In this document: in pieces, positions 1 to 64,000 of the stretch | Layout of the letters: each line of letters opens with the position of its first letter | Numbering within the stretch: the first letter of the stretch is position 1 | Assembly (NCBI GenBank): GCA_947630575.1 | Contig: CANRIB010000001.1 | Span: 6,085-70,084, forward strand | Length of the DNA stretch: 64,000 bases | Direction of reading: 5' to 3' | From: an uncultured Bacilli bacterium | GTDB taxonomy: Bacteria; Bacillota_I; Bacilli_A; RF39; UBA660 | Translations under genes and position numbers: made by a program | The notes under the pieces: model-generated | Told to the model about the DNA's origin: nothing | The model's input: only the letters and a program-made list of their open reading frames with translations | Database searches by the model: none

Positions 1-1
1 A

Positions 2-637
2 ATTAAAGAAGAAATTAAAAGTGTTAATAGATTAGAAAATGCTAGAACGATTGGGGCTAATGGAGTAGTTATTTATTTAGGGCTTAATAGAGCACATGAA
101 GAGTTGGGTTTAAATAATTATAAATATTATCAATTTTTAACTTTAGATAGTGCAACAAATATTAAATATATGAATAGTTTAAATCATAGTACTTGGGTTG
201 GATATGTGCCTAATGTAGTAAACGAAGATGCTAGTCCTAAGAATACAACAATATTAGTTTTAAAACAAATATATTTTGAAGATGTATTTAAAAATCAAGG
301 GGCTCAAGATTATGAAACAGTAAAAAATGATATTGCGGATAGATTAATTAGTCAGTTTGAAGAAGCTTTTGGAGTAGATATTAAAGAATATATTGAAGAA
401 ATAGCAATTTCAACACCTTTTACAATTGAGAGAATTACAAATAGTGTTAATGGTAGTATGTATGGGTATATGAAAAAAGGTTATGATAGTAGTATTCATA
501 GAATTATTAGTTATGATGAAGAGAAAGTTCCAGGTGTTAGTTTTGTAGGAGCTAGTGGGCTTTTAGGTTCTGGAATAGATAATGCCTTTTATAGTGGTTA
601 TTATGTAACTAATAAATTATTAAAAGAAAAGGAGTAA
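2..637 (+). CDS. FAD-dependent oxidoreductase (phytoene-desaturase/amine-oxidase-like), C-terminal part; 5' end lies outside the window
   Basis: The frame of ORF 104..637 stays open back to base 2. Family assignment rests only on general resemblance of the C-terminal sequence. Confidence 0.4.
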   Translation: MKEEIKSVNRLENARTIGANGVVIYLGLNRAHEELGLNNYKYYQFLTLDSATNIKYMNSLNHSTWVGYVPNVVNEDASPKNTTILVLKQIYFEDVFKNQGAQDYETVKNDIADRLISQFEEAFGVDIKEYIEEIAISTPFTIERITNSVNGSMYGYMKKGYDSSIHRIISYDEEKVPGVSFVGASGLLGSGIDNAFYSGYYVTNKLLKEKE

Positions 638-642
638 GTTAA

Positions 643-1761
643 ATGACAAAGATAGATGATTTAAAAAAAGAAAGAAAAAGTATTGTTGATACTTATTCCG
701 GTAAAAGAGTTAAAGATACATATATTGATGGAGTTATAAAAAATTTTCAGGATGTTCAATATGTTAAAATAAAAGAAATAATAGAAGAAACTAGTGATAC
801 TAAATCTTTTATTTTAGAGCCTGATTATGATAAAGGAACAAAGGAATTAGCTAGTTTTAGAGCAGGGCAATATATTAGTTTAAAAATGTTTATTGATGGA
901 GCTTATACAACTAGAGCGTATTCTTTATCTTCAGCGCCAAGTAGAATTAATAAAGGGTATAGAATAACGATTAAAAGAGTGCCTGATGGTTTAGTTAGTA
1001 ATATTATGCTTGACCAAATTAAAGTGGGGGATGGACTTACTATTTCCAGACCAATGGGAGATTTTGGTTATAATAAAATAAGGGATGAGAAAAATGTTAT
1101 AGGAATCGCCGGAGGTAGTGGCATAACTCCATTTATGGCTTTAGCTTATGCAGTTCAAGATAAATTAGAAGACTTTAATTTAACCGTTTTTTATTCTGTT
1201 AAAACAGAAGAAGATATTATTTTTAAAAAAGAAATTGAACATTTTAATAAACATTCTAAAAAAGTTAAATTTGTTATTACTTTAACAAGAGAAGAAAAAG
1301 ATGGTTATTTAAATGGACATATTAATAAAGAAATGATGGAACCATATATAAAAGAATTTAATACGGTTTTAATGTGTGGACCTAAAGCTCTTTATAAGAC
1401 TATGAATGAAATATTGGGAGAATTTAATATTCCAAGAAAATGTGTACATTATGAAAATTTCTTTCTTGATTATGAGCCAACCGAAGAAAAAACTTATGAA
1501 TTAAAAGTAATTATGAAAAATGATTTTAAAATAATAAAATGTAAAAGTAATGAAACTTTGTTAGTTTCGATGGAAAAAGCTGGCATTAAAGCACCATCAC
1601 TTTGTAGAGTAGGAATATGTGGTTATTGCAGAAGTGTAATATTGGATGGTAAAATTAAGATGGTAGGGGGAAATATGGAAAAAGCTTTAAGTGAAAATGA
1701 TTATATCCATCCTTGTATTACATATCCCGAAAGTGATATAGTTTTAAGATTAGATATTTAA
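643..1761 (+). CDS. Flavin reductase-type oxidoreductase (FAD/NAD(P)-binding) with C-terminal 2Fe-2S ferredoxin domain
   Basis: RAYSLSS (RxYS FAD motif), GIAGGSGITP (NAD motif), and a C-terminal cysteine cluster CRVGICGYCRS. RBS GGAG lies upstream. Confidence 0.7.
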   Translation: MTKIDDLKKERKSIVDTYSGKRVKDTYIDGVIKNFQDVQYVKIKEIIEETSDTKSFILEPDYDKGTKELASFRAGQYISLKMFIDGAYTTRAYSLSSAPSRINKGYRITIKRVPDGLVSNIMLDQIKVGDGLTISRPMGDFGYNKIRDEKNVIGIAGGSGITPFMALAYAVQDKLEDFNLTVFYSVKTEEDIIFKKEIEHFNKHSKKVKFVITLTREEKDGYLNGHINKEMMEPYIKEFNTVLMCGPKALYKTMNEILGEFNIPRKCVHYENFFLDYEPTEEKTYELKVIMKNDFKIIKCKSNETLLVSMEKAGIKAPSLCRVGICGYCRSVILDGKIKMVGGNMEKALSENDYIHPCITYPESDIVLRLDI

Positions 1762-1768
1762 ATTAAAA

Positions 1769-1952
1769 GGGTTAATCTACTACGTTTAGGATATTTTTGT
1801 TTGAAGACCATCTATTCTTTGTGAATACGAATGGCAACCTCAACAACACGAACGTGAACAACACGAACATCGGTGTGCGCCCAATATCCTAGGATAACTC
1901 ATATATTTGGTTAAGGCTTGGTATAGTAGAACTAGGATACAAGATTAATCCT
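1769..1952 (+). ncRNA. Template-repeat-like cassette RNA A (5' part of the template diverged or truncated)
   Basis: Starts GGTTAATCT and ends AGATTAATCC, which is complementary to the start. 1821-1883 is homologous to the 3' half of the variable tails (AAC-rich, ends GGTGTGCGCCCA). A conserved 3' domain follows. No RBS or ORF. Confidence 0.6.
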
Positions 1953-1973
1953 TAAGTGTTACTTTAAAAAAAT

Positions 1974-2022
1974 AAATACTGATATTATATGTCTTGTATA
2001 TATAATTAAAACAGTATTTTTT
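1974..2022 (+). terminator. Long AT-rich hairpin plus T-run after cassette A
   Basis: AAATACTG ... CAGTATTT stem followed by TTTTT. The same design follows all five cassettes. Confidence 0.55.
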
Positions 2023-2085
2023 ATTTGATATTTTATTATATTTAGTAAAGTATAATTTTTATGATATAATTAAATGGGTTAATCT

Positions 2086-2288
2086 TAGTTTATGGGGTTC
2101 TTTTTAGTCTCCGTATAACTTTTATAACAACGGGTCTAGTCAGTATGCTAACGTGTTCTTTGTGAATTCGAGTGGCAACCTCAACAACAACCCCGTGAAC
2201 AACACGTATGGTGTGCGCCAATATCCTAGGACAACTCATATACTTGATTAAGGTTTAGTATAGTAGACTTAGGATACAAGATTAATCC
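2086..2288 (+). ncRNA. Template-repeat-like cassette RNA B (long form)
   Basis: TGATATAAT extended -10 sits about 7 nt upstream of GGGTTAATCT. The template segment 2107-2220 begins GTCTCCG and ends GTGTGCGCCA, one C short of the consensus, so it is frame-broken and non-coding. Conserved tail ends AGATTAATCC. Confidence 0.65.
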
Positions 2289-2311
2289 TTAAGGATTTCC
2301 TTAGAATATTT

Positions 2312-2358
2312 AATGTTGATATTTTATATCTAGTATATAAAATTATTACAACATTTTT
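2312..2358 (+). terminator. Hairpin terminator after cassette B (may also serve the convergent XRE gene)
   Basis: AATGTTG ... CAACATT stem plus TTTTT. It abuts the stop of the minus-strand CDS at 2357. Confidence 0.5.
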
Positions 2359-2818
2359 ATTTTGTTTTTAAATATTTAGGAGTATTAGTTCGACCTAAGA
2401 GATAGTCGGCAGAGATGTTATATTTTTTGCAGATAGCATAAAGAAAAGAGGTTGTTATTAGTGTTTTGCCACTTTCATAGGCTGCAATAACAGAGTGAGT
2501 TGTATTAAGTAGTTCTGCTAAATTAACTTGAGTAAGTTTATTTTCTTTGCGAAAATTTTTTAATCTTTCACCGGCAATGATTTTGTTTATATCTTTTTTA
2601 ATATTTTTATAATTATTGATATTTGTAAAATTAAACATTTTATCAAAAGATAAATTATAATAATTGCATAATGTATTTAAATGTTTAATGGGTATAATTT
2701 GTAGTTCTTTTTCATATCTAGCATATAGACTATTGCTTATATTTAGAATTTTGGCAACTTGAATTTGCGATAGGCCAATTCTTTCGCGAATATTTATTAA
2801 ATTTTTTCCATAATCCAT
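2357..2818 (-). CDS. XRE-family transcriptional regulator with two helix-turn-helix domains
   Basis: Two repeats of the Cro/C1-type HTH pattern (LSQIQVAKILNISNSLYARYE and LTQVNLAELLNTTHSVIAAYE). Confidence 0.75.
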   Translation of the reverse strand: MDYGKNLINIRERIGLSQIQVAKILNISNSLYARYEKELQIIPIKHLNTLCNYYNLSFDKMFNFTNINNYKNIKKDINKIIAGERLKNFRKENKLTQVNLAELLNTTHSVIAAYESGKTLITTSFLYAICKKYNISADYLLGRTNTPKYLKTK

Positions 2819-2879
2819 TCTTTTATCACCTGCATAGATTTTCTCATACTTTTTATTTTTTATAGCATTTATTGAATAA

Positions 2880-2924
2880 AATACGACATTTCGTATTGAC
2901 TTTTAGTATATTGGATATTATAAT
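2880..2924 (+). promoter_or_regulatory. Near-consensus sigma-A promoter for the 2951 gene with an overlapping palindrome
   Basis: TTGACT (2896-2901), 17 nt, TATAAT (2919-2924). The palindrome AATACGA-N4-TCGTATT (2880-2897) overlaps the -35 box. Confidence 0.55.
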
Positions 2925-2950
2925 TTAAGTATAAGTTAGAAATTTCTAAT

Positions 2951-4384
2951 ATGATTGATAATAAGTCAATTATAAAGAAGGGAAGATTAATGAAAGTAGA
3001 GAGGTTAAGTAAAGGAAAAAGTAAGAGAATAATATTAGCTATAACAATAATAGTATTAGCAATAGGAATAATATATATAACAAATAGCAAAGCAAAATAT
3101 CAAGTAACCAAAAGTGTGCAAATAGTTAATGGTAATGTATCATATAGTCCATATGATTTTAAAATAATGGCTATGTATAAAAATGATGGAGGAGAAGATG
3201 CTCCCATAACAGAAATACCTGAAAATGGATATATGATAGACGAAACGAGGAGTTATTGTTTAAGAAATAATGAACAAATAAAGGGATTATTAAAAACAAT
3301 AAATGGCATTCACATCATATCTAAATTACATAGTAATGATAAATGTTATTTATGGTTTAATAAATCATTTACCGCTGAGGAACGAGTAACAGCTTTAGGC
3401 AAAACAACACAAACTGGCCAAATAAGTTTTGCAGAGTCAGATAAATCAGAACATAAAGATAGTAGTGACAATTCAATCATGTATAGTGGAACAGATAATG
3501 ATGGAATAACATATTACTTTAGAGGAGTAGTAAATGATAATTGGGTAAGATATGGAACTACAAGTGATAATAAAAGTATATGGTGGAGAATCGTTCGAAT
3601 AAATGGAGATGGCACAATAAGAATGATATATGCTGGAACAACAGATTTAAATTCAAATAATCCACCAGGAACAACAGGAACAGATACTCAAATAACAGTT
3701 GATGGAGAAAATACATTTCTTTATTCAAATTATGGATATGGAGATAATAAATATGTAGGCTATCAATATGCAGATAATAATGTACATGGAAAAGGAATAG
3801 ATAGCTATGCAGCAGATAGAGCAAATGAGTGGTTTAAAACAAATTTATTGGAAGAATGGAATAATGGCAATGGCAGAATAGATAATAATGCAGGATTTTG
3901 TGCAGATAGAACATCATATACAGATAATACAGGGACTTCCGAAGGAGGAGGAACCGGAACGACAACAACATATTATGCTGCTTATATAAGATTTCAAAAA
4001 GGGGGAAATTGGCAAAATCCGCAAAAACCAATATTCAAATGTACAAATACTAGTGATTTATTTACATATACAGGAGCAATAAATGGAACAAGGAGTTTAA
4101 CATATCCAGTAGGATTAATAACAGCAGATGAAGTAGTATATGCCGGAGGATTTGGAGGAAAAGATAATTATTCGTATTATTTATTTATAGGCAATGACTA
4201 TTGGACCATGTCTCCGTATTATTTTCGTGGTGCCTATGTTTACGTGTTCTATGTAAATCACAATGGCCAGCTCATTGGTAACCAAGTGAACTACAAGTAT
4301 GGTGTTCGCCCAGTAATAAATTTGAAGGCTGATACCCAATTTACAGGAAATGGAAAATCAGGAAGTCCATTTGTAGTACAATAA
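2951..4384 (+). CDS. Membrane-anchored surface protein, paralog T1, with C-terminal variable tail (alternative start ATG 2990)
   Basis: N-terminal TM segment. Central block YYFRG..NNWV..G....IWWRIVRINGDGTIRMIYAG is shared with the three paralogs. C-terminus reads GLITADEV.YAGG ... YWTMSP-[variable]-GVRPVINLKAD. Confidence 0.85.
   Translation: MIDNKSIIKKGRLMKVERLSKGKSKRIILAITIIVLAIGIIYITNSKAKYQVTKSVQIVNGNVSYSPYDFKIMAMYKNDGGEDAPITEIPENGYMIDETRSYCLRNNEQIKGLLKTINGIHIISKLHSNDKCYLWFNKSFTAEERVTALGKTTQTGQISFAESDKSEHKDSSDNSIMYSGTDNDGITYYFRGVVNDNWVRYGTTSDNKSIWWRIVRINGDGTIRMIYAGTTDLNSNNPPGTTGTDTQITVDGENTFLYSNYGYGDNKYVGYQYADNNVHGKGIDSYAADRANEWFKTNLLEEWNNGNGRIDNNAGFCADRTSYTDNTGTSEGGGTGTTTTYYAAYIRFQKGGNWQNPQKPIFKCTNTSDLFTYTGAINGTRSLTYPVGLITADEVVYAGGFGGKDNYSYYLFIGNDYWTMSPYYFRGAYVYVFYVNHNGQLIGNQVNYKYGVRPVINLKADTQFTGNGKSGSPFVVQ
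4208..4312 (+). other. Variable region VR1 (DGR-like) at the 3' end of T1
   Basis: ATGTCTCCG ... GGTGTTCGCCCA. A GC-rich island homologous to the cassettes. Encodes YYFRGAYVYVFYVNHNGQLIGNQVNYKY. Confidence 0.6.
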
Positions 4385-4480
4385 TCTAATATAATTGCTT
4401 GCCTAAGTCGCTCTAAACTTTATTCTTAGGCAAGATTAAATTCCATGAGGGGATATTCTCCTCTTTTTTTGTTTTAGTTA

Positions 4481-4759
4481 ATGTTTTTATGTCATAAAAT
4501 TGTATTGGTGAAGATTATGCATATGATTAAAAACTTGCAAAATTTTTTGTTAGACCAAGATTATTATATAGATATATTTAATAATTATATTCATGTTTAT
4601 TGTTATCAAGAATTAGTTACTTTGACAGATAAATTGATAGAATTAAAATTAAATGAGTTTGGTTTAGTTATTGAAGGAAGTAATCTTAGTGTTTCTAATA
4701 TGGATAATAAAGAAATATTAATTAAAGGTGTAGTTAATGATGTGAGGTTTGTTAGATGA
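4481..4759 (+). CDS. yqfC: YabP/YqfC-family sporulation protein
   Basis: Small protein immediately upstream of, and overlapping, a YqfD-like gene. Position matches the Bacillus yqfC-yqfD pair. Confidence 0.6.
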   Translation: MFLCHKIVLVKIMHMIKNLQNFLLDQDYYIDIFNNYIHVYCYQELVTLTDKLIELKLNEFGLVIEGSNLSVSNMDNKEILIKGVVNDVRFVR

Positions 4760-5943
4760 AGCATTATGTTAGGGGAAGAATTAAAACTAATAGTAGGACT
4801 AATTTACTTTTAAAATTAAATAGAATAAATGTGGATATTAGAAATATTAAGTATGAGAAAGATTATATATATTTTGATATATTGTCTAGTGATATTAAAA
4901 AGATTAAAAAATATTTGATTAGTTATAAATTTGAAGTAATAGATGAGTTAGGGATATATAAATTAAAAAAAGAATTAAGAGTTAATATGCTTTTTATTGT
5001 AAGTGTAGTTTTTGCTTGTGTAGTTTTTTTAATCTTGTCAAATATTATTGTTAAAGTTAATATTATCCATCAAAATAAAGATTTAAGAGAGCTTATAAAT
5101 GAAGATTTGAAAGAATATGGGGTAACTCCTATGAGTTTTAAAAAGAGTTATGATGCTTATGAAGAAATTATTTCAAAAATTAAAAATAAACATAAAGATA
5201 GAATAGAATGGTTAGAGATTGATGTTGATGGGATGGTTGTTAATATTAGGGTAGAAGAAAGAATTTTAAATGAAGAGAAAGAAGAAAAGGGTTATTGTCA
5301 TGTGGTGGCAAATACAAGTGGGATTATTACACATATATTGACAGCAAAAGGTGTAGCTTTGGTGGGAGTTAATGATTTTGTTAAAAAAGGGGATATTTTA
5401 ATTAGTGGAGAAGTTAAGTTAAATGAAGAAGTTAAAAATGATGTTTGTGCATCAGGTAGAGTGTATGCTGAAGTGTGGTATAATGTTAAAACTAGTTTGC
5501 CTTTAAATTATACATTAAAAGAAAAAACAGGGAAGATGCGCTACAACATAATGGTTAAAAATGATATGGGTGAATATGTTATTTTAAAATCAAGAGTTAA
5601 AGATAAAGAAGTTAAAAATAAATATTTAGTTAAGTTATTTGGTTATCAGGTTTATTTGCAAAAAGAATATGAAGTTATTCAATCTAATAAAAGATATACA
5701 GAAGAAGAAGCACTTAACAAAGCAATAAGTTTAGTTCATGAGAAATTAGCCGTTAAAGAAACGCAAACTCCTAAAATAATTAAAGAAAAAGTATTGCAAA
5801 AAAGTGTAAATAATGATACTTTAGATATAGAAATGTTTGTCGCAGTAGAAGAACAAATTGGGGTAGTAGAACCTTACACTAAAGAAATGGATAGTGATAC
5901 TAGTGATAGAACGGATAATGACAATAATAACTCAGTCAGTTGA
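4756..5943 (+). CDS. yqfD: Sporulation protein YqfD-like
   Basis: About 395 aa with one central TM segment. Sits upstream of the ybeY-dgkA-era block, as in Bacillus. Confidence 0.65.
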   Translation: MKHYVRGRIKTNSRTNLLLKLNRINVDIRNIKYEKDYIYFDILSSDIKKIKKYLISYKFEVIDELGIYKLKKELRVNMLFIVSVVFACVVFLILSNIIVKVNIIHQNKDLRELINEDLKEYGVTPMSFKKSYDAYEEIISKIKNKHKDRIEWLEIDVDGMVVNIRVEERILNEEKEEKGYCHVVANTSGIITHILTAKGVALVGVNDFVKKGDILISGEVKLNEEVKNDVCASGRVYAEVWYNVKTSLPLNYTLKEKTGKMRYNIMVKNDMGEYVILKSRVKDKEVKNKYLVKLFGYQVYLQKEYEVIQSNKRYTEEEALNKAISLVHEKLAVKETQTPKIIKEKVLQKSVNNDTLDIEMFVAVEEQIGVVEPYTKEMDSDTSDRTDNDNNNSVS

Positions 5944-6532
5944 TAAAATGTGGCCAATGCTTACAATATTTTTGGTGATTATAGCAGCAGTTAGAATCGC
6001 GGCGATAAGATCTAATAATGAGAGATTTGTTTTTTATAAAGAATTTTCAAATTTATTATTTATTATATATATTTTTTTGTTATATGAATTATTAACAAGA
6101 ACAGAACTTAATACATCGGTAAGTGGGTATAATTTAGTGCCTTTTACAGAAATATTTAGATATAGAATTGGGACAGATGCTTTTTATTTTAATGTAATGG
6201 GGAATATTGCTTTATTTATTCCTTTTGGATATTTTATTTCAACTTATATAAAACCTAATAGAATACTTCCTATTTTAATTGTAAGTGTAATATCTAGTGC
6301 AACTGTGGAGTTTGTACAGCTTTGTATTGGGAGAAGTTTTGATGTTGATGATATTTTGCTTAATGCTTTGGGAGCAATATGTGGTTTTTTACTTTATGTA
6401 GCTTTAAATGCGATAAAAAAATATTTGCCGGGAATTTTTGGAAAAGATTTAATTTATAATGTTTTGTGTTTTATTATTTTAATATTTATGGTATTATTTT
6501 TGTTAGGACGTATGGGGGTAGTAATTAAATGA
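5894..6532 (+). CDS. VanZ-like family membrane protein (likely start ATG 5948)
   Basis: Multi-TM protein with SFDVDDILLNALGAICGFLLY, typical of VanZ-like proteins. Confidence 0.6.
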   Translation: MILVIERIMTIITQSVDKMWPMLTIFLVIIAAVRIAAIRSNNERFVFYKEFSNLLFIIYIFLLYELLTRTELNTSVSGYNLVPFTEIFRYRIGTDAFYFNVMGNIALFIPFGYFISTYIKPNRILPILIVSVISSATVEFVQLCIGRSFDVDDILLNALGAICGFLLYVALNAIKKYLPGIFGKDLIYNVLCFIILIFMVLFLLGRMGVVIK

Positions 6533-6972
6533 AAAATTATCAGATTAATGAATTATATCCGGTGGATTTTGAATATAAGTATCTAGATAAAGTTATTAGA
6601 AGAACTTTAAAAAAAGAAAAAGCTTTAAATGCTTATTTTTCATTGATATTTGTTGGAGAAGAAGAAATACAAAGAATAAATAGAGAATATAGAGGAATAG
6701 ATAAAGTTACAGATGTTATATCTTTTGCATTTGAAGATAATTTAGATTTGGTGTATAATGATATTAGAGTTTTGGGAGATATTTATATATGTATTCCGAG
6801 AATGATTAGTCAAGCAGAAGAATATGGGCATTCAAAGAAGCGAGAACTAGCTTTTTTGACAGTGCATGGATTATTGCATTTACTGGGATATGACCATATG
6901 AAAAAAGAAGATGAAGAGGTAATGTTTGCTTTACAGGAGTTGATATTAAATGAAGAAGGAATCACAAGATAA
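6529..6972 (+). CDS. ybeY: rRNA maturation endoribonuclease YbeY
   Basis: HGLLHLLGYDH zinc motif, plus size and context. Confidence 0.9.
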   Translation: MKNYQINELYPVDFEYKYLDKVIRRTLKKEKALNAYFSLIFVGEEEIQRINREYRGIDKVTDVISFAFEDNLDLVYNDIRVLGDIYICIPRMISQAEEYGHSKKRELAFLTVHGLLHLLGYDHMKKEDEEVMFALQELILNEEGITR

Positions 6973-7396
6973 AGTTGTAGATAAAAATGCAAGATTAAAG
7001 TTTAACCGAGATAGTGTTAAAGTTTATGGTTATAAAAGATTTTTAAAGAGTATTAAATATTCTTTAGATGGTTTATATTATGCTTATCGTTATGAACAAA
7101 GTTTATGGATTCATGGTTTAGCAACAATATTATCAATTGTTATGGGAATTATTTTTCATATTAAATTATCGGAATGGGCAATTATATTTATTGCTTTAGG
7201 GAGTATTTTAGCTTTAGAGCTTATTAATACAGCAATTGAGGCGGCGGTTGATTTAACAACAAGTGAGATACATCCTTTGGCTAAAATTGCTAAAGATTGT
7301 GGTTCAGCAGCTTCATTTGTGATGGCCATTGTGTCCATAGTTATTAGTTTATTTGTTTTTGGACCTTATTTAAGAGATATTTTTAGTTTATTATAA
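6950..7396 (+). CDS. dgkA: Diacylglycerol/undecaprenol kinase
   Basis: Small 3-TM protein with ELINTAIEAAVD motif. Lies between ybeY and era. Confidence 0.8.
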   Translation: MKKESQDKVVDKNARLKFNRDSVKVYGYKRFLKSIKYSLDGLYYAYRYEQSLWIHGLATILSIVMGIIFHIKLSEWAIIFIALGSILALELINTAIEAAVDLTTSEIHPLAKIAKDCGSAASFVMAIVSIVISLFVFGPYLRDIFSLL

Positions 7397-7418
7397 GTTT
7401 ATAGAAAGGAGTTATATT

Positions 7419-8300
7419 ATGAGAAGTGGGTTTGTTAGTTTAATTGGAAGACCAAATGTAGGAAAATCAACTTTACTTAATACCATTATTAATTCAAAAG
7501 TAGCAATTACATCAAAAGTGGCTGGAACAACTAGGAATATAATTCAAGGTATATATAATGAAGAAAATTATCAAATTGTATTTATGGATACTCCAGGAAT
7601 AATTAGACCAATTAATAAACTAGGAAAAATAACTAATAAACAAGCGATGTCCCTTGTTAAAGATATTGATTGTTTACTTTTTGTAGTAGATGCTTCAGCA
7701 GGTTTAGGTAAAGGTGATAAGTTTATTATGGAAGTATTAAAAAAATCTAATGCTCCGGTGATTTTGGTTTTAAATAAAATAGATAAACTTACTAATGCGG
7801 ATATTATGTATAGTATAAATGAATATAAAGATTTGTATCCTTTTGCGGAGATAGTGCCAGTTTCGGCGTTAACTAAAGATAATGTAGAGCATTTAATAGA
7901 GGTTATTAAAACATATTTAAAAGATGAAATTAGATATTTTGATCCTAATATGAAAACTAGTAATAGTCCTTATTTTATGATAAGTGAAATAGTAAGAGAG
8001 AAGTTATTTCAAGTTATGACAGAAGAAATACCGCATAGTCTTACTTGTTATACGGTTTCGTTTGAAGAAAAAAAAGATATAGTTAATATATGTGTAGATA
8101 TAATTGTAGATAGAGATTCTATTAAAAAGATTATTATTGGAAAAAAAGGGGATACTTTAAAACAAGTGGGGATTGCATCAAGGATGGAATTAGAAAAAAT
8201 GTATAATAAAAAAGTATATTTAGAGTTGTTTGTAAAGACAGTCAAGAATTGGAAAGATAAAGAAAAATATATTAAAGAATTGGGATTTTTAGATTTTTAA
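7419..8300 (+). CDS. era: GTPase Era
   Basis: GRPNVGKST, DTPG and NKID G-motifs, plus a C-terminal KH domain. Confidence 0.95.
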   Translation: MRSGFVSLIGRPNVGKSTLLNTIINSKVAITSKVAGTTRNIIQGIYNEENYQIVFMDTPGIIRPINKLGKITNKQAMSLVKDIDCLLFVVDASAGLGKGDKFIMEVLKKSNAPVILVLNKIDKLTNADIMYSINEYKDLYPFAEIVPVSALTKDNVEHLIEVIKTYLKDEIRYFDPNMKTSNSPYFMISEIVREKLFQVMTEEIPHSLTCYTVSFEEKKDIVNICVDIIVDRDSIKKIIIGKKGDTLKQVGIASRMELEKMYNKKVYLELFVKTVKNWKDKEKYIKELGFLDF

Positions 8301-8360
8301 TGTTTTTTTGAATAAAAACCTTTTCTGATTCACATAATTAGAATAGAAAGGTTGAGAAAA

Positions 8361-8453
8361 ATGAATAAAAAGGAAGCATGGAATAAGTTTAAGAAAAGTG
8401 GGAAGGTTGAGGATTATCTTCTTTATAAAGAAATTGAAAGAGCTGAAGATTAG
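8361..8453 (+). CDS. yqzL: YqzL-family small protein
   Basis: 30-aa ORF MNKKEAWNKFKKSGKVEDYLLYKEIERAED preceded by an RBS. Position between era and recO matches Bacillus yqzL. Below the ORF-track cutoff. Confidence 0.6.
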   Translation: MNKKEAWNKFKKSGKVEDYLLYKEIERAED

Positions 8454-8459
8454 CTTTTT

Positions 8460-9275
8460 TTATTTTTTTAGAAAACGGTTTAAACATTTATTATTAGTTT
8501 TGTCTTCTAATTCACTTAGGGTAGTATAATCTGTAAGAATTTTAACTAAGTTTATTAAAGCTTTGTTTTTATCATGACGATTACGACTTATGGCCATTAG
8601 GATTTCTTCTTTTTGACGAGGAGATAGGGTGCCCCAAATAAAGTTATCATTTTTAAATAAATAAGTAACAATTGTTGTTAATTCGGCTTTGATGATGGTT
8701 AATTTTTTTTGGCGATCACGGTAAAAAATATTATCCGTTATGGCGTTATTTTCTTGATAGAGTCTTAATACTTGTTTATCATAAAATTCAATTGTTTCTA
8801 TTAGTTTAATGATTTTTTTAGGCCCTAAACTTTCAATGCTCGCGATTAGAGCATTATTTCCTTTAAAGGTATAGTGATTTAAAAGATATTTGATAGAAGC
8901 AAGATTAAAGGCTTTTAGACTAGTTTGTAAGTAATCATTGGAATTTAGAGGAAACATGGCTAAATTATCACCAGAAGTAGTTTTATCACAGGCAGTACTA
9001 AACTCTAAGAATTCTTTGTTAGTTAGGGGTGGAGTTATTTCATATATTTGGCTTGGGTTTTCATTATGGTTGATATAATCAAGGGTAAGCGCGGCAACCT
9101 TTAATATTTTGGTAAATTCAGGGGTGTAATTTTCAGGATTATCTGTTAAATAATCTATTAACTCTTGGACATTAGTAATATTATAATTATTTAATAAAAG
9201 ATGGGATTTATTTTTAGATGGTTTATATTTTAATATATAGTCAATAAGAGTTATATCTTCATAAGTTTTTGGCAT
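8460..9275 (-). CDS. Hypothetical protein (271 aa), opposite strand, between era/yqzL and recO
   Basis: Long ORF with an RBS. No recognisable motifs. Confidence 0.6.
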   Translation of the reverse strand: MPKTYEDITLIDYILKYKPSKNKSHLLLNNYNITNVQELIDYLTDNPENYTPEFTKILKVAALTLDYINHNENPSQIYEITPPLTNKEFLEFSTACDKTTSGDNLAMFPLNSNDYLQTSLKAFNLASIKYLLNHYTFKGNNALIASIESLGPKKIIKLIETIEFYDKQVLRLYQENNAITDNIFYRDRQKKLTIIKAELTTIVTYLFKNDNFIWGTLSPRQKEEILMAISRNRHDKNKALINLVKILTDYTTLSELEDKTNNKCLNRFLKK

Positions 9276-9386
9276 TTTAATTCTCCTTTTTTAAGTATTA
9301 ATATTATAATAGTTTAAAGAACTTTTGTCAATTTATGTCTTTTTAAAATAAAGGGTATTTGTTATAATTAAAAAAGAGGGATTTAA

Positions 9387-10106
9387 ATGATTAGAGAGTT
9401 TGAAGGAATAATAGTTAAGGAAATACCTTATGGAGAAACATCAAAAATAATCCATTTATTTACAAGTGAGGGAATTATGGGAATTATTTGTAAGGGGGCT
9501 AAGTCTTTAAAAAGTCCTTTTAGAGCCACAACTTTAAAGTTTACTTATGGAAAATTTAATGTATATTATAAAGAAAATAAGTTGTCTACTTTAATAAGTG
9601 TAGATATAATTAATCCTTTAAGAAAGATTAAAGATGATATAGTACTTCTTAGTTATCTTAATTATTTGACGGAACTTACAGAACAGATTATTAAACAAAC
9701 TGATGAAAGTTTATATGCTAATTATATTACAACAGTGCTTAAAATAGAATCGGGTTTAGATCCTTTAATTATGTGCAATATAATTGAGATTAAATATTTA
9801 GATTATTTGGGCGTAGGTCTTAATTTAGATAGTTGTGTTCTTTGTGGGGCGAAAACTAATATTCTTACTATTGATGGAGATAAAGGGGGTTATATTTGTA
9901 GTAATTGTTATCAGAATGAATTTATTGTCGAACCTAAAACGATTCAATTACTGAGGATGTATTATTATGTTGATATTGAAAGTATTACAAAATTAAAGAT
10001 TAGTAATAAAGTTAGAGATGAGATTAATCAATTTTTAAATATTTATTATGATAGATATACAGGTTTATATTTAAAGTCTAAGAGTTTTTTGAAAAAACTT
10101 ATATAA
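9387..10106 (+). CDS. recO: DNA repair protein RecO
   Basis: OB-fold N-terminus, a CxxC...CxxC zinc finger (CVLCG ... CSNC), and context after era. Confidence 0.9.
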   Translation: MIREFEGIIVKEIPYGETSKIIHLFTSEGIMGIICKGAKSLKSPFRATTLKFTYGKFNVYYKENKLSTLISVDIINPLRKIKDDIVLLSYLNYLTELTEQIIKQTDESLYANYITTVLKIESGLDPLIMCNIIEIKYLDYLGVGLNLDSCVLCGAKTNILTIDGDKGGYICSNCYQNEFIVEPKTIQLLRMYYYVDIESITKLKISNKVRDEINQFLNIYYDRYTGLYLKSKSFLKKLI

Positions 10107-10201
10107 AATGTCAATATATGAAGAAATAGAGGAAAAATTGTAGGCAAAAGAGGATTTTTTTGATAGAATAGAAATATAATTAAGAGAGGTGTTTCGAGTT
10201 T

Positions 10202-11602
10202 ATGAATGATAATTTGAATATGAATGAAGAGGTTAAGGTGCCGGAAAGTGTTAATCCTACTTTAAATAAGAAAAGAAAATGGAAGTTTTTAATTGGGGGA
10301 TTAATATTTGTTATTGCTTTAGCTATAGGGTTATTTATAGGTTATAATAAGTTAAATTCTAATCCTTATGTAATTTATAAAGATACAATTAATGATATTT
10401 ATAAGAGTTTAAATAAAGTGTTAGATGAAAGTAAAAAAGAAGCTTTAAATATTGATGTATTAAATGAACCAATTAATATTAGAGCCCAAGCTAAGTTAAA
10501 TTCTGATATGGAAGAATTAAAGCTTTTAAATAATCTTAATTATGAATTACAGTTAGGGATGGATTATAAAAATAAAAAGGGGGCTGTTAATTTAGGAATA
10601 AGTGATGATGATAGTCCAATTGTTAAGTTATTATTAACTTTGGCTAATAAGAAATTATTATTAAAAAGTGAAGAATTATTTGATAAAACAATTGATTTTG
10701 GAGAAGCAGATGTTTTTAAGAGTATTAATTTAGATGAGATAAGTAATGTTAGTTATGATGCTAAAACAATTGATACTATTTTAGTTAAAGAAAAGAATAT
10801 TATTATTGATTCTTTAGATAAAGATAAGTTTAAATTAGAAAATACAAAAATAAAATTGGATAATAAAGAACAAAAAGTAAAGAAAGTAACTTATGTTTTA
10901 GATAAAGAAAATATGGAAAGAACTTTAAAATATATTGTTAGGGAAACTAAAAAAGATGAAGAGTTACTTGAAGCTTTAGGAAAAATACTTGGAATTAGTG
11001 GGGATGAAGTTAAAGATAAGTTAGATACTGTTTTAGATAATAAAGAATATGTTGATTTTAATATAATACTTTATGTTAATATGTTAAATGATGTTGTAGC
11101 AGCAGAACTTGAAAAAGATGGCGAAATTCTGATTAAATATGAAAATGTTCATGATTTATTTAAATTAAATATTGGGGGAGAAGAGGCAACTGATGGAATG
11201 CTTGAAATAACTGAAGAAAAAGAGGATATACTGGTAAAACTTCAAGATGGAACAGAAAAGTTGGAATTAAAAATTGGAAAAGATGAAGATAATAAAAATA
11301 TTAATTTTGATATAGATGTTGAAGGGTTAGTAGCAAATGGTTATTTGAAGCTTAGCAATCAAAAATATAGTAAAGCTAAATATTCAGGAAATTTTGAATT
11401 TAAGGTTGAAGGAAAAGCCGATAAACAAGATTTTGATTTAAAATTAACAGGAAGTATTAGTATTGATAGTAATAAATTACCAGAGATAGACGATAAAAAT
11501 ACAGTTTATTATGAAGATTTAAGTGAAAGTGATATGGCTAAGATATATAATAATTTAATTAATATAGCGAAGAAATTTAATTTAACAGATTTGTTTGTAT
11601 AA
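10202..11602 (+). CDS. Hypothetical membrane-anchored protein
   Basis: N-terminal TM segment followed by a long Lys/Glu-rich extracytoplasmic region. Confidence 0.6.
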   Translation: MNDNLNMNEEVKVPESVNPTLNKKRKWKFLIGGLIFVIALAIGLFIGYNKLNSNPYVIYKDTINDIYKSLNKVLDESKKEALNIDVLNEPINIRAQAKLNSDMEELKLLNNLNYELQLGMDYKNKKGAVNLGISDDDSPIVKLLLTLANKKLLLKSEELFDKTIDFGEADVFKSINLDEISNVSYDAKTIDTILVKEKNIIIDSLDKDKFKLENTKIKLDNKEQKVKKVTYVLDKENMERTLKYIVRETKKDEELLEALGKILGISGDEVKDKLDTVLDNKEYVDFNIILYVNMLNDVVAAELEKDGEILIKYENVHDLFKLNIGGEEATDGMLEITEEKEDILVKLQDGTEKLELKIGKDEDNKNINFDIDVEGLVANGYLKLSNQKYSKAKYSGNFEFKVEGKADKQDFDLKLTGSISIDSNKLPEIDDKNTVYYEDLSESDMAKIYNNLINIAKKFNLTDLFV

Positions 11603-11706
11603 GTAACTTTAAAGGTTACTTTTTTCTTTCTTTACTTGACAGATATTGGGTCTTAGTCTATAATAAATATATAAGCATACATCTGTATGATTTTCGAGGT
11701 GTTAAA

Positions 11707-12840
11707 ATGATAAATGAAGAAATTAAAAAAGAAATGAATAAACATAATAGTAATTTAAGTAAATATGCCTGTAAAGATACAGAAGCAATTTATTTAAAAA
11801 AAAGAGATGAAGATATAAGAACATCTTATTTTCGAGATATAGATAGGATTCTTTATTCTTTGGCTTTTATTAGATATCAAGATAAAACTCAAGTATTTCC
11901 TAGAACAAAAAATGATCATGTGTCAAAAAGAATGATTCATGTGCAATTAGTTAGTAAAATTGCTAGAACAATAGGAAGAGCGTTAGGATTAAATGAGGAT
12001 TTAATTGAAGCGGCGGCTTTAGGTCATGATTTGGGACATACACCTTTTGGACATCAGGGAGAAAAGTTTTTAAATGAAATTAGTTTAGAATATAATGAAG
12101 GATATTTTAATCATAATATTGAAAGTGTTAGATTGTTAATGAATATTGAAAATTATGGATTAGGACTTAATATAAGTGTTCAGGTGTTAGATGCAATTAT
12201 GTGTCATAATGGAGAGTTTCTTTTAGGTAATTATGAGCCTAGAAAAAAGACAAAAGAAGAATTTTTAGAAGAGTATAAAAATAGTTATTATGATAAAGAA
12301 GTTTTAAATCATTTAAAGCCAATGATTTTAGAAGGGTGTGTAGTTCGAGTTAGTGATTTAATTGGGTATTTAGGAAGAGATATAGATGATGCGATTAGAC
12401 TTAATATAATTAAAAGAGAAGATATACCTAATATGGTCGCGGATGTACTGGGAGTAACAACAAAAGATATAGTTAATACTTGTATTATGGATATTATTAA
12501 TAATAGTTATGGGAAAAATTATATTAAGTTAAGTGATAAAGTTTTTAAAGCCATATTAGATTTAAAAAAGTTTAATTATCAATATATTTATAGTAAAGCT
12601 ATGAGTGATGAAGAAGCAAGGGTTTTAAAAAATAAGTTTAAGATATTATTTGAAACTTATTTAAGAGATATTGAAAGTAATAATATGGATTCACCAATAG
12701 TTAATTCTTATTTAGAAAGTATGATTGATGATTATAAAAATAATAATACTAAAGAAAGAATTGTGCTTGATTATATGGCTGGGATGACAGATGATTATCT
12801 TTTAAAAGAATATGAAAGAATTAAGGGTAAAAAATCATGA
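11707..12840 (+). CDS. HD-domain dNTP triphosphohydrolase-like protein (dGTPase family)
   Basis: HDLGHTPFGH motif and the overall layout of the dGTPase-like family. Confidence 0.8.
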   Translation: MINEEIKKEMNKHNSNLSKYACKDTEAIYLKKRDEDIRTSYFRDIDRILYSLAFIRYQDKTQVFPRTKNDHVSKRMIHVQLVSKIARTIGRALGLNEDLIEAAALGHDLGHTPFGHQGEKFLNEISLEYNEGYFNHNIESVRLLMNIENYGLGLNISVQVLDAIMCHNGEFLLGNYEPRKKTKEEFLEEYKNSYYDKEVLNHLKPMILEGCVVRVSDLIGYLGRDIDDAIRLNIIKREDIPNMVADVLGVTTKDIVNTCIMDIINNSYGKNYIKLSDKVFKAILDLKKFNYQYIYSKAMSDEEARVLKNKFKILFETYLRDIESNNMDSPIVNSYLESMIDDYKNNNTKERIVLDYMAGMTDDYLLKEYERIKGKKS

Positions 12841-13598
12841 AAATATTAAAATATAAGAAAATTAAGGGTAATGAATATAAGATTATTACAGATAAAGGGG
12901 AGTACAGGTTATATGACGATATAATTATTAAATATGGGTTACTATTAAAGAAAGATATTTCAGAAAAGAAATTAAATGAGGTTTTAAAAGAAAATAATTT
13001 ATTACTTGCTTATTATATGGGGCTTAAAGCTATAAGTGTAAGACTTAGAGCCGAAAAAGAGTTAATGGCAATATTAAAGAAAAAAGGATTTAATGAAAAA
13101 GAAATTAAATATGCGATTGATAGATTAAATAAAGATGGATATTTAAATCATAAAGTTTATATAGAAGCTTATATTCATGATATGTTAAATTTATATATAG
13201 TGGGGGAAGATAAGATATATAGTGATTTAATTGATTTAGGGTTTAAAGACGAAGAAATAAAGCCTTTTTTAAAGAAAATAAATAAAGATATTTATTTAGA
13301 GAAAATTAATAAATATATTAATAAGAAAGTAAAAAGTAATAAGAAAAGTATTAAAGAATTTAAAAGAAAAACTTTAAAAGAATTGATAGATAAAGGATTT
13401 AAAAAAGGGGATATTATGTCTTATTTAGATAGTTTAGAGATAGAAGAAAATCAAGATGTAATAGGGAAATTAGTTAATAAATTATATAATAAATATATAA
13501 ATAAATATGATAGTTATACAACTAAATTAAAGATTAAAAGTTATTTATATCAAAGGGGTTATAATAATATAGATATAGATAAATATTTAGACAAATAA
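12837..13598 (+). CDS. recX: RecX-family regulatory protein
   Basis: Repeated three-helix modules, basic composition, size. Assignment is by resemblance only. Confidence 0.55.
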   Translation: MKILKYKKIKGNEYKIITDKGEYRLYDDIIIKYGLLLKKDISEKKLNEVLKENNLLLAYYMGLKAISVRLRAEKELMAILKKKGFNEKEIKYAIDRLNKDGYLNHKVYIEAYIHDMLNLYIVGEDKIYSDLIDLGFKDEEIKPFLKKINKDIYLEKINKYINKKVKSNKKSIKEFKRKTLKELIDKGFKKGDIMSYLDSLEIEENQDVIGKLVNKLYNKYINKYDSYTTKLKIKSYLYQRGYNNIDIDKYLDK

Positions 13599-13621
13599 AA
13601 AGGCTTCTTAAGCGAAGTCTT

Positions 13622-14647
13622 TTAGTTTTCTGAACTACTATTTTTATAACTATTAATAAGATTATTCATATAACGACCATATTGGCTATCTAAATCACTA
13701 TCAATAATATCTAGTTCATATTTATCACGATAGAATTTTATAGCATCAGGGATTAGGCTACGATCATTATTAAGTTTATCAGTAGTAATACTTTCTTTCA
13801 TGCTTTCTAAAGAATCGTCATAACTCTTTTTTTCACCTGTTTTAGTTTTTAAAATTACATGATAACCTAATTCAGTAGTAATAACATCAGTTGAAAATTC
13901 ACCATCTTTTAGTTTAGAGGCAGCACTAACTAATTCGTCATATTGGCTGTTTAGGGAACCAATATTAATTTCTCCTAGAGAGCCTCCATTATCTTTAGTA
14001 CCACTGTCTTCTGAGTTAGCTTTAGCTAGTTCAGCAAATTTTGTAGCTATGTCTTTTTTGTCGACTTTTTGAAGTTCTTTAATTAAATTTTTAGCTTTAG
14101 TTTCAGCTTCTTTTTCAGCTTTTTCTATTTCTTCATCTGTGGCGTCGTCTTCAACATCGGGAGCAATTAAAATATGAGAGATAGTCATTGATGGATAAAC
14201 TTTATTTTCATAATAGTCTTTTAATTCGTCTTCTTTAATATTATCACTGACATATTTTTCAATAGCTTCATTTTGTAAGTAACTAATATATAAAACATTT
14301 TCAAAGGCTTCTTCTGATGGATAACCATACATAGAAGATAAAGCACTTAAATATTCTTCTTCAGTATCATAGTTTGCTCTTATCTGTTTTAGATACGCGG
14401 TTGCATATTCAGTTGCCTCTTCTTTTTTGTCTTTTAATTCTTTTTCATAAACATATTTATCAATCATATTAGTAAGAGTATTTAAACCATAAGTTTTTTT
14501 AATCTCATTATATAATTCATTGGCACTAATCTTATCCCCATCTTTAAACTGTACTACTGCTTCATCACCATTAGATAATGTTGGAATCTTGCCACATCCA
14601 CATAGTAGGAAAGTGCAGGCTCCAATTAATAAAATCTTTTTTTTCAT
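13622..14647 (-). CDS. prsA: PrsA-like foldase lipoprotein (parvulin-type peptidyl-prolyl isomerase)
   Basis: Lipobox LLCGCG. Parvulin core ISHILI ... GGSLG ... GYHVI. Confidence 0.8.
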   Translation of the reverse strand: MKKKILLIGACTFLLCGCGKIPTLSNGDEAVVQFKDGDKISANELYNEIKKTYGLNTLTNMIDKYVYEKELKDKKEEATEYATAYLKQIRANYDTEEEYLSALSSMYGYPSEEAFENVLYISYLQNEAIEKYVSDNIKEDELKDYYENKVYPSMTISHILIAPDVEDDATDEEIEKAEKEAETKAKNLIKELQKVDKKDIATKFAELAKANSEDSGTKDNGGSLGEINIGSLNSQYDELVSAASKLKDGEFSTDVITTELGYHVILKTKTGEKKSYDDSLESMKESITTDKLNNDRSLIPDAIKFYRDKYELDIIDSDLDSQYGRYMNNLINSYKNSSSEN

Positions 14648-14737
14648 TTATTTTCCTCCTAATAAATCAATTATAACAATAAGTTTCTTAAAATACAAGG
14701 CTTTCTTGCTAAAACATAATTATAAATAGTTATTAAT

Positions 14738-14989
14738 TTAGGGTATTTCGTCGAATAATTTTCTAATATCGATTTTTAGAGCATCCGCGATTCTTCCTAA
14801 AGAAACAATGGTAAATCCTCTTTGGAGTTTTTGACTTTCTATTTTGGCTATAAAATTCATTGATAATCCAGCTTTATCGGCAAGTTCTTGTTGAGTCATG
14901 TGTGATGCTTGTCGATATTTTTTTATGTTGTGACGTATTAAATCAAAATAATAATTATCACTGTGTTCGAAAGTTTTCATATGTATCAC
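14738..14989 (-). CDS. XRE-family transcriptional regulator
   Basis: HTH MTQQELADKAGLSMNFIAKIES. Divergent from paralog T2. Confidence 0.8.
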   Translation of the reverse strand: MIHMKTFEHSDNYYFDLIRHNIKKYRQASHMTQQELADKAGLSMNFIAKIESQKLQRGFTIVSLGRIADALKIDIRKLFDEIP

Positions 14990-14990
14990 C

Positions 14991-15055
14991 TGTCCATATT
15001 ATTACGCAAAAATAATGTTTAATATATGGACAGATTGTCCAATATGATGTATAAT
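14991..15055 (+). promoter_or_regulatory. Divergent control region with TGTCC/GGACA half-sites and a -10 box for T2
   Basis: TGTCC (14991-14995) and GGACA-GAT-TGTCC (15028-15040) form palindromic sites. TATAAT at 15050-15055. Confidence 0.4.
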
Positions 15056-15097
15056 ATAATCAAAATAAAATGTTAAGTAAAGAAAGTAGGAAAAAAG

Positions 15098-17086
15098 ATG
15101 TTAAGTAAGAAAAGAACAGTAATTATTGTAGAAATAATAATGGTAATACTTGCTATATCAATATTTGGAACTTTTGCTTTTTTATCGACAAGTGGTAAAC
15201 AAGAATTGGCCAATACTTTTACAGCAGGTTGTTTAAGTATAACCATAGAAGAAGAGGGAAGAGCAATTGATTTAGAAAATAGATATCCAGTAACAGATAT
15301 AGAAGGATTAGAACAAGAGGGATATACTTTTAAAATAAAGAATAATTGTAGTAATGATACAAATTATCAAATAAATTTAGAATCATTAAGTGATCCAACA
15401 GCAGATACAACATTAAAAGCCGATTATGTAAGAGTATCCCTTTCAAGTGATACAATGGATAATTTAATAACAACATTAAAAGAAAATGATGTAGCAACAT
15501 ATCATTCAGAAAATGCTTATGTATCTTATAATCTTTATAGTGGAATATTAAAAGGAAGTGCAAGTAAATCATTTACTTTAAAAGAATGGGTAGAATATAA
15601 TACAACCAAAGAAGAAGGAGCAAGTAAAGAATATAAATCACAGATAAATGTTGTAAGTGATACAAGAGTAGAAGTAACCCCAACACCAGAAGTAAAGTTT
15701 ACTTATAGTGATAAAAAATATACAGGAGTATTAACAGAAGAAGCATCAAATGTTAAATATTGTATGACAACAGATAATAAATGTGATGCAAATAAAGATA
15801 TAGAAGTAAGCAATAAAGAAATAACAATAGAGGCAGAAGAAAATGATAATAAACAAATGATATGTACTGAAATAGAAAATAAAACATATTGTAGTAATCC
15901 TGAATTAATAGAAAAAGTAAAACTATGTCCAGAAGGTTGGGATGCTTGTGAAACAATATTAGCCAATAGTGAAATAAAAGGACCAGTTGGAACAATAACA
16001 GGGCCGAGTTGTAATGGAGCAGCAGGAGACTCATCGTGTTATAGCAGTGATACTAAAAAGAATAATATGGGACAGAATGGAGTTTATGATACAGTAGATG
16101 ATTATGGTAAGACATATGTGTTTCGGGGTTTTGTTCAAAATAACTGGTTAAAGTTTGGCAAAGAAAATGGACAAGATATATGGTGGAGAATCATCCGAAT
16201 AAATGGTAATGGAACAATAAGATTAATATATGCTGGAAAGGGTAGTGTTGCTCCAAGTACTAAGACTGCGGATACTCAAATTGGTACTAGTACTTATAAT
16301 ACAAATTATAATGATAATAAATATGTAGGATTTATGTTTGGAACAGCATCAAATGGTAGTGCAAGTAGTGAAGGAACAGCAGGTACTACAGATGGAGCAA
16401 GAAACGGAACCAAGCCAGCCCATTTAAACAAATATGATAGTACTATAAAGGATAAATTAGATGCTTGGTGGGTAACAACAAATTTAGGGGATACTGACCA
16501 AGTAAAACATATAGATATAGAAACAGGATTTTGTAATGATAGAGAACCAGTAAAGTCTGCACATGGTAGTTATGGAACTACTACATACGGAAAAACTCAA
16601 GCAGGATATGCTCCGGCAGATAGAGTATGGCAAAGTGGAAGTACAAGTTATGATTCAACACAAGAACCAACATTAAAATGTGGCGATGATACATCACGTC
16701 AATATGATTTATTTACAGGTACTGATGCAAAAGGAGTTATGGTTGATGGAAAAACAATAGCAGGAAATAATGAATTAACCAATCCAGTAGGCTTAATAAC
16801 AATGGATGAAGTAATATATGCTGGAGGATTCGCAGGTGCAAATAACAATAATTATTGGTTATATACAGGTCAAGATTATTGGACAATGTCTCCGCGTGGC
16901 TTTGGTGACTACTGTGCTTACGTGTTCTATGTGGATTCGTATGGCTACCTCCACTACGACCGCGTGAACGACGCGTTGGGTGTGCGCCCAGTAATAAATC
17001 TGGAAGCTGATACAGTAATTGATACATTAAAGGGAGTAGATTTGGCAAATGGAGGAACTACAGATAATCCATACATAGTCAAATGA
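15098..17086 (+). CDS. Secreted/surface protein, paralog T2, with SipW-type signal peptide and C-terminal variable tail
   Basis: The N-terminus K-K-R...FGTFAFLSTSG...NTFTAG resembles the TasA/camelysin-class signal. The C-terminal roughly 330 aa are near-identical to T4 except for the variable tail. Confidence 0.9.
   Translation: MLSKKRTVIIVEIIMVILAISIFGTFAFLSTSGKQELANTFTAGCLSITIEEEGRAIDLENRYPVTDIEGLEQEGYTFKIKNNCSNDTNYQINLESLSDPTADTTLKADYVRVSLSSDTMDNLITTLKENDVATYHSENAYVSYNLYSGILKGSASKSFTLKEWVEYNTTKEEGASKEYKSQINVVSDTRVEVTPTPEVKFTYSDKKYTGVLTEEASNVKYCMTTDNKCDANKDIEVSNKEITIEAEENDNKQMICTEIENKTYCSNPELIEKVKLCPEGWDACETILANSEIKGPVGTITGPSCNGAAGDSSCYSSDTKKNNMGQNGVYDTVDDYGKTYVFRGFVQNNWLKFGKENGQDIWWRIIRINGNGTIRLIYAGKGSVAPSTKTADTQIGTSTYNTNYNDNKYVGFMFGTASNGSASSEGTAGTTDGARNGTKPAHLNKYDSTIKDKLDAWWVTTNLGDTDQVKHIDIETGFCNDREPVKSAHGSYGTTTYGKTQAGYAPADRVWQSGSTSYDSTQEPTLKCGDDTSRQYDLFTGTDAKGVMVDGKTIAGNNELTNPVGLITMDEVIYAGGFAGANNNNYWLYTGQDYWTMSPRGFGDYCAYVFYVDSYGYLHYDRVNDALGVRPVINLEADTVIDTLKGVDLANGGTTDNPYIVK
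16886..16990 (+). other. Variable region VR2 (DGR-like)
   Basis: ATGTCTCCG ... GGTGTGCGCCCA. Encodes RGFGDYCAYVFYVDSYGYLHYDRVNDAL. The flanks are near-identical to those of VR4. Confidence 0.7.
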
Positions 17087-17140
17087 CGAAGTATGGATTA
17101 GAATACACTTTTCAAGGAGTGTAGCGAGTTTAATTTGAAT

Positions 17141-17183
17141 CTCAAGTCTAAAAAATAATAAATATTAAGGCTTGAGTTTTTTT
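17141..17183 (+). terminator. Rho-independent terminator after T2
   Basis: CTCAAGTC ... GGCTTGAG stem followed by TTTTTTT. Confidence 0.6.
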
Positions 17184-17347
17184 GTAATAATTGAAGTAAT
17201 AATACTTTTAGATTTTAATGGATGTGTTAATTGTTTAAGTGTTTTTGGGAGTTTATTATTTCTTTTCTATTTATTTTATTTGCCTAGCACCAAAAGTTTA
17301 ATTTAACGTAATATATAATGAAAAGACAAATAAAGGAGGAATGAATT

Positions 17348-17440
17348 ATGAATAACTGTGGATATGGAAACGGCATAGGTGCTGCGATAATCCTAGTGCT
17401 ATTTATCCTTTTAATTATTATCGTAGGAGCATTCATTTAG
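17348..17440 (+). CDS. YjcZ-like small hydrophobic (sporulation-associated) peptide
   Basis: 30-aa ORF MNNCGYGNGIGAAIILVLFILLIIIVGAFI behind AAGGAGG. Below the ORF-track cutoff. Confidence 0.55.
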   Translation: MNNCGYGNGIGAAIILVLFILLIIIVGAFI

Positions 17441-17467
17441 TCTTTTTGTTACCTAAGGAGGTGTCCC

Positions 17468-17599
17468 ATGGGATGTTGTAGTAATAATTCCTCTTCCAAC
17501 AATAATTGTGGTGGAGGTTTCGGCCTACAAAATAGTGCATTTTTAATTATAGTTTTATATATACTACTTGCAATAATCTTAGGCGGATTTTTGTTTTAA
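17468..17599 (+). CDS. YjcZ-like small hydrophobic peptide, second copy
   Basis: 43-aa ORF MGCCSNNSSSNNNCGGGFGLQNSAFLIIVLYILLAIILGGFLF behind AAGGAGG. Confidence 0.55.
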   Translation: MGCCSNNSSSNNNCGGGFGLQNSAFLIIVLYILLAIILGGFLF

Positions 17600-17651
17600 A
17601 GAGGGTAAGCCTCTTTTTAATTTGCTTTTTTAGAGTTTTGTGGTATAATAC

Positions 17652-18245
17652 TTGTGGCTTGGAAGGAGCATTATTTTAATGAAAGAATATAGAGAATTAA
17701 AAGTATTAGAAAATAATATTTTAAGTGATTTAGAAGAATTTAATGAAGAAAGAATAGTAACTAAAGTAAGAAATTTAATTTGGGCTTTTAATAAAGATGT
17801 AGATGGATATGGTACAACTTTTGGGAATATATTAGCAGTTGTAGTTTTAGTTAGTTTAATTTTAGGGGGTATAAGTTCTGTTACAATGGGATTTTTAGCA
17901 TCTATTGTGACAATTGGAGTTATTATGAGTTCTGTTTTAGTTATAAATAGTTTGATTGGACCTAAGGCAAATGAATATAGACTTACTAAAATTAAATTAT
18001 GGTTAAGTAAAAATAAAAGAAAGAAATTAGAAAAAGAATTAGATTTAGTGAAAAATAAATTAGAAGAATTTAAAATTAGTAATGATGATAAGAAAGAAGA
18101 AATAAAGGAGATTGATAAATCAAAACAAATATTAAGAGAACGTTTAGATTTATTAAAAAGATATGCGTTAATTAAAGAACTTAAAAAAATACCTAGGAAT
18201 GGAGTAAAACAAGAATTAGAGGGATATTCAAGAGTTAGAAAATAA
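17652..18245 (+). CDS. Hypothetical membrane protein with C-terminal coiled coil (likely start ATG 17679)
   Basis: ORF with RBS GGAAGGAG before the internal ATG. Two TM segments. Confidence 0.55.
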   Translation: MWLGRSIILMKEYRELKVLENNILSDLEEFNEERIVTKVRNLIWAFNKDVDGYGTTFGNILAVVVLVSLILGGISSVTMGFLASIVTIGVIMSSVLVINSLIGPKANEYRLTKIKLWLSKNKRKKLEKELDLVKNKLEEFKISNDDKKEEIKEIDKSKQILRERLDLLKRYALIKELKKIPRNGVKQELEGYSRVRK

Positions 18246-18365
18246 TTTTAGAGGTTAGCCTCTTTTTATTTTGTAAATTTTTTGTAAAATAGGTAATTTT
18301 TTTATGGAAGGCGAACACTTAGAACTTTACAAAAAAGTTAAGTTTTGATAATATTATGGTAAGCA

Positions 18366-18839
18366 GTGGTATATTGTGGTAGAAAGTGGGGGATTAAAAT
18401 GTTCATGGGCGAGTATCATCATAGTTTAGATGATAAGAAAAGACTTGTGTTGCCGGCTAACTTTCGAAGTAGTTTGGGAGAAAGTTTTATTATTACGCGT
18501 GGTTTAGAGAAATGTTTATATATTTATACTAAATCAGAATGGCAAAAGATAGTAGATAAATTAGCAAGTTTACCTTTTACTAAAAAGGATGCCCGAATAT
18601 TTGCAAGATCGTTCTTTTCAGCCGCTGCAGAAGGCACTTTTGACCGTCAAGGAAGAATAAGTATTACGACCAATCAATGGGAATATGCTAATCTTATTAA
18701 AGATTGTGTTATTATTGGGGTTAATGAAAGAATTGAAATATGGTCAGAAGAAAATTGGAATAGTTTCAATCAAGAATATAGTGATACTTTAGAAGAAGTG
18801 GCCGAAAATTTGTTTAATGGTGAAGATTATGCATTATAG
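18366..18839 (+). CDS. mraZ: Transcriptional regulator MraZ (likely start ATG 18399)
   Basis: MFMGEYHHSLDDKKR..LP and the duplicated SpoVT/AbrB-like halves. First gene of the dcw cluster. Confidence 0.9.
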   Translation: MVYCGRKWGIKMFMGEYHHSLDDKKRLVLPANFRSSLGESFIITRGLEKCLYIYTKSEWQKIVDKLASLPFTKKDARIFARSFFSAAAEGTFDRQGRISITTNQWEYANLIKDCVIIGVNERIEIWSEENWNSFNQEYSDTLEEVAENLFNGEDYAL

Positions 18840-19749
18840 TGTAATGAAAGATTTAGCCATTAAAAATTTAAACCTGAAACATGATGGTATATATGTGGAT
18901 GCCACCCTCGGATATGCTGGTCATAGTAAGGAAATATTAAAAAGAATAAAAGAGGGCTTTCTTTTCGCCTTTGATGCGGATACAGATGCTTTAATGTATT
19001 CGCGTCAATCCTTATTGGAAATAGGGAGTAATTTTAAGTTAATTCATAGTAATTTTATTAATTTAAAAGAAGAATTAAAGAAGAATAATTGTGAAAGTGT
19101 TGATGGCTTTTTGTTTGATTTAGGTCTTTCTAGTCCTGAGATTGATAATAAAGAACGAGGATTTAGTTTTATGCAAGATGCCATTTTGGATATGAGGATG
19201 GATAGAACTGCCAATATTGATGCTAGATACATTGTTAATAATTATTCATTAGAAGAATTAACTAATATTTTTTATCAATATGCTGAAGAAGCTCGAAGTA
19301 GAAATATTGCAGAGAAGATTGTAGAAGTTAGAAAGAATAAAGAAATAACTAGAACTTTAGAGTTAGTGGAAGTTATTAAAAAAGCAGTTGGGGCTAATTA
19401 TTTTTTTAAAAAACATCCAGAAAGAGAAATATTTCAAGCTTTAAGAATTGAAGTTAATAATGAACTTAAAGCTGTAGAAGTAGCTTTAGAAGAGGCAATT
19501 AAAATGCTTAAATCTGGAGGAAGAATAGTAGTTATTACTTTTCATTCTTTAGAAGATAGAATAGTTAAGAATATTTTTAGAAAATATAGTGAAGTAAATG
19601 AAGTATTTAAAGGAATGCCAGAGATACCTGAAGAATATAAGCCTCTACTTAAGATTATAAATAAAAAACCTTATGTAGCAAGTAAGGAAGAAATAGAAGA
19701 AAATAGTAGAAGTAAAAGTGCTAAGATGCGAGTAGTAGAAAGGATATGA
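18817..19749 (+). CDS. rsmH: 16S rRNA (cytosine1402-N4)-methyltransferase RsmH
   Basis: HYSVM ... DATLGYAGHS ... DLGLSS ... FHSLEDR motifs. Confidence 0.95.
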   Translation: MVKIMHYSVMKDLAIKNLNLKHDGIYVDATLGYAGHSKEILKRIKEGFLFAFDADTDALMYSRQSLLEIGSNFKLIHSNFINLKEELKKNNCESVDGFLFDLGLSSPEIDNKERGFSFMQDAILDMRMDRTANIDARYIVNNYSLEELTNIFYQYAEEARSRNIAEKIVEVRKNKEITRTLELVEVIKKAVGANYFFKKHPEREIFQALRIEVNNELKAVEVALEEAIKMLKSGGRIVVITFHSLEDRIVKNIFRKYSEVNEVFKGMPEIPEEYKPLLKIINKKPYVASKEEIEENSRSKSAKMRVVERI

Positions 19750-19753
19750 TTAC

Positions 19754-20053
19754 ATGAGAACAAAAAAAGTAAAAAGAATTAAATTATTAAAGGGTGAAAA
19801 GTTTATGTTCTTTTTGGTTGTTTTGTTTGGGTTTGTAATTATGCCGGCTTCTTGGATATATACTAAAGCACTTTTATCAGAAACAAGTATTGAATTAGAG
19901 AGAATGCAAAATAAAATAGATGCACAAAATGATGCAAATGAAGCACTAGGAATGCAAATTGATGAACTAGCTAGTATAGATAATATTCAAGATATTGCAA
20001 GTTCGTCAGGTTTATCTTATAATAATAACAATATTAAAACAATTACGGATTAA
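19754..20053 (+). CDS. ftsL: Cell division protein FtsL-like
   Basis: Small bitopic protein with a coiled coil. Lies between rsmH and the PBP gene. Confidence 0.6.
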   Translation: MRTKKVKRIKLLKGEKFMFFLVVLFGFVIMPASWIYTKALLSETSIELERMQNKIDAQNDANEALGMQIDELASIDNIQDIASSSGLSYNNNNIKTITD

Positions 20054-20065
20054 AAGGAGAACCTT

Positions 20066-22162
20066 ATGAAGAAAAAAAGTAGCAAAGTAAAAGTTAGTAG
20101 ATTTTTTATCATGATTTTTGTTTGCTCTTTTTTAATTGCAATTATAAAATTGGGGATGGTGGCTTTAAGTCCCGAAGTTGATGGCCTTAATTTGACCGAA
20201 TTTGCTAATAATAGAAATACAAGAAAAAAGACTTTGTATGCAAGTAGAGGAAATATTTATGATACTTTTGGGGAAACTATTGCAAGTAATGCTAATTCTT
20301 ATACTTTAATTGCTTATTTAAGTGAATCAAGAACTACAGATCCCGAAAATCCTCAACATGTGGTAGATAAAGAAAAAACGGCTAAAGCTTTAGCAGAAGT
20401 TTTAGACTTAGATGAATCTTATATTTTGGAAAGATTAAATACCAAAGGGGCTTATCAAGTAGAGTTTGGGGTTAAAGGAAAGAAGTTATCAGAAAATAAA
20501 AAGGTAGAAATAGAAGCTTTAGCTTTACCGGGAATAGATTTTACTTCCGGGAATAAAAGATATTATAAGAATTCGAAGATGGCTTCATATATTGTTGGAT
20601 ATGCGAAAGAAAATGATGATGGAGAGATTATTGGAGAGATGGGGGTTGAAGGCTATTATGATGATATTTTAAAGGGAGAAGATGGATATTCTGAATATCA
20701 AATTGATGGGGCTGGATATCAAATGGGAGATGCTTATACCAAAGAACCCGTAAGTGGTAATGATATATATTTAACGTTAGATTCCCATATTCAACTTATT
20801 TTAGAAGATGCAGTCCATACATTAGAAGAAAAATATCATATGGCATGGTTTACTTTTTCAGTAATGGATGCGAAAACAGGGGCAATTGTTGGTAGTGCAT
20901 CAAGTCCTAATTTTAATCCTAATACTTTAGAAGGTTTAACTAATTATGTTAATCCTTTGGTAGGTTATACATATGAACCGGGTTCTACGATGAAGATTTT
21001 CGCATGGTTAGCAGCGATGGAAAATGGAGTTTATGATGGAACTGAAAAGTTTTTGTCTGGTAGCATTAAAGTAGGCGGGGCTAATATTCAAGACTTTAAT
21101 AATGGGGTTGGTTGGGGAATGATTGATTATGATACAGGTTTTGCATATTCGTCTAACGTTGGAGCAACTTATTTGGCTAAAAAATTGGGGGGTAAAAAAT
21201 TAAGAGAATTTTATGAATCAATGGGATTTGGAGCTAAAACCGATATTGAACTACCGGGAGAAGAACCGGGATTATTGCGCTTAACCTATGAATCAGAAGT
21301 AGCAACAGCGTCTTTTGGACAAGGTATTACAACAACACCAATTCAAACTTTACAAGCTTTATCAGTTTTAACTAATGATGGAGTTATGTTAAAGCCTTAT
21401 ATTGTAGATAAAATTGTAAATGAAGCAGGAGAAACAACATATAAGGGGAAAAGAACTGAATTAGGTAAAAAAGTATCTAGTGAATCTATTAATAAAATGA
21501 AAGAATTAATGTATAATGTGGTATATAAAGGATTATCAACGATGTGGAGGCCTGATAATGTGGTTATTGCTGGAAAAACTGGAACAGCTCAAATTGCTAG
21601 TCCTAATGGAGGATATTTAACGGGTTCTCAAGATTATGTACGAAGTTTTGCTGGTTTTTTCCCTTATGATGATCCTAAATATATTATTTATGCATCGGCT
21701 AAACAAATTGATGGGGGAGCAAATCCAGTCGCCGAAGTTGTAACTAAAGCTGTAGAAAGTATTGCCAGTTATTCAAATATTAGTAATAAACCGACAGATT
21801 TTGATATGTCCCAGATTATAAATTTAGATAATTATATTAGTAGTGATATTAAAAGTACAGTGACAAATTTAGAAAATCTTAATTTGAAACCAATTGTAAT
21901 TGGCAATGGAAATGTAGTTATAAATCAGTTTCCTTTAAATAATGCGCAAGTTTTACAGGGTAGTAAAGTATTTTTGCTGACAGAAGCAAGTGAATATTTA
22001 ATGCCGGATATGAAAAATTGGACGACTAGTGAAGTAATGAATTTTTGTAATTTAATAGGACTTCAATATAAGTTTACGGGTTATGGAATAGTTGCAAACT
22101 TTAATATAAATCCTAATACTGTTATAGATTTAAAAGGAATTTTAGAAGTACAACTGGAATAA
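20066..22162 (+). CDS. Class B penicillin-binding protein (PBP2B/SpoVD-type) with C-terminal PASTA domains
   Basis: STMK (SxxK), SSN and KTGTA motifs, plus dcw context. Confidence 0.9.
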   Translation: MKKKSSKVKVSRFFIMIFVCSFLIAIIKLGMVALSPEVDGLNLTEFANNRNTRKKTLYASRGNIYDTFGETIASNANSYTLIAYLSESRTTDPENPQHVVDKEKTAKALAEVLDLDESYILERLNTKGAYQVEFGVKGKKLSENKKVEIEALALPGIDFTSGNKRYYKNSKMASYIVGYAKENDDGEIIGEMGVEGYYDDILKGEDGYSEYQIDGAGYQMGDAYTKEPVSGNDIYLTLDSHIQLILEDAVHTLEEKYHMAWFTFSVMDAKTGAIVGSASSPNFNPNTLEGLTNYVNPLVGYTYEPGSTMKIFAWLAAMENGVYDGTEKFLSGSIKVGGANIQDFNNGVGWGMIDYDTGFAYSSNVGATYLAKKLGGKKLREFYESMGFGAKTDIELPGEEPGLLRLTYESEVATASFGQGITTTPIQTLQALSVLTNDGVMLKPYIVDKIVNEAGETTYKGKRTELGKKVSSESINKMKELMYNVVYKGLSTMWRPDNVVIAGKTGTAQIASPNGGYLTGSQDYVRSFAGFFPYDDPKYIIYASAKQIDGGANPVAEVVTKAVESIASYSNISNKPTDFDMSQIINLDNYISSDIKSTVTNLENLNLKPIVIGNGNVVINQFPLNNAQVLQGSKVFLLTEASEYLMPDMKNWTTSEVMNFCNLIGLQYKFTGYGIVANFNINPNTVIDLKGILEVQLE

Positions 22163-22437
22163 ATAAAGCTTTTTTTACCATACTAAGTATGGGTGAAGAT
22201 AAGTTTTGAAAGATATTAATAATTATTTTAGAGGGGCAAGTGGAAAAGAAGAAAGTATTGATAAAATAAAATATGGATTACTTAATGATTATGGTTATGA
22301 TTTTTCTAGTTCAGTTAGAGATAAATATGATGAAGAAAAAATTATAAAGAGAAAGTGTAATCCTAAGAATTGTTAAGATATTTAGTTGGGGGACTAAATA
22401 TTTTTTTCTTTTTAATTTTAGATTTGTATGATATAAT

Positions 22438-23187
22438 TTGAGTAGATTAAAATTTGGATGGAGGAAAAAGATGAAAGTTGTAGTTGTGGGAAGTGGTTCA
22501 ATGTGGAGAGCTTCAAATAGTGCTTCTTATAAAATAGATGAAGATATAGTTGTTGATATGCCTAATGGGATGTGTAAGAATTTGTTAAAATTGAAAGAAG
22601 ATTTGGGAAAAGTTAGAAATGTTTTGTTGACCCATTTTCATGGGGACCATTATTTTGATATTCCTTTTTTCTTTTTATTTAAAGCAAGGTCAGAAGATAA
22701 AATAGTTAATGTTTTTTGTAGTAAAGAGGGTAAAAGAAAAAATGCGCAATTGCTTAAATTAGCTTTTCCTATGGCTTTTAAAGAAGTACTAAAAGATATT
22801 AATTTGAAATATGTTTTTGATAATAAATTTATGGTAAATGATTATCAAGTAGAGAAGCTTTTAGTTGATCATGGGAGTATGAAGCCGGCTTATGGTTATA
22901 TTTTTAGTAAAGATAAGATAAAAGTGGGATTTACAGGGGATTCAACATTATGTGAAAGTGTTGAATATATGGCACAAGTTTGTAATTATTTATTTTGTGA
23001 TTGTATGTTTATTAAAGGAACAAGTAAACATATGGGAATAGATATGCTTAATATTTTAAGTGAAAAATATCCTAATTGTCATTTTGTAGTAAGTCATTTA
23101 GAAGATAATACAAGAGAAGAATTAATTAAAAATAAAAAAGATAATATTATTGTGCCAGAAGATGGTTTAGTTATTAATATTGAGTAA
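22438..23187 (+). CDS. MBL-fold metallo-hydrolase (likely start ATG 22471)
   Basis: HFHGDH motif. Confidence 0.7.
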   Translation: MSRLKFGWRKKMKVVVVGSGSMWRASNSASYKIDEDIVVDMPNGMCKNLLKLKEDLGKVRNVLLTHFHGDHYFDIPFFFLFKARSEDKIVNVFCSKEGKRKNAQLLKLAFPMAFKEVLKDINLKYVFDNKFMVNDYQVEKLLVDHGSMKPAYGYIFSKDKIKVGFTGDSTLCESVEYMAQVCNYLFCDCMFIKGTSKHMGIDMLNILSEKYPNCHFVVSHLEDNTREELIKNKKDNIIVPEDGLVINIE

Positions 23188-23204
23188 TATTTTTAATTAT
23201 AGTA

Positions 23205-24110
23205 ATGGAGGTAATAAAGATGAGTTTAGTTTTAAAAAATGTTTCAAAGACATTTGGAAGAAAATTAGTGGTTGATAACATTTCTTTTACAGTAGATAGA
23301 CCGGGAGTTTATGGGTTACTTGGAACTAATGGGGCTGGTAAAACAACTACAATTAGGATGTTACTCGGAATAATTAAAAAAGATAAAGGAGATATTACAT
23401 GGAAGGGTTCGGTGGTTGATAGAAAGAACGTTAATTTTGGGTATTTACCAGAAGAAAGAGGAATATATCCTAAAACTAAAGTGATAGACCAATTAATGTA
23501 TTTTGCAGAACTTAAAGGGATGAAAAAAGAAGAGGCTTTAAAAGCAATTAATAAATGGGCAAAAGAACTTAAAGTAGAAGAATATTTAGATATGCCAGCC
23601 GAAAAGTTAAGTAAAGGTAATCAACAAAAAGTGCAATTTATGACGGCAATTATTCATGATCCAGAGTTAGTAGTTTTAGATGAACCTTTTAGTGGACTTG
23701 ATCCTGTTAATACCGAAATATTAAAAAATATTATCATTGGTTTAGTAAAAAAAGGTAAATATGTAATAATGTCGGCCCATCAAATGCCAACGATTGAAGA
23801 GTTTTGTAGTGATATTTTAATATTAGATAAAGGAAAGACTATTTTACAGGGGAATTTAAAAGAGATAAAAGATAGTTATCCGGCGAATAGAGTAGAAATA
23901 GATGTTAAAGAAAATATTGATAGTTATATTAAAGAGTTTAATTTAGAAATAGAAAATGTAACTAATAATAATTATGTGATTAAAATAACAGAAGAAGAGA
24001 TGGCTCATAAGTTATTAGAAAAATTAATTAAAGAGAAAGTTAAAGTAGATAAATTTGAAATTAAAAAACCAACTTTAAATGATATATTTATTGAGAAAGT
24101 GGGGGAGTAA
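23205..24110 (+). CDS. ABC transporter ATP-binding protein (ABC-2/NatA-like)
   Basis: GTNGAGKTT Walker A, LSKGNQQK signature, VLDEP Walker B. Confidence 0.9.
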   Translation: MEVIKMSLVLKNVSKTFGRKLVVDNISFTVDRPGVYGLLGTNGAGKTTTIRMLLGIIKKDKGDITWKGSVVDRKNVNFGYLPEERGIYPKTKVIDQLMYFAELKGMKKEEALKAINKWAKELKVEEYLDMPAEKLSKGNQQKVQFMTAIIHDPELVVLDEPFSGLDPVNTEILKNIIIGLVKKGKYVIMSAHQMPTIEEFCSDILILDKGKTILQGNLKEIKDSYPANRVEIDVKENIDSYIKEFNLEIENVTNNNYVIKITEEEMAHKLLEKLIKEKVKVDKFEIKKPTLNDIFIEKVGE

Positions 24111-25332
24111 AATGAGTGATATTTTAACAATAATGAAGTTTACAATTAAAGATATGGTAAAAAGAAAATCTTTTATTATATCAACTATAATTATATTAGT
24201 TTTAATAATAGGGGGTTTTAATGTTCCTAATATAGTAAAGTTATTTAATGATGATAACAGTGGGAATAAACTTTTAATTGTAGATAATAATGATATTTTT
24301 GAGGGAAATTTAAAAGAATTAAAGGGAGAAGAATTAGGTTATAATATAAGTGTTGTTAAAGCTAGTTTTGATGATGTAAAAAAGAAAATAGAAAATAAAG
24401 ATATAGATGAAGCAATAATAATAGAAAAAGAAAATAATAATATTAATATTAGATATATAGTTCCAAGTATTGGGATGATGAGTGAAATGCCTAATGATCT
24501 AATTGATAGTCTTAGTTCTTTATATTCTAATATACAAATTAGTAAACTTAATTTAACTAAAGAAGAATTAGAGGCAATTACACCAAACTTTACTTATAGT
24601 ATGGAACAAACTAGTGATGAAGAAGCAACAGGGAATATATTAGTGATGATGTTAATGTCGATAGTTTTATTTTATGCGATATATTTTTGTGCTTATCAAG
24701 TATCTAGTTCAATAACAATTGAGAAAACTTCCAAAATAATTGAAACATTAGTTACTTCTACTAGTCCAAAGAATATTGTGCTGGGAAAAACTTTAGGAAT
24801 TGGAATTGTAGGATTAGGGCAAATGATATTAATTGTTGGAACGGCAATAATAAGTGCTTTATTATTCTTAGATTCTAATTTATTATCGATGGTTTTAGAT
24901 ATGTCTAATATAACTATTTCTTTGGGAATTATTACAATTATATACTTTATTTTAGGTTATTTTACTTATGCATTGTTGTATGCCCTTACAGGGTCTACCG
25001 TAAGTAAACCAGAAGATATTCAGTCGGCAAATACACCTATTGCAATACTTGTGGTTGTTGGGTTTTATTTATCATATTTTACAATGATGAATCCAGCGAG
25101 TAATCTTAATTTATTTGCTTCATTATTTCCTCTTTCAGCCCCATTTTGTATGCCATTTAGAGTAATGATGGGACTTGCAAATGGGATTGATGTTGCAATA
25201 TCAATAGGAATTTTAGTAGTAACTATACTTATTATTGCCAAAGTAGCAATAAAAATATATTCGAATGCAATATTAAATTATGGAACAAAATTAAGTTTTA
25301 AAGATATAATTAGTATGTATAAGGATAAATAG
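24079..25332 (+). CDS. ABC-2 family transporter permease (NatB-like; likely start ATG 24112)
   Basis: N-terminal TM segment, large loop and a C-terminal multi-TM bundle. Coupled to the ATPase gene. Confidence 0.7.
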   Translation: MIYLLRKWGSKMSDILTIMKFTIKDMVKRKSFIISTIIILVLIIGGFNVPNIVKLFNDDNSGNKLLIVDNNDIFEGNLKELKGEELGYNISVVKASFDDVKKKIENKDIDEAIIIEKENNNINIRYIVPSIGMMSEMPNDLIDSLSSLYSNIQISKLNLTKEELEAITPNFTYSMEQTSDEEATGNILVMMLMSIVLFYAIYFCAYQVSSSITIEKTSKIIETLVTSTSPKNIVLGKTLGIGIVGLGQMILIVGTAIISALLFLDSNLLSMVLDMSNITISLGIITIIYFILGYFTYALLYALTGSTVSKPEDIQSANTPIAILVVVGFYLSYFTMMNPASNLNLFASLFPLSAPFCMPFRVMMGLANGIDVAISIGILVVTILIIAKVAIKIYSNAILNYGTKLSFKDIISMYKDK

Positions 25333-25526
25333 GAAAAAGAAAATAACTATCTAATTTTGGTAGTTTATAATTTTGGTTATAAATTTGCTTCAAAATGCAT
25401 GAAGGTTGTGAAAAAATTAAATAATAATGCTTGTATTTTAGAAAAGAGAAAATAATAAATTATTAGAAGAATGTATTTAAGGAATCAAAGTTAAGTATGT
25501 TCTTTTTTTGTTTTAGATAAGTTTTC

Positions 25527-25555
25527 TTGACAAACATATGTTCATATAGTATAAT
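25527..25555 (+). promoter_or_regulatory. Consensus sigma-A promoter for the Bro-N gene
   Basis: TTGACA, 17 nt, TATAAT. Confidence 0.6.
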
Positions 25556-25578
25556 GTCTTTAATAGGGAGGTTATGTT

Positions 25579-26439
25579 ATGAATAATAGTAAGTTAGAAA
25601 CAATTTCTAATCTTTTTGAAGGAAAAGAGATAAGAAGCGTTTGGGATTCTCAGAAAGAGGATTATTATTTTAGTGTAGTTGATGTTATTAGGGCTTTGAC
25701 TGATAGCAAAGAGCCTAGAAAATATTGGTCAGTATTAAAAAGTAGATTAAAAAAAGAAGGTAGTGAACTGACTACAAAATGTAGTCAGTTGAAAATGGTT
25801 GCTCAAGATGGAAAAATGAGAAATACGGATACTTTAGATACTAAAGGAATACTAAGATTAGTTGAGTCTATTCCTAGTCCTAAAGCGGAACCATTTAAGT
25901 TATGGCTTGCTAATTTAGGGAGTGAAAGAATTGATGAGGTGTTTGATCCTGAAAAAGCTATTAAAAGAGCAATTTTATATTATCGTAAAAGAGGATATGA
26001 TGATAAATGGATTGAGGCAAGATTAAAAGGAATACTTAATAGAAATAAACTTACGGATATATGGAAAGATAGGGGTATTACAGAGAATTATGAATTTGGA
26101 ATTTTAACTAATGAGATATATAAAGAATGGTCAGGCATGAAAGCTAATGAGTATAAATCTTTTAAAAATATAAGAAAAGAATCTTTAAGGGATAATATGT
26201 CGGATATTGAAATAGCATTAACTGATTTAGGAGAGATTGCTACTCGAGAACTTATTAAAGAGCATAGACCTTATGGGTTGGAACAAAATAAAGAGATTGC
26301 TAAAATGGGTGGAAATGTTTCTAAAGTAGCTAGAGAGAATTTAGAACAGAAACTTGGGAAATCAGTAATTAGTAATCAAAATAATCTTCGTTATCAATAT
26401 TTAGATGAGAAACATAGATTAGAAAACAACGAGATTTAA
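25579..26439 (+). CDS. Bro-N domain protein (DinD/phage antirepressor-like)
   Basis: N-terminal FEGKEIRSVWDSQKEDYYFSVVDVIRALTDS matches the Bro-N pattern. Confidence 0.65.
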   Translation: MNNSKLETISNLFEGKEIRSVWDSQKEDYYFSVVDVIRALTDSKEPRKYWSVLKSRLKKEGSELTTKCSQLKMVAQDGKMRNTDTLDTKGILRLVESIPSPKAEPFKLWLANLGSERIDEVFDPEKAIKRAILYYRKRGYDDKWIEARLKGILNRNKLTDIWKDRGITENYEFGILTNEIYKEWSGMKANEYKSFKNIRKESLRDNMSDIEIALTDLGEIATRELIKEHRPYGLEQNKEIAKMGGNVSKVARENLEQKLGKSVISNQNNLRYQYLDEKHRLENNEI

Positions 26440-26503
26440 TAATAAAAAATATTGCAGAAAACAATTTTGTATTATCTAATTTTTTTAGAAAGGAGGAATA
26501 GTT

Positions 26504-27193
26504 GTGGATTATAAGATAATTGGTCAAACAGTACCAGCAGTTGAATTTACGTTGAATAAAGGAGAAAGCTTATATACTCAATCAGGAGCAATGACTTGGA
26601 TGACTTTTGGCATTAATTCAGAAACTAATACTAGAGGTGGAATAGTGAAAGGTTTAGGTAGAGTATTTTCTGGAGAATCATTGTTTTTAAATACATATAC
26701 TGCAATTGAAGATAATCAAAAAATTGCTTTTGGTTCAACAGTTCCAGGAGGCATATTAAATTTAAAATTAACATCTGATAATCCTGGCTTAATTGTTCAA
26801 AAAGGTTCTTTTCTATGTGCAGAACCAACTGTAGAATTAAAAGTTGCTTTTAGAAAAAAATTAGGTGCAGGGTTATTTGGTGGAGAAGGTTTTATCTTAC
26901 AAGATATTAGTGGAACTGGTAATGTGTTTTTAGAAGTTGATGGAGATCAAGTAGTTAAAGAATTAAAACCAGGCGAAGTAATTAAGGTTGACACAGGTAA
27001 TGTTGTTGCTTTTGAAAAAACTATTAATTATGAAATTGAAAGAGTAAAAGGAATTAAGAATATTTTATTTGGTGGAGAAGGTTTATTTTTGACTAAATTA
27101 ACGGGTCCAGGTAAAATAATTCTTCAAACTCAAAACTTTAATGATTTTGCTGGTAGAATTATTTCTTTAATGCCTAAAAGTGGAAATCAATAA
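26504..27193 (+). CDS. TIGR00266/AIM24-family protein
   Basis: GESLYTQSGAMTWM ... GGEGFILQ ... GGEGLFLTKLTGPG pattern. Confidence 0.7.
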   Translation: MDYKIIGQTVPAVEFTLNKGESLYTQSGAMTWMTFGINSETNTRGGIVKGLGRVFSGESLFLNTYTAIEDNQKIAFGSTVPGGILNLKLTSDNPGLIVQKGSFLCAEPTVELKVAFRKKLGAGLFGGEGFILQDISGTGNVFLEVDGDQVVKELKPGEVIKVDTGNVVAFEKTINYEIERVKGIKNILFGGEGLFLTKLTGPGKIILQTQNFNDFAGRIISLMPKSGNQ

Positions 27194-27330
27194 ATAATTA
27201 TAGGGGAGTTAATTGAATAATTAAACTGTTAAATTATTCAGCAACCCTATTTTTATTTATTGAGAAATATAAAAGTTTTAGCAATTTATGAAGAAAAAAA
27301 TATAATAAAATATGAAAGAGGTAGAGTTTT

Positions 27331-28158
27331 ATGGTTAAAACAATTAGAAAATATCCAATTATTGTAGCTATAATTGCTTTAGTTATTGGATATTGTGGAA
27401 TTAAATATCTGCCATATGATGGGAATAATGTTACTCATATGATATTGGTTCGGGTATTATTAAGTGCAATAATGATTGGCATAATGCTTTTAATGGGAGC
27501 TAAAAAAATATTTGCAAATGTTAAAGAAGGTTTTGGCTTTTCTTTACGTAGTTGTATTTGGGTTTTAATTATTGCGGCTATTCCGGGAGTTATTTCTATT
27601 GTAATAGGAATAACAAAAAATGGTATTCCTGATAATTTATTAATAAGAGAGCTTAGTTATTTTATTCTAAGTTTAACAGTGGGAATTTTTGAGGAAGGAT
27701 TATTTAGAGGTGTAGCTTTAAATGGTACATTAAGAAAAACAGGAAAAACTCGTAAAGGTATTTGGACTGCTATTTTAATATCTTCATTAATCTTTGGAAT
27801 ATTCCATGTTACTAATTATATATTTGGTGGTAGCTATGATTTAAAAGGTATTATTCAAACAGTAGGTAAAATTCTTCAAACTGGAATTTTTGGAATATTA
27901 CTATGTGCATTATTCTTAAAAACTAAGAATTTTTGGGGAATATCTTTGGCTCATGCTTTAAATGATTTCTTTGCGTTTCAAAGTCTTGTATTTGTAGGTT
28001 CAACTAGTGGTGGTTATGTTCAATCAGGAGTTGAAGGTAGTGTTTTATCTATTGGGTATGTGATAATACTTTTATTATATATTCCAGTAATATATAAAGC
28101 TATAAAAGTTATGAAACAAGTAAAAGAACCAGAATATGGTTCATTTAAAGAAAATTAG
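27331..28158 (+). CDS. CPBP-family intramembrane glutamic endopeptidase (Abi-like)
   Basis: EEGLFRG, FGIFH and HALND motifs in a multi-TM protein. Confidence 0.8.
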   Translation: MVKTIRKYPIIVAIIALVIGYCGIKYLPYDGNNVTHMILVRVLLSAIMIGIMLLMGAKKIFANVKEGFGFSLRSCIWVLIIAAIPGVISIVIGITKNGIPDNLLIRELSYFILSLTVGIFEEGLFRGVALNGTLRKTGKTRKGIWTAILISSLIFGIFHVTNYIFGGSYDLKGIIQTVGKILQTGIFGILLCALFLKTKNFWGISLAHALNDFFAFQSLVFVGSTSGGYVQSGVEGSVLSIGYVIILLLYIPVIYKAIKVMKQVKEPEYGSFKEN

Positions 28159-28222
28159 TCATTTATTATTGGTAGAACAAATAATATTGTGTAAAGTAGA
28201 GTTTCTTTTGAAATTCCATTTA

Positions 28223-28267
28223 AGTAATAACATTACAAACTATTGTAAGTAAAGTTATTACTTTTTT
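28223..28267 (+). terminator. Rho-independent terminator after the CPBP gene
   Basis: AGTAATAAC ... GTTATTACT stem plus TTTTTT. Confidence 0.6.
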
Positions 28268-28393
28268 AATTCGTTTGAATCTTCTATTTTTTTATAATTG
28301 CAGGTTTTATAGTAGTCATCACCTTATAAAATATTGTAAAAATTAAATTCACAAGATTAAATCTATTTCAAAAAGAAAAGGTGGTGGTTAATT

Positions 28394-28450
28394 ATGACAA
28401 GAAGATAACTTTCTCTATTTATTCTAGTATTTGTAATACTGTTTAAATAG
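28394..28450 (+). pseudogene. Degenerate type I toxin-like mini-ORF (in-frame TAA at codon 5)
   Basis: RBS AAAGGTGGTGG, then ATG ACA AGA AGA TAA followed in frame by LSLFILVFVILFK-stop. A terminator hairpin and a convergent minus-strand promoter lie downstream, as in the intact module. Confidence 0.35.
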
Positions 28451-28572
28451 AAAAAGCACACTAAGGCTTCAACTGGAGTATTAGTGTGCACAACCAAAAT
28501 ATGGAGTGTACTTAACCATACGAAAGTTAAGTATATCCTTTTTTATTTTATGTAAGTTTCCTTGACAGATAC

Positions 28573-28601
28573 ATAATAACATAAGAATGATTTTTTTTCA
28601 A
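28573..28601 (-). promoter_or_regulatory. Convergent (antisense) promoter of TA-like module 1
   Basis: Minus strand TTGAAA, 17 nt, TATTAT. Confidence 0.45.
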
Positions 28602-28691
28602 GGTGGTTTAATTATATATAAATGGTCAAATTAAATGATTTTATTAGTAATAAAGTTCCTTTTTATAAGCCATAAATGCCTTTGCTTTAAC

Positions 28692-28720
28692 TTGAATGAA
28701 GTATAAAAATTTGATATAAT
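28692..28720 (+). promoter_or_regulatory. Promoter of the toxin mRNA, TA-like module 2
   Basis: TTGAAT, 17 nt, TATAAT with a TG extension (TGATATAAT). Confidence 0.55.
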
Positions 28721-28786
28721 TTGTGATAGGGAATATCAGTTGTTGAGTGTCTACCAAATCTCTAAATAGAGAGGAGGTTTGATATA

Positions 28787-28879
28787 GTGAAAACTAAAAC
28801 TTTTATTTTAAGAGTTTTAAAATTCATATCTATCATTTTATTTCTTCTTATCATTATGATAGTAGTAATAAAAAAATGA
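28787..28879 (+). CDS. Putative type I toxin, 30-aa hydrophobic peptide
   Basis: GTG start 9 nt after GAGAGGAGG. Peptide MKTKTFILRVLKFISIILFLLIIMIVVIKK has one TM helix and a KK tail. The hairpin TCTCTA-AA-TAGAGA abuts the SD sequence. Confidence 0.5.
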   Translation: MKTKTFILRVLKFISIILFLLIIMIVVIKK

Positions 28880-28987
28880 CACTTAATTCACATAAGAATT
28901 AAATGTCATGCTTAAAGAAATTTAGGGTTGACATTCAACTATGCAAAACTGAATGTTCCCTTTTTATTTTATGCAAGTTTCCTTGAC
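28872..28987 (-). ncRNA. Putative antisense antitoxin RNA overlapping the toxin 3' UTR (ends approximate)
   Basis: Would start about 7 nt after the minus-strand -10 box (28994-28999). On the minus strand, the hairpin at 28880-28910 is followed by a T-run at the toxin stop codon. Confidence 0.4.
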
Positions 28988-28993
28988 ATATTC

Positions 28994-29022
28994 ATAATAT
29001 CATAAAAACAGCTCTTTTTCAA
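28994..29022 (-). promoter_or_regulatory. Convergent (antisense) promoter of TA-like module 2
   Basis: Minus strand TTGAAA, 17 nt, TATTAT with a TG extension. Confidence 0.5.
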
Positions 29023-29079
29023 GTGGGCTTATTTCTTTAAATTAGAAAAGCTTAATAAATGAATTAGTGGTGCTTGTTT

Positions 29080-31785
29080 TTATTTTTTCCTTTTTAATTC
29101 TACTCCTTTTTCTTCTTTCTCTATTAATTCCTCTAAACTAATATGGAAATTATGGGAAATACTTTCGATAAGTGCTTCTATTTGTTTATTAGTATCACTT
29201 TTACTTTTGTATTTAGTTAAACTACTAGTTAAACTATCAAAAGTACTGGTATTTAAAATTTTAAATAAACCATCTAAACTGTATCTATTACTTATAAAAG
29301 TAGTAAATTCCTCGATAATATATTTTTCTAAATCTTTATTAAAATTAAATTTTGTTATATTTTTTTTGATAATATCTTCATCATCTGTAATAGTAATTAT
29401 CCATCCTTTTGATGCTTTAACTTTCATTTCTTCTTTAACCCATTTGCCTTTAATATATTTTTTTATAATAAATTCAAGATAACCATTTTCATTTTTAAAA
29501 ATAAATAAACATTCTTTATAATTACCAAAACAAGCTTTTAGGCCAAGACTATTTTGTTCAAATTCTTCAAATATTGTATCTTCATAAAGTAAATCGGGGA
29601 GATATTTTTTATTTTCACTAATTTTTAGTCTACCATCAAAAATGAAACCAAAATTACCATTTGATGATTGAAAGGCATAAATAGAAGAATCTATTTCTTT
29701 TCCTTCATAAATAGCTCTATTATAATTCCAAATATGGCGATAATTATATTTAGAAGAGCCCACTATCCATTCTTCAAAACATCTATGATAAACTATTTTA
29801 TTGCGATATATTAAATATTTTTGTAAATCAAAATCGTTGGTTAAATTATCAATTATTTCATTATGATGACCATAATATAAAGAAATTGAAATATTGGGAC
29901 TATCACATATTTTAGTATAGTTTTCTTCGATACATAAACAATAATTACCATATTTAGTTGTTATATCAATATAGCTTCTATTTAAAAGATGATTAAAACT
30001 ATAAAAATTATCATAATATCGTTCTATATACATATTTCTATCAGGAATAAATTTTAAAATTCCATAAGCCGGAAAATCTCCCCATTTATTTTGGATGAAA
30101 GCTCTTTTATTATGAGTAACTGTTTCTTTTGTTGTTGTATTATAATAAGTTATTATATTTCCATCATTTTTATTTATTACAAAATCATTATTAAATGGTA
30201 TTTTGATATTATCTATTATAAAACATCTTTTTAATGTGGCTTCAAATAAATATGTACCTTTGTTTAATTTTTTAAAAGAATGGGGAAAAACTATATTTTT
30301 ATCTCTAGATAAATTCAATATTTTATTAATTATTAAATTTTCTTCTTTAGTTAAAAATTTAGATGAGCTTGGTAAGTTAATAATTTCTTTTAATCCTTCA
30401 GGTAAATAATAATAATCTTTATCAGGGTAAATATCTTTTTGTAATATTTCATAAAGTCTAGCATCATACTGGTAATTTAAAGCTAACATTATACGATAAA
30501 TAGTTTCTAAGGGTAGTTCTTCTTCAAAATAAAAAGAATGTAATTCACGAATAATATCTAAATTATAATATTTTGTATAATTTATTTTAAAGTTTTTTAG
30601 AAAATTAATTAAGGCTTGTTTACTGTTCATGGTAAGGCATAAATTAAAGAGATATTTACTTTTTAAGATAGCTTTTGTATCTATTATATCTGGGCTACTT
30701 TTTAAAATATTTAATATGACATCTATTTCGGATGATTTATTTAATTCGCCATTTCCTTTTACTAAATCTTCTATTTTTTTGTTTATAATATTACTATAGC
30801 AAAGAAACTCAAAATCATTAGTTTTTTTATTTATAATTACTTCACTGATACCATTTAGACTTAAAATTAAGACATTAAACTTTATTTGATAAAAATCTTT
30901 TAAGTCTTCTTTTGAGATTAAGTCTTTACCATATTCATAAAATAACCAATATTTTATTTCTAAAGGTTCTATTAGTTTCATTAATGTATCTTTATTATTG
31001 AAACTAAATTCTAAAGTACAAATATTATCTAACCTTTTTTTTAAACTTTGTCCTTCTTCTTTATGTTTATATACCCATTCTTCTAATTCTTTTTCAATGA
31101 TAGCTAGATCCATTAAATTATTACTTAAGGCTATATTTTTATTTAATATTATTTTAGCATATTCTATAAGTTTATCTTTTTTAATTTCAATTATTTTTTC
31201 TTTTTTATTTTCTTCATTTTCTTCTAGTTTGTAAGAGTATTTATCTAGATAACTACTAGTTTCTAAAATTAAAGCTTTTTCTTTTACTAAGTAGGTAATT
31301 AAAATATTACTTAAGTTATTTATTTCATTTTTTAAAGTCGCTTTTTTATTTTTGCTAATAAATTTATGACTTAAAAGTATTTCTTGAAGGGCAATTAAAT
31401 TGGCTGTTACTTTAAATGACTCGTTTTTAATAGTTTTTAAATACAAAATTAGTTTGCGAGTTTTTATTAAGTAATTTATTTTATCTTCAAGACTTATTTT
31501 TTCTATTTTATCATCATAATTTAAAATATTATTTAAAATTATATCTAAATACATCAGCATATTATTAATTAATTCTTTGTTATTAATATCTAAACTGGTA
31601 ATAAATCTTTTACTATTTATTTTAACGAGATATTCTTTTTTTACTTTATCAATTAAATTTAACATATCAGGATTGTTTATATAATTTTCGCGAGTGGGAA
31701 GAGGGAACAAACTATTTAAGGGAATTATATCAATATTATTATTTGAGTTCTTAATTAGTTTTTTTAATAAAGCGATAATATTCAT
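29080..31785 (-). CDS. Large hypothetical protein (901 aa), orphan
   Basis: Uninterrupted 2.7-kb ORF. Very Lys/Asn/Ile-rich with no motif I recognise. No YxDD or NTPase motifs seen. Confidence 0.7.
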   Translation of the reverse strand: MNIIALLKKLIKNSNNNIDIIPLNSLFPLPTRENYINNPDMLNLIDKVKKEYLVKINSKRFITSLDINNKELINNMLMYLDIILNNILNYDDKIEKISLEDKINYLIKTRKLILYLKTIKNESFKVTANLIALQEILLSHKFISKNKKATLKNEINNLSNILITYLVKEKALILETSSYLDKYSYKLEENEENKKEKIIEIKKDKLIEYAKIILNKNIALSNNLMDLAIIEKELEEWVYKHKEEGQSLKKRLDNICTLEFSFNNKDTLMKLIEPLEIKYWLFYEYGKDLISKEDLKDFYQIKFNVLILSLNGISEVIINKKTNDFEFLCYSNIINKKIEDLVKGNGELNKSSEIDVILNILKSSPDIIDTKAILKSKYLFNLCLTMNSKQALINFLKNFKINYTKYYNLDIIRELHSFYFEEELPLETIYRIMLALNYQYDARLYEILQKDIYPDKDYYYLPEGLKEIINLPSSSKFLTKEENLIINKILNLSRDKNIVFPHSFKKLNKGTYLFEATLKRCFIIDNIKIPFNNDFVINKNDGNIITYYNTTTKETVTHNKRAFIQNKWGDFPAYGILKFIPDRNMYIERYYDNFYSFNHLLNRSYIDITTKYGNYCLCIEENYTKICDSPNISISLYYGHHNEIIDNLTNDFDLQKYLIYRNKIVYHRCFEEWIVGSSKYNYRHIWNYNRAIYEGKEIDSSIYAFQSSNGNFGFIFDGRLKISENKKYLPDLLYEDTIFEEFEQNSLGLKACFGNYKECLFIFKNENGYLEFIIKKYIKGKWVKEEMKVKASKGWIITITDDEDIIKKNITKFNFNKDLEKYIIEEFTTFISNRYSLDGLFKILNTSTFDSLTSSLTKYKSKSDTNKQIEALIESISHNFHISLEELIEKEEKGVELKRKK

Positions 31786-31958
31786 AACATTACTCCTAGA
31801 GATTTATATTATAAAGCTTTATTATTTTATTTGCAAGTAAATAAAAATTAGAACATTAGTGATAAGGTAAAAAAGTAGAGGTGATAATTCTAAAAAGAAA
31901 TAATCCTATATCTTTATAAAGCTTAGGTTTTTACATCTATAAGCGCCGTTGTTTTATC

Positions 31959-31987
31959 TTGAGGAAAGTATAAAAATTTGATATAAT
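31959..31987 (+). promoter_or_regulatory. Promoter of TA-like module 3
   Basis: TTGAGG, 17 nt, TATAAT (TGATATAAT). Repeat of 28692-28720. Confidence 0.45.
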
Positions 31988-32046
31988 TGAAATAGGGAAT
32001 ATCAGTTGTTGAGTGTCTACCAAATCTCTAAATAGAGAGGAGGTTT

Positions 32047-32145
32047 GAAGAAAAGAAAAATAGAACTTTTTATTATAAAAGTTCTAAATTCATTACTATC
32101 ATTTTATTTCTCCTAATCAATTTGATAGTAGTAATAAAAAAATGA
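32047..32145 (+). pseudogene. Type I toxin-like ORF copy lacking a canonical in-frame start
   Basis: The frame ending in ...KFITIILFLLINLIVVIKK-stop is homologous to 28787-28879. Indels relative to that copy remove the GTG start. Confidence 0.3.
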
Positions 32146-32253
32146 TACTCATTCGCTAGAATAAGTGCCTAAACAATTTATTTTGGGTAGACATTCAACT
32201 ATGCAAAACTGAATGTTCCCTTTTTATTTTATGCAAGTTTCCTTGACATATTC

Positions 32254-32282
32254 ATAATATCATAAAAACAACTTTTTTTCAA
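32254..32282 (-). promoter_or_regulatory. Convergent (antisense) promoter of TA-like module 3
   Basis: Minus strand TTGAAA, 17 nt, TATTAT. Confidence 0.45.
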
Positions 32283-32344
32283 GTGGGCTTATTACTTTAA
32301 TAAAAGCTAATACTTTTCTGTTATTTATATTAAGAGGTAAAATT

Positions 32345-32363
32345 AAAAAAGCCTAAAAGGCTT
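32345..32363 (-). terminator. Terminator downstream of tRNA-Thr
   Basis: AAGCCT-AAA-AGGCTT hairpin, followed on the minus strand by a T-run. Confidence 0.55.
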
Positions 32364-32373
32364 AATAACTAAA

Positions 32374-32447
32374 TGGTGCTGAATGACTGAATTGAACAGT
32401 CCTTTGAAGCTTACCATGCTTCCGTTCTACCACTAAACTAAATCAGC
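32374..32447 (-). tRNA. tRNA-Thr (anticodon GGU), CCA encoded
   Basis: Hand-folded cloverleaf. Acceptor stem GCTGATT/ATTCAGC has one T-T mismatch. D arm GTTT/GAAC. Anticodon stem GAAGC/GCTTC with loop ATGGTAA. T arm GACTG-TTCAATT-CAGTC. 3' end ACCA. Confidence 0.75.
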
Positions 32448-32515
32448 ATAATAAAATTATAGCAATAAAGTAGCGATAAATCAATAATTATGTTATAATT
32501 TTGTTTGGAAGTTAG

Positions 32516-33235
32516 GTGGATATTATGAACGTACCAAATCATGTGGCTATAATAATGGATGGCAATGGAAGATGGGCAACTAAAAGAGGGTTAGAGAGAA
32601 GTGCAGGGCATTTAGAGGGTAGTAAAACTTTAGAGAAGTTAGCTATTCATGCGATGGATATGGGAGTTAAAGTTTTAAGTGTCTATGCTTTTTCAACAGA
32701 TAATTTTAAGAGAAGTAAAGAAGAAGTAGATTATTTAATGAATTTAATTATTAAATATTTTAATACTAAATTTGATAAATTAGTTAAAAAAGGAATTAAA
32801 GTAATAGTTTCAGGAAGAAAAGAACCTTTAAGAGAAGATGTGTTAAAGGCTATTAAAAATATAGAAGAGAAAACTAAAGATAATGATAAAGCAATACTTA
32901 ATATATGTCTTAATTATGGGGGACAAGAAGAAATTATTGATGGAGCTATAAAACTTGCTCAAGATATTAATCAGGGTTTAGATATTAGTACTTTTAAAAG
33001 AGAAGACTTTTATAAATATTTGTATCATGATCTTCCACCTATAGATTTGCTTATTAGAACAGGGGGAGAAATCAGAGTTAGCAATTTTATGTTATATCAA
33101 ATGAGTTATAGTGAGTTTTATTTTACAAATACTTATTTTCCTGATTTTGATAAATCTGAATTTAATAAAGCAATATTTATGTATGAAAATAGGGATAGAA
33201 GATTTGGCGGTATAAATGATAAGAAAAGTAGTTAG
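32516..33235 (+). CDS. uppS: Undecaprenyl-diphosphate synthase (likely start ATG 32525)
   Basis: HVAIIMDGNGRWA ... RTGGE.R.SNF motifs. Confidence 0.95.
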   Translation: MDIMNVPNHVAIIMDGNGRWATKRGLERSAGHLEGSKTLEKLAIHAMDMGVKVLSVYAFSTDNFKRSKEEVDYLMNLIIKYFNTKFDKLVKKGIKVIVSGRKEPLREDVLKAIKNIEEKTKDNDKAILNICLNYGGQEEIIDGAIKLAQDINQGLDISTFKREDFYKYLYHDLPPIDLLIRTGGEIRVSNFMLYQMSYSEFYFTNTYFPDFDKSEFNKAIFMYENRDRRFGGINDKKSS

Positions 33236-33671
33236 TTTTTTTGATAGACATAGATTTATTTTATCTTTATTTATTATGTTAATAGTAAGTATGATATTTA
33301 TAATGGTAAGCTTGTTTATGTTTTTTAAACATGATTTTGAGGCATTTAAATGTTCTAAAGATATAGATAAAGAAGTATGTATATATAAAAATAAAGAAAT
33401 ATATAGTAATCCAGATAAAAGTATAAATAAAGTATTTAAAGAATATGAGGGAGAAATTAAAGAGTTAGTTAAAGAATATAATTTACCAGAGTTTGATTTT
33501 TATACAGCGTATTATTATGAATTAGCATCAAATTTTGATTATCAAAAAAATAAAAGAAATGAAACTTTAAATAAATATTTTAAGATATATTCTAATACTT
33601 ATAATTTAGAAAAATTTTATAAAAAAAATAATTTATTTTTTAGAATTTTTTATCCTTATAAAATTATTTAA
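33216..33671 (+). CDS. Hypothetical membrane protein
   Basis: ORF with one N-terminal TM segment. No motifs. Confidence 0.45.
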   Translation: MIRKVVSFFDRHRFILSLFIMLIVSMIFIMVSLFMFFKHDFEAFKCSKDIDKEVCIYKNKEIYSNPDKSINKVFKEYEGEIKELVKEYNLPEFDFYTAYYYELASNFDYQKNKRNETLNKYFKIYSNTYNLEKFYKKNNLFFRIFYPYKII

Positions 33672-33732
33672 AAAACTTTTACTTTTTAGTAAATTGTAGT
33701 ATAATACATATAGTTTTGATGGAGGAATATTT

Positions 33733-36099
33733 ATGAAATTTAAAATAACACCTAAAGATTTTTTGATTTTTTGTTTGTATTGTGTTTTATTATTGTATTT
33801 ATGTGCAATAGCAGTGCTTAATTTTTCTTCTTTTTTGAATGATGGAAAGTTTTATGGATTGTTACCATTTAAAGCTTTTACAGGAGATTATATTGTTTTA
33901 ACTTTGTTTATGTTTTTTATTTCTTTAGTTATTATTTTTACAAGTGTTTCTTCATATGTGTTTAATAGAGAAAAGGGGAAAGGATTAGGTATAAAATTAG
34001 GGGAAAAAACAGAAAGTGGTTATGCTAGATGGAGTACAGAAAAAGAAATTAAAACTGATGTAGGAATGGCAAAAGTTGATCCTAAAGCAGAAACTGTTAA
34101 TGCAGCGGGTATTCCTTTAATTAATAATGGAAAAGAAATTTGGGTTGATAATGGAGAATATCATAATTTAGTTATAGGTTCTACGGGTTCAGGTAAAACT
34201 CAGACTGTTGTTAAGCCAATGGTTAATTTACTTGCTAAAAAGGGTGAATCAATGATTATTACAGACCCTAAAGGTGAAATATATAAATATGCGGCAACCG
34301 CGTTAAAAGAAAGAGGATATAAAATTATTGTGCTTAATTTTAGAGAGCCTAATCATGGAAATGCTTGGAATCCTCTTACCCTTCCTTATCGTTATTTTAA
34401 AGAAGGAAATACAGATAAATCAACAGAGTTATTAGATGACGTAGCTTTAAATATTTTATATGATCAATCTAAAAAAGGGGGAGATTCAGAGTTTTGGGAG
34501 AAGAGTGCAGCAGATTATTTTTCAGGTTTAGCTTTAGGTTTATTTTATGATGCAAAAGAAAAAGAAGTTAATTTAAATAGTATTAATTATATGAGTACGA
34601 TTGGAGAAGAAAGATATGCAACTTCAACATATATTAAAGAATATTTTAATATGAAAGGACAAGATTCTAGTCCATATATATTTGCATCAAATACAATTAA
34701 TGCACCAAATGAAACTAGAGGAGGTATTTTATCTACTTTTAGACAAAAGATTAGACTTTTTTCTTCACGAGAAAGTTTAAGTGAAATGCTTGCCTATAGT
34801 GATTTTGATATGGCAAGTATAGGTAAAGAAAAAACAGCAGTATTTATGATTATTCATGATGAAAAGAAAACTTATCATGCTTTAATGACAATATTTATTA
34901 AACAATGTTATGAAACATTGATAGATGTGGCTCAAGAAAATGGAGGGAAACTTCCTTTTAGAACTAATTTTATCTTAGATGAGTTTGCTAATATGCCCCC
35001 ACTTAAAGATGTTGATTCAATGGTAAGTGCAGCGCGTTCAAGAGATATTAGATTTACTTTTATTATTCAAAACTTTGCCCAGTTAAATGATGTTTATGGA
35101 AAAGAAGTAGGAGAAATTATAAAAGGTAACTGTGGTAATTTAGTTTATTTGATATCTACAGAACTTGCAGCATTAGAAGAGATTTCAAAAATGTGTGGGG
35201 AAGTTAAATCTAAAGAAAAAGATAAGACAGTTTCAACACCTTTAGTAACTGTATCAGATTTACAGAAATTAAAATTATTTGAAGCAATTATTATTCGTTT
35301 GAGAAAAAATCCTTTTAGAACAAAGTTAAAACCAGATTTTGAAATGAATTGGGGGATGAATAGAGAAGAAGCTCCATATCCAGAAAGAGAAATTAAGAAA
35401 ATTGAATTATTTGATGTTAAAAATTATGTAACTGAAGAACGTCGTAAACAAATGATGAATAATTTAGAAAATAAAGATATGGATAATCCTTTTGCTAATC
35501 CATTTACTAATCCGTTTGGGCCAAGTAGTTCTTCAACATCATTTGGGGGAATGGGAAGTGTATCACCAATTGGTTCTAATCCTTTTAGTGGTGCTCCAAG
35601 TTCTATTCCAAATTCGGGAGCTTCACCATTTAGTCATAATCCAATGTTTGATAAGCCAATGAGTAGTTTATCAGATGCCGATATAGATGCAATGATGAAA
35701 GATATTGATAGAAGACTTAAAGAACTTGATGAAGAAGAAGCTAGAGAAAATGCTAAATTGGAAGAAAAGAAAAATAATTCCGATAATTTAGTAACTAATC
35801 CATTACAAAGTAGGGAAGAAAATAAAGAGGATACTTTAGAACAAAAATTTATTACAGAGAATCCTATTAAAGAACAACCAATTAATGAAGATAAAAAAAT
35901 AGAAGAAGTTAATGATAGTTCTTTGAAGCAAGAAGTTAAACCAAGTATTTTAGAACAAGATAATAAAATAGATACTCAACCTATAAACCAAGAAGGAAAT
36001 CAAGATAAACCAAAAATAAATGTGGATGCTGATAGTATCATTGTTAATGAAAATGTAGTTACTGATGATGAGTTCTTTGATGATTTCTTTAATGAATAA
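33733..36099 (+). CDS. VirD4/TraG-family type IV coupling protein-like ATPase with low-complexity C-terminal tail
   Basis: Two N-terminal TM helices, Walker A GSTGSGKT, TDPKGE, and Walker B FILDEFANMP. C-terminal NPF/Ser/Pro-rich and acidic tail. Confidence 0.8.
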   Translation: MKFKITPKDFLIFCLYCVLLLYLCAIAVLNFSSFLNDGKFYGLLPFKAFTGDYIVLTLFMFFISLVIIFTSVSSYVFNREKGKGLGIKLGEKTESGYARWSTEKEIKTDVGMAKVDPKAETVNAAGIPLINNGKEIWVDNGEYHNLVIGSTGSGKTQTVVKPMVNLLAKKGESMIITDPKGEIYKYAATALKERGYKIIVLNFREPNHGNAWNPLTLPYRYFKEGNTDKSTELLDDVALNILYDQSKKGGDSEFWEKSAADYFSGLALGLFYDAKEKEVNLNSINYMSTIGEERYATSTYIKEYFNMKGQDSSPYIFASNTINAPNETRGGILSTFRQKIRLFSSRESLSEMLAYSDFDMASIGKEKTAVFMIIHDEKKTYHALMTIFIKQCYETLIDVAQENGGKLPFRTNFILDEFANMPPLKDVDSMVSAARSRDIRFTFIIQNFAQLNDVYGKEVGEIIKGNCGNLVYLISTELAALEEISKMCGEVKSKEKDKTVSTPLVTVSDLQKLKLFEAIIIRLRKNPFRTKLKPDFEMNWGMNREEAPYPEREIKKIELFDVKNYVTEERRKQMMNNLENKDMDNPFANPFTNPFGPSSSSTSFGGMGSVSPIGSNPFSGAPSSIPNSGASPFSHNPMFDKPMSSLSDADIDAMMKDIDRRLKELDEEEARENAKLEEKKNNSDNLVTNPLQSREENKEDTLEQKFITENPIKEQPINEDKKIEEVNDSSLKQEVKPSILEQDNKIDTQPINQEGNQDKPKINVDADSIIVNENVVTDDEFFDDFFNE

Positions 36100-36166
36100 A
36101 AGCAAGAAAAATCTTGCTTTTTTAGATGGTTAAATATAGATTGTCGAATTTTGTCGAACGGTTTTT

Positions 36167-36195
36167 TTGACAAATTGTTGTTTTAGCTTTAGAAT
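36167..36195 (+). promoter_or_regulatory. Promoter of the end-paired small-ORF element
   Basis: TTGACA, 17 nt, TAGAAT. Confidence 0.5.
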
Positions 36196-36200
36196 ATTAT

Positions 36201-36429
36201 TAGAACATTTAAGGCGAAGTGCCTACTTTATATTTCCTTTCCATTTACCTTTACTGAGGATTCAGGGGGTTATGATAAAGGAGGTATTAGAGTTATGATA
36301 AAAGTAATTTTACCATTGATTTGTTTTTTTAAAACAAAAAAGACACTTCTCTTAATTAAGTTTAGGCTTAATATTAAGATAGGTGCCAAAAAACAATAGT
36401 TTGTAGGCATTTAGTCCTTAAATGTTCTA
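36201..36429 (+). other. 229-nt element whose two ends are complementary (14 bp + 7 bp); it encloses a small ORF
   Basis: TAGAACATTTAAGG....TGCCTAC at 36201-36226 is the reverse complement of GTAGGCA....CCTTAAATGTTCTA at 36403-36429. Confidence 0.5.
36295..36399 (+). CDS. Small basic/hydrophobic peptide (34 aa), possible toxin-like or membrane peptide
   Basis: ATG 7 nt after AAAGGAGGT. Peptide MIKVILPLICFFKTKKTLLLIKFRLNIKIGAKKQ. Confidence 0.35.
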   Translation: MIKVILPLICFFKTKKTLLLIKFRLNIKIGAKKQ

Positions 36430-36491
36430 CAATTTAATTGTAACATAATTTATTATATAAAACAATATTTTTTTAAAGAGAGGCTTTTGTT

Positions 36492-36794
36492 ATGAAGCTT
36501 TTTTTAGTGTATTCATATTATGGAATAGTGATATATATGAAAAGATTAGATATAAAAAATTATAATAAAAGTATGGGAACTTTAATTGATATTCAACATC
36601 CCCTTGATTATAAAGAATATCATCATCCCGACAGTGTCAATATACCTTATGAAACTTTATTACTTAATTATAAGAAATTATTAGATAAAAATAAAAGTTA
36701 TTTTATTATTTGTAATAAAGGAACTAAATCAAGAAAGGCTGTAGCTATTTTAGAATATTATGGGTATGATGTTACTCAAATGAGTTATGAGTAA
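36492..36794 (+). CDS. Rhodanese-like domain protein (likely start ATG 36537)
   Basis: Single rhodanese-like fold pattern with active-site-like CNKGTKS. Confidence 0.65.
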   Translation: MKLFLVYSYYGIVIYMKRLDIKNYNKSMGTLIDIQHPLDYKEYHHPDSVNIPYETLLLNYKKLLDKNKSYFIICNKGTKSRKAVAILEYYGYDVTQMSYE

Positions 36795-36975
36795 AAAAAT
36801 ACGCAAAAAAGAAGTAAAAAATAATTGATTTTTTGTAAATATTATTGTAATATAAAAATATAACATATAGTATTGCAATAAATATTGCAATAGAAGTTTT
36901 GACAAGTTTTGTCGAAGATAATGAAAGACTTTAAAAAAAGTTGTATTATGTTAAAAGGGTAAAGGAAAAGGATAT

Positions 36976-38415
36976 ATGAAAAGGATAATTTTAGTAATAG
37001 TAGGAATACTAGGTGTTTTTGGTGTAGTTTTATTGTTTGGAAGAGAAGAGAATAAAAGTGTTTATTTGACAAATAAAGAATTAAAAGAAAATAATTATAT
37101 AGCGGTTATGATAGAACAAGAAGATGGAAATTATCAGGAACAAGATAATATACCACAAACTGGGTATGCACTAAATGAAAGCAAAAGTACATGTAGTAAT
37201 GGAGCAAAACCAACATGGGTAGATAATAGATTAAAATTAAGTAATTTAACAAGTGACAATACAAGTTGTTTTTTGTATTTTGATAAAGGATTAGCAACAA
37301 AATTGGTTGATAGTTTAGGACTGACGACAAAAAAAGGACAAGATGGATTTACAGACATGGATACAGAAGAACATACAGATGAAAATGAGAAATCAATATT
37401 ATATAGTGATGAAGATGATTTAGGAACAACATATTATTTTAGAGGAAAAGTAAAAGACAATTGGGTAAAATTTGGCAAAGAAAATGGTCAAGATATATGG
37501 TGGAGAATCATTCGAATCAATGGCAATGGTTCAATAAGAATGATATATACAGGAACGGGAACAACTGCACCAACAACAGATGGATATTTAAATAATAATA
37601 CAACAAAAAGTCAGTTAAATAGTGGAAGTACAACAACTTTTAAATATAATGAATACTATAATGATAATAAATATGTAGGATATATGTATGGGACTCAGAA
37701 AACAGGTAGTGCTGGTAGTGAAACTACACCAACGACTAGTTATGCCCAAGCTCATGCAAATAATTATGATAGTGATATAAAAAAACAACTAGATACTTGG
37801 TATAGTACTAATTTAAAAAATGAATATGGACAATATATAGACCCAGATGCAGGATTTTGTAATGATAGAAAAACAGCAACAATGAGTAGAAGTGGGTATG
37901 GAACATTAGGATATGGAAAAAATGCAACGGCATATGCAGCAGGAGATAGATTACTAGATACAAGTTGGAATGCTAATACAAAACATACACCAACATTCAA
38001 GTGTAGTCAAACAGAAGATACATTCACACTTCCAGGAGCAAAAAAACCAGATGGAAGTTATTATGGAAATCATAAATTAAGAGCTAATAATGGGTCAGGT
38101 GATAATAGTCCAATAGGATTGATAACAATAGATGAGGCTGTATTTGCTGGAGGGTATTATTATAGATCAAGTAATCAATCTGACAATAAACAATTTTACT
38201 TATATACAGGCCAGAATTATTGGATAATGTCTCCGTCTTACTTTGACGGCAGCAATGCTAGCGTGTTCTATGTGAGTTACGATGGCCACCTCGGCGGCTA
38301 CAACTACGTGTGCAGCACGAATGGTGTGCGCCCAGTAATAAATCTGAAGGCTGATACAAAATTATCAGGAGATGGAACACACACTAATCCATATGTAGTA
38401 GAAGGAGCTAATTAA
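36976..38415 (+). CDS. Membrane-anchored surface protein, paralog T3, with C-terminal variable tail
   Basis: N-terminal TM segment, the shared central block (YYFRGKVKDNWVKFGKENGQDIWWRIIRINGNGSIRMIYTG), and C-terminal YWIMSP-[variable]-GVRPVINLKAD. Confidence 0.9.
   Translation: MKRIILVIVGILGVFGVVLLFGREENKSVYLTNKELKENNYIAVMIEQEDGNYQEQDNIPQTGYALNESKSTCSNGAKPTWVDNRLKLSNLTSDNTSCFLYFDKGLATKLVDSLGLTTKKGQDGFTDMDTEEHTDENEKSILYSDEDDLGTTYYFRGKVKDNWVKFGKENGQDIWWRIIRINGNGSIRMIYTGTGTTAPTTDGYLNNNTTKSQLNSGSTTTFKYNEYYNDNKYVGYMYGTQKTGSAGSETTPTTSYAQAHANNYDSDIKKQLDTWYSTNLKNEYGQYIDPDAGFCNDRKTATMSRSGYGTLGYGKNATAYAAGDRLLDTSWNANTKHTPTFKCSQTEDTFTLPGAKKPDGSYYGNHKLRANNGSGDNSPIGLITIDEAVFAGGYYYRSSNQSDNKQFYLYTGQNYWIMSPSYFDGSNASVFYVSYDGHLGGYNYVCSTNGVRPVINLKADTKLSGDGTHTNPYVVEGAN
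38227..38334 (+). other. Variable region VR3 (DGR-like)
   Basis: ATGTCTCCG ... GGTGTGCGCCCA. Encodes SYFDGSNASVFYVSYDGHLGGYNYVCSTN. Best local match is cassette D. Confidence 0.7.
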
Positions 38416-38416
38416 T

Positions 38417-40432
38417 ATGAAAGATAAGAATAAAAGATTATATATATTAGTATCTATTCTATTAATAGGAGTAGGATTGACATTTGCATATTTTGTAGGA
38501 AAAACTATTTTTAAGGGAACAGGAGCAACAACAGAGGGAAGAACGGCAACCGTAAATGGTTCCACATTAGATATAAGTGGTAATATAGAGTTTGGTGATA
38601 AAGATATATATCCAGGACATCAAACATTATCCAAAGTAATAGCAACTGCAACAGGTAATAATGAACTTATCGCGTATAACTTAACATGGATAGGAACAAA
38701 TAATTTAAATACTAATTTAAAATATAAAGTATATGTATCAGAAGAAGAAAAAGAAATAAGTTTAACTTGTGAAAAGAAAAAGAAAGTAGTAAATGGAGCC
38801 CAACAATTAAATGAGGTATGTATAATAAATGGAGAATTAGGAGAACCAATAAATGAAGGAGAGATACCATCAAAACCAAAAGAAGAACAAACAATAAAGA
38901 TAACTAATACAGAATTTATAACATCAAAGAAAACAGGAACAATAAAATATTATTATATCATAGTAGAATATCCAGATAATGGAGATCAAAGTATAGATAT
39001 AGGAGAAGGATTTGAAGGAAAAGTATATGGAGAGATAAGTAATACAAAAGCCGATATAAATATAATAAGTGTAAATGTAGAGGGAGAAGATGGGAAATAT
39101 ACAAAACAAAGTGAAATACCAAAACAAGATAGTAATTTAACACTAAATACAAGTGATAGTCATTGTACAAATGATGCAACATTAGAATGGGATAATAGTG
39201 ATAGGAGTTTAATAGTAAATAATCTAACACAAAGTGGAACAGATTGTGAATTATATTTTTATGAGCCGACACCAGAAAAGACATTAAAAAAATTAGGAAT
39301 ATCAGAATCCGATGGAGTTATAACAGATATTACAGGTCCAAGTTGTAGTGGAAGTACTTCTTCGTCATGTTATAGTGGTGACTCTAGTCATAAAAATATG
39401 GCTCAAAATGGAATATATGATACAGTGGATGATTATGGAAAGAGCTATGTATATCGCGGTTTTGTTCAAAATAACTGGTTAAAGTTTGGCAAAGAAAATG
39501 GACAAGATATATGGTGGCGAATCATCCGAATAAATGGCAATGGAACAATAAGATTAATATATGCTGGAAAGGGTAGTACTGCTCCAAGTACTACGACTGC
39601 GGATACTCAAATTGGTACTAGTGCTTATAATACAAATTATAATGATAATAAATATGTAGGATTTATGTTTGGAACAGCATCAAATGGTAGTGCAAGTAGT
39701 GAAGGAACAGCAGGTACTACAGATGGAGCAAGAAACGGAACCAAGCCAGCCCATTTAAACAAATATGATAGTACTATAAAGGATAAATTAGATGCTTGGT
39801 GGGTAACAACAAATTTAGGGGATACTGACCAAGTAAAACATATAGATATAGAAACAGGATTTTGTAATGATAGAGAACCAGTAAAGTCTGCACATGGTAG
39901 TTATGGAACTACTACATACGGAAAAACTCAAGCAGGATATGCTCCGGCAGATAGAGTATGGCAAAGTGGAAGTACAAGTTATGATTCAACACAAGAACCA
40001 ACATTAAAATGTGGCGATGATACATCACGTCAATATGATTTATTTACAGGTACTGATGCAAAAGGAGTTATGGTTGATGGAAAAACAATAGCAGGAAATC
40101 ATGCATTAACCAATCCAGTAGGCTTAATAACAATGGATGAAGTAATTTATGCTGGAGGATTCGCAGGTGCAAATAACAATAATTATTGGTTATATACAGG
40201 TCAATATTATTGGACAATGTCTCCGTCTTGCTTTTATAACAGCGGGTCTAGTCAGTATGCTCGGGTGTTCATTGTGACTACGGATGGCAACCTCAACGAC
40301 CCGAACGTGAACAGCTCGAGCATCGGTGTGCGCCCAGTAATAAATCTGAAGGCTGATACAGTAATTGATACATTAAGGGGAGGAGATTTGGCAAATGGAG
40401 GAACTACAGATAATCCATACATAGTCAAATGA
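38417..40432 (+). CDS. Secreted/surface protein, paralog T4, with SipW-type signal peptide and C-terminal variable tail
   Basis: Starts 1 nt after the T3 stop. N-terminus ...GVGLTFAYFVGKT. C-terminal two-thirds are near-identical to T2 outside the variable tail. Confidence 0.9.
   Translation: MKDKNKRLYILVSILLIGVGLTFAYFVGKTIFKGTGATTEGRTATVNGSTLDISGNIEFGDKDIYPGHQTLSKVIATATGNNELIAYNLTWIGTNNLNTNLKYKVYVSEEEKEISLTCEKKKKVVNGAQQLNEVCIINGELGEPINEGEIPSKPKEEQTIKITNTEFITSKKTGTIKYYYIIVEYPDNGDQSIDIGEGFEGKVYGEISNTKADINIISVNVEGEDGKYTKQSEIPKQDSNLTLNTSDSHCTNDATLEWDNSDRSLIVNNLTQSGTDCELYFYEPTPEKTLKKLGISESDGVITDITGPSCSGSTSSSCYSGDSSHKNMAQNGIYDTVDDYGKSYVYRGFVQNNWLKFGKENGQDIWWRIIRINGNGTIRLIYAGKGSTAPSTTTADTQIGTSAYNTNYNDNKYVGFMFGTASNGSASSEGTAGTTDGARNGTKPAHLNKYDSTIKDKLDAWWVTTNLGDTDQVKHIDIETGFCNDREPVKSAHGSYGTTTYGKTQAGYAPADRVWQSGSTSYDSTQEPTLKCGDDTSRQYDLFTGTDAKGVMVDGKTIAGNHALTNPVGLITMDEVIYAGGFAGANNNNYWLYTGQYYWTMSPSCFYNSGSSQYARVFIVTTDGNLNDPNVNSSSIGVRPVINLKADTVIDTLRGGDLANGGTTDNPYIVK
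40217..40336 (+). other. Variable region VR4 (DGR-like, long form)
   Basis: ATGTCTCCG ... GGTGTGCGCCCA. Encodes SCFYNSGSSQYARVFIVTTDGNLNDPNVNSSSI. The 5' part matches cassette B and the 3' part matches cassette A. Confidence 0.75.
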
Positions 40433-40684
40433 CGAAGTATGGATTAGTAAACACTTTTCAAGGAGTGTAGCGTGGTGCTATCAATTTGATTCTCAAACCT
40501 AGATAGCATTTGAATTAAGCAAATAAATGAGGTTTAAGTTTTCTTTTTAAATTTTGGTGGGAATAACAATGTAGCAGTTATTCTCTTTTTTTGTAAATAA
40601 AATTATTAGTACTTGCATATTTTTGCTATATGTGATATATTTTAATTGTACTAGTGCATGTAATACAATAAAGGAGGAGATTAA

Positions 40685-41584
40685 ATGATTGAAATTAAAA
40701 ATCTAAGTAAGAGTTTTGATAAGAAACATTATGTCTTAGAGAATCTTAATTGTACGATTAAAGATAATGCAATTTATGGTTTAGTTGGGGCTAATGGGGC
40801 TGGTAAGTCAACTCTTCTTAGATTAATTAATAGTATTTATACGGCAGATAGTGGGACAATATTCATTGATGGAGAAGATGTCTATGATAATGAGAAAATA
40901 AAAGAAGATATGGTGTTTGTGCCTGATGATTTATTTTTTTATAGCAATTATAGTTTAATGGATATGGCTTATTATTATGATTCGTTATATCCTAAGTTTG
41001 ATATGAATTATGTCTTAAAAGTGGCAGATAAGTTAAAACTTGATAAAAATGCTAAAATTAGTTCATTTTCAAAGGGGATGAAAAGACAATGTGCGTTACT
41101 TTGTGCTCTTGGAACTAGTGCGCGTTATATGTTTTTTGATGAAACATTTGATGGCCTTGATCCAGTGGTTAGAAAATATTTTAAATCATTGCTAGCAGAT
41201 GCAATGGAAAAAAATAATACAACTATAATTATGACTAGTCATAATTTAAGAGAATTAGAAGATATATGTGATAATTTAGGATTATTATATAAAGGAAATA
41301 TTTTATTTGAAAGTGATATTGATACTTTAAAGACAACAATGTTTAAAGTGCAAATATCTTTAAAAGAAGATTTTAATAAAAGTACTTTTAAAGGACTTAA
41401 AATACTTTCTTATAAAAAGATTGGAAGTGTAGCAACTTTAATAATTGATGAAAATGGAAAAGATAGTAAAACTATTTTAGAAAAGTTACATCCAATAATA
41501 TTAGATTATTTACCTCTTACTTTAGAAGAAGTATTTATATATCAAATGGAGGCATTAGGTTATGAATTTAATGAAATTATTTAA
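40685..41584 (+). CDS. ABC transporter ATP-binding protein
   Basis: GANGAGKST Walker A, FSKGMKRQ signature, FFDETFDGLD Walker B. Confidence 0.9.
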   Translation: MIEIKNLSKSFDKKHYVLENLNCTIKDNAIYGLVGANGAGKSTLLRLINSIYTADSGTIFIDGEDVYDNEKIKEDMVFVPDDLFFYSNYSLMDMAYYYDSLYPKFDMNYVLKVADKLKLDKNAKISSFSKGMKRQCALLCALGTSARYMFFDETFDGLDPVVRKYFKSLLADAMEKNNTTIIMTSHNLRELEDICDNLGLLYKGNILFESDIDTLKTTMFKVQISLKEDFNKSTFKGLKILSYKKIGSVATLIIDENGKDSKTILEKLHPIILDYLPLTLEEVFIYQMEALGYEFNEII

Positions 41585-43508
41585 TTTTAATTATTTTAAA
41601 GAGAATATAAGAAAATCTAAAGCAGTTTTGGCATTCTTTCTAGGAGTAATACCTTTACTTAATATTTTATTATTAATTATTGCCATAATTAATATGAATA
41701 ATACTCCAGTATTGCTTGATTTTCAATCTTTAAGTATAATTACTTTTTTGGGAATGTATGTTTTACCTATAATACTGGCTTTTAGTTTATTTGGATTTGT
41801 TTTTAAAAGAAAAAGTGTTGATTTTGTAATGTCTAAACCACTTAGTCGAAAAACAATTTATTTTACTAATATTTTAGGAGGTTTAATTGTCCTTTCCATC
41901 TTTATCCTCTTAAATACTCTTATTTACTTATTATTTAGTATTTTTGCACCTTTTGTAATTCCTTTTAGTTTAATAATTGATTATATGATTTTTTGGTTTG
42001 TATCTTACATATTTATGTTTACAGTAAGTGTCCTTGCTATGAGTATTTGTGGTAATTTAATTAGTACTATAGTAGTTATGTTTATTATTGTTTGTTTAGT
42101 TCCTTATTTAAATATGGTTGCAACGGTTTTTGATGGTTTAAATAGTAGTAATAATTATGTTAAATATAATGATGAAGATTTTAAGGGATCTTATTACTGT
42201 GAAACTGAAGATTGTGAAAAACATTTAGAAAATATGGAATATTCTTTATATTATAATGTTATGCCAAGTAAAAGTAATGTTGCTCCTTTAATATTTTTAA
42301 ATGATACTGATACTCTTATTTATAATTTAGGTAGTGTTATTAAAATGCTTATATTAAGTGTAATATATATATTTGTAGGATTTTATACTTTTAGTCATCG
42401 AAAAATGGAGAATAATGAAACTAGTTTTAAAAGTGAAAAAATGCATTATCTAGTTAAAATTATTACTTTACTTCCAGTATCTTTAATAACATATGCGATA
42501 ATTCATGAAGCAGCTTTAACTGGTTTACTTATAAGTTTAACAATTATATTTATTTATAGTATAGTGTATGATTTAATAACAAGAAAAGAAATATATAAGT
42601 TTGTTAAATCAACAATTATTTCTTTAGTATTTTTTGGTATATTCTCGGGTGGTTATGGTGTGTATCATCTATATCGTAGAGATAGAGTAATAGATATAGA
42701 GGATATTGATAAAATAACTTTTGAATATCCAGAGTATGATGACACTATTGATATTGTTGATAAAGAATTAATAACGGAAATTATGCATAATGCATTAAAA
42801 AAAGATAGTAGTTTATATAAAACTATAACTATAAGTTCTAATAATAAAAAATATAATAGTTATATATATATTAGAGATGAATTAAATTATGAAATAAAAG
42901 AATTAGTTAAAAATAAAAAAGAAAGTGAATTAAGTAAATTAAATAGTAAAGATATTATTTATACAGATGATATAGTGGTAGATAATAAATTAAAAGATTT
43001 AATTATCGAAACTGTTAATAAAGAAAATTTTCATTATATTGATCAAGAGGGAATAATTAATTTTTATGTTTATGATAATCATAATTATAAAGAATATAGT
43101 ATTGCTTCGGCAATGAACAGTAAGTTAGATGATTATGTGTTAGAAAAATTATCTAAGAAAGCAATAGATATTATTAAAGAGCAAAAAAATAAAAAACAAA
43201 TAGTAACTTTTGTTTATTTGGGAAATAATGGTGGATTAGATGAATTACAATCAAGATTATTTAATTATGTTATTAATCATAATTTAGATAGTTTCTTAAA
43301 ATATTTAGAAAGTAATAAAGAATATAAAGAATTTAAAACGAAAATTATGATTTATGATAATACTGGTGGTTTAGATCTTCCGATTGGTGATTCAGATAGT
43401 TTTAAAGAAGAGTTCTTACGTTATCAAGAAAAACTTAAAGATGATGAAAATTATCAAGAGTTAGTAGAAACTTATAAGAAAGAGATTCAGGATAGTAATG
43501 AATATTAA
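41562..43508 (+). CDS. Putative ABC-2-type permease with large C-terminal soluble region
   Basis: Multi-TM N-terminal half. Translationally coupled to the ATPase gene. Confidence 0.5.
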   Translation: MNLMKLFNFNYFKENIRKSKAVLAFFLGVIPLLNILLLIIAIINMNNTPVLLDFQSLSIITFLGMYVLPIILAFSLFGFVFKRKSVDFVMSKPLSRKTIYFTNILGGLIVLSIFILLNTLIYLLFSIFAPFVIPFSLIIDYMIFWFVSYIFMFTVSVLAMSICGNLISTIVVMFIIVCLVPYLNMVATVFDGLNSSNNYVKYNDEDFKGSYYCETEDCEKHLENMEYSLYYNVMPSKSNVAPLIFLNDTDTLIYNLGSVIKMLILSVIYIFVGFYTFSHRKMENNETSFKSEKMHYLVKIITLLPVSLITYAIIHEAALTGLLISLTIIFIYSIVYDLITRKEIYKFVKSTIISLVFFGIFSGGYGVYHLYRRDRVIDIEDIDKITFEYPEYDDTIDIVDKELITEIMHNALKKDSSLYKTITISSNNKKYNSYIYIRDELNYEIKELVKNKKESELSKLNSKDIIYTDDIVVDNKLKDLIIETVNKENFHYIDQEGIINFYVYDNHNYKEYSIASAMNSKLDDYVLEKLSKKAIDIIKEQKNKKQIVTFVYLGNNGGLDELQSRLFNYVINHNLDSFLKYLESNKEYKEFKTKIMIYDNTGGLDLPIGDSDSFKEEFLRYQEKLKDDENYQELVETYKKEIQDSNEY

Positions 43509-43851
43509 TATTGATTATCAAACAAGAACTCCAATATATGAACAAATAGTTAAAGAAATAGAAAAATTAGTTACTTTAGGAATATTAAAACCGGGAGATC
43601 AAATATTAAGTATTAGGGAACTCGCGTGTACACTTAGTATTAATCCTAATACTGTTAAAAAAGCTTATGATATATTAGAAAGTAAAAAGATTATTATTTC
43701 TAAATCAACAAAGGGAAGTTTTATTGCAGATAATGTAGAAGAAGCTAAAAAAGAAAAGGTAGATAGTATAATAAAAGAAATAAATAAACATATTAAAGAA
43801 TTAGAAACATTAGGATTAAAAAAAGAAGAAATACTTAAAAAATTAAAATAA
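43498..43851 (+). CDS. GntR-family (YtrA-like) transcriptional regulator
   Basis: Winged-helix PIYEQIVKEIEKLVTLGILKPGDQILSIRELACTLSINPNTVKKAY, short effector tail. Confidence 0.85.
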   Translation: MNINIDYQTRTPIYEQIVKEIEKLVTLGILKPGDQILSIRELACTLSINPNTVKKAYDILESKKIIISKSTKGSFIADNVEEAKKEKVDSIIKEINKHIKELETLGLKKEEILKKLK

Positions 43852-44092
43852 ATTAATCGTTAAATTTTAAGTAAAGTGCACAAATAAGTGCAATTGATAT
43901 AAAAAAGTACATTTTCATAAGAAAGTGCACTTTTTTTAATGAATTTTAAATAAAATAGAAAAAATAAATAGACAAAAGATAAAAGAAGTGATATATTATT
44001 TACTGCAAAAAGGAAATTATTCCATGCAAAAAAGTGCAGATATGTGTGAATTTTTAAAACTAAATGCACAATATCTACATTAGTTTGAAATT

Positions 44093-45420
44093 TATAATAT
44101 GGGCAATTTATTTGTCAAAATTGATATTTATAGTTAGTAGTTATAAATATCTTTTTTTTAAATTAATATTTTAATAATGAGTCATTAAGAATGACATCAT
44201 CAGGTTTAATATAATAACAATTAAGTTTTTTTAAAATATATTCGTCACATAGAAATAACATTGCTTCATAAGGAGACTTACCATTTAAAGAATCGCGACA
44301 TAAACTGTTAATATTATTCATAAATAAATCACAATCTTTTTGGGTAATATTTTTAAAAGAAGAACCTTTTGGTAAAATATAACGAATAAATTCATGGTTT
44401 TTCTCTATGCCTCCTTTTTGCCAAGAAGCAGAAGGATCACAAAAGAAAAGATGAGTAACATATTCACCAGTTTCATGAATATACTCAATATTATTGACAT
44501 CAAAAAATTCATGACCATTGTCAGTGAGAATAATTGGAAATAGTTTTTTATAATCTTCTTCAGGTATAAAAGTTTGAAGAATGCTAAATATTCTAGTTAC
44601 TTCTTCAGTAGTTTGAGATTCCAATTTAAATATAAGCATAAAATTAGATTTTCTCCAAAAAAGAGTAAGAAAGCAATCTTCTTCAGTTTGTAATCCTTCA
44701 ACAGTATCCATTTCAACAATATTTAAATAAGGATTTCTAGATGTATAATCTAAGAAATCAGTATATTTTCTATTAATCAAAATTTCTCTTTCTTTTCTAG
44801 TTCTTCTATTAGGATTATTTTTTCTTTTTTTATATTTAACAATTCTAGGAAAATCCAAAGGTCCAAATTCAAATACACCATTATTAACATACTTATAAAA
44901 AGAACTTTTACTAAAATCAAGAATATCAGGATGGTTAATATATAAATGATTTATAGTTTGTCCTTTTTTTACAAGTGGATAGATAATTTCATTTATTTTA
45001 TAAATTTCATCGTAGTTTAAATTAATACCTTGTCTAGATGATTTAATTAATTCATCATATGATTTTTGAGCTTCTCTTGCGTAATAAGTCCATCTAATCT
45101 TTCTACAACCACTTCTAGATTTGCAGCCATTACAAACATAAGGAGAGTGTTCCAATCTTTCACAAGATAAATCTAAACCAGGGTGATTAATTTTATAATT
45201 ATTCCAACTAGATGGTTCAGAATATTTTTTGTTTCTATCTATTTCTCTTAAAATAGAAGAGTGACATCTATTAATTTCTTTAGCAATTTGATTGATAGAT
45301 TTATTATCATTTAATCCATCTTCAATATTTTTTCTATCTTCATAAGATAGATGACAATAATTTGCCATAGTATATAATACCTCCTTTATATGACAAATAA
45401 ATTGCTTGAGAGATATTATA
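44093..45420 (-). mobile_element. IS30-family insertion sequence (ends approximate; minimal element 44103-45405)
   Basis: The 15-bp terminal inverted repeat GCAATTTATTTGTCA (44103-44117) / TGACAAATAAATTGC (45391-45405) brackets a single transposase gene. A possible outer extension, TATAATAT, is present on both sides. Confidence 0.75.
44163..45368 (-). CDS. IS30-family transposase
   Basis: N-terminal HTH (SINQIAKEINRCHSSILREIDRN) and a C-terminal DDE-type integrase core (TDNGHEF ...). Confidence 0.85.
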   Translation of the reverse strand: MANYCHLSYEDRKNIEDGLNDNKSINQIAKEINRCHSSILREIDRNKKYSEPSSWNNYKINHPGLDLSCERLEHSPYVCNGCKSRSGCRKIRWTYYAREAQKSYDELIKSSRQGINLNYDEIYKINEIIYPLVKKGQTINHLYINHPDILDFSKSSFYKYVNNGVFEFGPLDFPRIVKYKKRKNNPNRRTRKEREILINRKYTDFLDYTSRNPYLNIVEMDTVEGLQTEEDCFLTLFWRKSNFMLIFKLESQTTEEVTRIFSILQTFIPEEDYKKLFPIILTDNGHEFFDVNNIEYIHETGEYVTHLFFCDPSASWQKGGIEKNHEFIRYILPKGSSFKNITQKDCDLFMNNINSLCRDSLNGKSPYEAMLFLCDEYILKKLNCYYIKPDDVILNDSLLKY

Positions 45421-45520
45421 TATAATTACAAAACTTATTGCACAACAATTGTGCACTTTCAATAATAATCTACAAAAATAAATTAATTCCAATAATCTTG
45501 GAAAACAATTCCTCTAAATC

Positions 45521-45548
45521 TTGACTAAAACTATATTTTTGATATAAT
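45521..45548 (+). promoter_or_regulatory. Promoter for the prepilin-like gene
   Basis: TTGACT, 16 nt, TATAAT with a TG extension. Confidence 0.5.
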
Positions 45549-45559
45549 TAATTTAGAAG

Positions 45560-45988
45560 GTGAATGGAATGAATAATAAAAGTGGTTTTACTTTAGTGGA
45601 ATTGTTAAGTGTTATAGTTATTTTATCAGTAGTTGTTTTAATTGCAACAAATGCGGTAGTGCCAATGATGAATGATGCTAGAAGACAAGTTTTAGCAACA
45701 GAAGCAAATAAGTTTATGATGGCTGCTCAAAATTTATATGTTAAAGATAATGCGAGTGGAACAAAATGTTATTCTTATGAAGAAGTAATTAATTCAGGTT
45801 TAATTGAAAAAAATGATGAAGCTTATGCTGGTAGTTTTCTAATTGAAAGTAATGGAGAAGGAAAATATACTTATAAAATATGGCTTTCAAATGGAACTAA
45901 TGCAGTTTTAGGAAAAAGTCCTGATGTGACAAGTAAAGATGTTATAGATTCTTCTGATGATGCATCACAGAGTTGTGAAGTAAATTAA
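45560..45988 (+). CDS. Type IV pilin/pseudopilin-like protein (prepilin N-terminal methylation motif; likely start ATG 45569)
   Basis: KSGFTLVELLSVIVILSVVVLIA is the class III signal (G/FTLVE). Confidence 0.8.
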   Translation: MNGMNNKSGFTLVELLSVIVILSVVVLIATNAVVPMMNDARRQVLATEANKFMMAAQNLYVKDNASGTKCYSYEEVINSGLIEKNDEAYAGSFLIESNGEGKYTYKIWLSNGTNAVLGKSPDVTSKDVIDSSDDASQSCEVN

Positions 45989-46048
45989 CAATAGATTTAT
46001 AGTCTATTGTTTTTTTAAACTATAAAAAAAATAGGATTTTGATAAATC

Positions 46049-46741
46049 CTATTCGGCTATTTTTTTAGTAGCATACATTCCTGCAAATAAACTCATGGTC
46101 ATAAAGCCTATATAAGCTGGTAATTTATCGCTAGTGTCTGGTGATTCTACAACTGGTTTTAATTCATCGAATTTATCTTCGTTCCATAGTTCTGTCTCAG
46201 TATCTTTAGCTGTTAAAACTAATTCTTCAGGATTAATTAATATTGTAACTGTTTGGTCATTGTCACCATCATTATCCCAATCAAATAACCAAGTATATTT
46301 AATCATTGTGCCTTTTTTAGTGGCATTTGTTAAATGTTCTTCAGTAACAGCACCATAAACATAGATGTAGTGTTCATCTTCTTGAGATTCAGATTTGTTA
46401 CTGTCTTGACTAGACCAAAATAGTTCTGGTTCAGAACCATTACTTGTGTATTTAGCTTGTTTTAAAGTGGCGATTGGTACATCTTTTGGTGCAACAACTT
46501 TAACTCCAAGCCATGCAGCATCAATAGGTCTACCTAAATCAAGGTCTTTTTCAACTATTTTTAATTTGGCAGCATCAAAAGTAATGGTTACATTTCTAGT
46601 GCCATTTCCTTCAATTTTAGGAGTTCCACCTTTATAAGAATCACTATTGTTTAGGACAGTTACATTTTCAAAACCTAACGCATATACAGGCGATACCATG
46701 ACTAGCAGAAATAATGTTAAAGTTAAAAATAACTTTTTCAT
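46049..46741 (-). CDS. Secreted protein with signal peptide and C-terminal hydrophobic anchor
   Basis: N-terminal signal sequence ending VYALG. C-terminus SPDTSDKLPAYIGFMTMSLFAGMYATKKIAE. Confidence 0.7.
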   Translation of the reverse strand: MKKLFLTLTLFLLVMVSPVYALGFENVTVLNNSDSYKGGTPKIEGNGTRNVTITFDAAKLKIVEKDLDLGRPIDAAWLGVKVVAPKDVPIATLKQAKYTSNGSEPELFWSSQDSNKSESQEDEHYIYVYGAVTEEHLTNATKKGTMIKYTWLFDWDNDGDNDQTVTILINPEELVLTAKDTETELWNEDKFDELKPVVESPDTSDKLPAYIGFMTMSLFAGMYATKKIAE

Positions 46742-46946
46742 TTTTTTCCTCCTTCTCTAGAGATTTTTATACCTCTATCTTTAATATGTAAATATTTGAC
46801 ATATTTATACATAAAAATACAAAAATAGACAAGAAATTTAAATGATTTATAAATTATATATGTATATACGCAGATAGAAATTTATGAAAGATGTGGTTTA
46901 TAAAATAAGTGCTTAAAAAATAATAAATTAATGATATAATTATAAT

Positions 46947-47149
46947 GGTTAATCTGTTTAAGTGTATTGGTATTAGTCTTTGTATAACGCTGACTCTGAT
47001 GGTTATGCTCGCGTGTTCATTGTGAATTCGACTGGCAACCTCAACACCAACAACGTGAACAACACGTGGGGTGTGCGCCCAATATCCTTTTTAAAACTCA
47101 TATATCTGGTTAAGGCTTGGTATAGTAGAACTAGGATACAAGATTAATC
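46947..47149 (+). ncRNA. Template-repeat-like cassette RNA C
   Basis: TGATATAATTATAAT precedes GGTTAATCT. The template segment 46976-47081 starts GTCTTTG instead of GTCTCCG and ends GGTGTGCGCCCA. Conserved tail ends AGATTAATC. Confidence 0.65.
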
Positions 47150-47174
47150 ATTGGTTTTAGGACTTAAAAAAAAT

Positions 47175-47220
47175 AATGCTGATATTATTTATCTTGAATA
47201 AGTAATTATTACAGCATTTT
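47175..47220 (+). terminator. Hairpin terminator after cassette C
   Basis: AATGCTG ... CAGCATT stem plus TTTT. Confidence 0.55.
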
Positions 47221-47279
47221 TATTTTGGAAGTAATACTTCATTGACCAAAAAATGGCTATTTTGTTATATTGACCCTAA

Positions 47280-48203
47280 ATGGAGGTTTTTAAGATGGAA
47301 CAGTATAATGAGGTAGAACATTTAATAAAAAAATTAGAAATAAATAAGAGAGCTAGAGTATTACAAGATAATAGAGAAACATTAGATACTTATTGGAATA
47401 TAGGAAGACTAATTGTAGAAGCTCAAGGAGGCAAAGAAAGAGCTAAATATGGAGATAATTTAATTAAAGAGTGGAGTAAAAAACTAATTGTTTATGGAAC
47501 AAATTACAAAATGACAAGCCTTAAATATTTTAGATTATTTTATTTAACGTTTAGAAATGGTCAGCCGTTGGCTGACCAATTAAGTTGGAGTCATTACCAA
47601 GAATTGTTACCAATCAAAGATGAAAATAAAAGAAATTATTATATAAATTTATGTATAACTAATAGTTTGTCAAAAAGAAAATTGAGAGAGGAAATAAAAA
47701 ATAAAAGTTATGAAAGATTATTAGAAAAAAGAGAACATATAGAAATAATAAATAATAAAGAAGAAATATATAATATAAAAGAACATATAAAAAATCCCAT
47801 AATAATAAAATTATCAAAAGAAGAACAAATAAAAAAAGAAAAAGAACTACAATTAATTATTTTATCTAAATTAAAAGATTTTTTTATGGAATTAGGATAT
47901 GGTTATGCATATATAGAAAATGAGTATAAAATAAAAATAAATAATAAAATATATAGAATAGATATATTATTATTTAATTATAATCTTAATGCTTTTGTAG
48001 TAGTAGAATTAAAGATGCGAGAATTAAAAAAAGAAGATAAAGCTCAAATAGAGTTTTATATGGAATATATAGATAATAACTTAAAAAGAAGTTTTCATAA
48101 TAAAACAATAGGAATAATAATAACAAAAGAGCAAGATAAATTTATCTTATCATTTGTTAGTCAAAATAATATAATACCTATTACTTATAAAGTTAAAAGT
48201 TAA
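47280..48203 (+). CDS. DUF1016/YhcG-like PD-(D/E)XK nuclease family protein
   Basis: N-terminal ...TYWNIGRLIVEAQGG..RAKYGDNLIKEWSKKL pattern and a C-terminal RIDILLFNY..NAFVVVELK nuclease core. Confidence 0.65.
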   Translation: MEVFKMEQYNEVEHLIKKLEINKRARVLQDNRETLDTYWNIGRLIVEAQGGKERAKYGDNLIKEWSKKLIVYGTNYKMTSLKYFRLFYLTFRNGQPLADQLSWSHYQELLPIKDENKRNYYINLCITNSLSKRKLREEIKNKSYERLLEKREHIEIINNKEEIYNIKEHIKNPIIIKLSKEEQIKKEKELQLIILSKLKDFFMELGYGYAYIENEYKIKINNKIYRIDILLFNYNLNAFVVVELKMRELKKEDKAQIEFYMEYIDNNLKRSFHNKTIGIIITKEQDKFILSFVSQNNIIPITYKVKS

Positions 48204-48276
48204 TTTTATGTAATAGATATAAATATAATATAAGTATTTTAAAGAGTTTTAGGCAATTTATGTGCTTTTTCAAAAA

Positions 48277-48295
48277 GGTGCGCCAGTGGCGCACC
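48277..48295 (+). terminator. GC-rich perfect hairpin downstream of the DUF1016 gene
   Basis: GGTGCGCC-AGT-GGCGCACC. The T-run begins only about 9 nt later, so terminator function is uncertain. Confidence 0.35.
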
Positions 48296-48470
48296 AATTG
48301 TGTTGTTTTTGATTTTATTTTGAAATTTTTGTTTATTATTTTTAAATGGTGGCCCACTGGGCTAACTATTTTGAACGCATATAAGATATATATTGCCAAT
48401 CGAAGATAAAAATAAAAGAAATTCTTAAGTTACTTGTTTTTTTAGGCTTTTCTTTTTATAATATATTTAG

Positions 48471-49388
48471 GTGGTAGATATGATTATAGGTTCTCATGTT
48501 TCTTTTGGGAAAGAGCAATTGCTTGGAAGTGTTAAAGAAGCACTTAGTTATGGAGCAAATACTTTTATGTTTTATACAGGAGCTCCTCAAAATACTATTA
48601 GAAAAAGTATAGATAATAATTTAACTTTAGAAGCTAAAAGATTAATGGTAGAAAATGGCATTGATATTAATAATGTTATTTGTCATGCACCTTATATTGT
48701 TAATTTAGCTAATAATTTAGATGCTTCAAAATATGATTTTAGTATTAATTTTTTAAAGGGTGAAGTTACAAGATGTGGTATTTTAGGTATTAAATATTTA
48801 GTTTTACATCCTGGTTCTAGTGTAGGTATTGAAAGAAATATAGCATTAGATAATATTATTTATGCTTTAAATAAAATTATTACACCTGATATTGAAACTA
48901 TGATATTATTAGAAACTATGGCAGGTAAAGGAACAGAGCTTGGTTGCACTTTAGAAGAGATAAAATATATTATTGATGGAGTTAATTTAAAAGATAAAAT
49001 AGGGGTTTGTTTAGATACTTGTCATTTAAATGATGCTGGGTATGAAATGAATAAATTTGAGAAGTTTTTAGAATTGTTTGATAAAGTAGTAGGCCTAAAA
49101 TATATTAAATGTATTCATGTTAATGATAGTAAAAATGTTTTAGGTTCGCATAAAGATCGACATGCGAATATTGGATTTGGAACAATTGGTTTTGATACAA
49201 TAAATAATATTATTAATAATAATCTATTAAAAGATATTCCAAAGATATTAGAAACACCTTATATTGGGAATGATGATTTAGATAAAGAAAGGTTGTATCC
49301 ACCTTATAAGTTTGAGATAGATATGATAAAAAAGGGGAGTTTTAATGCTAATTTGTTAGAAGATATTAGAAATAGTTATAATAAATAA
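48471..49388 (+). CDS. nfo: Endonuclease IV
   Basis: GSHVS...; HAPY..NL; LHPGS; ET.AG.G; CLDTCH; H.NDS motifs. Confidence 0.9.
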   Translation: MVDMIIGSHVSFGKEQLLGSVKEALSYGANTFMFYTGAPQNTIRKSIDNNLTLEAKRLMVENGIDINNVICHAPYIVNLANNLDASKYDFSINFLKGEVTRCGILGIKYLVLHPGSSVGIERNIALDNIIYALNKIITPDIETMILLETMAGKGTELGCTLEEIKYIIDGVNLKDKIGVCLDTCHLNDAGYEMNKFEKFLELFDKVVGLKYIKCIHVNDSKNVLGSHKDRHANIGFGTIGFDTINNIINNNLLKDIPKILETPYIGNDDLDKERLYPPYKFEIDMIKKGSFNANLLEDIRNSYNK

Positions 49389-49395
49389 AAAAGCC

Positions 49396-49668
49396 TTATC
49401 CTAAAAGGCTTTTGTAGCGTGCACTATATTCATTAAAGAGTTTTTGAATTTTAGTGAAATTCTCGGGACTAAATCTATCTTTATAGCGTTCTAAGTTTAA
49501 AAGTTTGGGATTATTAATTACTTGTTCCCAATTTTTTTTGACAAAATTATAAGTAAATGTTAATTCTTCTTCGGTTAAATTAATATTTTTACTTAAAGCA
49601 AAATTATTAACTTCTTCTTTAGTTAAATTATTCATGACACGCGCGATTATATTATACATATATTTCAC
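49396..49668 (-). CDS. DUF2624/YqfT-like small protein
   Basis: Small helical protein convergent with nfo, as with the Bacillus yqfS-yqfT neighbours. Assignment by context and resemblance. Confidence 0.45.
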   Translation of the reverse strand: MKYMYNIIARVMNNLTKEEVNNFALSKNINLTEEELTFTYNFVKKNWEQVINNPKLLNLERYKDRFSPENFTKIQKLFNEYSARYKSLLG

Positions 49669-49711
49669 CCTAATATATTGTATGAAAATAAGGAAAAATT
49701 GAATACTAATA

Positions 49712-51682
49712 ATGGTGAAGATTATGCCAAAAAAGTTTTATATATTATGTGGTTTAATTATAGTTATATTTGGGATTTTTATAGATAGAGTTATTAATTT
49801 AGCTTATAATAAACATGATTATTATAGGGATAAATATATAGCTATAAATGAGCAATATACTTATGGGAGTACGGCACCAAGAGGGAGAATATTAGATATT
49901 AATGGAAAAGTTTTGGTTGATAATAAAGGGGTTAATACAATTTTATATCATAAGCAAAATGGAATAAGTAAAGAGGAAGAAATAGAGATAGCTAAAAAGT
50001 TAGCTAATATTACTGAATATAAATATAAATATGATGAAGATAAGTTAATTGATTATTTTTTAGTGTTATATCCTGATGTTGGAGATTCTTTAATAAGTGA
50101 TAGAGAATATGAATTATATCAGAAAAGAAAACTTTCTAAAGATAGTTTAGAAGAAAGAAAAAGAAAAAGAGTAACTGAAGAAGATATTAATGGTTTAAGT
50201 GAAGAAGAAAAATATAGTTCTTATTTTTATTATTTAATGAATGAAGGATATATGTATGATAATAAAATATTATTAGAAGATATTGATGAAGAGTTATATG
50301 CTAAAATATTAGAAAATAATTTGGCGGGAGTTTTTGGGGAAGTTTTTTCTAAAAGATATTATCCTTATGGAGAGTGTTTAAAGACAATTTTAGGAGAGAT
50401 TAGTAGTTCACTTCCTAGTGAAAAAAAAGAGTTATTAGATAAAGGTTATAGTTTAACAGATAAAGTAGGGATAAGTGGTTTAGAAGAGTATTATGAAGAA
50501 TATTTAAGAGGAGATAAGGCTTTATATAAAATTGTAGGTAATAATTTGGAATTAGTTAAGGAAGCTAAAAAGGGAAAAGATTTGGTTTTAGATATAGATA
50601 TAGATATGCAGTTAAAAGTAGAAGAAATAGTAAAAAAAGAAATGCTTAAAAATAGAAAGTTACCTAATACGGAATATTATAAAGAATCATATGCTTTAGT
50701 TAGTGAGCCTAAAACAGGAAATGTTAAAGCTATCGTGGGTCTTAGGATGATTACCAATAATAAAGATATTAATTTTCAAGATGTGAGTATTAATGTTATT
50801 CGTAATGCTTATACAGTGGGAAGTGTCGTTAAGGGAGCATCAATGACTGTTGGGTATCAAAATAACGCGATAGATATTGGAACAACAATGGTGGATAGTT
50901 GTGTGAAACTTGCTAATATTCCGGCTAAATGTTCATGGACAAGATTAGGACGAATTAATGATTTGCAAGCACTCGCGGTAAGTAGTAATTATTATCAATT
51001 TGTAACAGCCCTTAGGGTGGCAGGTTATAAATATGTTTATAATATGGAAGCACCAGTTAAAGAAGAAGATTTTAATAAATATCGGGATACTTTTGCTAGT
51101 TTTGGTTTGGGAGCTTTAACAGGTATTGATTTACCAAAAGAAGCAACAGGACTTAAGGGAGAGAAAATAGCCCCGGATTTACTTATGAATTTAGCTATTG
51201 GGCAATATGATTTATATACTCCAGTTAATTTACTCCAATATATTAATACAATTGCAAATGATGGAGCCCGATATAAACTGAATATTTTAAATAAAGTTAT
51301 AGATAATGATAAAGTTATTTATGAAAATAAACCGGTGTTTTTGAATAAAATAGAACTAGAAGAAAAATATATGCAAAGAATTCAAGCCGGTTTTAGGGAA
51401 GTAATGAAGTCAGGAACAGGTTATTGGTATGCCAATCCTAGATTAAATGCCGCTGGAAAAACTGGAACTAGTGAATCATATATTGATAGTGATTATAATG
51501 GAACACTGGATGCTTATGTGATAAGTAATACTTTTATTATGTATGCTCCGATGGATGAACCTCTTTATTCAATCGTGGTAATTAGCCCAAATACAGCCAA
51601 TTTAAAGGGGAAATCTAGTTATCAATCCCAGATAAATCGCTTAATTGCACGAGGAATTAATGATTATCTATTCACAAATTAG
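49712..51682 (+). CDS. Class B penicillin-binding protein (PBP2/MrdA-like)
   Basis: N-terminal TM segment. SVVK (SxxK), SSN and KTGTS motifs. Confidence 0.85.
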   Translation: MVKIMPKKFYILCGLIIVIFGIFIDRVINLAYNKHDYYRDKYIAINEQYTYGSTAPRGRILDINGKVLVDNKGVNTILYHKQNGISKEEEIEIAKKLANITEYKYKYDEDKLIDYFLVLYPDVGDSLISDREYELYQKRKLSKDSLEERKRKRVTEEDINGLSEEEKYSSYFYYLMNEGYMYDNKILLEDIDEELYAKILENNLAGVFGEVFSKRYYPYGECLKTILGEISSSLPSEKKELLDKGYSLTDKVGISGLEEYYEEYLRGDKALYKIVGNNLELVKEAKKGKDLVLDIDIDMQLKVEEIVKKEMLKNRKLPNTEYYKESYALVSEPKTGNVKAIVGLRMITNNKDINFQDVSINVIRNAYTVGSVVKGASMTVGYQNNAIDIGTTMVDSCVKLANIPAKCSWTRLGRINDLQALAVSSNYYQFVTALRVAGYKYVYNMEAPVKEEDFNKYRDTFASFGLGALTGIDLPKEATGLKGEKIAPDLLMNLAIGQYDLYTPVNLLQYINTIANDGARYKLNILNKVIDNDKVIYENKPVFLNKIELEEKYMQRIQAGFREVMKSGTGYWYANPRLNAAGKTGTSESYIDSDYNGTLDAYVISNTFIMYAPMDEPLYSIVVISPNTANLKGKSSYQSQINRLIARGINDYLFTN

Positions 51683-51731
51683 AATTTTTTTGCTATAATA
51701 CATCTAGACTTTTTATAAAGGAGGTGCTTTT

Positions 51732-51896
51732 ATGGCTAAAAATGAAAATAGAAATTATGTAACTTTAAAATGCACAGTATGTGGTGAAGAACTAAGATGT
51801 ACAAGTAAAAATAAAAAGAATACTCCTGATCGTTTAGAAGTTAAGAAGTATTGTAAGAAGTGTCATAAACATCAAATCGTTAAAGAAAAGAAATAG
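51732..51896 (+). CDS. rpmG: 50S ribosomal protein L33
   Basis: 54-aa ORF behind AAGGAGG with a CxxC...CxxC pattern (KCTVCGEE ... YCKKCHKH). Below the ORF-track cutoff. Confidence 0.85.
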   Translation: MAKNENRNYVTLKCTVCGEELRCTSKNKKNTPDRLEVKKYCKKCHKHQIVKEKK

Positions 51897-51911
51897 TAAG
51901 GAGAATTATTT

Positions 51912-52073
51912 ATGCAGGGGAAAACTCATTATCGCTTAATAAGAACAAATTATAACTCACCAGTAATAGCTATAATGACTAATAAAGTGTGTGTTAATAA
52001 ATGTCAAACTAAAGATACTGGTTTAAAAAGGAAGAAAAGATTTGGCATTTTTACAAAGAAAAGTGAGGAATAA
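51912..52073 (+). CDS. Hypothetical small basic protein (53 aa)
   Basis: ATG 8 nt after AAGGAG. Fills the rpmG-efp gap. No homolog recalled. Confidence 0.3.
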   Translation: MQGKTHYRLIRTNYNSPVIAIMTNKVCVNKCQTKDTGLKRKKRFGIFTKKSEE

Positions 52074-52075
52074 AA

Positions 52076-52636
52076 ATGAATATTAATATAAATGATATTA
52101 AAAATGGTATGACTATTATTATGGATAATAATTTATATCAAATTGTAGATTTTCAACATGTTAAACCAGGAAAAGGTTCGGCTTTTGTTAGAATGAAATT
52201 AAAAAATTTAAGAACTGGTTCCATTACAGAAGATACATATAATACAAATATTAAAATAACTAAAGCTCATGTAGATAGAACACCTATGCAATATTTATAT
52301 GCAGCGGGAGATAATTATGTATTTATGAATAATGAAACTTATGAACAAGTAGAAATATCTACTAAAGTTCTAGGAGATCAAGTTAAGTTTATTAAAGAAG
52401 GACTTGATATTACAGTTGATTATTTTGAAGGAGAAATATTAGGAATTACTTTACCAGAAAAAGTAGAATATGAAGTAGTAGAAACAGAACCTGCTGTGAA
52501 GGGTAATACAACAAATAATGCTCAAAAAGATGCGAAGATTGAAACAGGATATGTGGTTAAAGTTCCTTTATTTATTAATGAAGGAGAAAAAATTATTATT
52601 TCAACTAAAGATGGTAAATATTCCAGTAGAGCGTAA
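52076..52636 (+). CDS. efp: Elongation factor P
   Basis: N-terminal ...FQHVKPGKGSAFVRMKLKNL..G pattern, 186 aa. Confidence 0.95.
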   Translation: MNININDIKNGMTIIMDNNLYQIVDFQHVKPGKGSAFVRMKLKNLRTGSITEDTYNTNIKITKAHVDRTPMQYLYAAGDNYVFMNNETYEQVEISTKVLGDQVKFIKEGLDITVDYFEGEILGITLPEKVEYEVVETEPAVKGNTTNNAQKDAKIETGYVVKVPLFINEGEKIIISTKDGKYSSRA

Positions 52637-52639
52637 ATT

Positions 52640-52665
52640 AACTATTAGATTTAATAGTTTTTTTT
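52640..52665 (+). terminator. Rho-independent terminator after efp
   Basis: AACTATTA-GAT-TAATAGTT stem plus TTTTTTT. Confidence 0.7.
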
Positions 52666-52845
52666 ATTTTTTCTTGTTATTATTGAGGGAGTATGATAAA
52701 ATAAGTAAGCTTTAAAGGGGGATAATTATGGGTTTATATTTTGGCTTTGATTTAGATGAAGCTTATAGTAGAAAGAAAATAAAAAAGAAATAATTACTTG
52801 ACTTAAATAGTTTTTGGCGTAATAATTATAATAGAGGTTAAGATA

Positions 52846-53346
52846 ATGAAGATAGAAGCTAATATAACTAATGTTTTTAAGTGTTTTAATGAAGCAAGAA
52901 GAATTGCTAAAAATAAGAAAAGAATTATAAAAACGGAAAAGTTAAGTTTGAAAACTTATTGGGTGAGTAAATTAATAATTTTAGGGAGTTATTTATTTTT
53001 AGCTTTATTATTGATATTTAATGGTTGTATTATGGGAGCTAATATCATTATATTTTTAATTATTATTTATTGGTTGGGAAGTTTTTTTAGAGTAATAATT
53101 AGTTTTAAAATGCGAAAGAAAGCTTTGGTTTTAGTCTTTAATAAAGAGGGTATTACTGATGAATCATATTTAGGTATTAAAATGGTCTTTAAATGGGAAA
53201 AGATTCAGGCGGTAGTTTTTGGGACATATTCAATTACTATTTTGACTGATACACCTTATTATTTGTTTTTGGGAATAAAGGCAAAGAATAAAGTTGTAGA
53301 TGCTCTAAATAAATATAATAAGGAAGTTTTGGTTATTGGCTTATGA
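52846..53346 (+). CDS. Hypothetical membrane protein (YcxB-like topology)
   Basis: Two TM helices followed by a small soluble domain. Confidence 0.45.
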   Translation: MKIEANITNVFKCFNEARRIAKNKKRIIKTEKLSLKTYWVSKLIILGSYLFLALLLIFNGCIMGANIIIFLIIIYWLGSFFRVIISFKMRKKALVLVFNKEGITDESYLGIKMVFKWEKIQAVVFGTYSITILTDTPYYLFLGIKAKNKVVDALNKYNKEVLVIGL

Positions 53347-53810
53347 TAGAGGAAATTTTAGAAGAATTAAAGATAGAATATGAATTATTAAAGCATGATC
53401 CTTTATATACTGTTTCAGATGCACAGATTATTAAAGATAAGATAAAGGGTGTTGGAGTTAAAAATTTATTTTTGAAAGATAAAGATAAGAATTATTTCTT
53501 GGTTTTGATTAAAGATGATAAGAAGCTTAATATTAGAAATTTAGAAAATAAGTTAAGATTAAAAAACATAACTTTTGCTAGTTTGGATGAATTAAAAAAG
53601 ATTCTTAATTTAGAAAAAGGCAGTGTAACTCCTTTAGCAATAATAAATGATAAAGAAAATATAGTTAAAATTGTGATTGATAAAGAATTAGAAAACAATT
53701 GGGTTTTAGTGCATCCATTAGTTAATACAAAAACTATTTCTTTGCAGTTTAGGGATTTAATTAAGTTTATTAAATATTATAATCATGAATATATTATATT
53801 GGATTTATAA
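53343..53810 (+). CDS. YbaK/ProX-type aminoacyl-tRNA deacylase domain protein
   Basis: KNLFLKDKDKNYFLVL...LNLEKGSVTPLAIIND...V.HP pattern typical of prolyl-tRNA-synthetase-associated editing domains. Confidence 0.7.
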   Translation: MIEEILEELKIEYELLKHDPLYTVSDAQIIKDKIKGVGVKNLFLKDKDKNYFLVLIKDDKKLNIRNLENKLRLKNITFASLDELKKILNLEKGSVTPLAIINDKENIVKIVIDKELENNWVLVHPLVNTKTISLQFRDLIKFIKYYNHEYIILDL

Positions 53811-53832
53811 AAAAATACTTCTTTGGGAAGTA

Positions 53833-54150
53833 TTAAATTATATCATCAATATATTTTTTTAGTTGGTGAGCATCTTTACCAAAGATTATTTTTAATTGAT
53901 TGTCTATTTCAACAATTCCTTTGGCGCCCAGTTTTTCAATCGCGTCTTTATTAACTAAAGATATATCTTTTAAAATAACTTTAAATCTGCTCATATTACA
54001 TTCGGCACTGACAATGTTATCTTTGCCACCTAGATAACCGATTAATTTGTTTGCTTCAATTCGAAAATCTCTTTTAGATAATTTTAAAACAATTAAGCAA
54101 ACTATTACTAAAACAATTCCTATAATGAGATATTGTAACCATGTTTCCAT
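53833..54150 (-). CDS. Membrane-anchored PTS EIIB-like domain protein
   Basis: N-terminal TM segment, then GGKDNIVSAECNMSRFKVILKD, resembling the glucose-type EIIB Cys loop. Confidence 0.5.
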   Translation of the reverse strand: METWLQYLIIGIVLVIVCLIVLKLSKRDFRIEANKLIGYLGGKDNIVSAECNMSRFKVILKDISLVNKDAIEKLGAKGIVEIDNQLKIIFGKDAHQLKKYIDDII

Positions 54151-54253
54151 ATTATCACCAATTACATTATACTACATTTTTAAAATATTTAAAACATTTT
54201 TTGTATATTTAAGAAAATACGTTTCATAATAAGTATTAAGGAAATGGTGAAAA

Positions 54254-54790
54254 ATGAAAAAGATAATTATATTTATTATGAGTTTGTTTTTAGTTGTGGG
54301 TTGTTCTTGCAGTAATGATTTAGCTGCTGATGCCGTAGAAAAATATCTTAATGATTATAAAGGACTATCAGAAGATGTTTTAAAAGATATTGATAAACTA
54401 GTAGAAAATGAGGATTTAAATGATAAAGAAAAGGATATGTATAAGGAAGTATTAAAAAGACAATATAGGAATTTAAGTTATACAATAGAAAATGAATCTT
54501 ATGATGGAGATAATGCAAAAGTAACAGTTAAAGTTACGGTGTATGACTTGCATAAAGTAGAAAAGGAAACACAAGATTATTTAAATAGTCATGAAGATGA
54601 ATTTTTAAATAATGGAGTATATGACTCAGATAAATATTTAGAATATAAGTTAGATGAAATGAAAAAGACAGAAGATACTACTAGTTATAATATAGTTTTT
54701 AAAACAATTAAAGTTGATGGTAAATGGCAAGTGGAACAACCGGATGAAGAAACACTAGAAAAGATTCATGGTATTTATAATTATGATTAA
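54254..54790 (+). CDS. Hypothetical lipoprotein
   Basis: Signal peptide with lipobox LVVGC. Confidence 0.6.
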   Translation: MKKIIIFIMSLFLVVGCSCSNDLAADAVEKYLNDYKGLSEDVLKDIDKLVENEDLNDKEKDMYKEVLKRQYRNLSYTIENESYDGDNAKVTVKVTVYDLHKVEKETQDYLNSHEDEFLNNGVYDSDKYLEYKLDEMKKTEDTTSYNIVFKTIKVDGKWQVEQPDEETLEKIHGIYNYD

Positions 54791-54869
54791 CAGATTATTT
54801 AGTCTGTTTTTTCTTTTTAAATAAATATTGTATTAAGTGATGGTTTATGTTAGAATATTTTAATTAAAT

Positions 54870-55532
54870 GTGAGGGTTATCATGAACTATTTTAAGCTTT
54901 TAAAGTTAAAAGAAGAAGAATTAGAACTTTTAAAAAAGAAATTAGAGAGAATTACTTTAGAATATAGAAAAAATTTACAATCTAAATTAGATATGTTAGA
55001 TTTATGTAATAAAGAAAGAGAAAATTTATCTGAATTAAATAAAGTTTATGAAGAAGAACAGAAAAAAGATGGAATGGTAGAATTGATGATATTCTTTCTT
55101 TTATTATCGGCGATAATATTAATAATTATTTTTAATTTATTTCCTCATTTATTATTGAAAGTTATTTTAATATTAGGATTATTTAATTTTGGGGAAATAG
55201 AGATTAATTTAAAAGTTATAAAATATATAACTAAGAAATACCAAAAGTATAGAGCTTTAAATGAAGATGTTATTTATCAGCAACAATTATTGATAGAGCA
55301 ATTAGAATATAAAGAAGCTCTAGTAAAGAATAGTTATCAGGAAATATTAGAAGAAAAATTAAAATTAACTAAAATAGTGCAAGATAAAACAAGAGAATTA
55401 GAAGAACTTAAAAATAATATTTTGGAAGCTTTTTATCCTTTTTTAGTTAGTTTAGAAGAACAAGATTTAAGTAGTAATTTAAAGTATCAAGAAGCTTTAA
55501 AAAGAGTGAGAAAATTCAAGATTAAAGAATAA
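54870..55532 (+). CDS. Hypothetical coiled-coil membrane protein
   Basis: ORF with central TM helices flanked by heptad-rich segments. Confidence 0.45.
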   Translation: MRVIMNYFKLLKLKEEELELLKKKLERITLEYRKNLQSKLDMLDLCNKERENLSELNKVYEEEQKKDGMVELMIFFLLLSAIILIIIFNLFPHLLLKVILILGLFNFGEIEINLKVIKYITKKYQKYRALNEDVIYQQQLLIEQLEYKEALVKNSYQEILEEKLKLTKIVQDKTRELEELKNNILEAFYPFLVSLEEQDLSSNLKYQEALKRVRKFKIKE

Positions 55533-55581
55533 GAATAGTATTTTTTATTAATTTAGACATACATATTAATAGGTGGGTTAA

Positions 55582-56664
55582 ATGAAGAAAATCTTACTTA
55601 TGATATGTCTTTTTTTATTACCAATTAATGTTTGGGCAATAAGTGCTCGAAATGCAATAGTAATGGATTTAAATAGTGGGAGAGTGCTATATGATATAAA
55701 TAGTCATGATGAACATTTAATTGCCTCGATTACAAAGATTATGACTTCTTTAGTAGCCATAACTTATGGGGATTTGGAAAAAGAAGTGACGGTGAGTGAT
55801 AGTATTTTAAAGGCTTATGGGTCAAGTGTTTATTTAACAGTGGGGGAAAAGTTAAAGTTAGAAGATTTACTTTATGGTTTGATGCTTAGAAGTGGAAATG
55901 ATGCGGCCATTGCTATTGCGGAAAATGTCGGAGGTTCTTTGGAAGGCTTTGTTTATTTAATGAATGAGTATGCCAAAATTATTGGGATGAAAAATACTAA
56001 TTTTGTTAATCCCCATGGGTTAGATAATAAGGGAGAAGGAAATATTTCTAGTGCTTATGATATGGCATTACTTACAAAAGTGGCAATGGAAAATAAAATG
56101 TTTCGAAAAATATTTGGAACTACTTATTATAAATGTGAAAGTAATATGAAACATTATAGTTGGGAAGGGAAAAATAAACTTTTTAAAATGTATAAATATA
56201 CAACAGGAGGAAAAACAGGATTTACAGAAAGTGCTCGAAGAACTTTAGTTACGACGGCGAAAAAAGATAATATGGAACTGGTGGTTGTTACTTTAAATGA
56301 TCCGAATGATTTTTTAGATCATAAGAGTTTATATGAAACTTATTTTAATAAATATAAAGCTGTAAAAGTGCTTGATAAAAAGAATTTTAAAGTAGATGAT
56401 GGATATTATAAAAATGTTAGTTTTTATATTAAAAATGATTATTATGCTTTGGTAACAAAGAGGGAAGAAAAAGATTTAAAAGTAGAATATAATCTTTATA
56501 AAGATGTCAATGTTACAGATGATATTAAGATTGGGGAAGTTAAAATTAAGTTAAAAGATACAGTTTTACATACAGAAAGTATTTATGCCTTAAATATTAA
56601 ACCTCAAGAAGAACCAAAAAAGAATTTATGGCAAAAATTAATCGGGTGGTTTAAATCATGGTAA
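55582..56664 (+). CDS. dacB: D-alanyl-D-alanine carboxypeptidase (DacB/DacF-type)
   Basis: SITK, SGND and KTGFT motifs. Followed by spmA-spmB, as in Bacillus. Confidence 0.85.
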   Translation: MKKILLMICLFLLPINVWAISARNAIVMDLNSGRVLYDINSHDEHLIASITKIMTSLVAITYGDLEKEVTVSDSILKAYGSSVYLTVGEKLKLEDLLYGLMLRSGNDAAIAIAENVGGSLEGFVYLMNEYAKIIGMKNTNFVNPHGLDNKGEGNISSAYDMALLTKVAMENKMFRKIFGTTYYKCESNMKHYSWEGKNKLFKMYKYTTGGKTGFTESARRTLVTTAKKDNMELVVVTLNDPNDFLDHKSLYETYFNKYKAVKVLDKKNFKVDDGYYKNVSFYIKNDYYALVTKREEKDLKVEYNLYKDVNVTDDIKIGEVKIKLKDTVLHTESIYALNIKPQEEPKKNLWQKLIGWFKSW

Positions 56665-57236
56665 ATGTTATTTGGGCGGCTTTAATATTTATTGCGATTG
56701 GGTATTCTTTAATTACAGGTAATATTGAAGTTATCAATAATGGAATTTTAACACATGCGACAACCGGCATAAATTTAATATTAGAAATGATGCCTTTAAT
56801 GATTTTATGGACGGGAATTATGAAAATTGCTGAAGTATCAGGGTTATTGAACGTTTTTGCGCGTGTTTTAAATCCAATTTTAAGTAAATTATTTCCAAGT
56901 TTACCAAAAGAACATAAAGCCTTGGGTTATATTGCTTCTAATGTGGGAGCTAATATGTTAGGTTTGGGTTCGGCGGCTACACCTTTTGGGTTAAAAGCTA
57001 TGGAAGAACTGCAAAAAGATAATCCTTGTAAAGATACGGCAACAGAGGCCATGATTACTTTTTTAGTATTAAATACAGGAGGTGTTACTTTAATACCAAC
57101 AACAGTAATATCGCTTAGACTTATAAATGGAAGTGTTAATCCCACTGAAATTATTATTACAAGTATTTTAGCAACATCAGTATCAAGTTTTGCGGGTTTA
57201 TTTTTAGATTATATGATAAGGAGGAAAAAAAGATGA
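56658..57236 (+). CDS. spmA: Spore maturation protein A
   Basis: Nucleoside-recognition-type membrane protein immediately after dacB. Confidence 0.75.
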   Translation: MVNVIWAALIFIAIGYSLITGNIEVINNGILTHATTGINLILEMMPLMILWTGIMKIAEVSGLLNVFARVLNPILSKLFPSLPKEHKALGYIASNVGANMLGLGSAATPFGLKAMEELQKDNPCKDTATEAMITFLVLNTGGVTLIPTTVISLRLINGSVNPTEIIITSILATSVSSFAGLFLDYMIRRKKR

Positions 57237-57754
57237 ATACTATTTCGAAAGTAATTATTCCTCTTTTTGTTTTAATTATAATTTTATATGGAGTTAAAAA
57301 GAAAGTAAATGTTTATGATACTTTTTTAGAGGGGGCTAAAGAAGGTTTAATCATGGTTTTTCATATAACTCCTACGATTATGGCAATGGTTTTTGCAGTT
57401 AATCTTTTTTTAGATAGTAATTTTTTAGAGGCGGCCCTTAGTTTTGTTAAGCCTTTGTTTAAATTAATTAATGTTCCGATGGATATTCTTCCGATGGCTC
57501 TTTTAAGACCAATCTCGGGAACAGCTTCAATGGCTATCATGAATGATATTTTTATTAATTTTGGACCTGATAGTTTTATTGGCAGATTAGCATCAACTTT
57601 GCAGGGATGCACGGATACCACAATATATGTTCTTGCTTTATATTTTGGAAGTATTAAAATTACAAAGACTAGATATTCTTTACCTGTAGGGTTATTCGCG
57701 GATTTAATGGGAATTATTGCAGCCTTTATTATAACTTTTATCTTCTTTGGCTAA
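57233..57754 (+). CDS. spmB: Spore maturation protein B
   Basis: Paired with spmA. Multi-TM, overlapping start. Confidence 0.75.
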   Translation: MNTISKVIIPLFVLIIILYGVKKKVNVYDTFLEGAKEGLIMVFHITPTIMAMVFAVNLFLDSNFLEAALSFVKPLFKLINVPMDILPMALLRPISGTASMAIMNDIFINFGPDSFIGRLASTLQGCTDTTIYVLALYFGSIKITKTRYSLPVGLFADLMGIIAAFIITFIFFG

Positions 57755-58241
57755 TTCGACAAGAAATGCTTTTAAATTGTGTTATGATATTCGTGGTGAT
57801 ATTATGAAACAAAATGCTAAAATATTTCTTTTTGCTCTGGTTTTAGGTATTGGAGTGGCAATATTTATTAATACTAAATTTGATACTTCAATTATTACTA
57901 ATGCAATGGACGCGCGAATAACATATTTGGCAATTGGGACTTATAATAATATAGAGGATGCTAATAACAAAAGTAATACTTATAATGGTTCTTTTGTTTA
58001 TGATGATGGGGGAATATATAAAGTATTAATTGGGGTTTATACGGAAGATGAAAGTGTTCTTTTGATGAGTAGTTATTTTCAAGATAAAGATATTAATTTT
58101 ACTAAAGGAGAGTTAAAGGTTAATAATAATGTTATTAAAGCTCTTAAAAATTATGAAATGTTAATTAAAACTAGTGATTCTACTTATTATGAAAATATTA
58201 ATAATTCTTTATTACAGGTATTTAGAGAATATCTAAATTAG
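57747..58241 (+). CDS. Hypothetical membrane-anchored protein, possibly SPOR-like (likely start at MKQNAK)
   Basis: TM segment followed by YLAIGTYNNIEDAN...YKVLIGVY, reminiscent of SPOR repeats. Confidence 0.35.
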   Translation: MANSTRNAFKLCYDIRGDIMKQNAKIFLFALVLGIGVAIFINTKFDTSIITNAMDARITYLAIGTYNNIEDANNKSNTYNGSFVYDDGGIYKVLIGVYTEDESVLLMSSYFQDKDINFTKGELKVNNNVIKALKNYEMLIKTSDSTYYENINNSLLQVFREYLN

Positions 58242-58271
58242 ATTAAGGTATAATAGTATTAGGTGTTATAA

Positions 58272-58904
58272 ATGCAGAAAAGAAAGTTTTTTTATATAGC
58301 ATTATTAATTATTTATCTATTATTTTTAAGTAAAGATAGTTTAATGTTGTTTAGTTCGGCAAGTGTTGATAATTTAGATAATAATAAAGAAAGTTATTAT
58401 GAAAGAGAGTATAATAAACTAAGTAAATTACTTAATATTAAAAGTGATGCTTATAACATTATTTATGCTAAAATAATTAGAAGAGATATTTATGATTTTT
58501 TTGATACTATAACTATTAATGTAGGAAGAAAAGCAAATATAGAAAAGGGGAATATTGTTATTAATGATGAGGGAGTTATTGGGGTTGTAAAAGAAGTTAA
58601 AAATAATTATAGTGAGGTAAATTTAATTACAAATAAAGAGATTAATTTATCAGTTAAAATAAATGATTCTTATGGGATTTTAACAAGTGAAGATAATAAA
58701 CTAATTGTAAAGAATCTTAAGTTAGGGCAAAAATTAAATGAGGGAGATAAAGTTTATACTTCAGGTTTAACGGATATTAAAGAGGGTTTATTAATTGGAA
58801 GTATCAAAGAGATTAAGAAAGATAATTTAGAGTTAGAATATATTATTGATGTTACTCCGAGTGTTAATTTTAATAATATTAGTTATGTGGGAGTTATATC
58901 ATGA
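58272..58904 (+). CDS. mreC: Rod shape-determining protein MreC
   Basis: TM segment plus beta-rich core (GVIGVVKEV...SEVNLIT...GDKVYTSGL...GLLIGSI). Confidence 0.8.
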   Translation: MQKRKFFYIALLIIYLLFLSKDSLMLFSSASVDNLDNNKESYYEREYNKLSKLLNIKSDAYNIIYAKIIRRDIYDFFDTITINVGRKANIEKGNIVINDEGVIGVVKEVKNNYSEVNLITNKEINLSVKINDSYGILTSEDNKLIVKNLKLGQKLNEGDKVYTSGLTDIKEGLLIGSIKEIKKDNLELEYIIDVTPSVNFNNISYVGVIS

Positions 58905-59305
58905 TATTTTTAATACTTGATTATATTTTAAGTTTAATTAGTCCATATAAGACATATTTTATTTTAATGAATTTAGTAATGCTTCCTAAAAATAAATTTT
59001 TTAGTTTAATTATTATTACTTTAATATTAGATTTATTAATAGTAAATACTTATTTTTTAAATACTATTATTTTAAGTATAATCTTTTTAATGGTTAAAAA
59101 AATAGGTTTTAGAAAAAATAATTTTAAAAGTTATATAGGATCTTTACTTTTTATATATGTTAGTTATTTACTTGTTTTGGGGTTAATTAATGGTTATTCT
59201 TTAAAGTATATTATGTTGTTTATGATAAGTGCTTTTGGGGTTAATTTTGTTTTTTATGTTCTTTGTTATATTGTTGGAGGTAAAAACATAAAATTAGCTA
59301 GGTGA
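58901..59305 (+). CDS. mreD: Rod shape-determining protein MreD
   Basis: Small polytopic protein overlapping the mreC stop. Confidence 0.55.
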   Translation: MIFLILDYILSLISPYKTYFILMNLVMLPKNKFFSLIIITLILDLLIVNTYFLNTIILSIIFLMVKKIGFRKNNFKSYIGSLLFIYVSYLLVLGLINGYSLKYIMLFMISAFGVNFVFYVLCYIVGGKNIKLAR

Positions 59306-59309
59306 TAAT

Positions 59310-59948
59310 ATGGATGTTAAAGATATTATGAGGAAAAATAAATTAAAGAGAGCTAGTTATGTCCAAAGTAATAAAGAGAATAAAAAAGAATTATCGGGGA
59401 AGTTAAAATATGCTCGAAATTTAATTACGCGAACATTAATAACAATTATTTTAGTATTAGGAAGTATTATTTATACGAATATAAGTGCGAAAAATAAAAG
59501 TTTATATAAAAAGTATGTGTTAGAAAATTCACTTAGTTTTACTAAAATAAATAATATTTATCATGATTTATTTGGGGAAGTAGATGTAATTAAAAAGAGT
59601 GCTAGTGATGATGAAGCTGTAAATAAGACAAGCTTTAATTTTAGGAATATTGAAGCAGTGGGAAATAGTTTTAAAGTAGAGGTAAGTCAGGGAGAAGCTG
59701 TTGATGTAATAACAAGTGGTATTGTGGTTTTTAATGGGGAAAAAGATGATTTAGGAAATACAATTATAGTGCAAGGAAATGATGGGGTAGATATTTGGTA
59801 TTCCGGGCTTACTGATGTTAATGCAAAAATTTATGATTATGTAGAATCTTCAAGTATTTTAGGAGTAGCTTCTTCAGATAATATTTATTTAACTTTTAAT
59901 AAAAATCAAGAATATTTAAGTTATGATGAATATTTTAAAGAAATTTAA
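59310..59948 (+). CDS. spoIVFA: SpoIVFA-like (degenerate LytM/M23 domain) protein
   Basis: TM segment plus C-terminal GIVVFNGEKDDLGNTIIVQGNDGVDIWYSGL. Directly upstream of spoIVFB. Confidence 0.55.
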   Translation: MDVKDIMRKNKLKRASYVQSNKENKKELSGKLKYARNLITRTLITIILVLGSIIYTNISAKNKSLYKKYVLENSLSFTKINNIYHDLFGEVDVIKKSASDDEAVNKTSFNFRNIEAVGNSFKVEVSQGEAVDVITSGIVVFNGEKDDLGNTIIVQGNDGVDIWYSGLTDVNAKIYDYVESSSILGVASSDNIYLTFNKNQEYLSYDEYFKEI

Positions 59949-60693
59949 AATAAATATAGCAACTTATTTTTTAATATTAACTTTTTTATTTACGGGTTTA
60001 ATTAAAAATATTATTTTAATTTATTTAATTGTAATAGTTCATGAATTGGGGCATATCTTAATTATTAAAATACTTAAATATAAAATAATTAGAGTAGATA
60101 TATATCCCATGGGAGGAGTTACTTTAATAGATAAGAAAGTTAATACTAAAATAAGTCATGAACTTTTAATTGCTAGTTTTGGGGTTATAATGCAATTTTT
60201 TTTAGGTTTAATTTTTTATGCTTTTTTTAAGAATAATTTAATTAGTTATAATACTTATTTTTTGTTTAGAAATTATAATAAAACAATTATGTTTTTTAAT
60301 TTAATACCTATTATTCCTTTAGATGGATATCATATATTAAATAGTTTAATAGAACTTTTTTTACCATTTAAATATGCTTTTAGAAGTTGTTTTATAATTA
60401 GTTTAATATCTTTGGTTCTTTTTATGCTTTATAATGGAATATTTAGTTTAAATAATTATTTAATATTTAGTTTTTTAATATTTAAAATTTATCAAGAATA
60501 TAAGAATTTTAAGTTTAGACATTTAAAGTTTTTATTAGAAAGATTTATGAATAATTTACCTTATCGAAAAATTAGATATGATAAAAGTATTAATTTAGAT
60601 TTACTTAAAAAAGATACTTACCATTATTTTAAAGATAAAGGATTAATATATTCGGAAAAAAAAATATTAGCTAAAAAGTTTGACAATTATTAA
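59923..60693 (+). CDS. spoIVFB: Site-2 metalloprotease SpoIVFB-like (M50 family)
   Basis: HELGH and NLIPIIPLDG motifs in a polytopic protein. Confidence 0.75.
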   Translation: MMNILKKFKINIATYFLILTFLFTGLIKNIILIYLIVIVHELGHILIIKILKYKIIRVDIYPMGGVTLIDKKVNTKISHELLIASFGVIMQFFLGLIFYAFFKNNLISYNTYFLFRNYNKTIMFFNLIPIIPLDGYHILNSLIELFLPFKYAFRSCFIISLISLVLFMLYNGIFSLNNYLIFSFLIFKIYQEYKNFKFRHLKFLLERFMNNLPYRKIRYDKSINLDLLKKDTYHYFKDKGLIYSEKKILAKKFDNY

Positions 60694-61543
60694 AGATAAT
60701 TTTATAATAAATGTTTATAGAAGTGAGGTTAATATGACAGAATATTTAGAGAAAATTATCCATAATGAAGAGATGCTTACAATACTTATAGCAAAAGAGG
60801 TAATTAATCCAAGAAATTTAGTAAATGAAGTAAGTAAGAGTAATAATGGGTGGCAAATGTGGAAAATAGGGAAAGTTATCGCGGATTTTAAAGAAAAAGA
60901 AATAATAGATGATAATTTAAAGAAAGAGCTAATTAATAAGTTACAAGAAAATATTATAGAAACTGGTAATTCAGCCTATATTGTGGATTTTATGACGGAA
61001 GTTAAAGGGGTTAATATAGAGTTAATTGTTAATAGTTTAATTATGAAAGATTTAACTCTTAATCTTGATAGTGTAGTAAAATATATTTGTGATTTAAAAG
61101 ATTTAAGATGTTTATCAGAATTTCCTAATCAAGCTAGAATAAAAAGACATAATTTATTAGAAACGATACTTAAATATTTAATTAATAAGAAAGAATATAG
61201 TAAGATAATTAATATTATTAATAGAACAAATAGTAATGAAGAAATACTAGATATTATTATAGGAATTAATGATATAGAATTTTTAAATTACTTTGTTAGT
61301 TATTTAGAAAATATTATAAGTAAGAGTACAGATTTAAATCAAAAAAAAGAATTAGAATTTTTAATTAAGAGAATAAATTTAACTTATCGTATTTTATATT
61401 TAGATAATATGGATTTAGATGGGAAGTTTAGAGTGTTAGTTAATTTATATAATAAAGGGGATATAGCAACAATTGCTCATTATAGAGATGAGTTTGCACC
61501 TTTATTTAGAGAAAGTGAAGAAAACAAGGGATTAAGTCGTTAA
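60680..61543 (+). CDS. Hypothetical protein
   Basis: Long ORF, no motifs recognised. Confidence 0.5.
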   Translation: MTIIKDNFIINVYRSEVNMTEYLEKIIHNEEMLTILIAKEVINPRNLVNEVSKSNNGWQMWKIGKVIADFKEKEIIDDNLKKELINKLQENIIETGNSAYIVDFMTEVKGVNIELIVNSLIMKDLTLNLDSVVKYICDLKDLRCLSEFPNQARIKRHNLLETILKYLINKKEYSKIINIINRTNSNEEILDIIIGINDIEFLNYFVSYLENIISKSTDLNQKKELEFLIKRINLTYRILYLDNMDLDGKFRVLVNLYNKGDIATIAHYRDEFAPLFRESEENKGLSR

Positions 61544-61549
61544 AAGGGT

Positions 61550-61678
61550 TTGACAAATAGGGTATTTTTTGCTAGAATTATATACGCGAAGTATTTTATA
61601 TTCGTAAAAAACCACTCAGAAATGGTCTTTAAAATAAGAAATTATTACCATGATGGTGCGTCTTAAAAAGAAGGAGGA
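61550..61678 (+). promoter_or_regulatory. Promoter plus structured leader of the rplU-prp-rpmA operon (candidate L21 leader)
   Basis: TTGACA (61550-61555), 17 nt, TAGAAT (61573-61578). About 100 nt of leader with hairpins (CGCGAAG..., ACCACTCAGAAATGGT). Confidence 0.45.
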
Positions 61679-61981
61679 ATGAATATGAAAGCAATATTTG
61701 AAACTGGTGGAAAACAATATTATGTAGCTGAAAATGACGTAATATATGTAGAAAAATTACCAAATGAAGCTGGAACAGAGGTAACATTTACTAATGTATT
61801 AGCTGTTGGTGATAAGATTGGTACACCTTATGTTGAAGGTGCTAAAGTTGTTTGCTTAGTGGAAAAACATGGTAAACAAAAGAAAATCAAAGTATTTAAA
61901 TATCGACCTAAGAAGAAATATCGTAAAACTCAAGGTCATAGACAACCATATACTAAATTAGTTGTTAAAAAAATTAGTTAA
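61679..61981 (+). CDS. rplU: 50S ribosomal protein L21
   Basis: [12 protein letters not shown]... pattern. Confidence 0.95.
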
Positions 61982-61983
61982 TT

Positions 61984-62280
61984 ATGATTAAAGTAAATAT
62001 TAATAAAGATAAAATTATTATTACAGGGCATGCTGGTTATGCAGATTATGGCAAAGATATTGTTTGTGCAAGTGTATCTAGTATTGTTATTACAAGTATT
62101 AATGCGGCTTTAAGAATTGATAATAAGTTTTTAACTTATGAAGAAAAGGATAACTTAACAATAAATATTTTAGGTAATAATAAAGATTGTTTATTAATAA
62201 TAGAAAATATGATAGCAATGCTAAAGGAATTAGCATTAACTTATAAAGAAAATATTAAAATAAAGGAGGAAAGACCATGA
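61984..62280 (+). CDS. prp: Ribosomal-processing cysteine protease Prp
   Basis: GHAGYA...DIVCASVS motif. Lies between rplU and rpmA. Confidence 0.85.
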
Positions 62281-62561
62281 ATTTTATGAAGTTAAATATC
62301 CAATTATTTGCGCACGTTAAGGCTCAAGGTTCTACTCAAAATGGTAGAGATTCAAGAGGACGTAGATTAGGAGCCAAAGCTAGTGATGGAGAAACTGTTA
62401 GCGCAGGAGCTATTCTATATCGTCAAAGAGGAACAAAAATTTATCCTGGTACTAATGTAGGTATGGGGAAAGATCATACTTTATTTGCAAAAATAAGTGG
62501 TGTTGTTAAATTTGAAAGATTAGGTAGAGATAAAAAGAAAGTAAGCGTTTACGAAGCATAG
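62277..62561 (+). CDS. rpmA: 50S ribosomal protein L27 with cleavable N-terminal extension
   Basis: ...NIQLFAH then [13 protein letters not shown] pattern. Confidence 0.95.
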
Positions 62562-62588
62562 TAAATGCTTTTTTAAAGGAGTTTTGGG

Positions 62589-63191
62589 ATGGATATTATT
62601 TTAAATGGGGATTTATATGTTAAGTTAACTAATGAAGTAGTTTATGTTTTAGAAGAAAATGATAAAACAAAAGCAATTATTAAAGATATTATGGGTGATG
62701 TTAAAGATAATGAGGAAGAATTATTAGCTTTAGCAAGTTTTAAATTTGCCCAAATTATGGATAAACTTATAGAAGAACAATTACTTTATAAGGAAGAAGA
62801 AAGTCTAGATAAAAATGGCTTTTATAAAATATTTTATACGGGTAATGAAGTAATCATGATGAGTGATGAAGAAAATATAAAATATAATTCTTTAGAAGAA
62901 GTAAATAAAAAATATATTAATTTAAGAGATTTTTTAATAAGAGCAACTTTAGTTGGAAGATATTTAGAACCAATTAAAGATAATCTGCCAAGATATGCGG
63001 TAATTTATGAATATGAAGATTGCTTATTATTACATAATTTAAATAATGGGATGTTTACTACTGTAAATGCTAAATCAAGTATTTTAAATAATTATTTTTT
63101 AGGGGATAATCTAATAGAAGAATATAAAAAAGAAGATGTATATCAAACTATAGTTAATCAAGAATTAAAAAAGGGTAAGTCAAGAAATTAA
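62589..63191 (+). CDS. Hypothetical protein
   Basis: ORF with RBS AAGGAG. No motifs. Confidence 0.5.
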   Translation: MDIILNGDLYVKLTNEVVYVLEENDKTKAIIKDIMGDVKDNEEELLALASFKFAQIMDKLIEEQLLYKEEESLDKNGFYKIFYTGNEVIMMSDEENIKYNSLEEVNKKYINLRDFLIRATLVGRYLEPIKDNLPRYAVIYEYEDCLLLHNLNNGMFTTVNAKSSILNNYFLGDNLIEEYKKEDVYQTIVNQELKKGKSRN

Positions 63192-63238
63192 TATTTATAA
63201 TTGTTTTATTAAGATTATTGATATATAATTATAATAGA

Positions 63239-63432
63239 GGTTAATCTATTATCTCGTGACATGTCTCCGTATAACTTTAACGGCAGCAATGCTAACGTGT
63301 TCTATGTGAATTCGAATGGCAACCTCGGCAACAACAACGTGAACAACACGAATGGTGTGCGCCCAATATCCTTGAATACCTCATATATCTGGTTAAGGCT
63401 TGGTATAGTAGAACTAGGATACAAGATTAATC
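63239..63432 (+). ncRNA. Template-repeat-like cassette RNA D
   Basis: -10 boxes (TATATAATTATAAT) precede GGTTAATCT. In the template segment 63261-63365, 13 of 35 codons are AAC/AAT in the target frame. Conserved tail ends AGATTAATC. Confidence 0.7.
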
Positions 63433-63455
63433 TTTAGTAGTTTACTAAAATAAAT

Positions 63456-63505
63456 GATGCTGATATTATTTATCTTGAATAAGTAATTATTACAGCATCT
63501 TTTTT
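63456..63505 (+). terminator. Hairpin terminator after cassette D
   Basis: GATGCTG ... CAGCATC stem plus TTTTTT. Confidence 0.6.
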
Positions 63506-63534
63506 GATGGTAGTAAGTGTGATATAATTATAAT

Positions 63535-63729
63535 GGTTAATCTATTTTGGTTAGTTAGTCTCCGCGTAACTTTGATGGCAGCAATGCTAACGTGTTCTAT
63601 GTGTCTTCGGATGGCTACCTCAACAACAACACCGTGAACAACACGAGTAATGGTGTGCGCCCAATATCCTAAAGAAACTCATATACTTGATTAAGGTTTA
63701 GTATAGTAGGCTAGGATACAAGATTAATC
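63535..63729 (+). ncRNA. Template-repeat-like cassette RNA E
   Basis: GTGATATAATTATAAT precedes GGTTAATCT. Template segment is 63558-63663. Conserved tail ends AGATTAATC. Confidence 0.7.
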
Positions 63730-63754
63730 ATTAGTTTAAAAACTTAAAAAATAT

Positions 63755-63802
63755 AGTATTGATATTATATGTCTTAGTATATATAATTATAACAATATTT
63801 TT
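63755..63802 (+). terminator. Hairpin terminator after cassette E
   Basis: AGTATTG ... CAATATT stem (one G-U pair) plus TTTTT. Confidence 0.5.
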
Positions 63803-63851
63803 GATAATTGTTAATAAATTAGAAAAGTGATAAAATTAGATTAGAGGAGGT

Positions 63852-64000
63852 ATGATTTTGGAATATTTAATAACTTTTATTGAGGGATTAGCTTCTTTTA
63901 TTTCTCCTTGTGTTCTTCCAATTATTCCAGTATATATTTCTTATTTTGGAGTGGAAAGTAAGGAAGAGAAAAAAGCTCTTATTAATTCTTTAGGTTTTGT
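63852..64000 (+). CDS. ccdA: Cytochrome c biogenesis protein CcdA/DsbD-family, N-terminal part (runs off the window; TTG 63858 may be the start)
   Basis: FIEGLASFISPCVLPIIPVYISYF is the characteristic first TM segment with the conserved Cys. Confidence 0.7.
   Translation, partial: MILEYLITFIEGLASFISPCVLPIIPVYISYFGVESKEEKKALINSLGF

Follow-up and report, generated by a model that had tools for sequence, protein, structure and literature searches.

In the diversity-generating retroelement (DGR) of Bordetella phage BPP-1, which consists of the reverse transcriptase (RT) bRT, Avd and the avd-TR-Sp RNA, sequence is transferred from template (TR) to variable region (VR) with adenine-specific changes, and the 3' end of the homology is marked by a GC-rich boundary; both features recur in the locus described here. 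BPP-1 has a single template that lies between avd and brt, is co-transcribed with both and sits beside one target, whereas here there are five templates, present as separate genes that have their own -10 box (c1 excepted) and a terminator-like hairpin and that are spread over 62 kb. The DGRs of Treponema denticola, Thiohalocapsa PB-PSB1 and Trichodesmium resemble ours in that one RT module serves several distant paralogous targets. In those systems, however, the template is normally beside the RT and the targets alone are remote, whereas here the templates are themselves multiplied and dispersed, and more than one of them apparently writes a single VR. That an "RT and/or TR encoded elsewhere" might act in trans has been suggested previously (PMC5758913; PMC10907252), and more than one TR per DGR has been counted in computational surveys, for example in Stenotrophomonas SKA14 (PMC6642488). 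These multi-TR reports count TRs within RT-containing cassettes, and they do not describe independent transcription units, a conserved structured tail or dispersal from the RT.

The window, by which we mean the whole 64,000-nucleotide stretch of DNA analysed, comes from uncultured gut Bacilli (GC 26.5%) and contains five template cassettes and four target VRs without an RT gene. We read it as a DGR's templates and targets, which are probably served in trans by an accessory-bAvd-RT operon elsewhere on the chromosome; since the RT is absent from the window, its gene would lie at another locus, from which the enzyme would act remotely. Because the RT of this genome was not found, we infer the action in trans, along with the existence and location of the RT in this genome, the contacts between helices and protein, the priming site and present-day activity.

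All five cassettes are on the plus strand and are framed by GGTTAATCT...AGATTAATC (Table 1). A profile built from 30 cassettes gave full-length matches in the window to exactly these five, and four partial matches, to the template part only, inside the 3' ends of the four target ORFs, so that the five templates and four targets of the initial annotation are both correct and complete for the window. In all four targets the VR lies within the last ~60 codons, ahead of GVRPVINL. Target 1 carries a membrane anchor at its N-terminus and, at its C-terminus, a DUF6273-type domain that ends in this motif, and the protein family of target 3 has more than 5000 relatives. A DGR target would be expected to encode a C-type-lectin-like ligand-binding domain; the Pfam matches here, to DUF6273, are weak (E = 1e-5 to 3e-3) and target 4 has none, and a search by sequence found no relative of the targets with a solved structure. 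The homology between templates and VRs ends on its 3' side at a conserved GC-rich boundary, called IMH in a VR and IMH* in a TR, which reads GGTGT(G/T)CGCCCAGTA in the VRs and GGTGTGCGCCCAATA in the TRs and beyond which the sequences diverge.

Table 1. Template cassettes and target genes in the window
Feature	Coordinates	Strand	VR or core	Other elements
Cassette c1	1770..2024	+	core 1770-1950	then terminator-like hairpin; profile model positions 1-194
Cassette c2	2062..2365	+	core 2077-2287	TG-extended -10 box TGATATAAT at 2062-2070; hairpin + T-run after core
Target 1, 477 aa	2951..4384	+	VR1 ~4204-4315	
Target 2, 662 aa	15098..17086	+	VR2 ~16881-16993	
Target 3, 479 aa	36976..38415	+	VR3 ~38220-38337	
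Target 4, 671 aa	38417..40432	+	VR4 ~40205-40339	
Cassette c3	46932..47225	+	core 46947-47149	TGATATAAT at 46932-46940; hairpin + T-run after core
Cassette c4	63215..63510	+	core 63239-63432	TATAAT-type -10 box; short hairpin with A-run, then long hairpin + T-run, 3' of core
Cassette c5	63520..63805	+	core 63535-63729	TGATATAAT at 63520-63528; hairpin + T-run after core

The cassettes follow a common order, in which a -10 box, the 5' arm, the template, a structured tail and the 3' arm are followed by a short hairpin with an A-run and then by a long terminator-like hairpin with a T-run. The -10 box is TG-extended in c2, c3 and c5, while c4 has a plain TATAAT, and in most cassettes having one it sits 6-8 nt 5' of the 5' arm. 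Cassette c1, whose template is short (~74 nt, 1813-1886), lacks its own promoter and begins 8 nt past the stop codon of ORF 643-1761, and for these reasons it is probably co-transcribed with that upstream gene. The templates are AAC-rich, and TATCCT at their 3' end can pair with AGGATA of the tail in a helix that we call P3. P3 encloses P2, a conserved hairpin with a TTAAGG loop, and 2 nt past P3 comes the 3' arm AGATTAATC, which forms P1 with the 5' arm GGTTAATCT. Across 20 window-type cassettes from 6 genomes pairing holds in 94% of the cells of these three helices, compared to 26-42% in slid controls, and compensatory changes are found at 8 pairs, which was matched by 0 of 500 shuffles. As the loci from five species-level genomes were retrieved by requiring 30 identical nucleotides at the tail end, the identity of the last 30 tail nucleotides is given; outside these, the tail aligns at high identity and carries compensatory changes, next to flanking genes that are 69-90% identical, and it is better conserved than the template. 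Judged from these sequence features, each cassette is a complete, autonomous DGR RNA gene, with c1 probably carried on its neighbour's transcript. At gathering score the cassettes match no curated RNA family of Rfam 15, the window's sole match being a tRNA, and relaxing the search of the c4/c5 region to E <= 1 gave nothing except a chance microRNA match.

The Bordetella RT-Avd complex needs RNA elements that flank the template (bioRxiv 10.1101/2023.10.23.563531), and the layout of those elements is shared by the cassettes: both have a template:primer duplex, a 2-nt gap and an upstream:downstream duplex, as well as a stem-loop just past the template and a stem-loop with adenosines after it. By this analogy, and from topology alone, P3 may be the template:primer duplex, P2 an Avd-binding stem-loop and P1 a stop duplex. 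The proposal of the initial annotation that an RT would recognise the conserved non-template tail is thus favoured, given a tail that forms a covarying RNA structure with a Bordetella-like arrangement.

The differences between templates and targets are concentrated at adenines. Cassette c4 is the best donor for both VR3 (mismatches at 13/34 A sites vs 2/74 non-A sites, Fisher P = 3e-6) and VR2 (21/34 vs 7/74, P = 3e-8), while the 3' part of VR4 has c1 as its best donor (9/26 A sites vs 1/48 non-A sites, P = 2e-4); the odds ratios are 15-25. VR4 is a mosaic, since its 5' part resembles c2, from which it differs by six A-to-N changes and one non-A change, and a 12-nt insert in c2 is common only to VR4. 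Codon positions 1 and 2 hold both the template adenines and the A-to-N changes, as in templates made of AAC codons. In VR1 the adenine bias is absent against every cassette in the window, and VR1 is therefore either inactive or templated from elsewhere. The earlier statement that expressed copies differ from cassettes specifically at adenines thus holds for three of the four targets.

That no RT lies within the 64 kb was borne out by every search of the window. A Pfam scan covering all 66 non-nested ORFs with a length of 70 aa or more detected no RVT_1, Avd (PF05635), bAvd or HRDC domain, and NCBIfam and PADLOC scans of the ORFs lacking a Pfam match gave no RT-related result. The tblastn queries were four RTs and four Avds, together with their accessory proteins, of related genomes that have homologous cassettes, and these had no match at E < 0.01 in the window or its ~2-2.7 kb extensions; the absence of an Avd-like accessory gene, also noted at the outset, therefore stands on both the Pfam and the tblastn results. 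With regard to the YxDD box, the six-frame motif scan found no RT-like context, and its only Y-x-D-D match is located in an ABC-2 permease-like ORF. At nine further window-type cassette loci in five related genomes, an RT is likewise absent within 8-kb stretches, and the samples holding the window's contigs contain none of the RT variants that were looked up.

Evidence for an RT partner comes from related genomes, where between one and four homologous sister cassettes per locus are clustered within 0.3-4.3 kb, directly 5' of an accessory-bAvd-RT operon (two cassettes in L028, one in L036, one in L037/L041 and four over 4 kb in L042); the same arrangement is present at several metagenome loci. 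Among solved structures, the best match to the RT of these relatives is the Bordetella DGR RT, bRT of BPP-1 (8ub7, E = 3e-24). Window-type and sister-type cassettes align over their full length and one profile matches both. The sister-type DGRs (L028, L036, L037 and L042) have the same RNA gene design, including a hairpin with a TTAAGR loop, and share with the window DUF6273-type targets and several cassettes per genome. P1 pairing is kept through four double changes between the two types. They differ in their arms, GGTAATCTT...AAGATTATC in the sister type and GGTTAATCT...AGATTAATC in the window type, and in their boundaries (...CGGTTCGCCC and GGTGTGCGCCC, respectively). They also differ in linkage: all cassettes linked to an RT belong to the sister type, the window type being RT-unlinked in the stretches seen. 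Hence the check suggested earlier, for an RT-proximal cassette with the window's frame GGTTAATCT...AGATTAATC, found none, the frame next to the RT being GGTAATCTT...AAGATTATC.

If the lineage had lost its RT-Avd, the cassettes and VRs would be remnants of former DGR activity. Such a decayed system would agree with the absence of an RT from the window, its extensions and the surroundings of window-type cassettes in five related genomes, as well as with the lost adenine bias of VR1. Other samples of the same study also have identical consensus VR sequences, so that ongoing diversification is not evident at the consensus level, and isolates of Treponema denticola that retain target genes but have neither RT nor template provide a precedent for leftover targets (PMC4891356). 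However, we consider decay unlikely. The tails are conserved beyond the 30-nt search pattern, with compensatory changes that preserve three helices, and the AAC-rich design, the -10 boxes and the terminator-like hairpins are all retained. Moreover, three VRs differ from their templates almost only at adenines, a pattern that would blur after RT loss, and the conserved cassette site carries one, two or three copies among close relatives, which implies recent duplication.

The initial annotation suggested a prophage or plasmid as a possible location of the missing RT. A mobile element, be it a prophage, a plasmid or an integrative element, that supplies the RT-Avd in some cells or strains only would explain why the RT is missing from every chromosomal stretch seen of the window-type genomes, and a variable supply of RT would account for static VRs in some populations. 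The relatives speak against this, as in every relative examined the operon occupies one conserved chromosomal site, adjoined by HIGH_NTase1, miaA, rpsT and spoIIP, and phage genes are absent from its surroundings; in addition, the tail pattern matches 0 of 2.9 million viral contigs and a relevant cassette match is absent from phage and plasmid collections. A mobile source is thus improbable. The other alternative raised at that stage was RT-independent gene conversion, in which silent donors recombine into expressed genes, as in Neisseria pilS/pilE and Borrelia vls. Several scattered donor cassettes for a paralogous surface-protein family, the mosaic VR4 and a hint from L017 of recombination between paralogous targets would all fit such a mechanism. 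In a system of the pilS/pilE or vls type, donor and recipient would be expected to differ with no single-base bias, and the donors to be untranscribed partial gene copies. The adenine-specific differences seen here are not what homologous recombination produces and leave gene conversion unsupported; furthermore, the donors are RNA genes with -10 boxes and terminator-like hairpins, their tail is conserved although it is irrelevant to DNA recombination, and in the relatives this cassette family lies in physical linkage with RT-Avd. We regard gene conversion as very improbable.

The DGR with an RT acting in trans, which was among the suggestions of the initial annotation, is favoured by the covarying tail, its Bordetella-like layout and the homologous cassettes directly 5' of acc-bAvd-RT in relatives. 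In its proposed mechanism, the -10 box (TGATATAAT in c2, c3 and c5, TATAAT in c4) would fix the 5' end of the RNA at the arm GGTTAATCT, and the RT-Avd complex would bind the cassette tail and prime cDNA synthesis in cis. The template would then be copied with misincorporation opposite adenines until synthesis stops at P1, and the cDNA would replace the homologous 3' region, bounded by GGTGTGCGCCCAGTA, in any one of the four paralogues that encode surface proteins.

Since one gene family is served by several different templates, more than one of these could rewrite a single VR, as the mosaic VR4 suggests. We lean towards a further reading, held with less assurance than the action in trans, in which the chromosome carries a library of many autonomous, individually transcribed template-RNA genes at several conserved loci, varying in copy number among close relatives, that are used combinatorially by one distant RT-Avd to rewrite a surface-protein gene family and give patchwork VRs. 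If several templates do feed the same targets, the accessible sequence space would equal template choice multiplied by adenine mutagenesis and exceed that of a one-template DGR, and a library of this kind would unite antigenic variation of the cassette style with adenine mutagenesis. Pipelines for DGR detection take the RT as their starting point and then search for a nearby template, and a system with separate template genes tens of kb or more from the RT would therefore be missed or called incomplete. A compact cassette of ~180-210 nt with all presumed recognition elements would also offer a natural minimal RNA definition for a DGR RT-Avd, which would be useful for reprogrammable in vivo mutagenesis tools that now depend on the Bordetella avd-TR-Sp context. 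With regard to the conserved loci, the cassette site 3' of rpmA is kept across genomes, and a cassette orthologous to c4 occupies c4's site in L005 and L010.

The 64-kb window holds five template-RNA genes and four variable targets of a diversity-generating retroelement (DGR) with no reverse transcriptase (RT) among them, and this system is a new DGR architecture. The frame GGTTAATCT...AGATTAATC occurs five times in the window, on the + strand, against a chance expectation of 0.9 for its first arm. A nhmmer profile built from 30 cassettes returned exactly five full-length matches, the cassettes c1 to c5, and four matches to the template part only, the variable regions VR1 to VR4 of target genes 1 to 4, in agreement with the count given in the initial annotation. 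Each VR occupies the last ~60 codons of one of four paralogous ORFs that end ...GVRPVINL... and match Pfam DUF6273 weakly.

The initial annotation had also stated that no RT or Avd gene lies within the 64 kb. Among the 66 non-nested ORFs of at least 70 aa (18,500 residues) there was no Pfam match to RVT_1, Avd/bAvd or HRDC, those without any Pfam match gave nothing RT-related in NCBIfam or PADLOC, and tblastn with the RT, Avd and accessory proteins of four related loci found nothing in the window. These negative results together confirm the absence of RT and Avd from the window. Extending the window through its end genes by ~2-2.7 kb per side revealed no RT in the flanks.

Coordinates of cassettes, variable regions and neighbouring features (window positions unless a locus from another genome or sample is named), with mismatches between each variable region and its best cassette
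Feature	Positions	Strand	Basis or description	Best cassette	Mismatches at A	Mismatches at non-A	Fisher P
c1	1770-1950	+	frame, full-length nhmmer match
c2	2077-2287	+	frame, full-length nhmmer match
c3	46947-47149	+	frame, full-length nhmmer match
c4	63239-63432	+	frame, full-length nhmmer match
c5	63535-63729	+	frame, full-length nhmmer match
VR1	4204-4315		nhmmer match, template part only	c4	13/34	17/75	0.07 (no bias)
VR2	16881-16993		nhmmer match, template part only	c4	21/34	7/74	3e-8
VR3	38220-38337		nhmmer match, template part only	c4	13/34	2/74	3e-6
VR4	40205-40339		nhmmer match, template part only	c1	9/26	1/48	2e-4
Candidate inserted region	28499-32447		contains 901-aa ORF
901-aa ORF	29080-31785	-	no Pfam, NCBIfam or PADLOC match
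Direct repeats, ~320 nt	28721-29040, 31987-32300		flank 901-aa ORF
tRNA-Thr	32374-32447	-	adjoins repeat-flanked ORF
Coupling protein gene	33733-36099		TraG/VirD4-type
Transposase gene	44163-45368		IS30-like
Prepilin-type gene	45560-45988		N-methylation motif
Nuclease gene	47280-48203		YhcG/DUF1016 PD-(D/E)XK
Degenerate cassette	L010 366-558	-	MGBC129856
PDDEXK_2 genes	L042 3335-6191		among RT-linked cassettes
Template-like units	L104 18-712, L103 8323-8786		metagenome, same RT family

Mismatches between VR2 to VR4 and their best cassettes cluster at template adenines. Both the template adenines and the changes there fall at the first two positions of AAC-type codons; the cassettes do not themselves form open reading frames. 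A GC-rich boundary closes the homology; it reads GGTGTGCGCCCAATA on the template side and ...CCCAGTA on the target side. The initial annotation had weighed an RT acting in trans against RT-independent gene conversion from silent cassettes; gene conversion is rejected on the adenine specificity of the differences, and the reading of a DGR served by a trans-acting RT is supported. VR4 carries in its 5' part a 12-nt insert otherwise found only in c2 and in its 3' part a 3-nt insert otherwise found only in c1, and it differs from c2 in the former and from c1 in the latter almost only at adenines. By this pattern VR4 appears to be a mosaic of c2-like and c1-like parts, though a single unseen cassette uniting both inserts might instead have been its source. 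In the BPP-1 target a GC-rich hairpin has been described right after the VR boundary, whereas folding of the window targets made no stable hairpin of this kind evident immediately downstream of it; the stable stems that did fold lie at least 75 nt downstream, near the gene ends. We also compared a locus from another sample (L017 1-1024) with window positions 16127-17145 and 39458-40480. At this locus, the gene preceding the ABC transporter (the one found after target 4 in the window) has a target 2-type 3' end and VR (98.9% identical), which could be due to recombination between paralogous targets or to an assembly chimera.

The cassettes have the layout of self-contained genes. A TG-extended -10 box (TGATATAAT) in three of them ends 6-7 nt upstream of the 5' arm, c4 has TATAAT as its -10 box, and c1, like some cassettes in other genomes, starts 8 nt past the stop codon of the upstream gene. 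Downstream of the 3' arm come a short hairpin, an A-run and then a long two-part hairpin with a T-run. A consensus promoter and terminator scan of the window was uninformative, with counts near those of shuffles, because the DNA is AT-rich and AT-rich terminator stems fall below the scan's GC rule; the assignments are based instead on conservation of the TG-extended -10 box and on direct folding. No Rfam family matched the cassettes.

A three-helix model of the cassette RNA was examined in an alignment of 20 window-type cassettes from six genomes. In helix P1 the two arms, 5' and 3', pair with each other; P3 joins the TATCCT that directly follows the template to the AGGATA 2 nt upstream of the 3' arm, and P2 is a hairpin with a TTAAGG loop inside P3. 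In this model 94% of cells are paired, compared to only 26-42% in control structures with the 3' partners shifted by 1-3 columns, and compensatory changes occur at eight pairs, a number reached in 0 of 500 shuffles. RNAalifold on 30 cassettes, RT-linked (sister-type) ones from related genomes included, recovered P1 with four double changes between the two types. The cryo-EM structure of the Bordetella RT-Avd-RNA complex contains a template:primer duplex, 2 nt past it a duplex between segments on either side of the template (the 'cPRT Stop'), followed by a short stem-loop with adenosines, and an Avd-binding stem-loop just 3' of the template; the same four elements were predicted in 207 of 278 DGRs (bioRxiv 10.1101/2023.10.23.563531). 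Their order, including the 2-nt spacing, is that of the window cassettes, and by this topology the cassette helices may be given the corresponding roles.

Scanning species-representative genomes with the last 30 nt of the cassette tail gave nine loci in five species-level genomes of uncultured Bacilli, namely MGBC129856, CANQBY, CANRBQ, CANQMC and CANOGG. Each locus has one to four cassettes, and one genome has at least six; the 8-kb stretches around these nine loci contained no RT. The same pattern matched neither viral contigs nor the metagenome collection, and BLAST of one cassette against phage and plasmid collections gave chance matches only. In the intergenic site that follows rpmA and a 200-aa ORF (window 63239-63729, L005 2234-4274 and L010 366-2027 compared) there is one cassette in CANRBQ, two in the window and three in MGBC129856, so that copy number varies at a conserved site. 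One of the MGBC129856 cassettes has a degenerate 5' arm (GATTAATAT) and an intact tail, and its template resembles a VR, being poor in AAC codons and differing from the neighbouring cassettes at many non-A positions; this cassette is either a decaying template or a template that was itself overwritten.

Through a target 3 homologue we reached a contig from the Hadza gut; it carries a canonical locus (target-accessory-bAvd-RT-template), and the tail of the template there is similar to that of the window's cassettes. Homologues of the RT in this locus led to five further contexts (P0210, P0238, P0179, P0195 and P0313), all with sister-type cassettes and all from other samples or genomes. Sister-type cassettes have the arms GGTAATCTT...AAGATTATC and the boundary ...CGGTTCGCCC, align with window-type cassettes over their full length, and share with them the TTAAGR-loop hairpin, the hairpin with A-run and the terminator-like hairpin. 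Loci have one to four such cassettes, situated 0.3-4.3 kb upstream of an operon for a 129-aa accessory protein, bAvd, a 370-380-aa RT and a ~100-aa ORF, which in the loci examined always neighbours HIGH_NTase1, miaA, a transglutaminase-core gene, rpsT and spoIIP. The best solved relative of this RT is the Bordetella DGR RT (8ub7). Template genes that are self-contained and present in several copies thus characterise this DGR clade; in the window's lineage they are scattered instead of grouped at the RT. An RT-profile scan of metagenome contigs added 80 loci. In many of them a single template unit of the family flanks the RT, either ~1 kb upstream or immediately downstream. In two metagenome loci of the same RT family (L104 and L103), the RT is preceded by a tandem series of three or four template-like units; each of them matches only the profile's template part, and they may represent template arrays with a further, different layout.

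Remote DGR targets and components acting in trans are known (PMC5758913; PMC10907252), as are leftover targets without RT or template (PMC4891356), and multi-template elements have been counted (PMC6642488). Full-text literature searches turned up no account of template-RNA genes that are dispersed and transcribed individually, nor any of templates lying apart from the RT. We infer that an RT is present in this genome; the three RT variants from the same metagenome study all come from samples other than those with the window's contigs. While the 30-nt tail end is identical across the five genomes by construction, the tail outside it also aligns closely, with compensatory changes, and flanking genes are 69-90% identical. 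This conservation beyond the search pattern counts for maintenance of the cassettes, as do the one, two and three copies at the rpmA site. Counting against current activity are the lost adenine bias of VR1 and the identical consensus of VR1, VR2-type and VR4 regions across further samples from the study, apparently of the same strain.

Several assemblies from a single gut metagenome study contain stretches identical to the window; its nearest genomes belong to uncultured Bacilli of the rabbit and mouse gut. The window has a G+C content of 26.5% and carries era, recO, ybeY, mraZ, rsmH, PBPs, mreC, efp, rplU, rpmA, yqfD and yabP, the gene set of a wall-bearing, spore-forming low-GC Firmicute. 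Amid these housekeeping genes, near targets 3 and 4, are a lone gene for a coupling protein with a long low-complexity tail, a transposase gene and a gene for a prepilin-type protein. Directly downstream of c3 is a nuclease gene that PADLOC places in the candidate defence family PDC-S02, and in a relative nuclease genes are interleaved with RT-linked cassettes; spread of the cassettes may be linked to these nuclease or transposase-like genes. The region with the repeat-flanked 901-aa ORF, next to a tRNA gene, could be an inserted element of unspecified kind.

Follow-up and report, generated by a model that had tools for sequence, protein, structure and literature searches.

Five intergenic cassettes and four related gene tails

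The window analyzed here is a 64-kb stretch of a 101-kb source contig. It contains five cassettes of ∼190 nt, all intergenic, and four genes whose tails were found by BLAST and alignment to be homologous to the cassette cores (Table 1). The motif GGTTAATCT occurs exactly five times in the window, always on the plus strand and always at the first position of a cassette, while shuffled sequences gave an expectation of 0.9 copies and reached five in 0 of 100 trials. All five cassettes have the same order of parts, which consists of a leader, a GC-rich segment, ATATCC, a tail, a small hairpin, and a long hairpin with a T-run. The GC-rich segment ends in GGTGTGCGCC(C)A immediately before ATATCC, and the conserved tail of ∼60 nt ends in AGATTAATC. 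An earlier sequence-only reading of this DNA had described five units with one architecture, which is borne out, and its coordinates stand for all units but one, as it had placed the start of cassette B at 2086, 9 nt too far to the right.

Table 1. Positions of cassettes, target-family genes, and a recurrent neighboring gene in the window
Feature	Position	Strand	Details
Cassette A	1770..1950	+	RNA core from GGTTAATCT to AGATTAATC
Cassette A TR	∼1813-1886	+	TR 5′-truncated
Cassette A hairpin and T-run	to ∼2027	+	
Cassette B	2077..2287	+	TR ∼2107-2221; terminator to ∼2365
Cassette B extended −10	2062-2070	+	TGATATAAT
Double-HTH (XRE-type) gene	2357..2818	−	HTH_3 twice; between cassettes A/B and V1
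V1	ORF 2951..4384	+	VR-like segment 4207-4315; N-terminal TM helix, DUF6273 C-terminus
V2	ORF 15098..17086	+	VR 16886-16993
V3	ORF 36976..38415	+	VR 38227-38337, residues ∼418-454; C-terminal end of DUF6273 match
V4	ORF 38417..40432	+	VR 40219-40339
Cassette C	46947..47149	+	TR ∼46971-47084; terminator to ∼47226
Cassette C extended −10	46932-46940	+	TGATATAAT
Cassette D	63239..63432	+	TR 63261-63368; terminator to ∼63506; best template for VR3
Cassette E	63535..63729	+	TR 63558-63666; terminator to ∼63806; best single template for VR2
Cassette E extended −10	63520-63528	+	TGATATAAT

The extended −10 elements that had been reported for cassettes B, C, and E are present, and cassette D has a TATAAT without the TG. 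For cassette A, which begins 8 nt past the stop codon of the ORF at 643-1761, an own promoter was looked for and none was recognizable. The claim of multiple, non-identical, and individually promoted and terminated templates amid housekeeping genes therefore holds overall with the exception of this one promoter. Because a simple promoter/terminator scan was uninformative in DNA with 26.5% GC, a positional analysis over 168 cassettes was used instead. TAWAAT was found at −12 to −14 in 103 of these cassettes and a T-run followed 159 of them. An Rfam search of the window returned only a tRNA at gathering score, and cassettes D and E gave nothing relevant at E ≤ 1.

The GC-rich segments are AAY-rich and noncoding, as is the invariant template repeat (TR) of a diversity-generating retroelement (DGR). 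When the TR of cassette D is read in the target frame, 13 of its ∼37 codons are AAC or AAT, which agrees with the Asn-codon richness noted before. The individual TRs have distinguishing features. The truncation of the cassette A TR recurs in the ortholog in locus L038, and cassette B has lost one C from its GC-rich 3′ end and carries a 12-nt insertion that, among the gene tails of the window, is common to the variable region (VR) of V4 only. Cassette C has no good target among the gene tails of the window.

Variable regions at the C-terminus of DUF6273 proteins

In three of the four genes, the 45 to 65 residues that directly precede the tail are covered by matches to DUF6273, which exceed the gathering score in V1 and V3. 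On the DUF6273 profile, the VR occupies positions ∼110 to 171 of 172. DUF6273 has been described as C-type-lectin-like and as a domain targeted by DGRs, in which the VR is C-terminal (PMC11792537, PMC10743442). The VRs of the window thus fall in a C-terminal target domain of the C-type-lectin type, in keeping with DGRs, whose VR lies in the ligand-binding face of such a domain. An AF2 model of a target (pLDDT 89.7) had a single PDB match, to a structure that includes the N-terminal DUF6273 domain of the IgA peptidase from T. ramosa. A direct fold match of this model to Mtd or TvpA was not obtained, and a sequence profile of the target family had no match in the PDB. Target recognition by DGRs involves a GC-rich IMH at the 3′ end of the VR and a DNA hairpin shortly after it. 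The GC-rich sequence GGTGTGCGCCCA is common to all TRs and VRs. A conserved hairpin directly after the VRs was not found, and the only inverted repeats are those around the stop codons.

The paralogs V2 and V4 provide a sharp view of the variable region. These genes are identical at 710 of 720 positions upstream of the VR and at 56 to 60 of 60 positions downstream (98.6% outside the VR), whereas only 74 of 120 positions (62%) are identical inside it, and the indels match cassette-specific indels. The variable island of V2 is sharply bounded relative to V4: the VR is 38% divergent, and the adjoining flank is identical without exception over 480 nt. VR4 itself is a mosaic that resembles B in its 5′ half, with the 12-nt insertion, and A in its 3′ half, with an extra 3 nt. 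V4 is closer to the ortholog of cassette B in a sister species than to its own cassette B.

Among same-strain consensus contigs from other samples, the V1 and V4 VRs were identical, a comparison of low power in which contigs often break inside the targets. In contig L108, a V2-type VR is joined to the V4 downstream flank; this may be an assembly chimera formed via the shared 3′ end.

Mismatches between templates and variable regions concentrate at adenines

Mismatches were tabulated by template base over pooled best same-genome TR/VR pairs. The mismatch rate was 43.6% at A, as compared to 18% at C, 19% at G, and 10% at T (p = 7e-47). At columns with at least 80% TR agreement, the VRs keep C, G, and T at 90 to 96% and A at only 58.5%. 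The sequence-only reading had taken the cassettes for template-like RNAs with adenine-biased mismatches, and the pooled values uphold it, with added support from covariation, TR conservation, and the bounded islands. The same pattern is seen among V3 orthologs, which differ at 17 of 34 columns with A in the TR versus 11 of 74 other columns (p = 2.6e-4).

The quality of the fit differs from pair to pair. The closest fits are those of L072/L066 (115 nt with mismatches at 9 A and 1 T), L020/L047 (17 A and 3 others), and V3/D (12 A and 2 others); V3 differs from D at 12 to 13 A, 1 C, and 1 G, in addition to a 3-nt indel. For the 3′ half of VR4, the best match is cassette A, from which it differs at 9 A and 1 T in 74 nt. 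V2 has 21 A mismatches to D and 16 to E, with 7 non-A mismatches for each. Most TR/VR pairs are imperfect, with several non-A mismatches or indels. Relative to the 75% share of A mismatches that is typical of DGRs, V3/D and V4/A lie above and V1/D, V2/E, and V4/B lie below. In V1, the non-A mismatches to every cassette of the window at least equal those at A (13 A versus 17 others), and 19 non-A mismatches separate it from the best TR; this gene fits no template among the five cassettes of the window, its status as a current target is unsupported, and some VRs elsewhere likewise fit no sampled template. Hence the four variable-tail genes claimed earlier do have homologous tails, while the adenine-biased relation extends to three of them. 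As in DGRs, the differences between TR and VR are concentrated at adenines, although the fit is imperfect and V1 fails.

A conserved RNA fold in the cassettes

An alignment of 100 cassettes supports three helices by covariation, namely P1, a closing duplex of the 5′ and 3′ ends; P2, a UAUCCU/AGGAUA duplex; and P3, a stem-loop inside P2. Of the helix cells, 93.6% are paired, versus ∼38% when the partners are slid. Changes on both sides occur in 20 of 25 pairs (193 cells), and 0 of 500 shuffles matched the observed values. The closing stem alternates between the types GGUUAAUCU/AGAUUAAUC and GGAAUAUCU/AGAUAUUUC. In the window, the TR/VR homology ends between CGCCCA and ATATCC, which is exactly the edge of P2.

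The RNA of the Bordetella phage DGR contains a TR:Sp template:primer duplex and, adjacent to it, a second duplex in which sequence from upstream of the TR pairs with sequence from downstream of it; a stem-loop follows the TR (bioRxiv 10.1101/2023.10.23.563531). The predicted P1/P2/P3 layout matches these cis elements of BPP-1 by position and topology, not by sequence homology, and in this sense the cassettes carry the cis elements of a DGR RNA (P2, P1, and P3). This topology recurs in RT-linked TR units of other low-GC gut contigs, which adjoin MutS_I-bAvd-RT operons or reverse transcriptases (RTs) from that family.

These features bear on whether the cassettes could be silent donors for DNA-level gene conversion of the pilS/pilE or vls type, with no reverse transcription. 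Many non-identical donor copies, some in tandem arrays beside a target, VRs that are mosaics of several donors, and indels that move together with donor sequence would all be expected of such donors. Recombination does not, however, explain why mismatches concentrate at donor adenines, why the cassettes are rich in Asn codons, or why the homology ends exactly at an RNA helix, and a DNA donor needs no conserved promoter, terminator, or G-U-tolerant, compensated RNA fold. We consider this explanation very unlikely.

Distribution of the cassettes among gut genomes

An 18-mer from the cassette tail recovered 95 loci. The occurrence of the cassette RNA in related genomes was confirmed by nhmmer, which found 173 full-length cassettes in 31 gut MAG species and 23 VR-type partial matches inside ORFs. 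The cassette-bearing MAGs are labeled Bacilli, ‘Mycoplasma’, or Tenericutes. Single genomes contain up to 19 or more cassettes, and one has a tandem array of ∼15. The A/B and D/E positions are syntenic between species. The TR of cassette D is identical at 107 of 108 positions between two species whose flanking DNA is 89.9% identical (genomes ∼90%), and cassette D as a whole differs from its L044 ortholog at 8 positions over ∼190 aligned nt. When the cassette tail and the TR/P2 junction were compared with viral contigs and GenBank phages, there were chance matches or none, which argues that the element is not phage-borne.

The double-HTH gene between cassettes A/B and V1 belongs to a family of 20 ORFs in 18 loci and is a recurrent neighbor of cassettes and targets in other genomes. 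It is possibly a regulator, and its membership in the system is uncertain.

Small units with their own promoters and terminators, complementary termini, and many copies could also be regulatory sRNAs or mobile miniature elements with terminal inverted repeats, for which the likeness to gene tails would be incidental or serve RNA-RNA regulation. The antisense-sRNA version was rejected since the cassettes have the polarity of the target mRNA and therefore cannot pair with it. The transposon or MITE version was rejected on account of the syntenic positions, which speak against mobility, and of terminal repeats that tolerate G-U pairs and so act in RNA. Neither version explains the adenine bias, and we regard this alternative as extremely improbable.

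Search for a reverse transcriptase and Avd

A YxDD motif scan of the 64-kb window found no RT. With BPP-1 Brt, BPP-1 Avd, and two low-GC DGR RTs (Roux 2021 supplement) as queries, phmmer and tblastn were then run against every ORF of at least 80 aa in the window and the 95 cassette-flanking loci (∼0.7 Mb, genetic codes 11 and 4), and neither RT nor Avd was found. The phmmer search with BPP-1 Avd had no match in the window or loci; Avd proteins are divergent. The nearest low-GC RT family (t111) was sampled in 80 metagenome loci, none of which had a window-type cassette, the TRs being of other types throughout. The single TR beside an RT that defines the canonical architecture is thus absent: there are 5 TRs in the window and 173 in 31 genomes, none of them beside an RT. 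The ‘system’ named by the sequence-only reading is therefore incomplete as observed, in that its template/target signature stands and its RT and Avd are missing from the window and the 95 loci.

Four RT matches came from the same rabbit-gut MAG project, in assemblies outside the 31 cassette genomes, and the sampled RT-bearing MAGs are only distantly related to the organism of the window (UppS 40% identical). Other low-GC rabbit-gut MAGs do contain RT operons with no TR or target nearby. Two of these, L200 and L201 of the MutS_I-bAvd-RT family, lack a TR or target in the flanking 6 kb on both sides, which indicates that unlinking of RT and TR occurs in that RT family.

One reading of this result is that an ancestral DGR diversified the genes and the RT was lost later, leaving cassettes and VRs that are now static. 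The search result fits this scenario, as do the many imperfect TR/VR pairs, the C missing from the GC-rich end of cassette B, the closeness of V4 to the sister-species B ortholog, and the VRs that are identical across samples. Against it, compensatory changes keep the three helices intact across 31 species, the 108-nt TR of D has changed at only 1 position although the divergence of its flanks predicts ∼11, and AAY-rich content, promoters, and terminators are retained in >150 copies. The 480-nt identical flank beside the divergent VR of V2/V4 additionally points to recent rewriting. We judge this relic scenario to be unlikely.

Proposed pathway of diversification

The DGR interpretation of cassettes and VRs is well supported by the cassette family, the helices, the adenine bias, the TR conservation, the V2/V4 island, and the DUF6273 target, with the partner RT and Avd not found in the window or in ∼0.7 Mb around cassettes of other genomes. 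The cassettes are quite probably genes for complete, self-contained DGR RNAs that act with an RT and Avd encoded elsewhere to rewrite DUF6273 VRs, and at least three membrane-anchored proteins appear to have their tips rewritten from these templates. By analogy with known DGRs, we infer that the cassettes are transcribed, that a partner RT exists in the genome and is of the DGR clade, that priming takes place at the site given below, and that the pathway is active at present.

The cassette RNA would consist, in order, of an upstream strand, the TR, and a spacer-like tail. Transcription would start from a sigma-70-type promoter at or near the GG of GGTTAATCT and end at the intrinsic terminator. 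The 5′ end of the RNA would pair with the end of the tail to form P1, and the 6 to 7 nt directly 3′ of the TR would pair with the tail to form P2, with the P3 stem-loop inside. A DGR-clade RT and Avd, encoded elsewhere in the genome, would bind this RNA, and cDNA synthesis would be primed from the tail at the edge of P2. The RT would copy the TR with misincorporation opposite adenines, and the cDNA would replace the homologous VR at the C-terminus of the C-type-lectin-like DUF6273 domain of the membrane-anchored proteins.

Since the genome has many non-identical TRs, one VR could be rewritten from different templates, either wholly or in its 3′ part only, which would change scaffold residues and loop lengths beyond the Asn-coded positions. 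We tentatively propose that one RT/Avd complex serves a library of dozens of autonomous template RNAs, some of them arrayed in tandem with closing stems of alternating type, such that cassette switching is layered on adenine hypermutation in a two-tier diversification; this extension is plausible and falls somewhat short of probable.

A lineage-wide family of free-standing template RNAs, if true, would mean that the template module can be uncoupled, multiplied, and arrayed, and the accessible sequence space would extend well past the adenines. Current views of DGR activity and of target repertoires would then fall short for low-GC gut Bacilli and Mollicutes-like bacteria, and two-tier diversification would be invisible to RT-centered DGR surveys. 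The >170 covarying copies of a ∼190-nt minimal DGR RNA are a resource for defining the RNA elements that an RT/Avd complex requires, which bears on the engineering of DGRs for directed evolution. The targets are membrane-anchored, and their fold resembles the N-terminal DUF6273 domain of an IgA peptidase from the gut, which hints at recognition of host or phage ligands.

Comparison with known systems

We regard the system as a variant DGR architecture, putatively active, in which autonomous template-RNA genes are present in many copies and are not linked to the RT. Small structured RNAs that combine template and primer are also found in retrons, in which the msr-msd RNA has paired 5′ and 3′ ends (a1/a2) and primes a dedicated RT via a 2′-OH. 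The cassettes share the paired ends and the small, structured form. Retron RNA, however, lies beside its RT, has no homology to host genes, and undergoes no adenine-specific mutagenesis, and its cDNA starts at the closing stem and not at an internal duplex. A retron reading was rejected on the grounds that no RT is adjacent and that the middle of the cassettes has homologs in the four gene tails.

In silent-cassette systems (Neisseria pilS/pilE, Borrelia vls, Mycoplasma genitalium MgPar), a library of partial copies likewise donates segments to expressed surface genes and produces mosaics. The donors in those systems differ in that they are untranscribed DNA acting by recombination, with no base-specific mutagenesis and no conserved RNA fold.

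Closer parallels exist in the MutS_I-bAvd-RT DGRs of low-GC gut Firmicutes (t111, CAZG010000040.1; DGR clade 4, Roux et al. 2021; L110, L152, L203). These have a low-GC gut host, a small TR unit that is transcribed separately and in some cases lies on the other strand than the RT, and a TR topology of 5′/3′ closing stem, TR, duplex, hairpin(s), and A-rich linker. They differ in TR and tail sequences, in the VR type, which is GFRxVL rather than GVRPVINL, and in having a single TR per RT.

With canonical DGRs (BPP-1; Legionella, Treponema; architectures A-E, Wu et al. 2018, PMC5758913), the cassettes and their targets share a noncoding, AAY-rich TR and a VR that is placed C-terminally in a ligand-binding domain of the C-type-lectin-like kind. 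In both, TR and VR differ with a bias toward adenines and have a GC-rich 3′ end in common, and the RNA cis elements comprise a template:primer duplex, a stem-loop, and a duplex of upstream with downstream sequence. Treponema already provides examples of remote targets, and TR and RT can sit on different strands. Known DGRs nonetheless have one TR directly beside the RT, an arrangement that RT-centered detection pipelines assume. In our literature search, no report of multi-TR or arrayed DGR templates was found, and the ‘multiple TRs’ mentioned for Treponema refer to different strains. The window differs from these systems in containing at least five TR genes in 64 kb, none within several kb of an RT, in that nearly all cassettes have their own promoter and terminator, except for the promoter of cassette A, and in templates that vary at non-A positions and in length, with VRs that resemble mosaics of more than one template.

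Cassette architecture and target genes

All five occurrences of GGTTAATCT in the window lie on the plus strand, compared with 0.9 expected from shuffles, and each of the five ~190-nt cassettes (A to E) follows the same order. This consists of a 5′ GGTTAATCT, a variable leader, a GC-rich segment ending in GGTGTGCGCC(C)A, ATATCC, a conserved tail of ~60 nt that ends in AGATTAATC, a small hairpin, and a long hairpin with a T-run. Inspection of the sequence and an alignment of the five units with four gene tails thus bore out the shared layout that had been described from the sequence alone. That reading also spoke of four paralogous genes with cassette-homologous tails, and a BLAST search of the units against the window returned the other four units and the 3′ ends of four ORFs (V1 to V4). 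We refer to the homologous segments as the template repeat (TR) in the cassette and the variable region (VR) in the gene. The window has a GC content of 26.5%, and the rest of it carries housekeeping and sporulation genes, including those for YqfD, Era, PBPs, L21/L27, MreC, and EF-P.

Coordinates of cassette, target, and neighboring features
Feature	Position	Strand	Remark
GGTTAATCT	1770, 2077, 46947, 63239, 63535	+	
Conserved 3′ regions of cassettes	1951-2027, 2288-2365, 47150-47226, 63433-63506, 63730-63806		conserved across genomes
VR1	4207-4315		ORF 2951-4384 (V1); BLAST match, ORF 3′ end
VR2	16886-16993		ORF 15098-17086 (V2); BLAST match, ORF 3′ end
VR3	38227-38337		ORF 36976-38415 (V3); BLAST match, ORF 3′ end
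VR4	40219-40339		ORF 38417-40432 (V4); BLAST match, ORF 3′ end
Double XRE-type HTH protein	2357-2818	-	153 aa
Two large ORFs and TraG/VirD4-like gene	29080-31785, 33733-36099, 41562-43508	-, +, +	
TR end of cassette B	2215-2232		one C missing
P1	alignment columns 1-9 with 261-269		5′ end with 3′ end
P2	alignment columns 198-204 with 253-258		UAUCCU just 3′ of TR with AGGAUA
P3	alignment columns 214-226 with 235-245		hairpin within P2

Several neighboring features were recorded. The HTH protein is encoded between cassettes A/B and V1, and its homologs recur beside cassettes or targets (20 ORFs in 18 loci), so that a role in regulating the cassette/target system is possible. The TraG/VirD4-like coupling-protein gene is placed between the tRNA/uppS region and V3/V4 and may be the remnant of a conjugative element. 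Neither of the two large ORFs (901 and 648 aa) has a Pfam match.

A hydrophobic helix at the N terminus and a large extracytoplasmic part are common to all four target proteins, which belong to a family of 5071 proteins at E ≤ 1e-10. Three of the four match Pfam DUF6273 at the C-terminal end, with the VR at profile positions ~110 to 171 of 172. DUF6273 is described as C-type-lectin-like and is a target of diversity-generating retroelements (DGRs) in crAss-like and Faecalibacterium phages, where the VR is likewise at the C terminus (PMC10743442, PMC11792537). An AlphaFold model of V3 (m045d6f563dc3, pLDDT 89.7) gave a single significant PDB match, to the IgA peptidase of Thomasclavelia ramosa (9qa6); DUF6273 forms the N-terminal domain of this peptidase.

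The cassette family in other genomes

Among species-representative genomes, the 18-mer TAGGATACAAGATTAATC retrieved 95 stretches, which come almost entirely from gut MAGs (rabbit, mouse, human, and chicken) labeled as uncultured Bacilli, Mycoplasma sp. CAG:776, Tenericutes, or similar. The sequence-only reading had suggested that the cassette RNA be sought in related genomes, and an HMM built from 96 copies indeed found 173 full-length cassettes in 31 genomes, with up to 19 in one genome when sampled 8-kb blocks alone are counted. The same HMM gave 23 partial matches, which cover the TR part only and are located inside ORFs. The closest relative of the window, Lapin-028__bin40 (~90% identical), carries cassettes where the window has A/B and D/E, which indicates that they are stably inherited rather than mobile. 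Cassette-bearing assemblies include CANRBQ01 (closest relative), CANQHE01, CANRPK01, CAJUCD01, JAMPHW01, CARJCM01, and Mycoplasma sp. CAG:776.

A tandem array was found in a mouse-gut MAG (L074:549-4964, minus strand), where ~15 cassettes stand head to tail, each with its own TATAAT box and terminator, beside the VR of a target gene (L074:45-153). The closing stems in this array alternate between GGTTAATCT/AGATTAATC and GGAATATCT/AGATATTTC, plus one GGTTAACCT/AGGTTAATC; possibly the alternation avoids mispairing of neighboring transcripts or serves two RNPs. In variant cassettes from other genomes (L033:3763-3980, L071:2243-2463, L067:7011-7225 and 4681-4888), an additional GC-rich hairpin, e.g., CCTGTTAGGCGCTTGACAGG, breaks up or takes the place of the last ~20 nt of the TR (…GGTGTGCGCCC). 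In addition, a ~338-aa protein recurs near cassettes (17 ORFs in 12 loci, e.g., L060:140-1087). Judged by eye it is a putative DUF1016/YhcG-like nuclease, which may act as an accessory factor or simply belong to a mobile gene. A DUF1016_N fragment also lies ~1.5 kb past the right end of the window (L100:12860-13075), just past the neighborhood of cassette E.

RNA structure and transcription signals

RNAalifold and an explicit pair count over 100 cassettes support three helices, P1, P2, and P3. Within these helices, 93.6% of cells are paired, compared with 32 to 40% when the partners are slid, both-sided changes occur at 20 of the 25 pairs (193 cells), and none of 500 shuffles reached the observed pairing values. 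G-U pairs are tolerated, and therefore the constraint acts on RNA. The dinucleotide CA between the P2 and P1 strands is invariant. No Rfam family matched the cassette.

A TAWAAT box lies at -12 to -14 from the first G in 103 of 168 cassettes, and 159 of the 168 have a T-run after the long hairpin; a generic promoter/terminator scanner was uninformative in such AT-rich DNA. Discrete cassette transcripts would start at GGUUAAUCU. In the 3′ region, the small hairpin is followed by an A-rich stretch, the long hairpin, and the T-run, and the long hairpin has a fixed internal loop (..CTGATRTT...ATTAYxACAG..). The role of this region may go beyond termination; possibly it corresponds to the "stem-loop followed by adenosines" portion of the stop element reported in DGR RNAs.

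Adenine-biased differences between templates and variable regions

The pairwise comparisons within the window are dominated by mismatches at template adenines for V3 (VR3 versus D, 13 A and 2 other, plus a 3-nt indel), V4 (VR4 versus A, 9 and 1 over 74 nt; versus B, 14 and 8), and V2 (VR2 versus D, 21 and 7; versus E, 16 and 7). For VR1 versus D the counts are 13 and 17, and an adenine wildcard explains this VR no better than any other base. The proposed DGR-like relation to the five window templates thus stands for V2, V3, and V4 and fails for V1.

When the best same-genome TR was taken for each of 23 VRs, the pooled mismatch frequency was 43.6% at A, 18% at C, 19% at G, and 10% at T (Fisher p = 7e-47). 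At columns with ≥80% agreement among the 173 TRs, the VRs keep C/G/T at 90 to 96% and A at 58.5%. Near-clean pairs are L072/L066 (9 A and 1 T mismatches over 115 nt) and L020/L047 (17 A and 3 other).

In the sister species, TR D matches the window copy at 107 of 108 positions, whereas flanking DNA is 89.9% identical, a divergence at which ~11 changes are expected. Between the V3 orthologs, differences fall at 17 of the 34 TR-A columns and at 11 of the remaining 74 (p = 2.6e-4). The main rival explanation, that the cassette system is an inactive relic, is opposed by this strong purifying selection on template sequence and by that on the RNA fold. Same-strain contigs from other samples are 99.98 to 100% identical to the window, including cassettes A and B, VR1, and VR4, although these are clonal consensus assemblies with little power for heterogeneity; further contigs break inside target genes.

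The clearest single result for template-directed change comes from the paralogs V2 and V4. These are identical at 710 of 720 nt before the VR, including 480 consecutive alignment columns without a difference, and at 56 to 60 of 60 after it, but at only 74 of 120 inside it, with two indels that coincide with cassette-specific indels. In another sample, a tail upstream of the ABC-transporter gene (L108:678-968), i.e., at the V4 position, carries a V2-type VR. Either this contig is chimeric, having been assembled through the near-identical V2/V4 3′ ends, or the two paralogs did exchange sequence.

By its sequence, VR4 is a mosaic of B-like and A-like halves: the 5′ half carries the 12-nt insertion of cassette B, and the 3′ half has an extra 3 nt found only in A and E and matches A in sequence. 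Allowing one to two template switches lowered the non-A mismatches from 7 to 0 (L020), 7 to 1 (L039), and 14 to 3 (window V4). However, random template sets also improve once switches are allowed, so mosaicism of VRs from several templates is suggestive rather than proven. Cassette B itself lacks one C at the GC-rich TR end (GGTGTGCGCC-AATATCC), as do cassettes in L031, L079, L095, and L086, and at three non-A positions VR4 is closer to the sister-species ortholog of B (L038) than to the window's own B; cassette B may be decaying or may have mutated after the last rewriting of VR4.

Search for a reverse transcriptase

No reverse transcriptase (RT) or Avd, the protein partners of a DGR, was detected in the window, which is 64 kb of a 101-kb source contig, or in the 95 cassette loci (~0.7 Mb). 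This unseen RT is the main weakness of the DGR reading. Two low-GC Firmicute DGR RT sequences were taken from the Roux 2021 supplement, and one of them, t111, an RT of the MutS_I-bAvd-RT operon type, defines a family of 4976 members at E ≤ 1e-30. Window-type cassettes were present in 0 of 80 metagenome loci of this family, which have other TR types. MutS_I-bAvd-RT operons were found among housekeeping genes in two rabbit-gut MAGs (L200:5206-7095, CANRPR01; L201:5254-7065, CANRAM01), and neither a TR nor a target lies within 6 kb of them in either direction. Unlinking of RT and TR therefore exists in the t111 family, and these must be "orphan" DGR RT operons with templates elsewhere. Since their UppS is only 40% identical to that of the window organism, the two MAGs are only distantly related to it.

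Comparison with known DGR RNAs

The spacer of the Bordetella phage DGR RNP pairs in two neighboring duplexes. In one it is joined to the TR 3′ end as the template:primer duplex, with priming from Sp A56, and in the other it pairs with sequence that lies upstream of the TR. Of 278 DGRs, 207 are predicted to have an upstream:downstream duplex (mean 13 bp) together with a stem-loop immediately 3′ of the TR (bioRxiv 10.1101/2023.10.23.563531). The cassette has the same order as the Bordetella RNA, namely P1 strand, TR, P2 strand, P3, P2 strand, CA, and P1 strand, and from this topology, not from sequence homology, we infer that the cassette helices correspond to these DGR RNA elements. The aligned TR/VR homology ends at CGCCCA|ATATCC, the P2 edge, as predicted by priming from the P2 duplex, and the priming nucleotide would be the A of the invariant CA or the P2-terminal A. 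TR units linked to MutS_I-bAvd-RT in low-GC gut contigs (L110 and L152) are closed by a like 5′/3′ stem, and in L110 a duplex directly follows the TR as in the cassette, although sequence and VR type differ.

The best explanation for the cassettes is that each is an autonomous gene for a complete DGR RNA, which a putative, unlinked RT would use in trans. Such a system is not categorically new, as every mechanistic element has a DGR counterpart. What is new is the presence of many non-identical templates per genome, predicted to be individually transcribed and either scattered or in arrays; there is evidence that VRs of a single family are written from different templates.

Follow-up and report, generated by a model that had tools for sequence, protein, structure and literature searches.

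Two paralogous genes of an uncultured Bacilli bacterium share a probably recently copied C-terminal module around a variable region that may be rewritten from dispersed template-RNA genes

Within the 64-kb stretch of DNA analysed here, which we call the window, the paralogous genes T2 and T4 are near-identical on both sides of a short variable region (VR) that differs between them in sequence and in length. The best overall explanation, to which we assign a probability of roughly 0.7, is that the C-terminal module was recently copied between T2 and T4 and that the VR inside it undergoes DGR-type rewriting by a dispersed family of stand-alone template-RNA genes.

T2 (15098..17086, + strand, 662 aa) and T4 (38417..40432, + strand, 671 aa, immediately 3' of T3) were taken from the list of open reading frames and recognised as paralogues by BLASTP. 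In a global alignment with ungapped counts, the 5' halves are gap-rich and unrelated upstream of about 16031, with 28% ungapped identity and 24-32 matches per 50 alignment columns. Identity climbs to 72-80% across 16031-16120, and T2 16121-16887 then differs from T4 39452-40218 at just 12 of 767 nt (98.4% identity), including a run of 476 nt (16293-16768) with zero mismatches. On the 3' side of the VR, 16991-17130 matches 40337-40476 with 8 mismatches in 140 nt (94% identity), crossing the T2 stop codon (17084-17086) and extending 44 nt into the 3' flank; past 17130/40476 identity drops to 32%. The shared module, as delimited by these identity counts, is about 1.1 kb long (T2 copy 16031..17130, T4 copy 39362-40476, both on the + strand). 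Between the flanks, VR2 and VR4 differ at 32 of 103 aligned columns and by indels of 12 nt and 3 nt, and outside the VRs 20 SNPs, 12 upstream and 8 downstream, tell the copies apart.

These measurements bear out the claim of a preliminary description that near-identical flanks surround a variable window of differing length (103 versus 118 nt), and that the match resumes through the stop codon and into about 45 nt of 3' UTR. The upstream flank had been paired as 16120-16885 with 39460-40216; the match itself is right, but in T4 it begins near 39451 rather than 39460. In an alignment check for evenly spread divergence, which had been set beforehand, divergence was found concentrated in the variable patch. 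The flanks became homogeneous through ordinary recombination, or through duplication of the C-terminal module onto different N-terminal halves, a process separate from the template mechanism. Repeat collapse or polishing during assembly may have exaggerated the near-identity. A 17-nt inverted repeat over the T2 stop codon (17065..17100), identical in T4 (40411-40446), could be a terminator or a target-recognition cruciform.

Four target genes on the + strand carry a VR. With lengths measured from GTCTCCG to GCGCCCA, these are VR1 in T1 (4210-4312, 103 nt), VR2 in T2 (16888..16990, 103 nt), VR3 in T3 (38229-38334, 106 nt) and VR4 in T4 (40219..40336, 118 nt), on re-measurement the same length classes as first proposed. 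The window also holds five cassettes with templates that align to the VRs, all on the + strand, at 1.8, 2.1, 47.0, 63.2 and 63.5 kb; they are dispersed among housekeeping genes, none adjoins a reverse transcriptase (RT), and a sixth lies in the same genome on L215. Cassette A (1770..2035) is a short, 5'-truncated form of the putative template RNA gene, with template homology starting only at TTCTTTGTG and covering about 70 nt. In cassette B (2077..2372) the template measures 114-115 nt; it contains a 12-nt insert, GGGTCTAGTCAG, and has lost 1 nt from its GC-rich end. Templates of 106 nt are found in cassettes C (46947..47234) and E (63535..63814), the latter in tandem with cassette D (63239..63517), whose template measures 103 nt. 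The cassette classes given earlier hold for B, C, D and E; cassette A had been missed. The templates are AAC-rich, made of AAY codons, with nearly all of their adenines at codon positions 1-2 (15/15/1 in cassette D). Template D differs from its L044 orthologue at 1 of 103 positions in surroundings that are about 90% identical, and an orthologue of cassette B is present in L038. The 1-nt-deleted GC-rich end recurs in other genomes, as do short cassettes, one of which lies in the relative L029 at a site syntenic to cassette A.

A 5' anchor, ATGTCTCCG, and a 3' anchor, GGTGTGCGCCCA, are common to the window templates and all four VRs, with exceptions in B, VR1 and the truncated A. The 3' anchor forms a GC-rich, IMH-like boundary in VR2-4 and in four of the five cassettes; B is without one C, and VR1 has GGTGTTCGCCCA. 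Just past this boundary the sequences part, the VRs continuing into GTAATAAA and the cassettes into ATATCC.

The mismatches between VRs and cassettes fall mainly on template adenines, which are replaced by all three other bases. Compared with cassette D, VR3 has 12 of its 14 mismatches at template A and 2 at other bases, plus one extra codon, and VR2 has 20 of 27 at template A, with the other 7 at non-A positions (Fisher p=2.7e-8). VR4 holds both a 12-nt insert seen only in cassette B and a 3-nt insert seen only in cassette A, its 5' part being B-type and its 3' part A-type. Against a B+A mosaic it shows 13 of 15 mismatches at A sites, 2 at other bases and zero gaps (Fisher p=2.2e-6), whereas against B alone there are 9 non-A mismatches and 4 gap columns. 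Taken over VR2, VR3 and VR4, the p values for the A-site bias range from 5.5e-6 to 2.7e-8. Between a VR and a cassette of another MAG (L072/L066), 9 A sites and a single non-A site differ. VR1 has diverged and presents no A bias against any window cassette (12 mismatches with D at A sites and 17 at other sites, p=0.15). None of cassettes A-E is an exact parent of VR2, which has 7 non-A mismatches against D or E and probably descends from a cassette that lies beyond the window. A five-switch cassette mosaic brings the non-A mismatches of VR2 to zero, and was dismissed as overfitting.

Judged from sequence comparison, these results support the reading of the T2/T4 variable patch as a DGR-type variable region, and VR4 appears best explained as the 5' part of cassette B joined to the 3' part of the short cassette A. 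VR3 fits D and VR4 fits B and A; therefore at least two to three different cassettes would have served as templates. Because the flanks are 98-100% identical, at least one of VR2 and VR4 would have been rewritten, once the tails had become homogeneous, with a template of another length. The earlier proposal that whole template variants are exchanged into the genes gains from the multiple in-frame template lengths and from VR4 as B+A, and is weakened by the parentless VR2 and by its being drawn from a single genome. Contigs from other samples have identical VR1, VR2 and VR4 and, because of this identity, are probably from the same strain; no VR change between samples was found among them.

Each cassette looks like an independent structured RNA gene. 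The order of elements is a -10 box, the 5' strand of P1, the template, P2, covarying hairpins and a terminator. P1 is a 9-bp closing duplex in which the 5' sequence GGUUAAUCU pairs with AGAUUAAUC downstream of the template, and P2 is a 6-bp UAUCCU/AGGAUA duplex that starts one base past the template end, VR-cassette homology thereby stopping one base before it. In cassette D, 63239-63247 pairs with 63424-63432 as P1, the template spans about 63261-63366, 63367-63372 pairs with 63416-63421 as P2, and P3, P4 and the terminator-like hairpin P5 lie at 63386-63405, 63436-63446 and 63456-63499 respectively; a single-sequence MFE fold recovers P1-P5 (z=-2.25). The full architecture is kept in all five window cassettes. 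P1 and P2 were found in all 96 aligned cassettes, and because both are invariant and were partly selected by the search pattern, covariation is no test of them, while P3-P5 are backed by covariation. In the 96-cassette alignment, 97% of cells are paired versus 32-48% with the partners slid, and compensatory change is seen at 24 pairs in 460 cells, which 0 of 500 shuffles reached. In 68 of 95 cassettes, positions -12 to -7 are occupied by a TAnAAT box.

The family comprises at least 110 cassettes, found in about 40 MAGs of low-GC gut Bacilli with 6-12 or more per genome, and its conserved RNA scaffold outside the template, about 150 nt, is represented by more than 100 natural variants. Anchor-to-anchor template length is in frame in 72 of 75 cassettes and falls into at least 10 classes, to which truncated forms are added; by sequence-pattern match, the 5' anchor is missing from 12. 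No curated Rfam family matches the cassette RNA, the sole match in the window at gathering score being a tRNA and the sole match on the cassette region a chance mir-6 (E=0.6). A generic promoter and terminator scan was uninformative in the AT-rich DNA of the window (26% GC), and searches of viral collections did not find the cassette. A YhcG-like PDDEXK nuclease repeatedly flanks cassettes.

Turning to the proteins, T1 (2951..4384, + strand, 477 aa) and T3 (36976..38415, + strand, 479 aa) pass the Pfam DUF6273 cut-off of 23.5 bits with 24.1 and 25.5 bits respectively, and T2 falls short with 17.8 bits (E=0.003, residues 586-636); a Peptidase_M73-like match at the N-terminus of T2 is likewise sub-threshold (E=0.007). 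DUF6273 has been described as C-lectin-like (PMC10743442). The N-terminal half of T2 is unique and has a membrane or signal anchor, and the sub-threshold Pfam match and a structural model suggest that its C-terminal module is DUF6273 / C-type-lectin-like. In the AlphaFold model (pLDDT 81.6), the best Foldseek matches were phage DUF6273 proteins, with E of 2e-4 to 6e-2 and TM of just 0.25-0.31; a Foldseek search of the PDB gave no significant match, with C-type lectins only at E of about 1-3. Between cassettes A/B and T1 lies a double-HTH, XRE-type gene (2357..2818, - strand, two Pfam HTH_3 domains), an arrangement that recurs in L215, L216, L220 and L223 and makes this gene a repeated neighbour of T genes; homologues are present at 25 of 121 cassette loci, and the protein is a candidate regulator. 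No T homologue was found among INPHARED phages, and IMG/VR gave one contig with a T relative, on which neither RT nor cassette was present.

YxDD motif scans, tblastn with Brt and an HMM of six DGR RTs found no DGR-type RT in the 64-kb window. The RT and Avd searches extended from the window to 95 loci of genomes and 109 of metagenomes; the surroundings of 121 cassette loci from both kinds of source, about 880 kb in all, likewise yielded no DGR-type RT or Avd. A match in L159 proved to be a chance group II intron RT. Among the best 120 of 7,235 RTs from an RT-profile database search, none was tied to the lineage of the window. With BPP-1 Avd as query, tblastn against the window and the loci returned only noise, a weak test given that Avd is short and divergent. 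The only RT near a T homologue is retron-type, with its own msr/msd-like RNA, and exact-protein look-ups found only a retron Ec107-like RT, syntenically conserved in two cassette-bearing genomes (L220 and JAMPHW01). This was rejected as the DGR enzyme: it has a PQG-type motif, its own a1/a2-flanked RNA as judged by eye, and relatives in ordinary Clostridia. With no RT found in the window or near any cassette, we therefore infer the enzyme.

Following these analyses, we propose that T2 and T4 are paralogous surface-protein genes whose ligand-binding module of about 335 codons, together with 44 nt of 3' flank, would recently have been copied between them by recombination, onto unrelated N-terminal halves. 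The VR would be rewritten by DGR-type mutagenic retrohoming, in which reverse transcription of a template RNA would place random bases opposite its adenines and the resulting cDNA would replace the VR between the 5' anchor ATGTCTCCG and the GC-rich 3' anchor GGTGTGCGCCCA. The templates would come from dispersed stand-alone RNA genes, at least five in the window and a sixth elsewhere, and not from one RT-adjacent TR. By position only, P1 may be the analogue of the 'stop' duplex of Bordetella phage DGR RNA and P2 that of the template:primer duplex for cis-priming. A trans-acting RT, transcription of the cassettes and the order of events are all steps that we infer. The anchors are common, the lengths differ by whole codons and some cassettes are 5'-truncated; any cassette could therefore rewrite any VR, wholly or in its 3' part. 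Such interchange would yield both length classes (VR2 with 103 nt and VR4 with 118 nt) and mosaics (VR4 as 5' B and 3' A), and diversity would arise by template swapping in addition to point mutation.

Other explanations deserve weight. Perhaps silent cassettes recombine into the expressed T genes through the anchors at DNA level, in the style of pilE/pilS or vlsE and with neither RNA nor RT. Several dispersed cassettes with conserved flanks, the mosaic appearance of VR4 and VR2 and the failure to find an RT near any cassette would all fit, and the T2/T4 flanks demonstrate that homologous recombination between paralogues happens. However, gene conversion copies faithfully, whereas the VR mismatches cluster strongly at adenines of the cassettes, with each of the three other bases as replacement; the cassettes are composed of AAY codons and have a -10 box, a terminator and about 150 nt of covarying RNA structure, for which a DNA donor would have no use; and the homology ends one base short of P2. 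We consider conversion from silent cassettes quite unlikely. An ordinary single-template DGR, with one active cassette perhaps adjacent to an RT outside the window, the others decaying and the VR lengths reflecting old indels from before homogenisation, is improbable, although slightly less so. Canonical DGRs do have one TR, VR2 and VR1 are without an exact parent in the window, B has its 1-nt deletion in the GC-rich end and A is truncated. Against decay, the RNA architecture is intact in all five cassettes and in the at least 110 of some 40 genomes, with compensatory changes, the in-frame lengths are maintained, and neither the short cassettes, which recur in other genomes and at the syntenic site, nor the 1-nt-deleted end, which other genomes also have, are peculiar to the window. 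The fit of VR3 to D and of VR4 to B and A also requires more than one cassette, at least two to three, and since the flanks are 98-100% identical the 15-nt length difference must be younger than they are, unless two conversion tracts stopped exactly at the VR borders.

The tail identity or the placement of the VRs could also be an artefact of the metagenome assembly, through collapsed repeats, multi-mapped reads used in polishing or chimeric joins. The 476-nt perfect run exceeds short-read length, short-read contigs break within the repeat, and L098 and L099 begin there. L098, the T4 locus of another sample, has the T2 SNPs and VR2 followed by the T4 downstream flank, with the switch inside a 64-nt identical stretch; real conversion and assembly chimera are here indistinguishable. 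On the other hand, L099, an independent contig from another assembly, joins VR4 to the unique DNA downstream of T4 just as the window does, the 20 SNPs separate the copies outside the VRs, and the 5' halves and 3' flanks are unique to each. VR lengths also differ inside the near-identical modules of T5 and its homologue in a related species. An artefact is thus the least probable of these explanations. Finally, autonomous template RNAs might direct targeted hypermutation with no DGR-clade RT at all, a retron-type RT or another polymerase being the enzyme and the YhcG-like PDDEXK nuclease perhaps an integration factor. This would represent a new class of RNA-templated gene rewriting that combines length-variable and partial templates, but we regard it as improbable, and a normal DGR RT encoded far from templates and targets is much more likely.

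If module copying with rewriting from dispersed template RNAs is the true reading, DGR diversification goes beyond adenine substitution in one fixed-length template. A genome could store many exchangeable templates, in frame but variable in length and some of them partial, and mix them across several receptor-like genes, with variation in loop length and in modules on top of point mutation. There would also be natural evidence for a DGR template RNA as a free-standing, trans-acting small-RNA gene, a design now engineered for directed evolution. RT-first pipelines seek repeats only around the RT (PMC8144416) and therefore would miss unlinked templates and targets; being blind to this architecture, they may leave DGR activity in reduced-genome gut Bacilli under-counted.

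Among known systems, Neisseria pilE/pilS and Borrelia vlsE also have many dispersed donors, common flanking anchors and mosaic, length-variable segments at the expression site. Their donors are DNA, faithfully copied, and not structured RNA genes. Here, in contrast, the changes are adenine-specific and the donors resemble RNA genes, with a conserved -10 box and a terminator-like hairpin. Engineered trans dgrRNA (DGRec and the DGR reconstituted in E. coli) likewise supplies template RNA from a separate locus and is retargeted to chosen genes; those systems are artificial and use one template at once, whereas the present one would be a natural multi-template version. As in the DGR of Bordetella phage BPP-1 (mtd VR, avd, TR, spacer, brt), the VR occupies the 3' end of the target gene, whose product is a lectin-like receptor-binding protein in BPP-1 and a putative one here, the template is AAC-rich, mismatches fall at template adenines and homology stops at a shared GC-rich 3' end. 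The Bordetella phage RNA needs a 'stop' duplex between upstream and downstream sequence, a primer duplex of TR with spacer, and a stem-loop right after the TR, and similar elements have been predicted in 207 DGRs (bioRxiv 10.1101/2023.10.23.563531); the cassettes likewise enclose the template in a duplex of upstream with downstream sequence, with a putative primer duplex and a stem-loop behind it, an equivalence by position only. Unlike BPP-1, with a single TR in an avd-TR-brt operon beside its target, the genomes here carry 5-6 templates or more, every one equipped with a promoter-like box and a terminator of its own, and the cassettes are scattered, length-variable or truncated, none being RT-adjacent and no RT or Avd being found in the searched loci. 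It is known that avd, TR and brt function in trans and that targets can be remote (PMC5758913), and chromosomal DGRs such as those of Treponema denticola and 'Lineage 4' (PMC5758913) similarly serve several scattered target genes in trans from one system, yet with a single RT-adjacent TR, whereas here the templates too form a dispersed multigene family. [quoted passage not shown] What is unusual compared to known DGRs is thus the template side, which from its sequence appears to be a dispersed family of stand-alone template-RNA genes.

The window has a G+C content of 26.5%, a strong skew of G over C, and nearly every gene on the + strand. Two of its four paralogous target genes, T2 (15098-17086, +) and T4 (38417-40432, +), were compared by global alignment with ungapped counts. 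Their 5' ~930 nt are unrelated, identity climbs across 16031-16120, and 16121-16887 then differs from 39452-40218 at 12 of 767 nt, with no mismatch within 16293-16768. On the 3' side, 16991-17130 and 40337-40476 differ at 8 of 140 nt, and the similarity spans the stop codon and a further 44 nt before ending abruptly. The patch between these flanks, which holds the variable regions VR2 (16888-16990) and VR4 (40219-40336), has 32 mismatches in 103 aligned columns, one 12-nt indel and one 3-nt indel. The divergence is therefore concentrated in the patch, as the preliminary description had claimed, and the lengths it gave for variable regions and cassettes (103 nt for VR2 and 118 nt for VR4, for example) were correct on measuring. 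In the 120 nt directly 5' of the variable region only four T2/T4 differences occur, at 16769, 16773, 16816 and 16874 (A/C, A/C, A/T and G/T); adenine is the T2 base at three of the four, three of the four are at codon positions 1-2, and none lies within any cassette template. About 75 nt 3' of the variable region, a 17-nt inverted repeat, 88% complementary, lies across the T2 stop (17065-17081 / 17084-17100) and likewise in T4 (40411-40446), with weaker repeats close to the stops of T1 and T3; its role in T2 and T4 may be that of a terminator or of a target-site cruciform.

T1-T4 share N-terminal membrane or signal anchors and a common C-terminal module. Over the variable region, DUF6273, a C-type-lectin-like domain recurrent in gut-phage targets of diversity-generating retroelements (DGRs; PMC10743442), scored above the Pfam threshold in T1 and T3 and slightly under it in T2. 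When the T2 module was modelled with AlphaFold (pLDDT 81.6), the model's top matches were phage DUF6273 proteins, at modest TM-scores, and the PDB gave no significant match. More than 2,700 proteins of the collection belong to the family, and nearly all of its clusters are singletons. The C-terminal module is all that T2 and T4 have in common: the N-terminal half of T4 is like those of T1 and T3, and that of T2 is of another type, found also in P0223, so the near-identical tail is a module that was copied, recently, onto N-terminal halves of different kinds. The T2 and T4 N-termini (15098-15400 and 38417-38700; e.g. GTFAFLSTSGKQELANTFTAG) resemble a SipW-type signal and a camelysin/TasA-like start, T2 matching Pfam Peptidase_M73 below threshold (E=0.007), and this hints that the proteins may be surface-fibre subunits. 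A divergently oriented double-HTH XRE-type gene (2357-2818, -) lies upstream of T1; the same arrangement (L215 374-655; L220 8809-9851; L223 9229-9768) is found ahead of T5, a fifth target on another contig, and of T homologues in other genomes. Homologues of this gene occur at 25 of 121 cassette loci, and it is a candidate for regulating the target genes. A TraG/VirD4-type coupling protein gene (33733-36099) is directly upstream of T3/T4. Another feature is a 901-aa ORF (29080-31785, -) with no Pfam or PADLOC match, flanked by direct repeats ~3.26 kb apart (28661-28883 / 31928-32149; 28920-29040 / 32180-32300), with a third copy at 28499-28619 (whole region 28499-32300), with a tRNA gene nearby at 32377-32447 (-).

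Five AAC-rich copies of the variable-region sequence were found in intergenic DNA of the window, namely cassettes A (1770-2035), B (2077-2372), C (46947-47234), D (63239-63517) and E (63535-63814); a sixth, F, adjoins T5 in the same genome. Cassette adenines occupy codon positions 1 and 2, and mismatches between variable regions and cassettes concentrate at these adenines, which turn into all other bases: 12 of 14 mismatches for VR3 against D, 20 of 27 for VR2 against D and 13 of 15 for VR4 against B plus A (p between 5.5e-6 and 2.7e-8). In another MAG, a variable region differed from a cassette at nine A sites and one other site. This pattern is the signature of a DGR. VR1 had no adenine bias against the window cassettes, and it may be inactive or descended from a cassette beyond those found.

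The parentage of the variable regions suggests that more than one cassette has been used. The 12-nt insert of VR4 (GGGTCTAGTCAG) is otherwise found only in cassette B, and its 3-nt insert near the 3' end (AGCATC, from AACATC) only in cassette A. Read as a switch from B to A near GTGTTC, VR4 has two non-A mismatches and no gaps, against nine and four gap columns for B alone; in pairwise alignments with all cassettes fetched, the best single cassette was the B orthologue of a related species (L038), with four non-A mismatches and three gap positions. Cassette A is short, its template starting only at TTCTTTGTG; the equivalent site in the relative L029 also has a short cassette, further short ones occur at other places, and by sequence-pattern match the 5' anchor is absent in 12 of 96 aligned cassettes. 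A short template would rewrite just the 3' ~70 nt of a variable region, and the VR4 mosaic points the same way. VR2 is in the 103-nt class like D, yet has seven non-A mismatches against D or E, and its parent is probably a cassette outside the window. VR3 is D-like with one extra AAY-derived codon.

Each cassette looks like the gene for a structured RNA. The 96 cassettes, from the window and the genome contigs, were aligned and analysed with RNAalifold and explicit pair counts. The 5' end GGUUAAUCU pairs with AGAUUAAUC (P1), and UAUCCU, one base past the template, pairs with AGGAUA (P2); both are invariant, our search pattern and filter having partly selected for them, so covariation does not bear on these two duplexes. 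P3, P4 and P5, the last a long hairpin like a terminator, are rich in compensatory changes. Over the whole structure, 97% of cells were paired versus 32-48% in slid controls, double changes occurred in 24 pairs, and none of 500 shuffles reached the observed values. The single-sequence minimum free energy fold of cassette D recovered P1-P5, a TAnAAT box is present at -12 to -7 relative to the first G in 68 of 95 cassettes, and no Rfam family matched the RNA. Before AATATCC, some cassettes (L033, L055 at 1039-1335, L067 and L071) have a longer GC-rich hairpin, e.g. GACCTGTCAAGCGCCCAACAGGC, instead of the usual GGTGTGCGCCCA end, so the template has a variant 3' end there.

The P2/P1 18-mer identified 95 stretches in GTDB genomes, nearly all from uncultured low-GC Bacilli, 'Mycoplasma sp. 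CAG:776' or 'Tenericutes' gut MAGs, and 18 additional true loci in metagenomes; viral contigs had none. The number of cassettes in a single MAG is 6 to 12 or more. The anchor-to-anchor template length is in frame in 72 of 75 cassettes and falls into at least 10 length classes, so whole-codon length variation is a trait of the family. Template D differs from its orthologue at 1 of 103 positions in a genome otherwise ~90% identical, and T5 differs from its closest homologue in that species by two codons in the variable region, with the module ~85-90% identical (by eye, from BLASTP) and the full length 65%. In the closest related species (L044; 2149-2400, 3998-4274, compared with window 63239-63814), D is conserved near rpmA and E is missing from the tandem, with a different short cassette at a distance of 1.8 kb, so cassette content turns over from species to species. 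A YhcG/DUF1016 PDDEXK nuclease gene (47280-48203; PADLOC candidate defence family PDC-S02, E=4e-70) starts 46 nt past cassette C. Its homologues occur at 25 of 121 cassette loci (L017, L020, L027, L052, L060, L061, L092 and L220 among them), in most ~0.15-1.2 kb from the cassette, with full-length identities of 46-66% and one 96% fragment from the window's own strain. One MAG, CAMMXG01, has three such pairs, and in L220 the gene stands between a cassette and a 5' motif like that of a cassette. This proximity could be functional linkage or co-residence in variable hotspots.

No reverse transcriptase (RT) was found in the window or in ~880 kb around the 121 cassette loci. At about 20 kb of sampled sequence per genome, the result shows the RT to be unlinked to templates and targets, and it does not follow that the genomes lack one. 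The sole RT encountered is retron Ec107-like (PADLOC E about 1e-117), in two cassette-bearing genomes (L220 15967-16899; L224 6001-6939; 61% identical to each other) at a conserved site, parAB ... abgT - RT - ychF, a synteny unusual for a defence retron. Upstream of the L220 copy, an inverted repeat resembling a1/a2 (AAAGCAGTA ... TACTGCTTT) apparently flanks an RNA of its own, and no obvious effector gene neighbours this copy. Given this seemingly dedicated RNA and the relatives present in ordinary Clostridia, we treated it as a bystander.

We propose that a trans-acting RT encoded elsewhere, most likely of the DGR clade, would bind the invariant P1/P2 core of any cassette RNA, prime at P2, copy the template with random insertion opposite A, and stop at P1. 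The cDNA would then replace the homologous segment in any T gene through the common anchors, a full-length cassette resetting the entire variable region, length included, and a short one just its 3' part. The T2 and T4 tails would have been homogenised by recombination and each variable region then rewritten from a different cassette, which would explain their difference in length. That a single template is active and the other copies are decaying is improbable: cassettes are conserved across the family, their lengths stay in frame, and at least two or three of them have been used. Conversion from cassettes at the DNA level is a shade less probable still, given the adenine bias and the RNA-gene features of the cassettes.

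Least probable of all is an assembly artefact behind the T2/T4 tails or the placement of the variable regions. Outside the T2/T4 repeat, three further ENA assemblies yielded contigs 99.9-100% identical to the window, and every variable region on these contigs matches one in the window exactly; they are neutral on ongoing change. At the T4 locus of another sample, L098 (1-1100; ENA ERZ27249118) carries all T2-type SNPs and VR2, followed by the T4 downstream flank, the switch falling within a 64-nt identical stretch (compared with window 16127-17145 and 39458-40560); this is either a real whole-module conversion between paralogues or a short-read assembly chimera. An artefact could inflate the perfect identity of the flanks, but it is unlikely as the source of the variable regions because another contig, L099, shows VR4 in place.

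The rewriting of variable regions from cassette RNAs would work like a DGR; the system has the template-repeat/variable-region features of one, with an architecture that is not canonical. In the Bordetella phage DGR RNA, an upstream-downstream duplex around the template repeat (TR) halts cDNA synthesis, a TR:spacer duplex places the priming adenosine, and after the TR comes a stem-loop (bioRxiv 10.1101/2023.10.23.563531). The layout of the cassette RNA is parallel, and from position we infer that P1 would serve as the stop duplex and P2 as the one for priming. In the literature searched, no account was found of autonomous template-RNA genes that form a dispersed family, are unlinked to the RT and include length-variable and truncated members. 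It is established that avd, TR and brt act in trans and that targets can be remote (PMC5758913), and what would be new relative to known DGRs is this dispersal of autonomous template genes, unlinked to an RT and variable or truncated in length.
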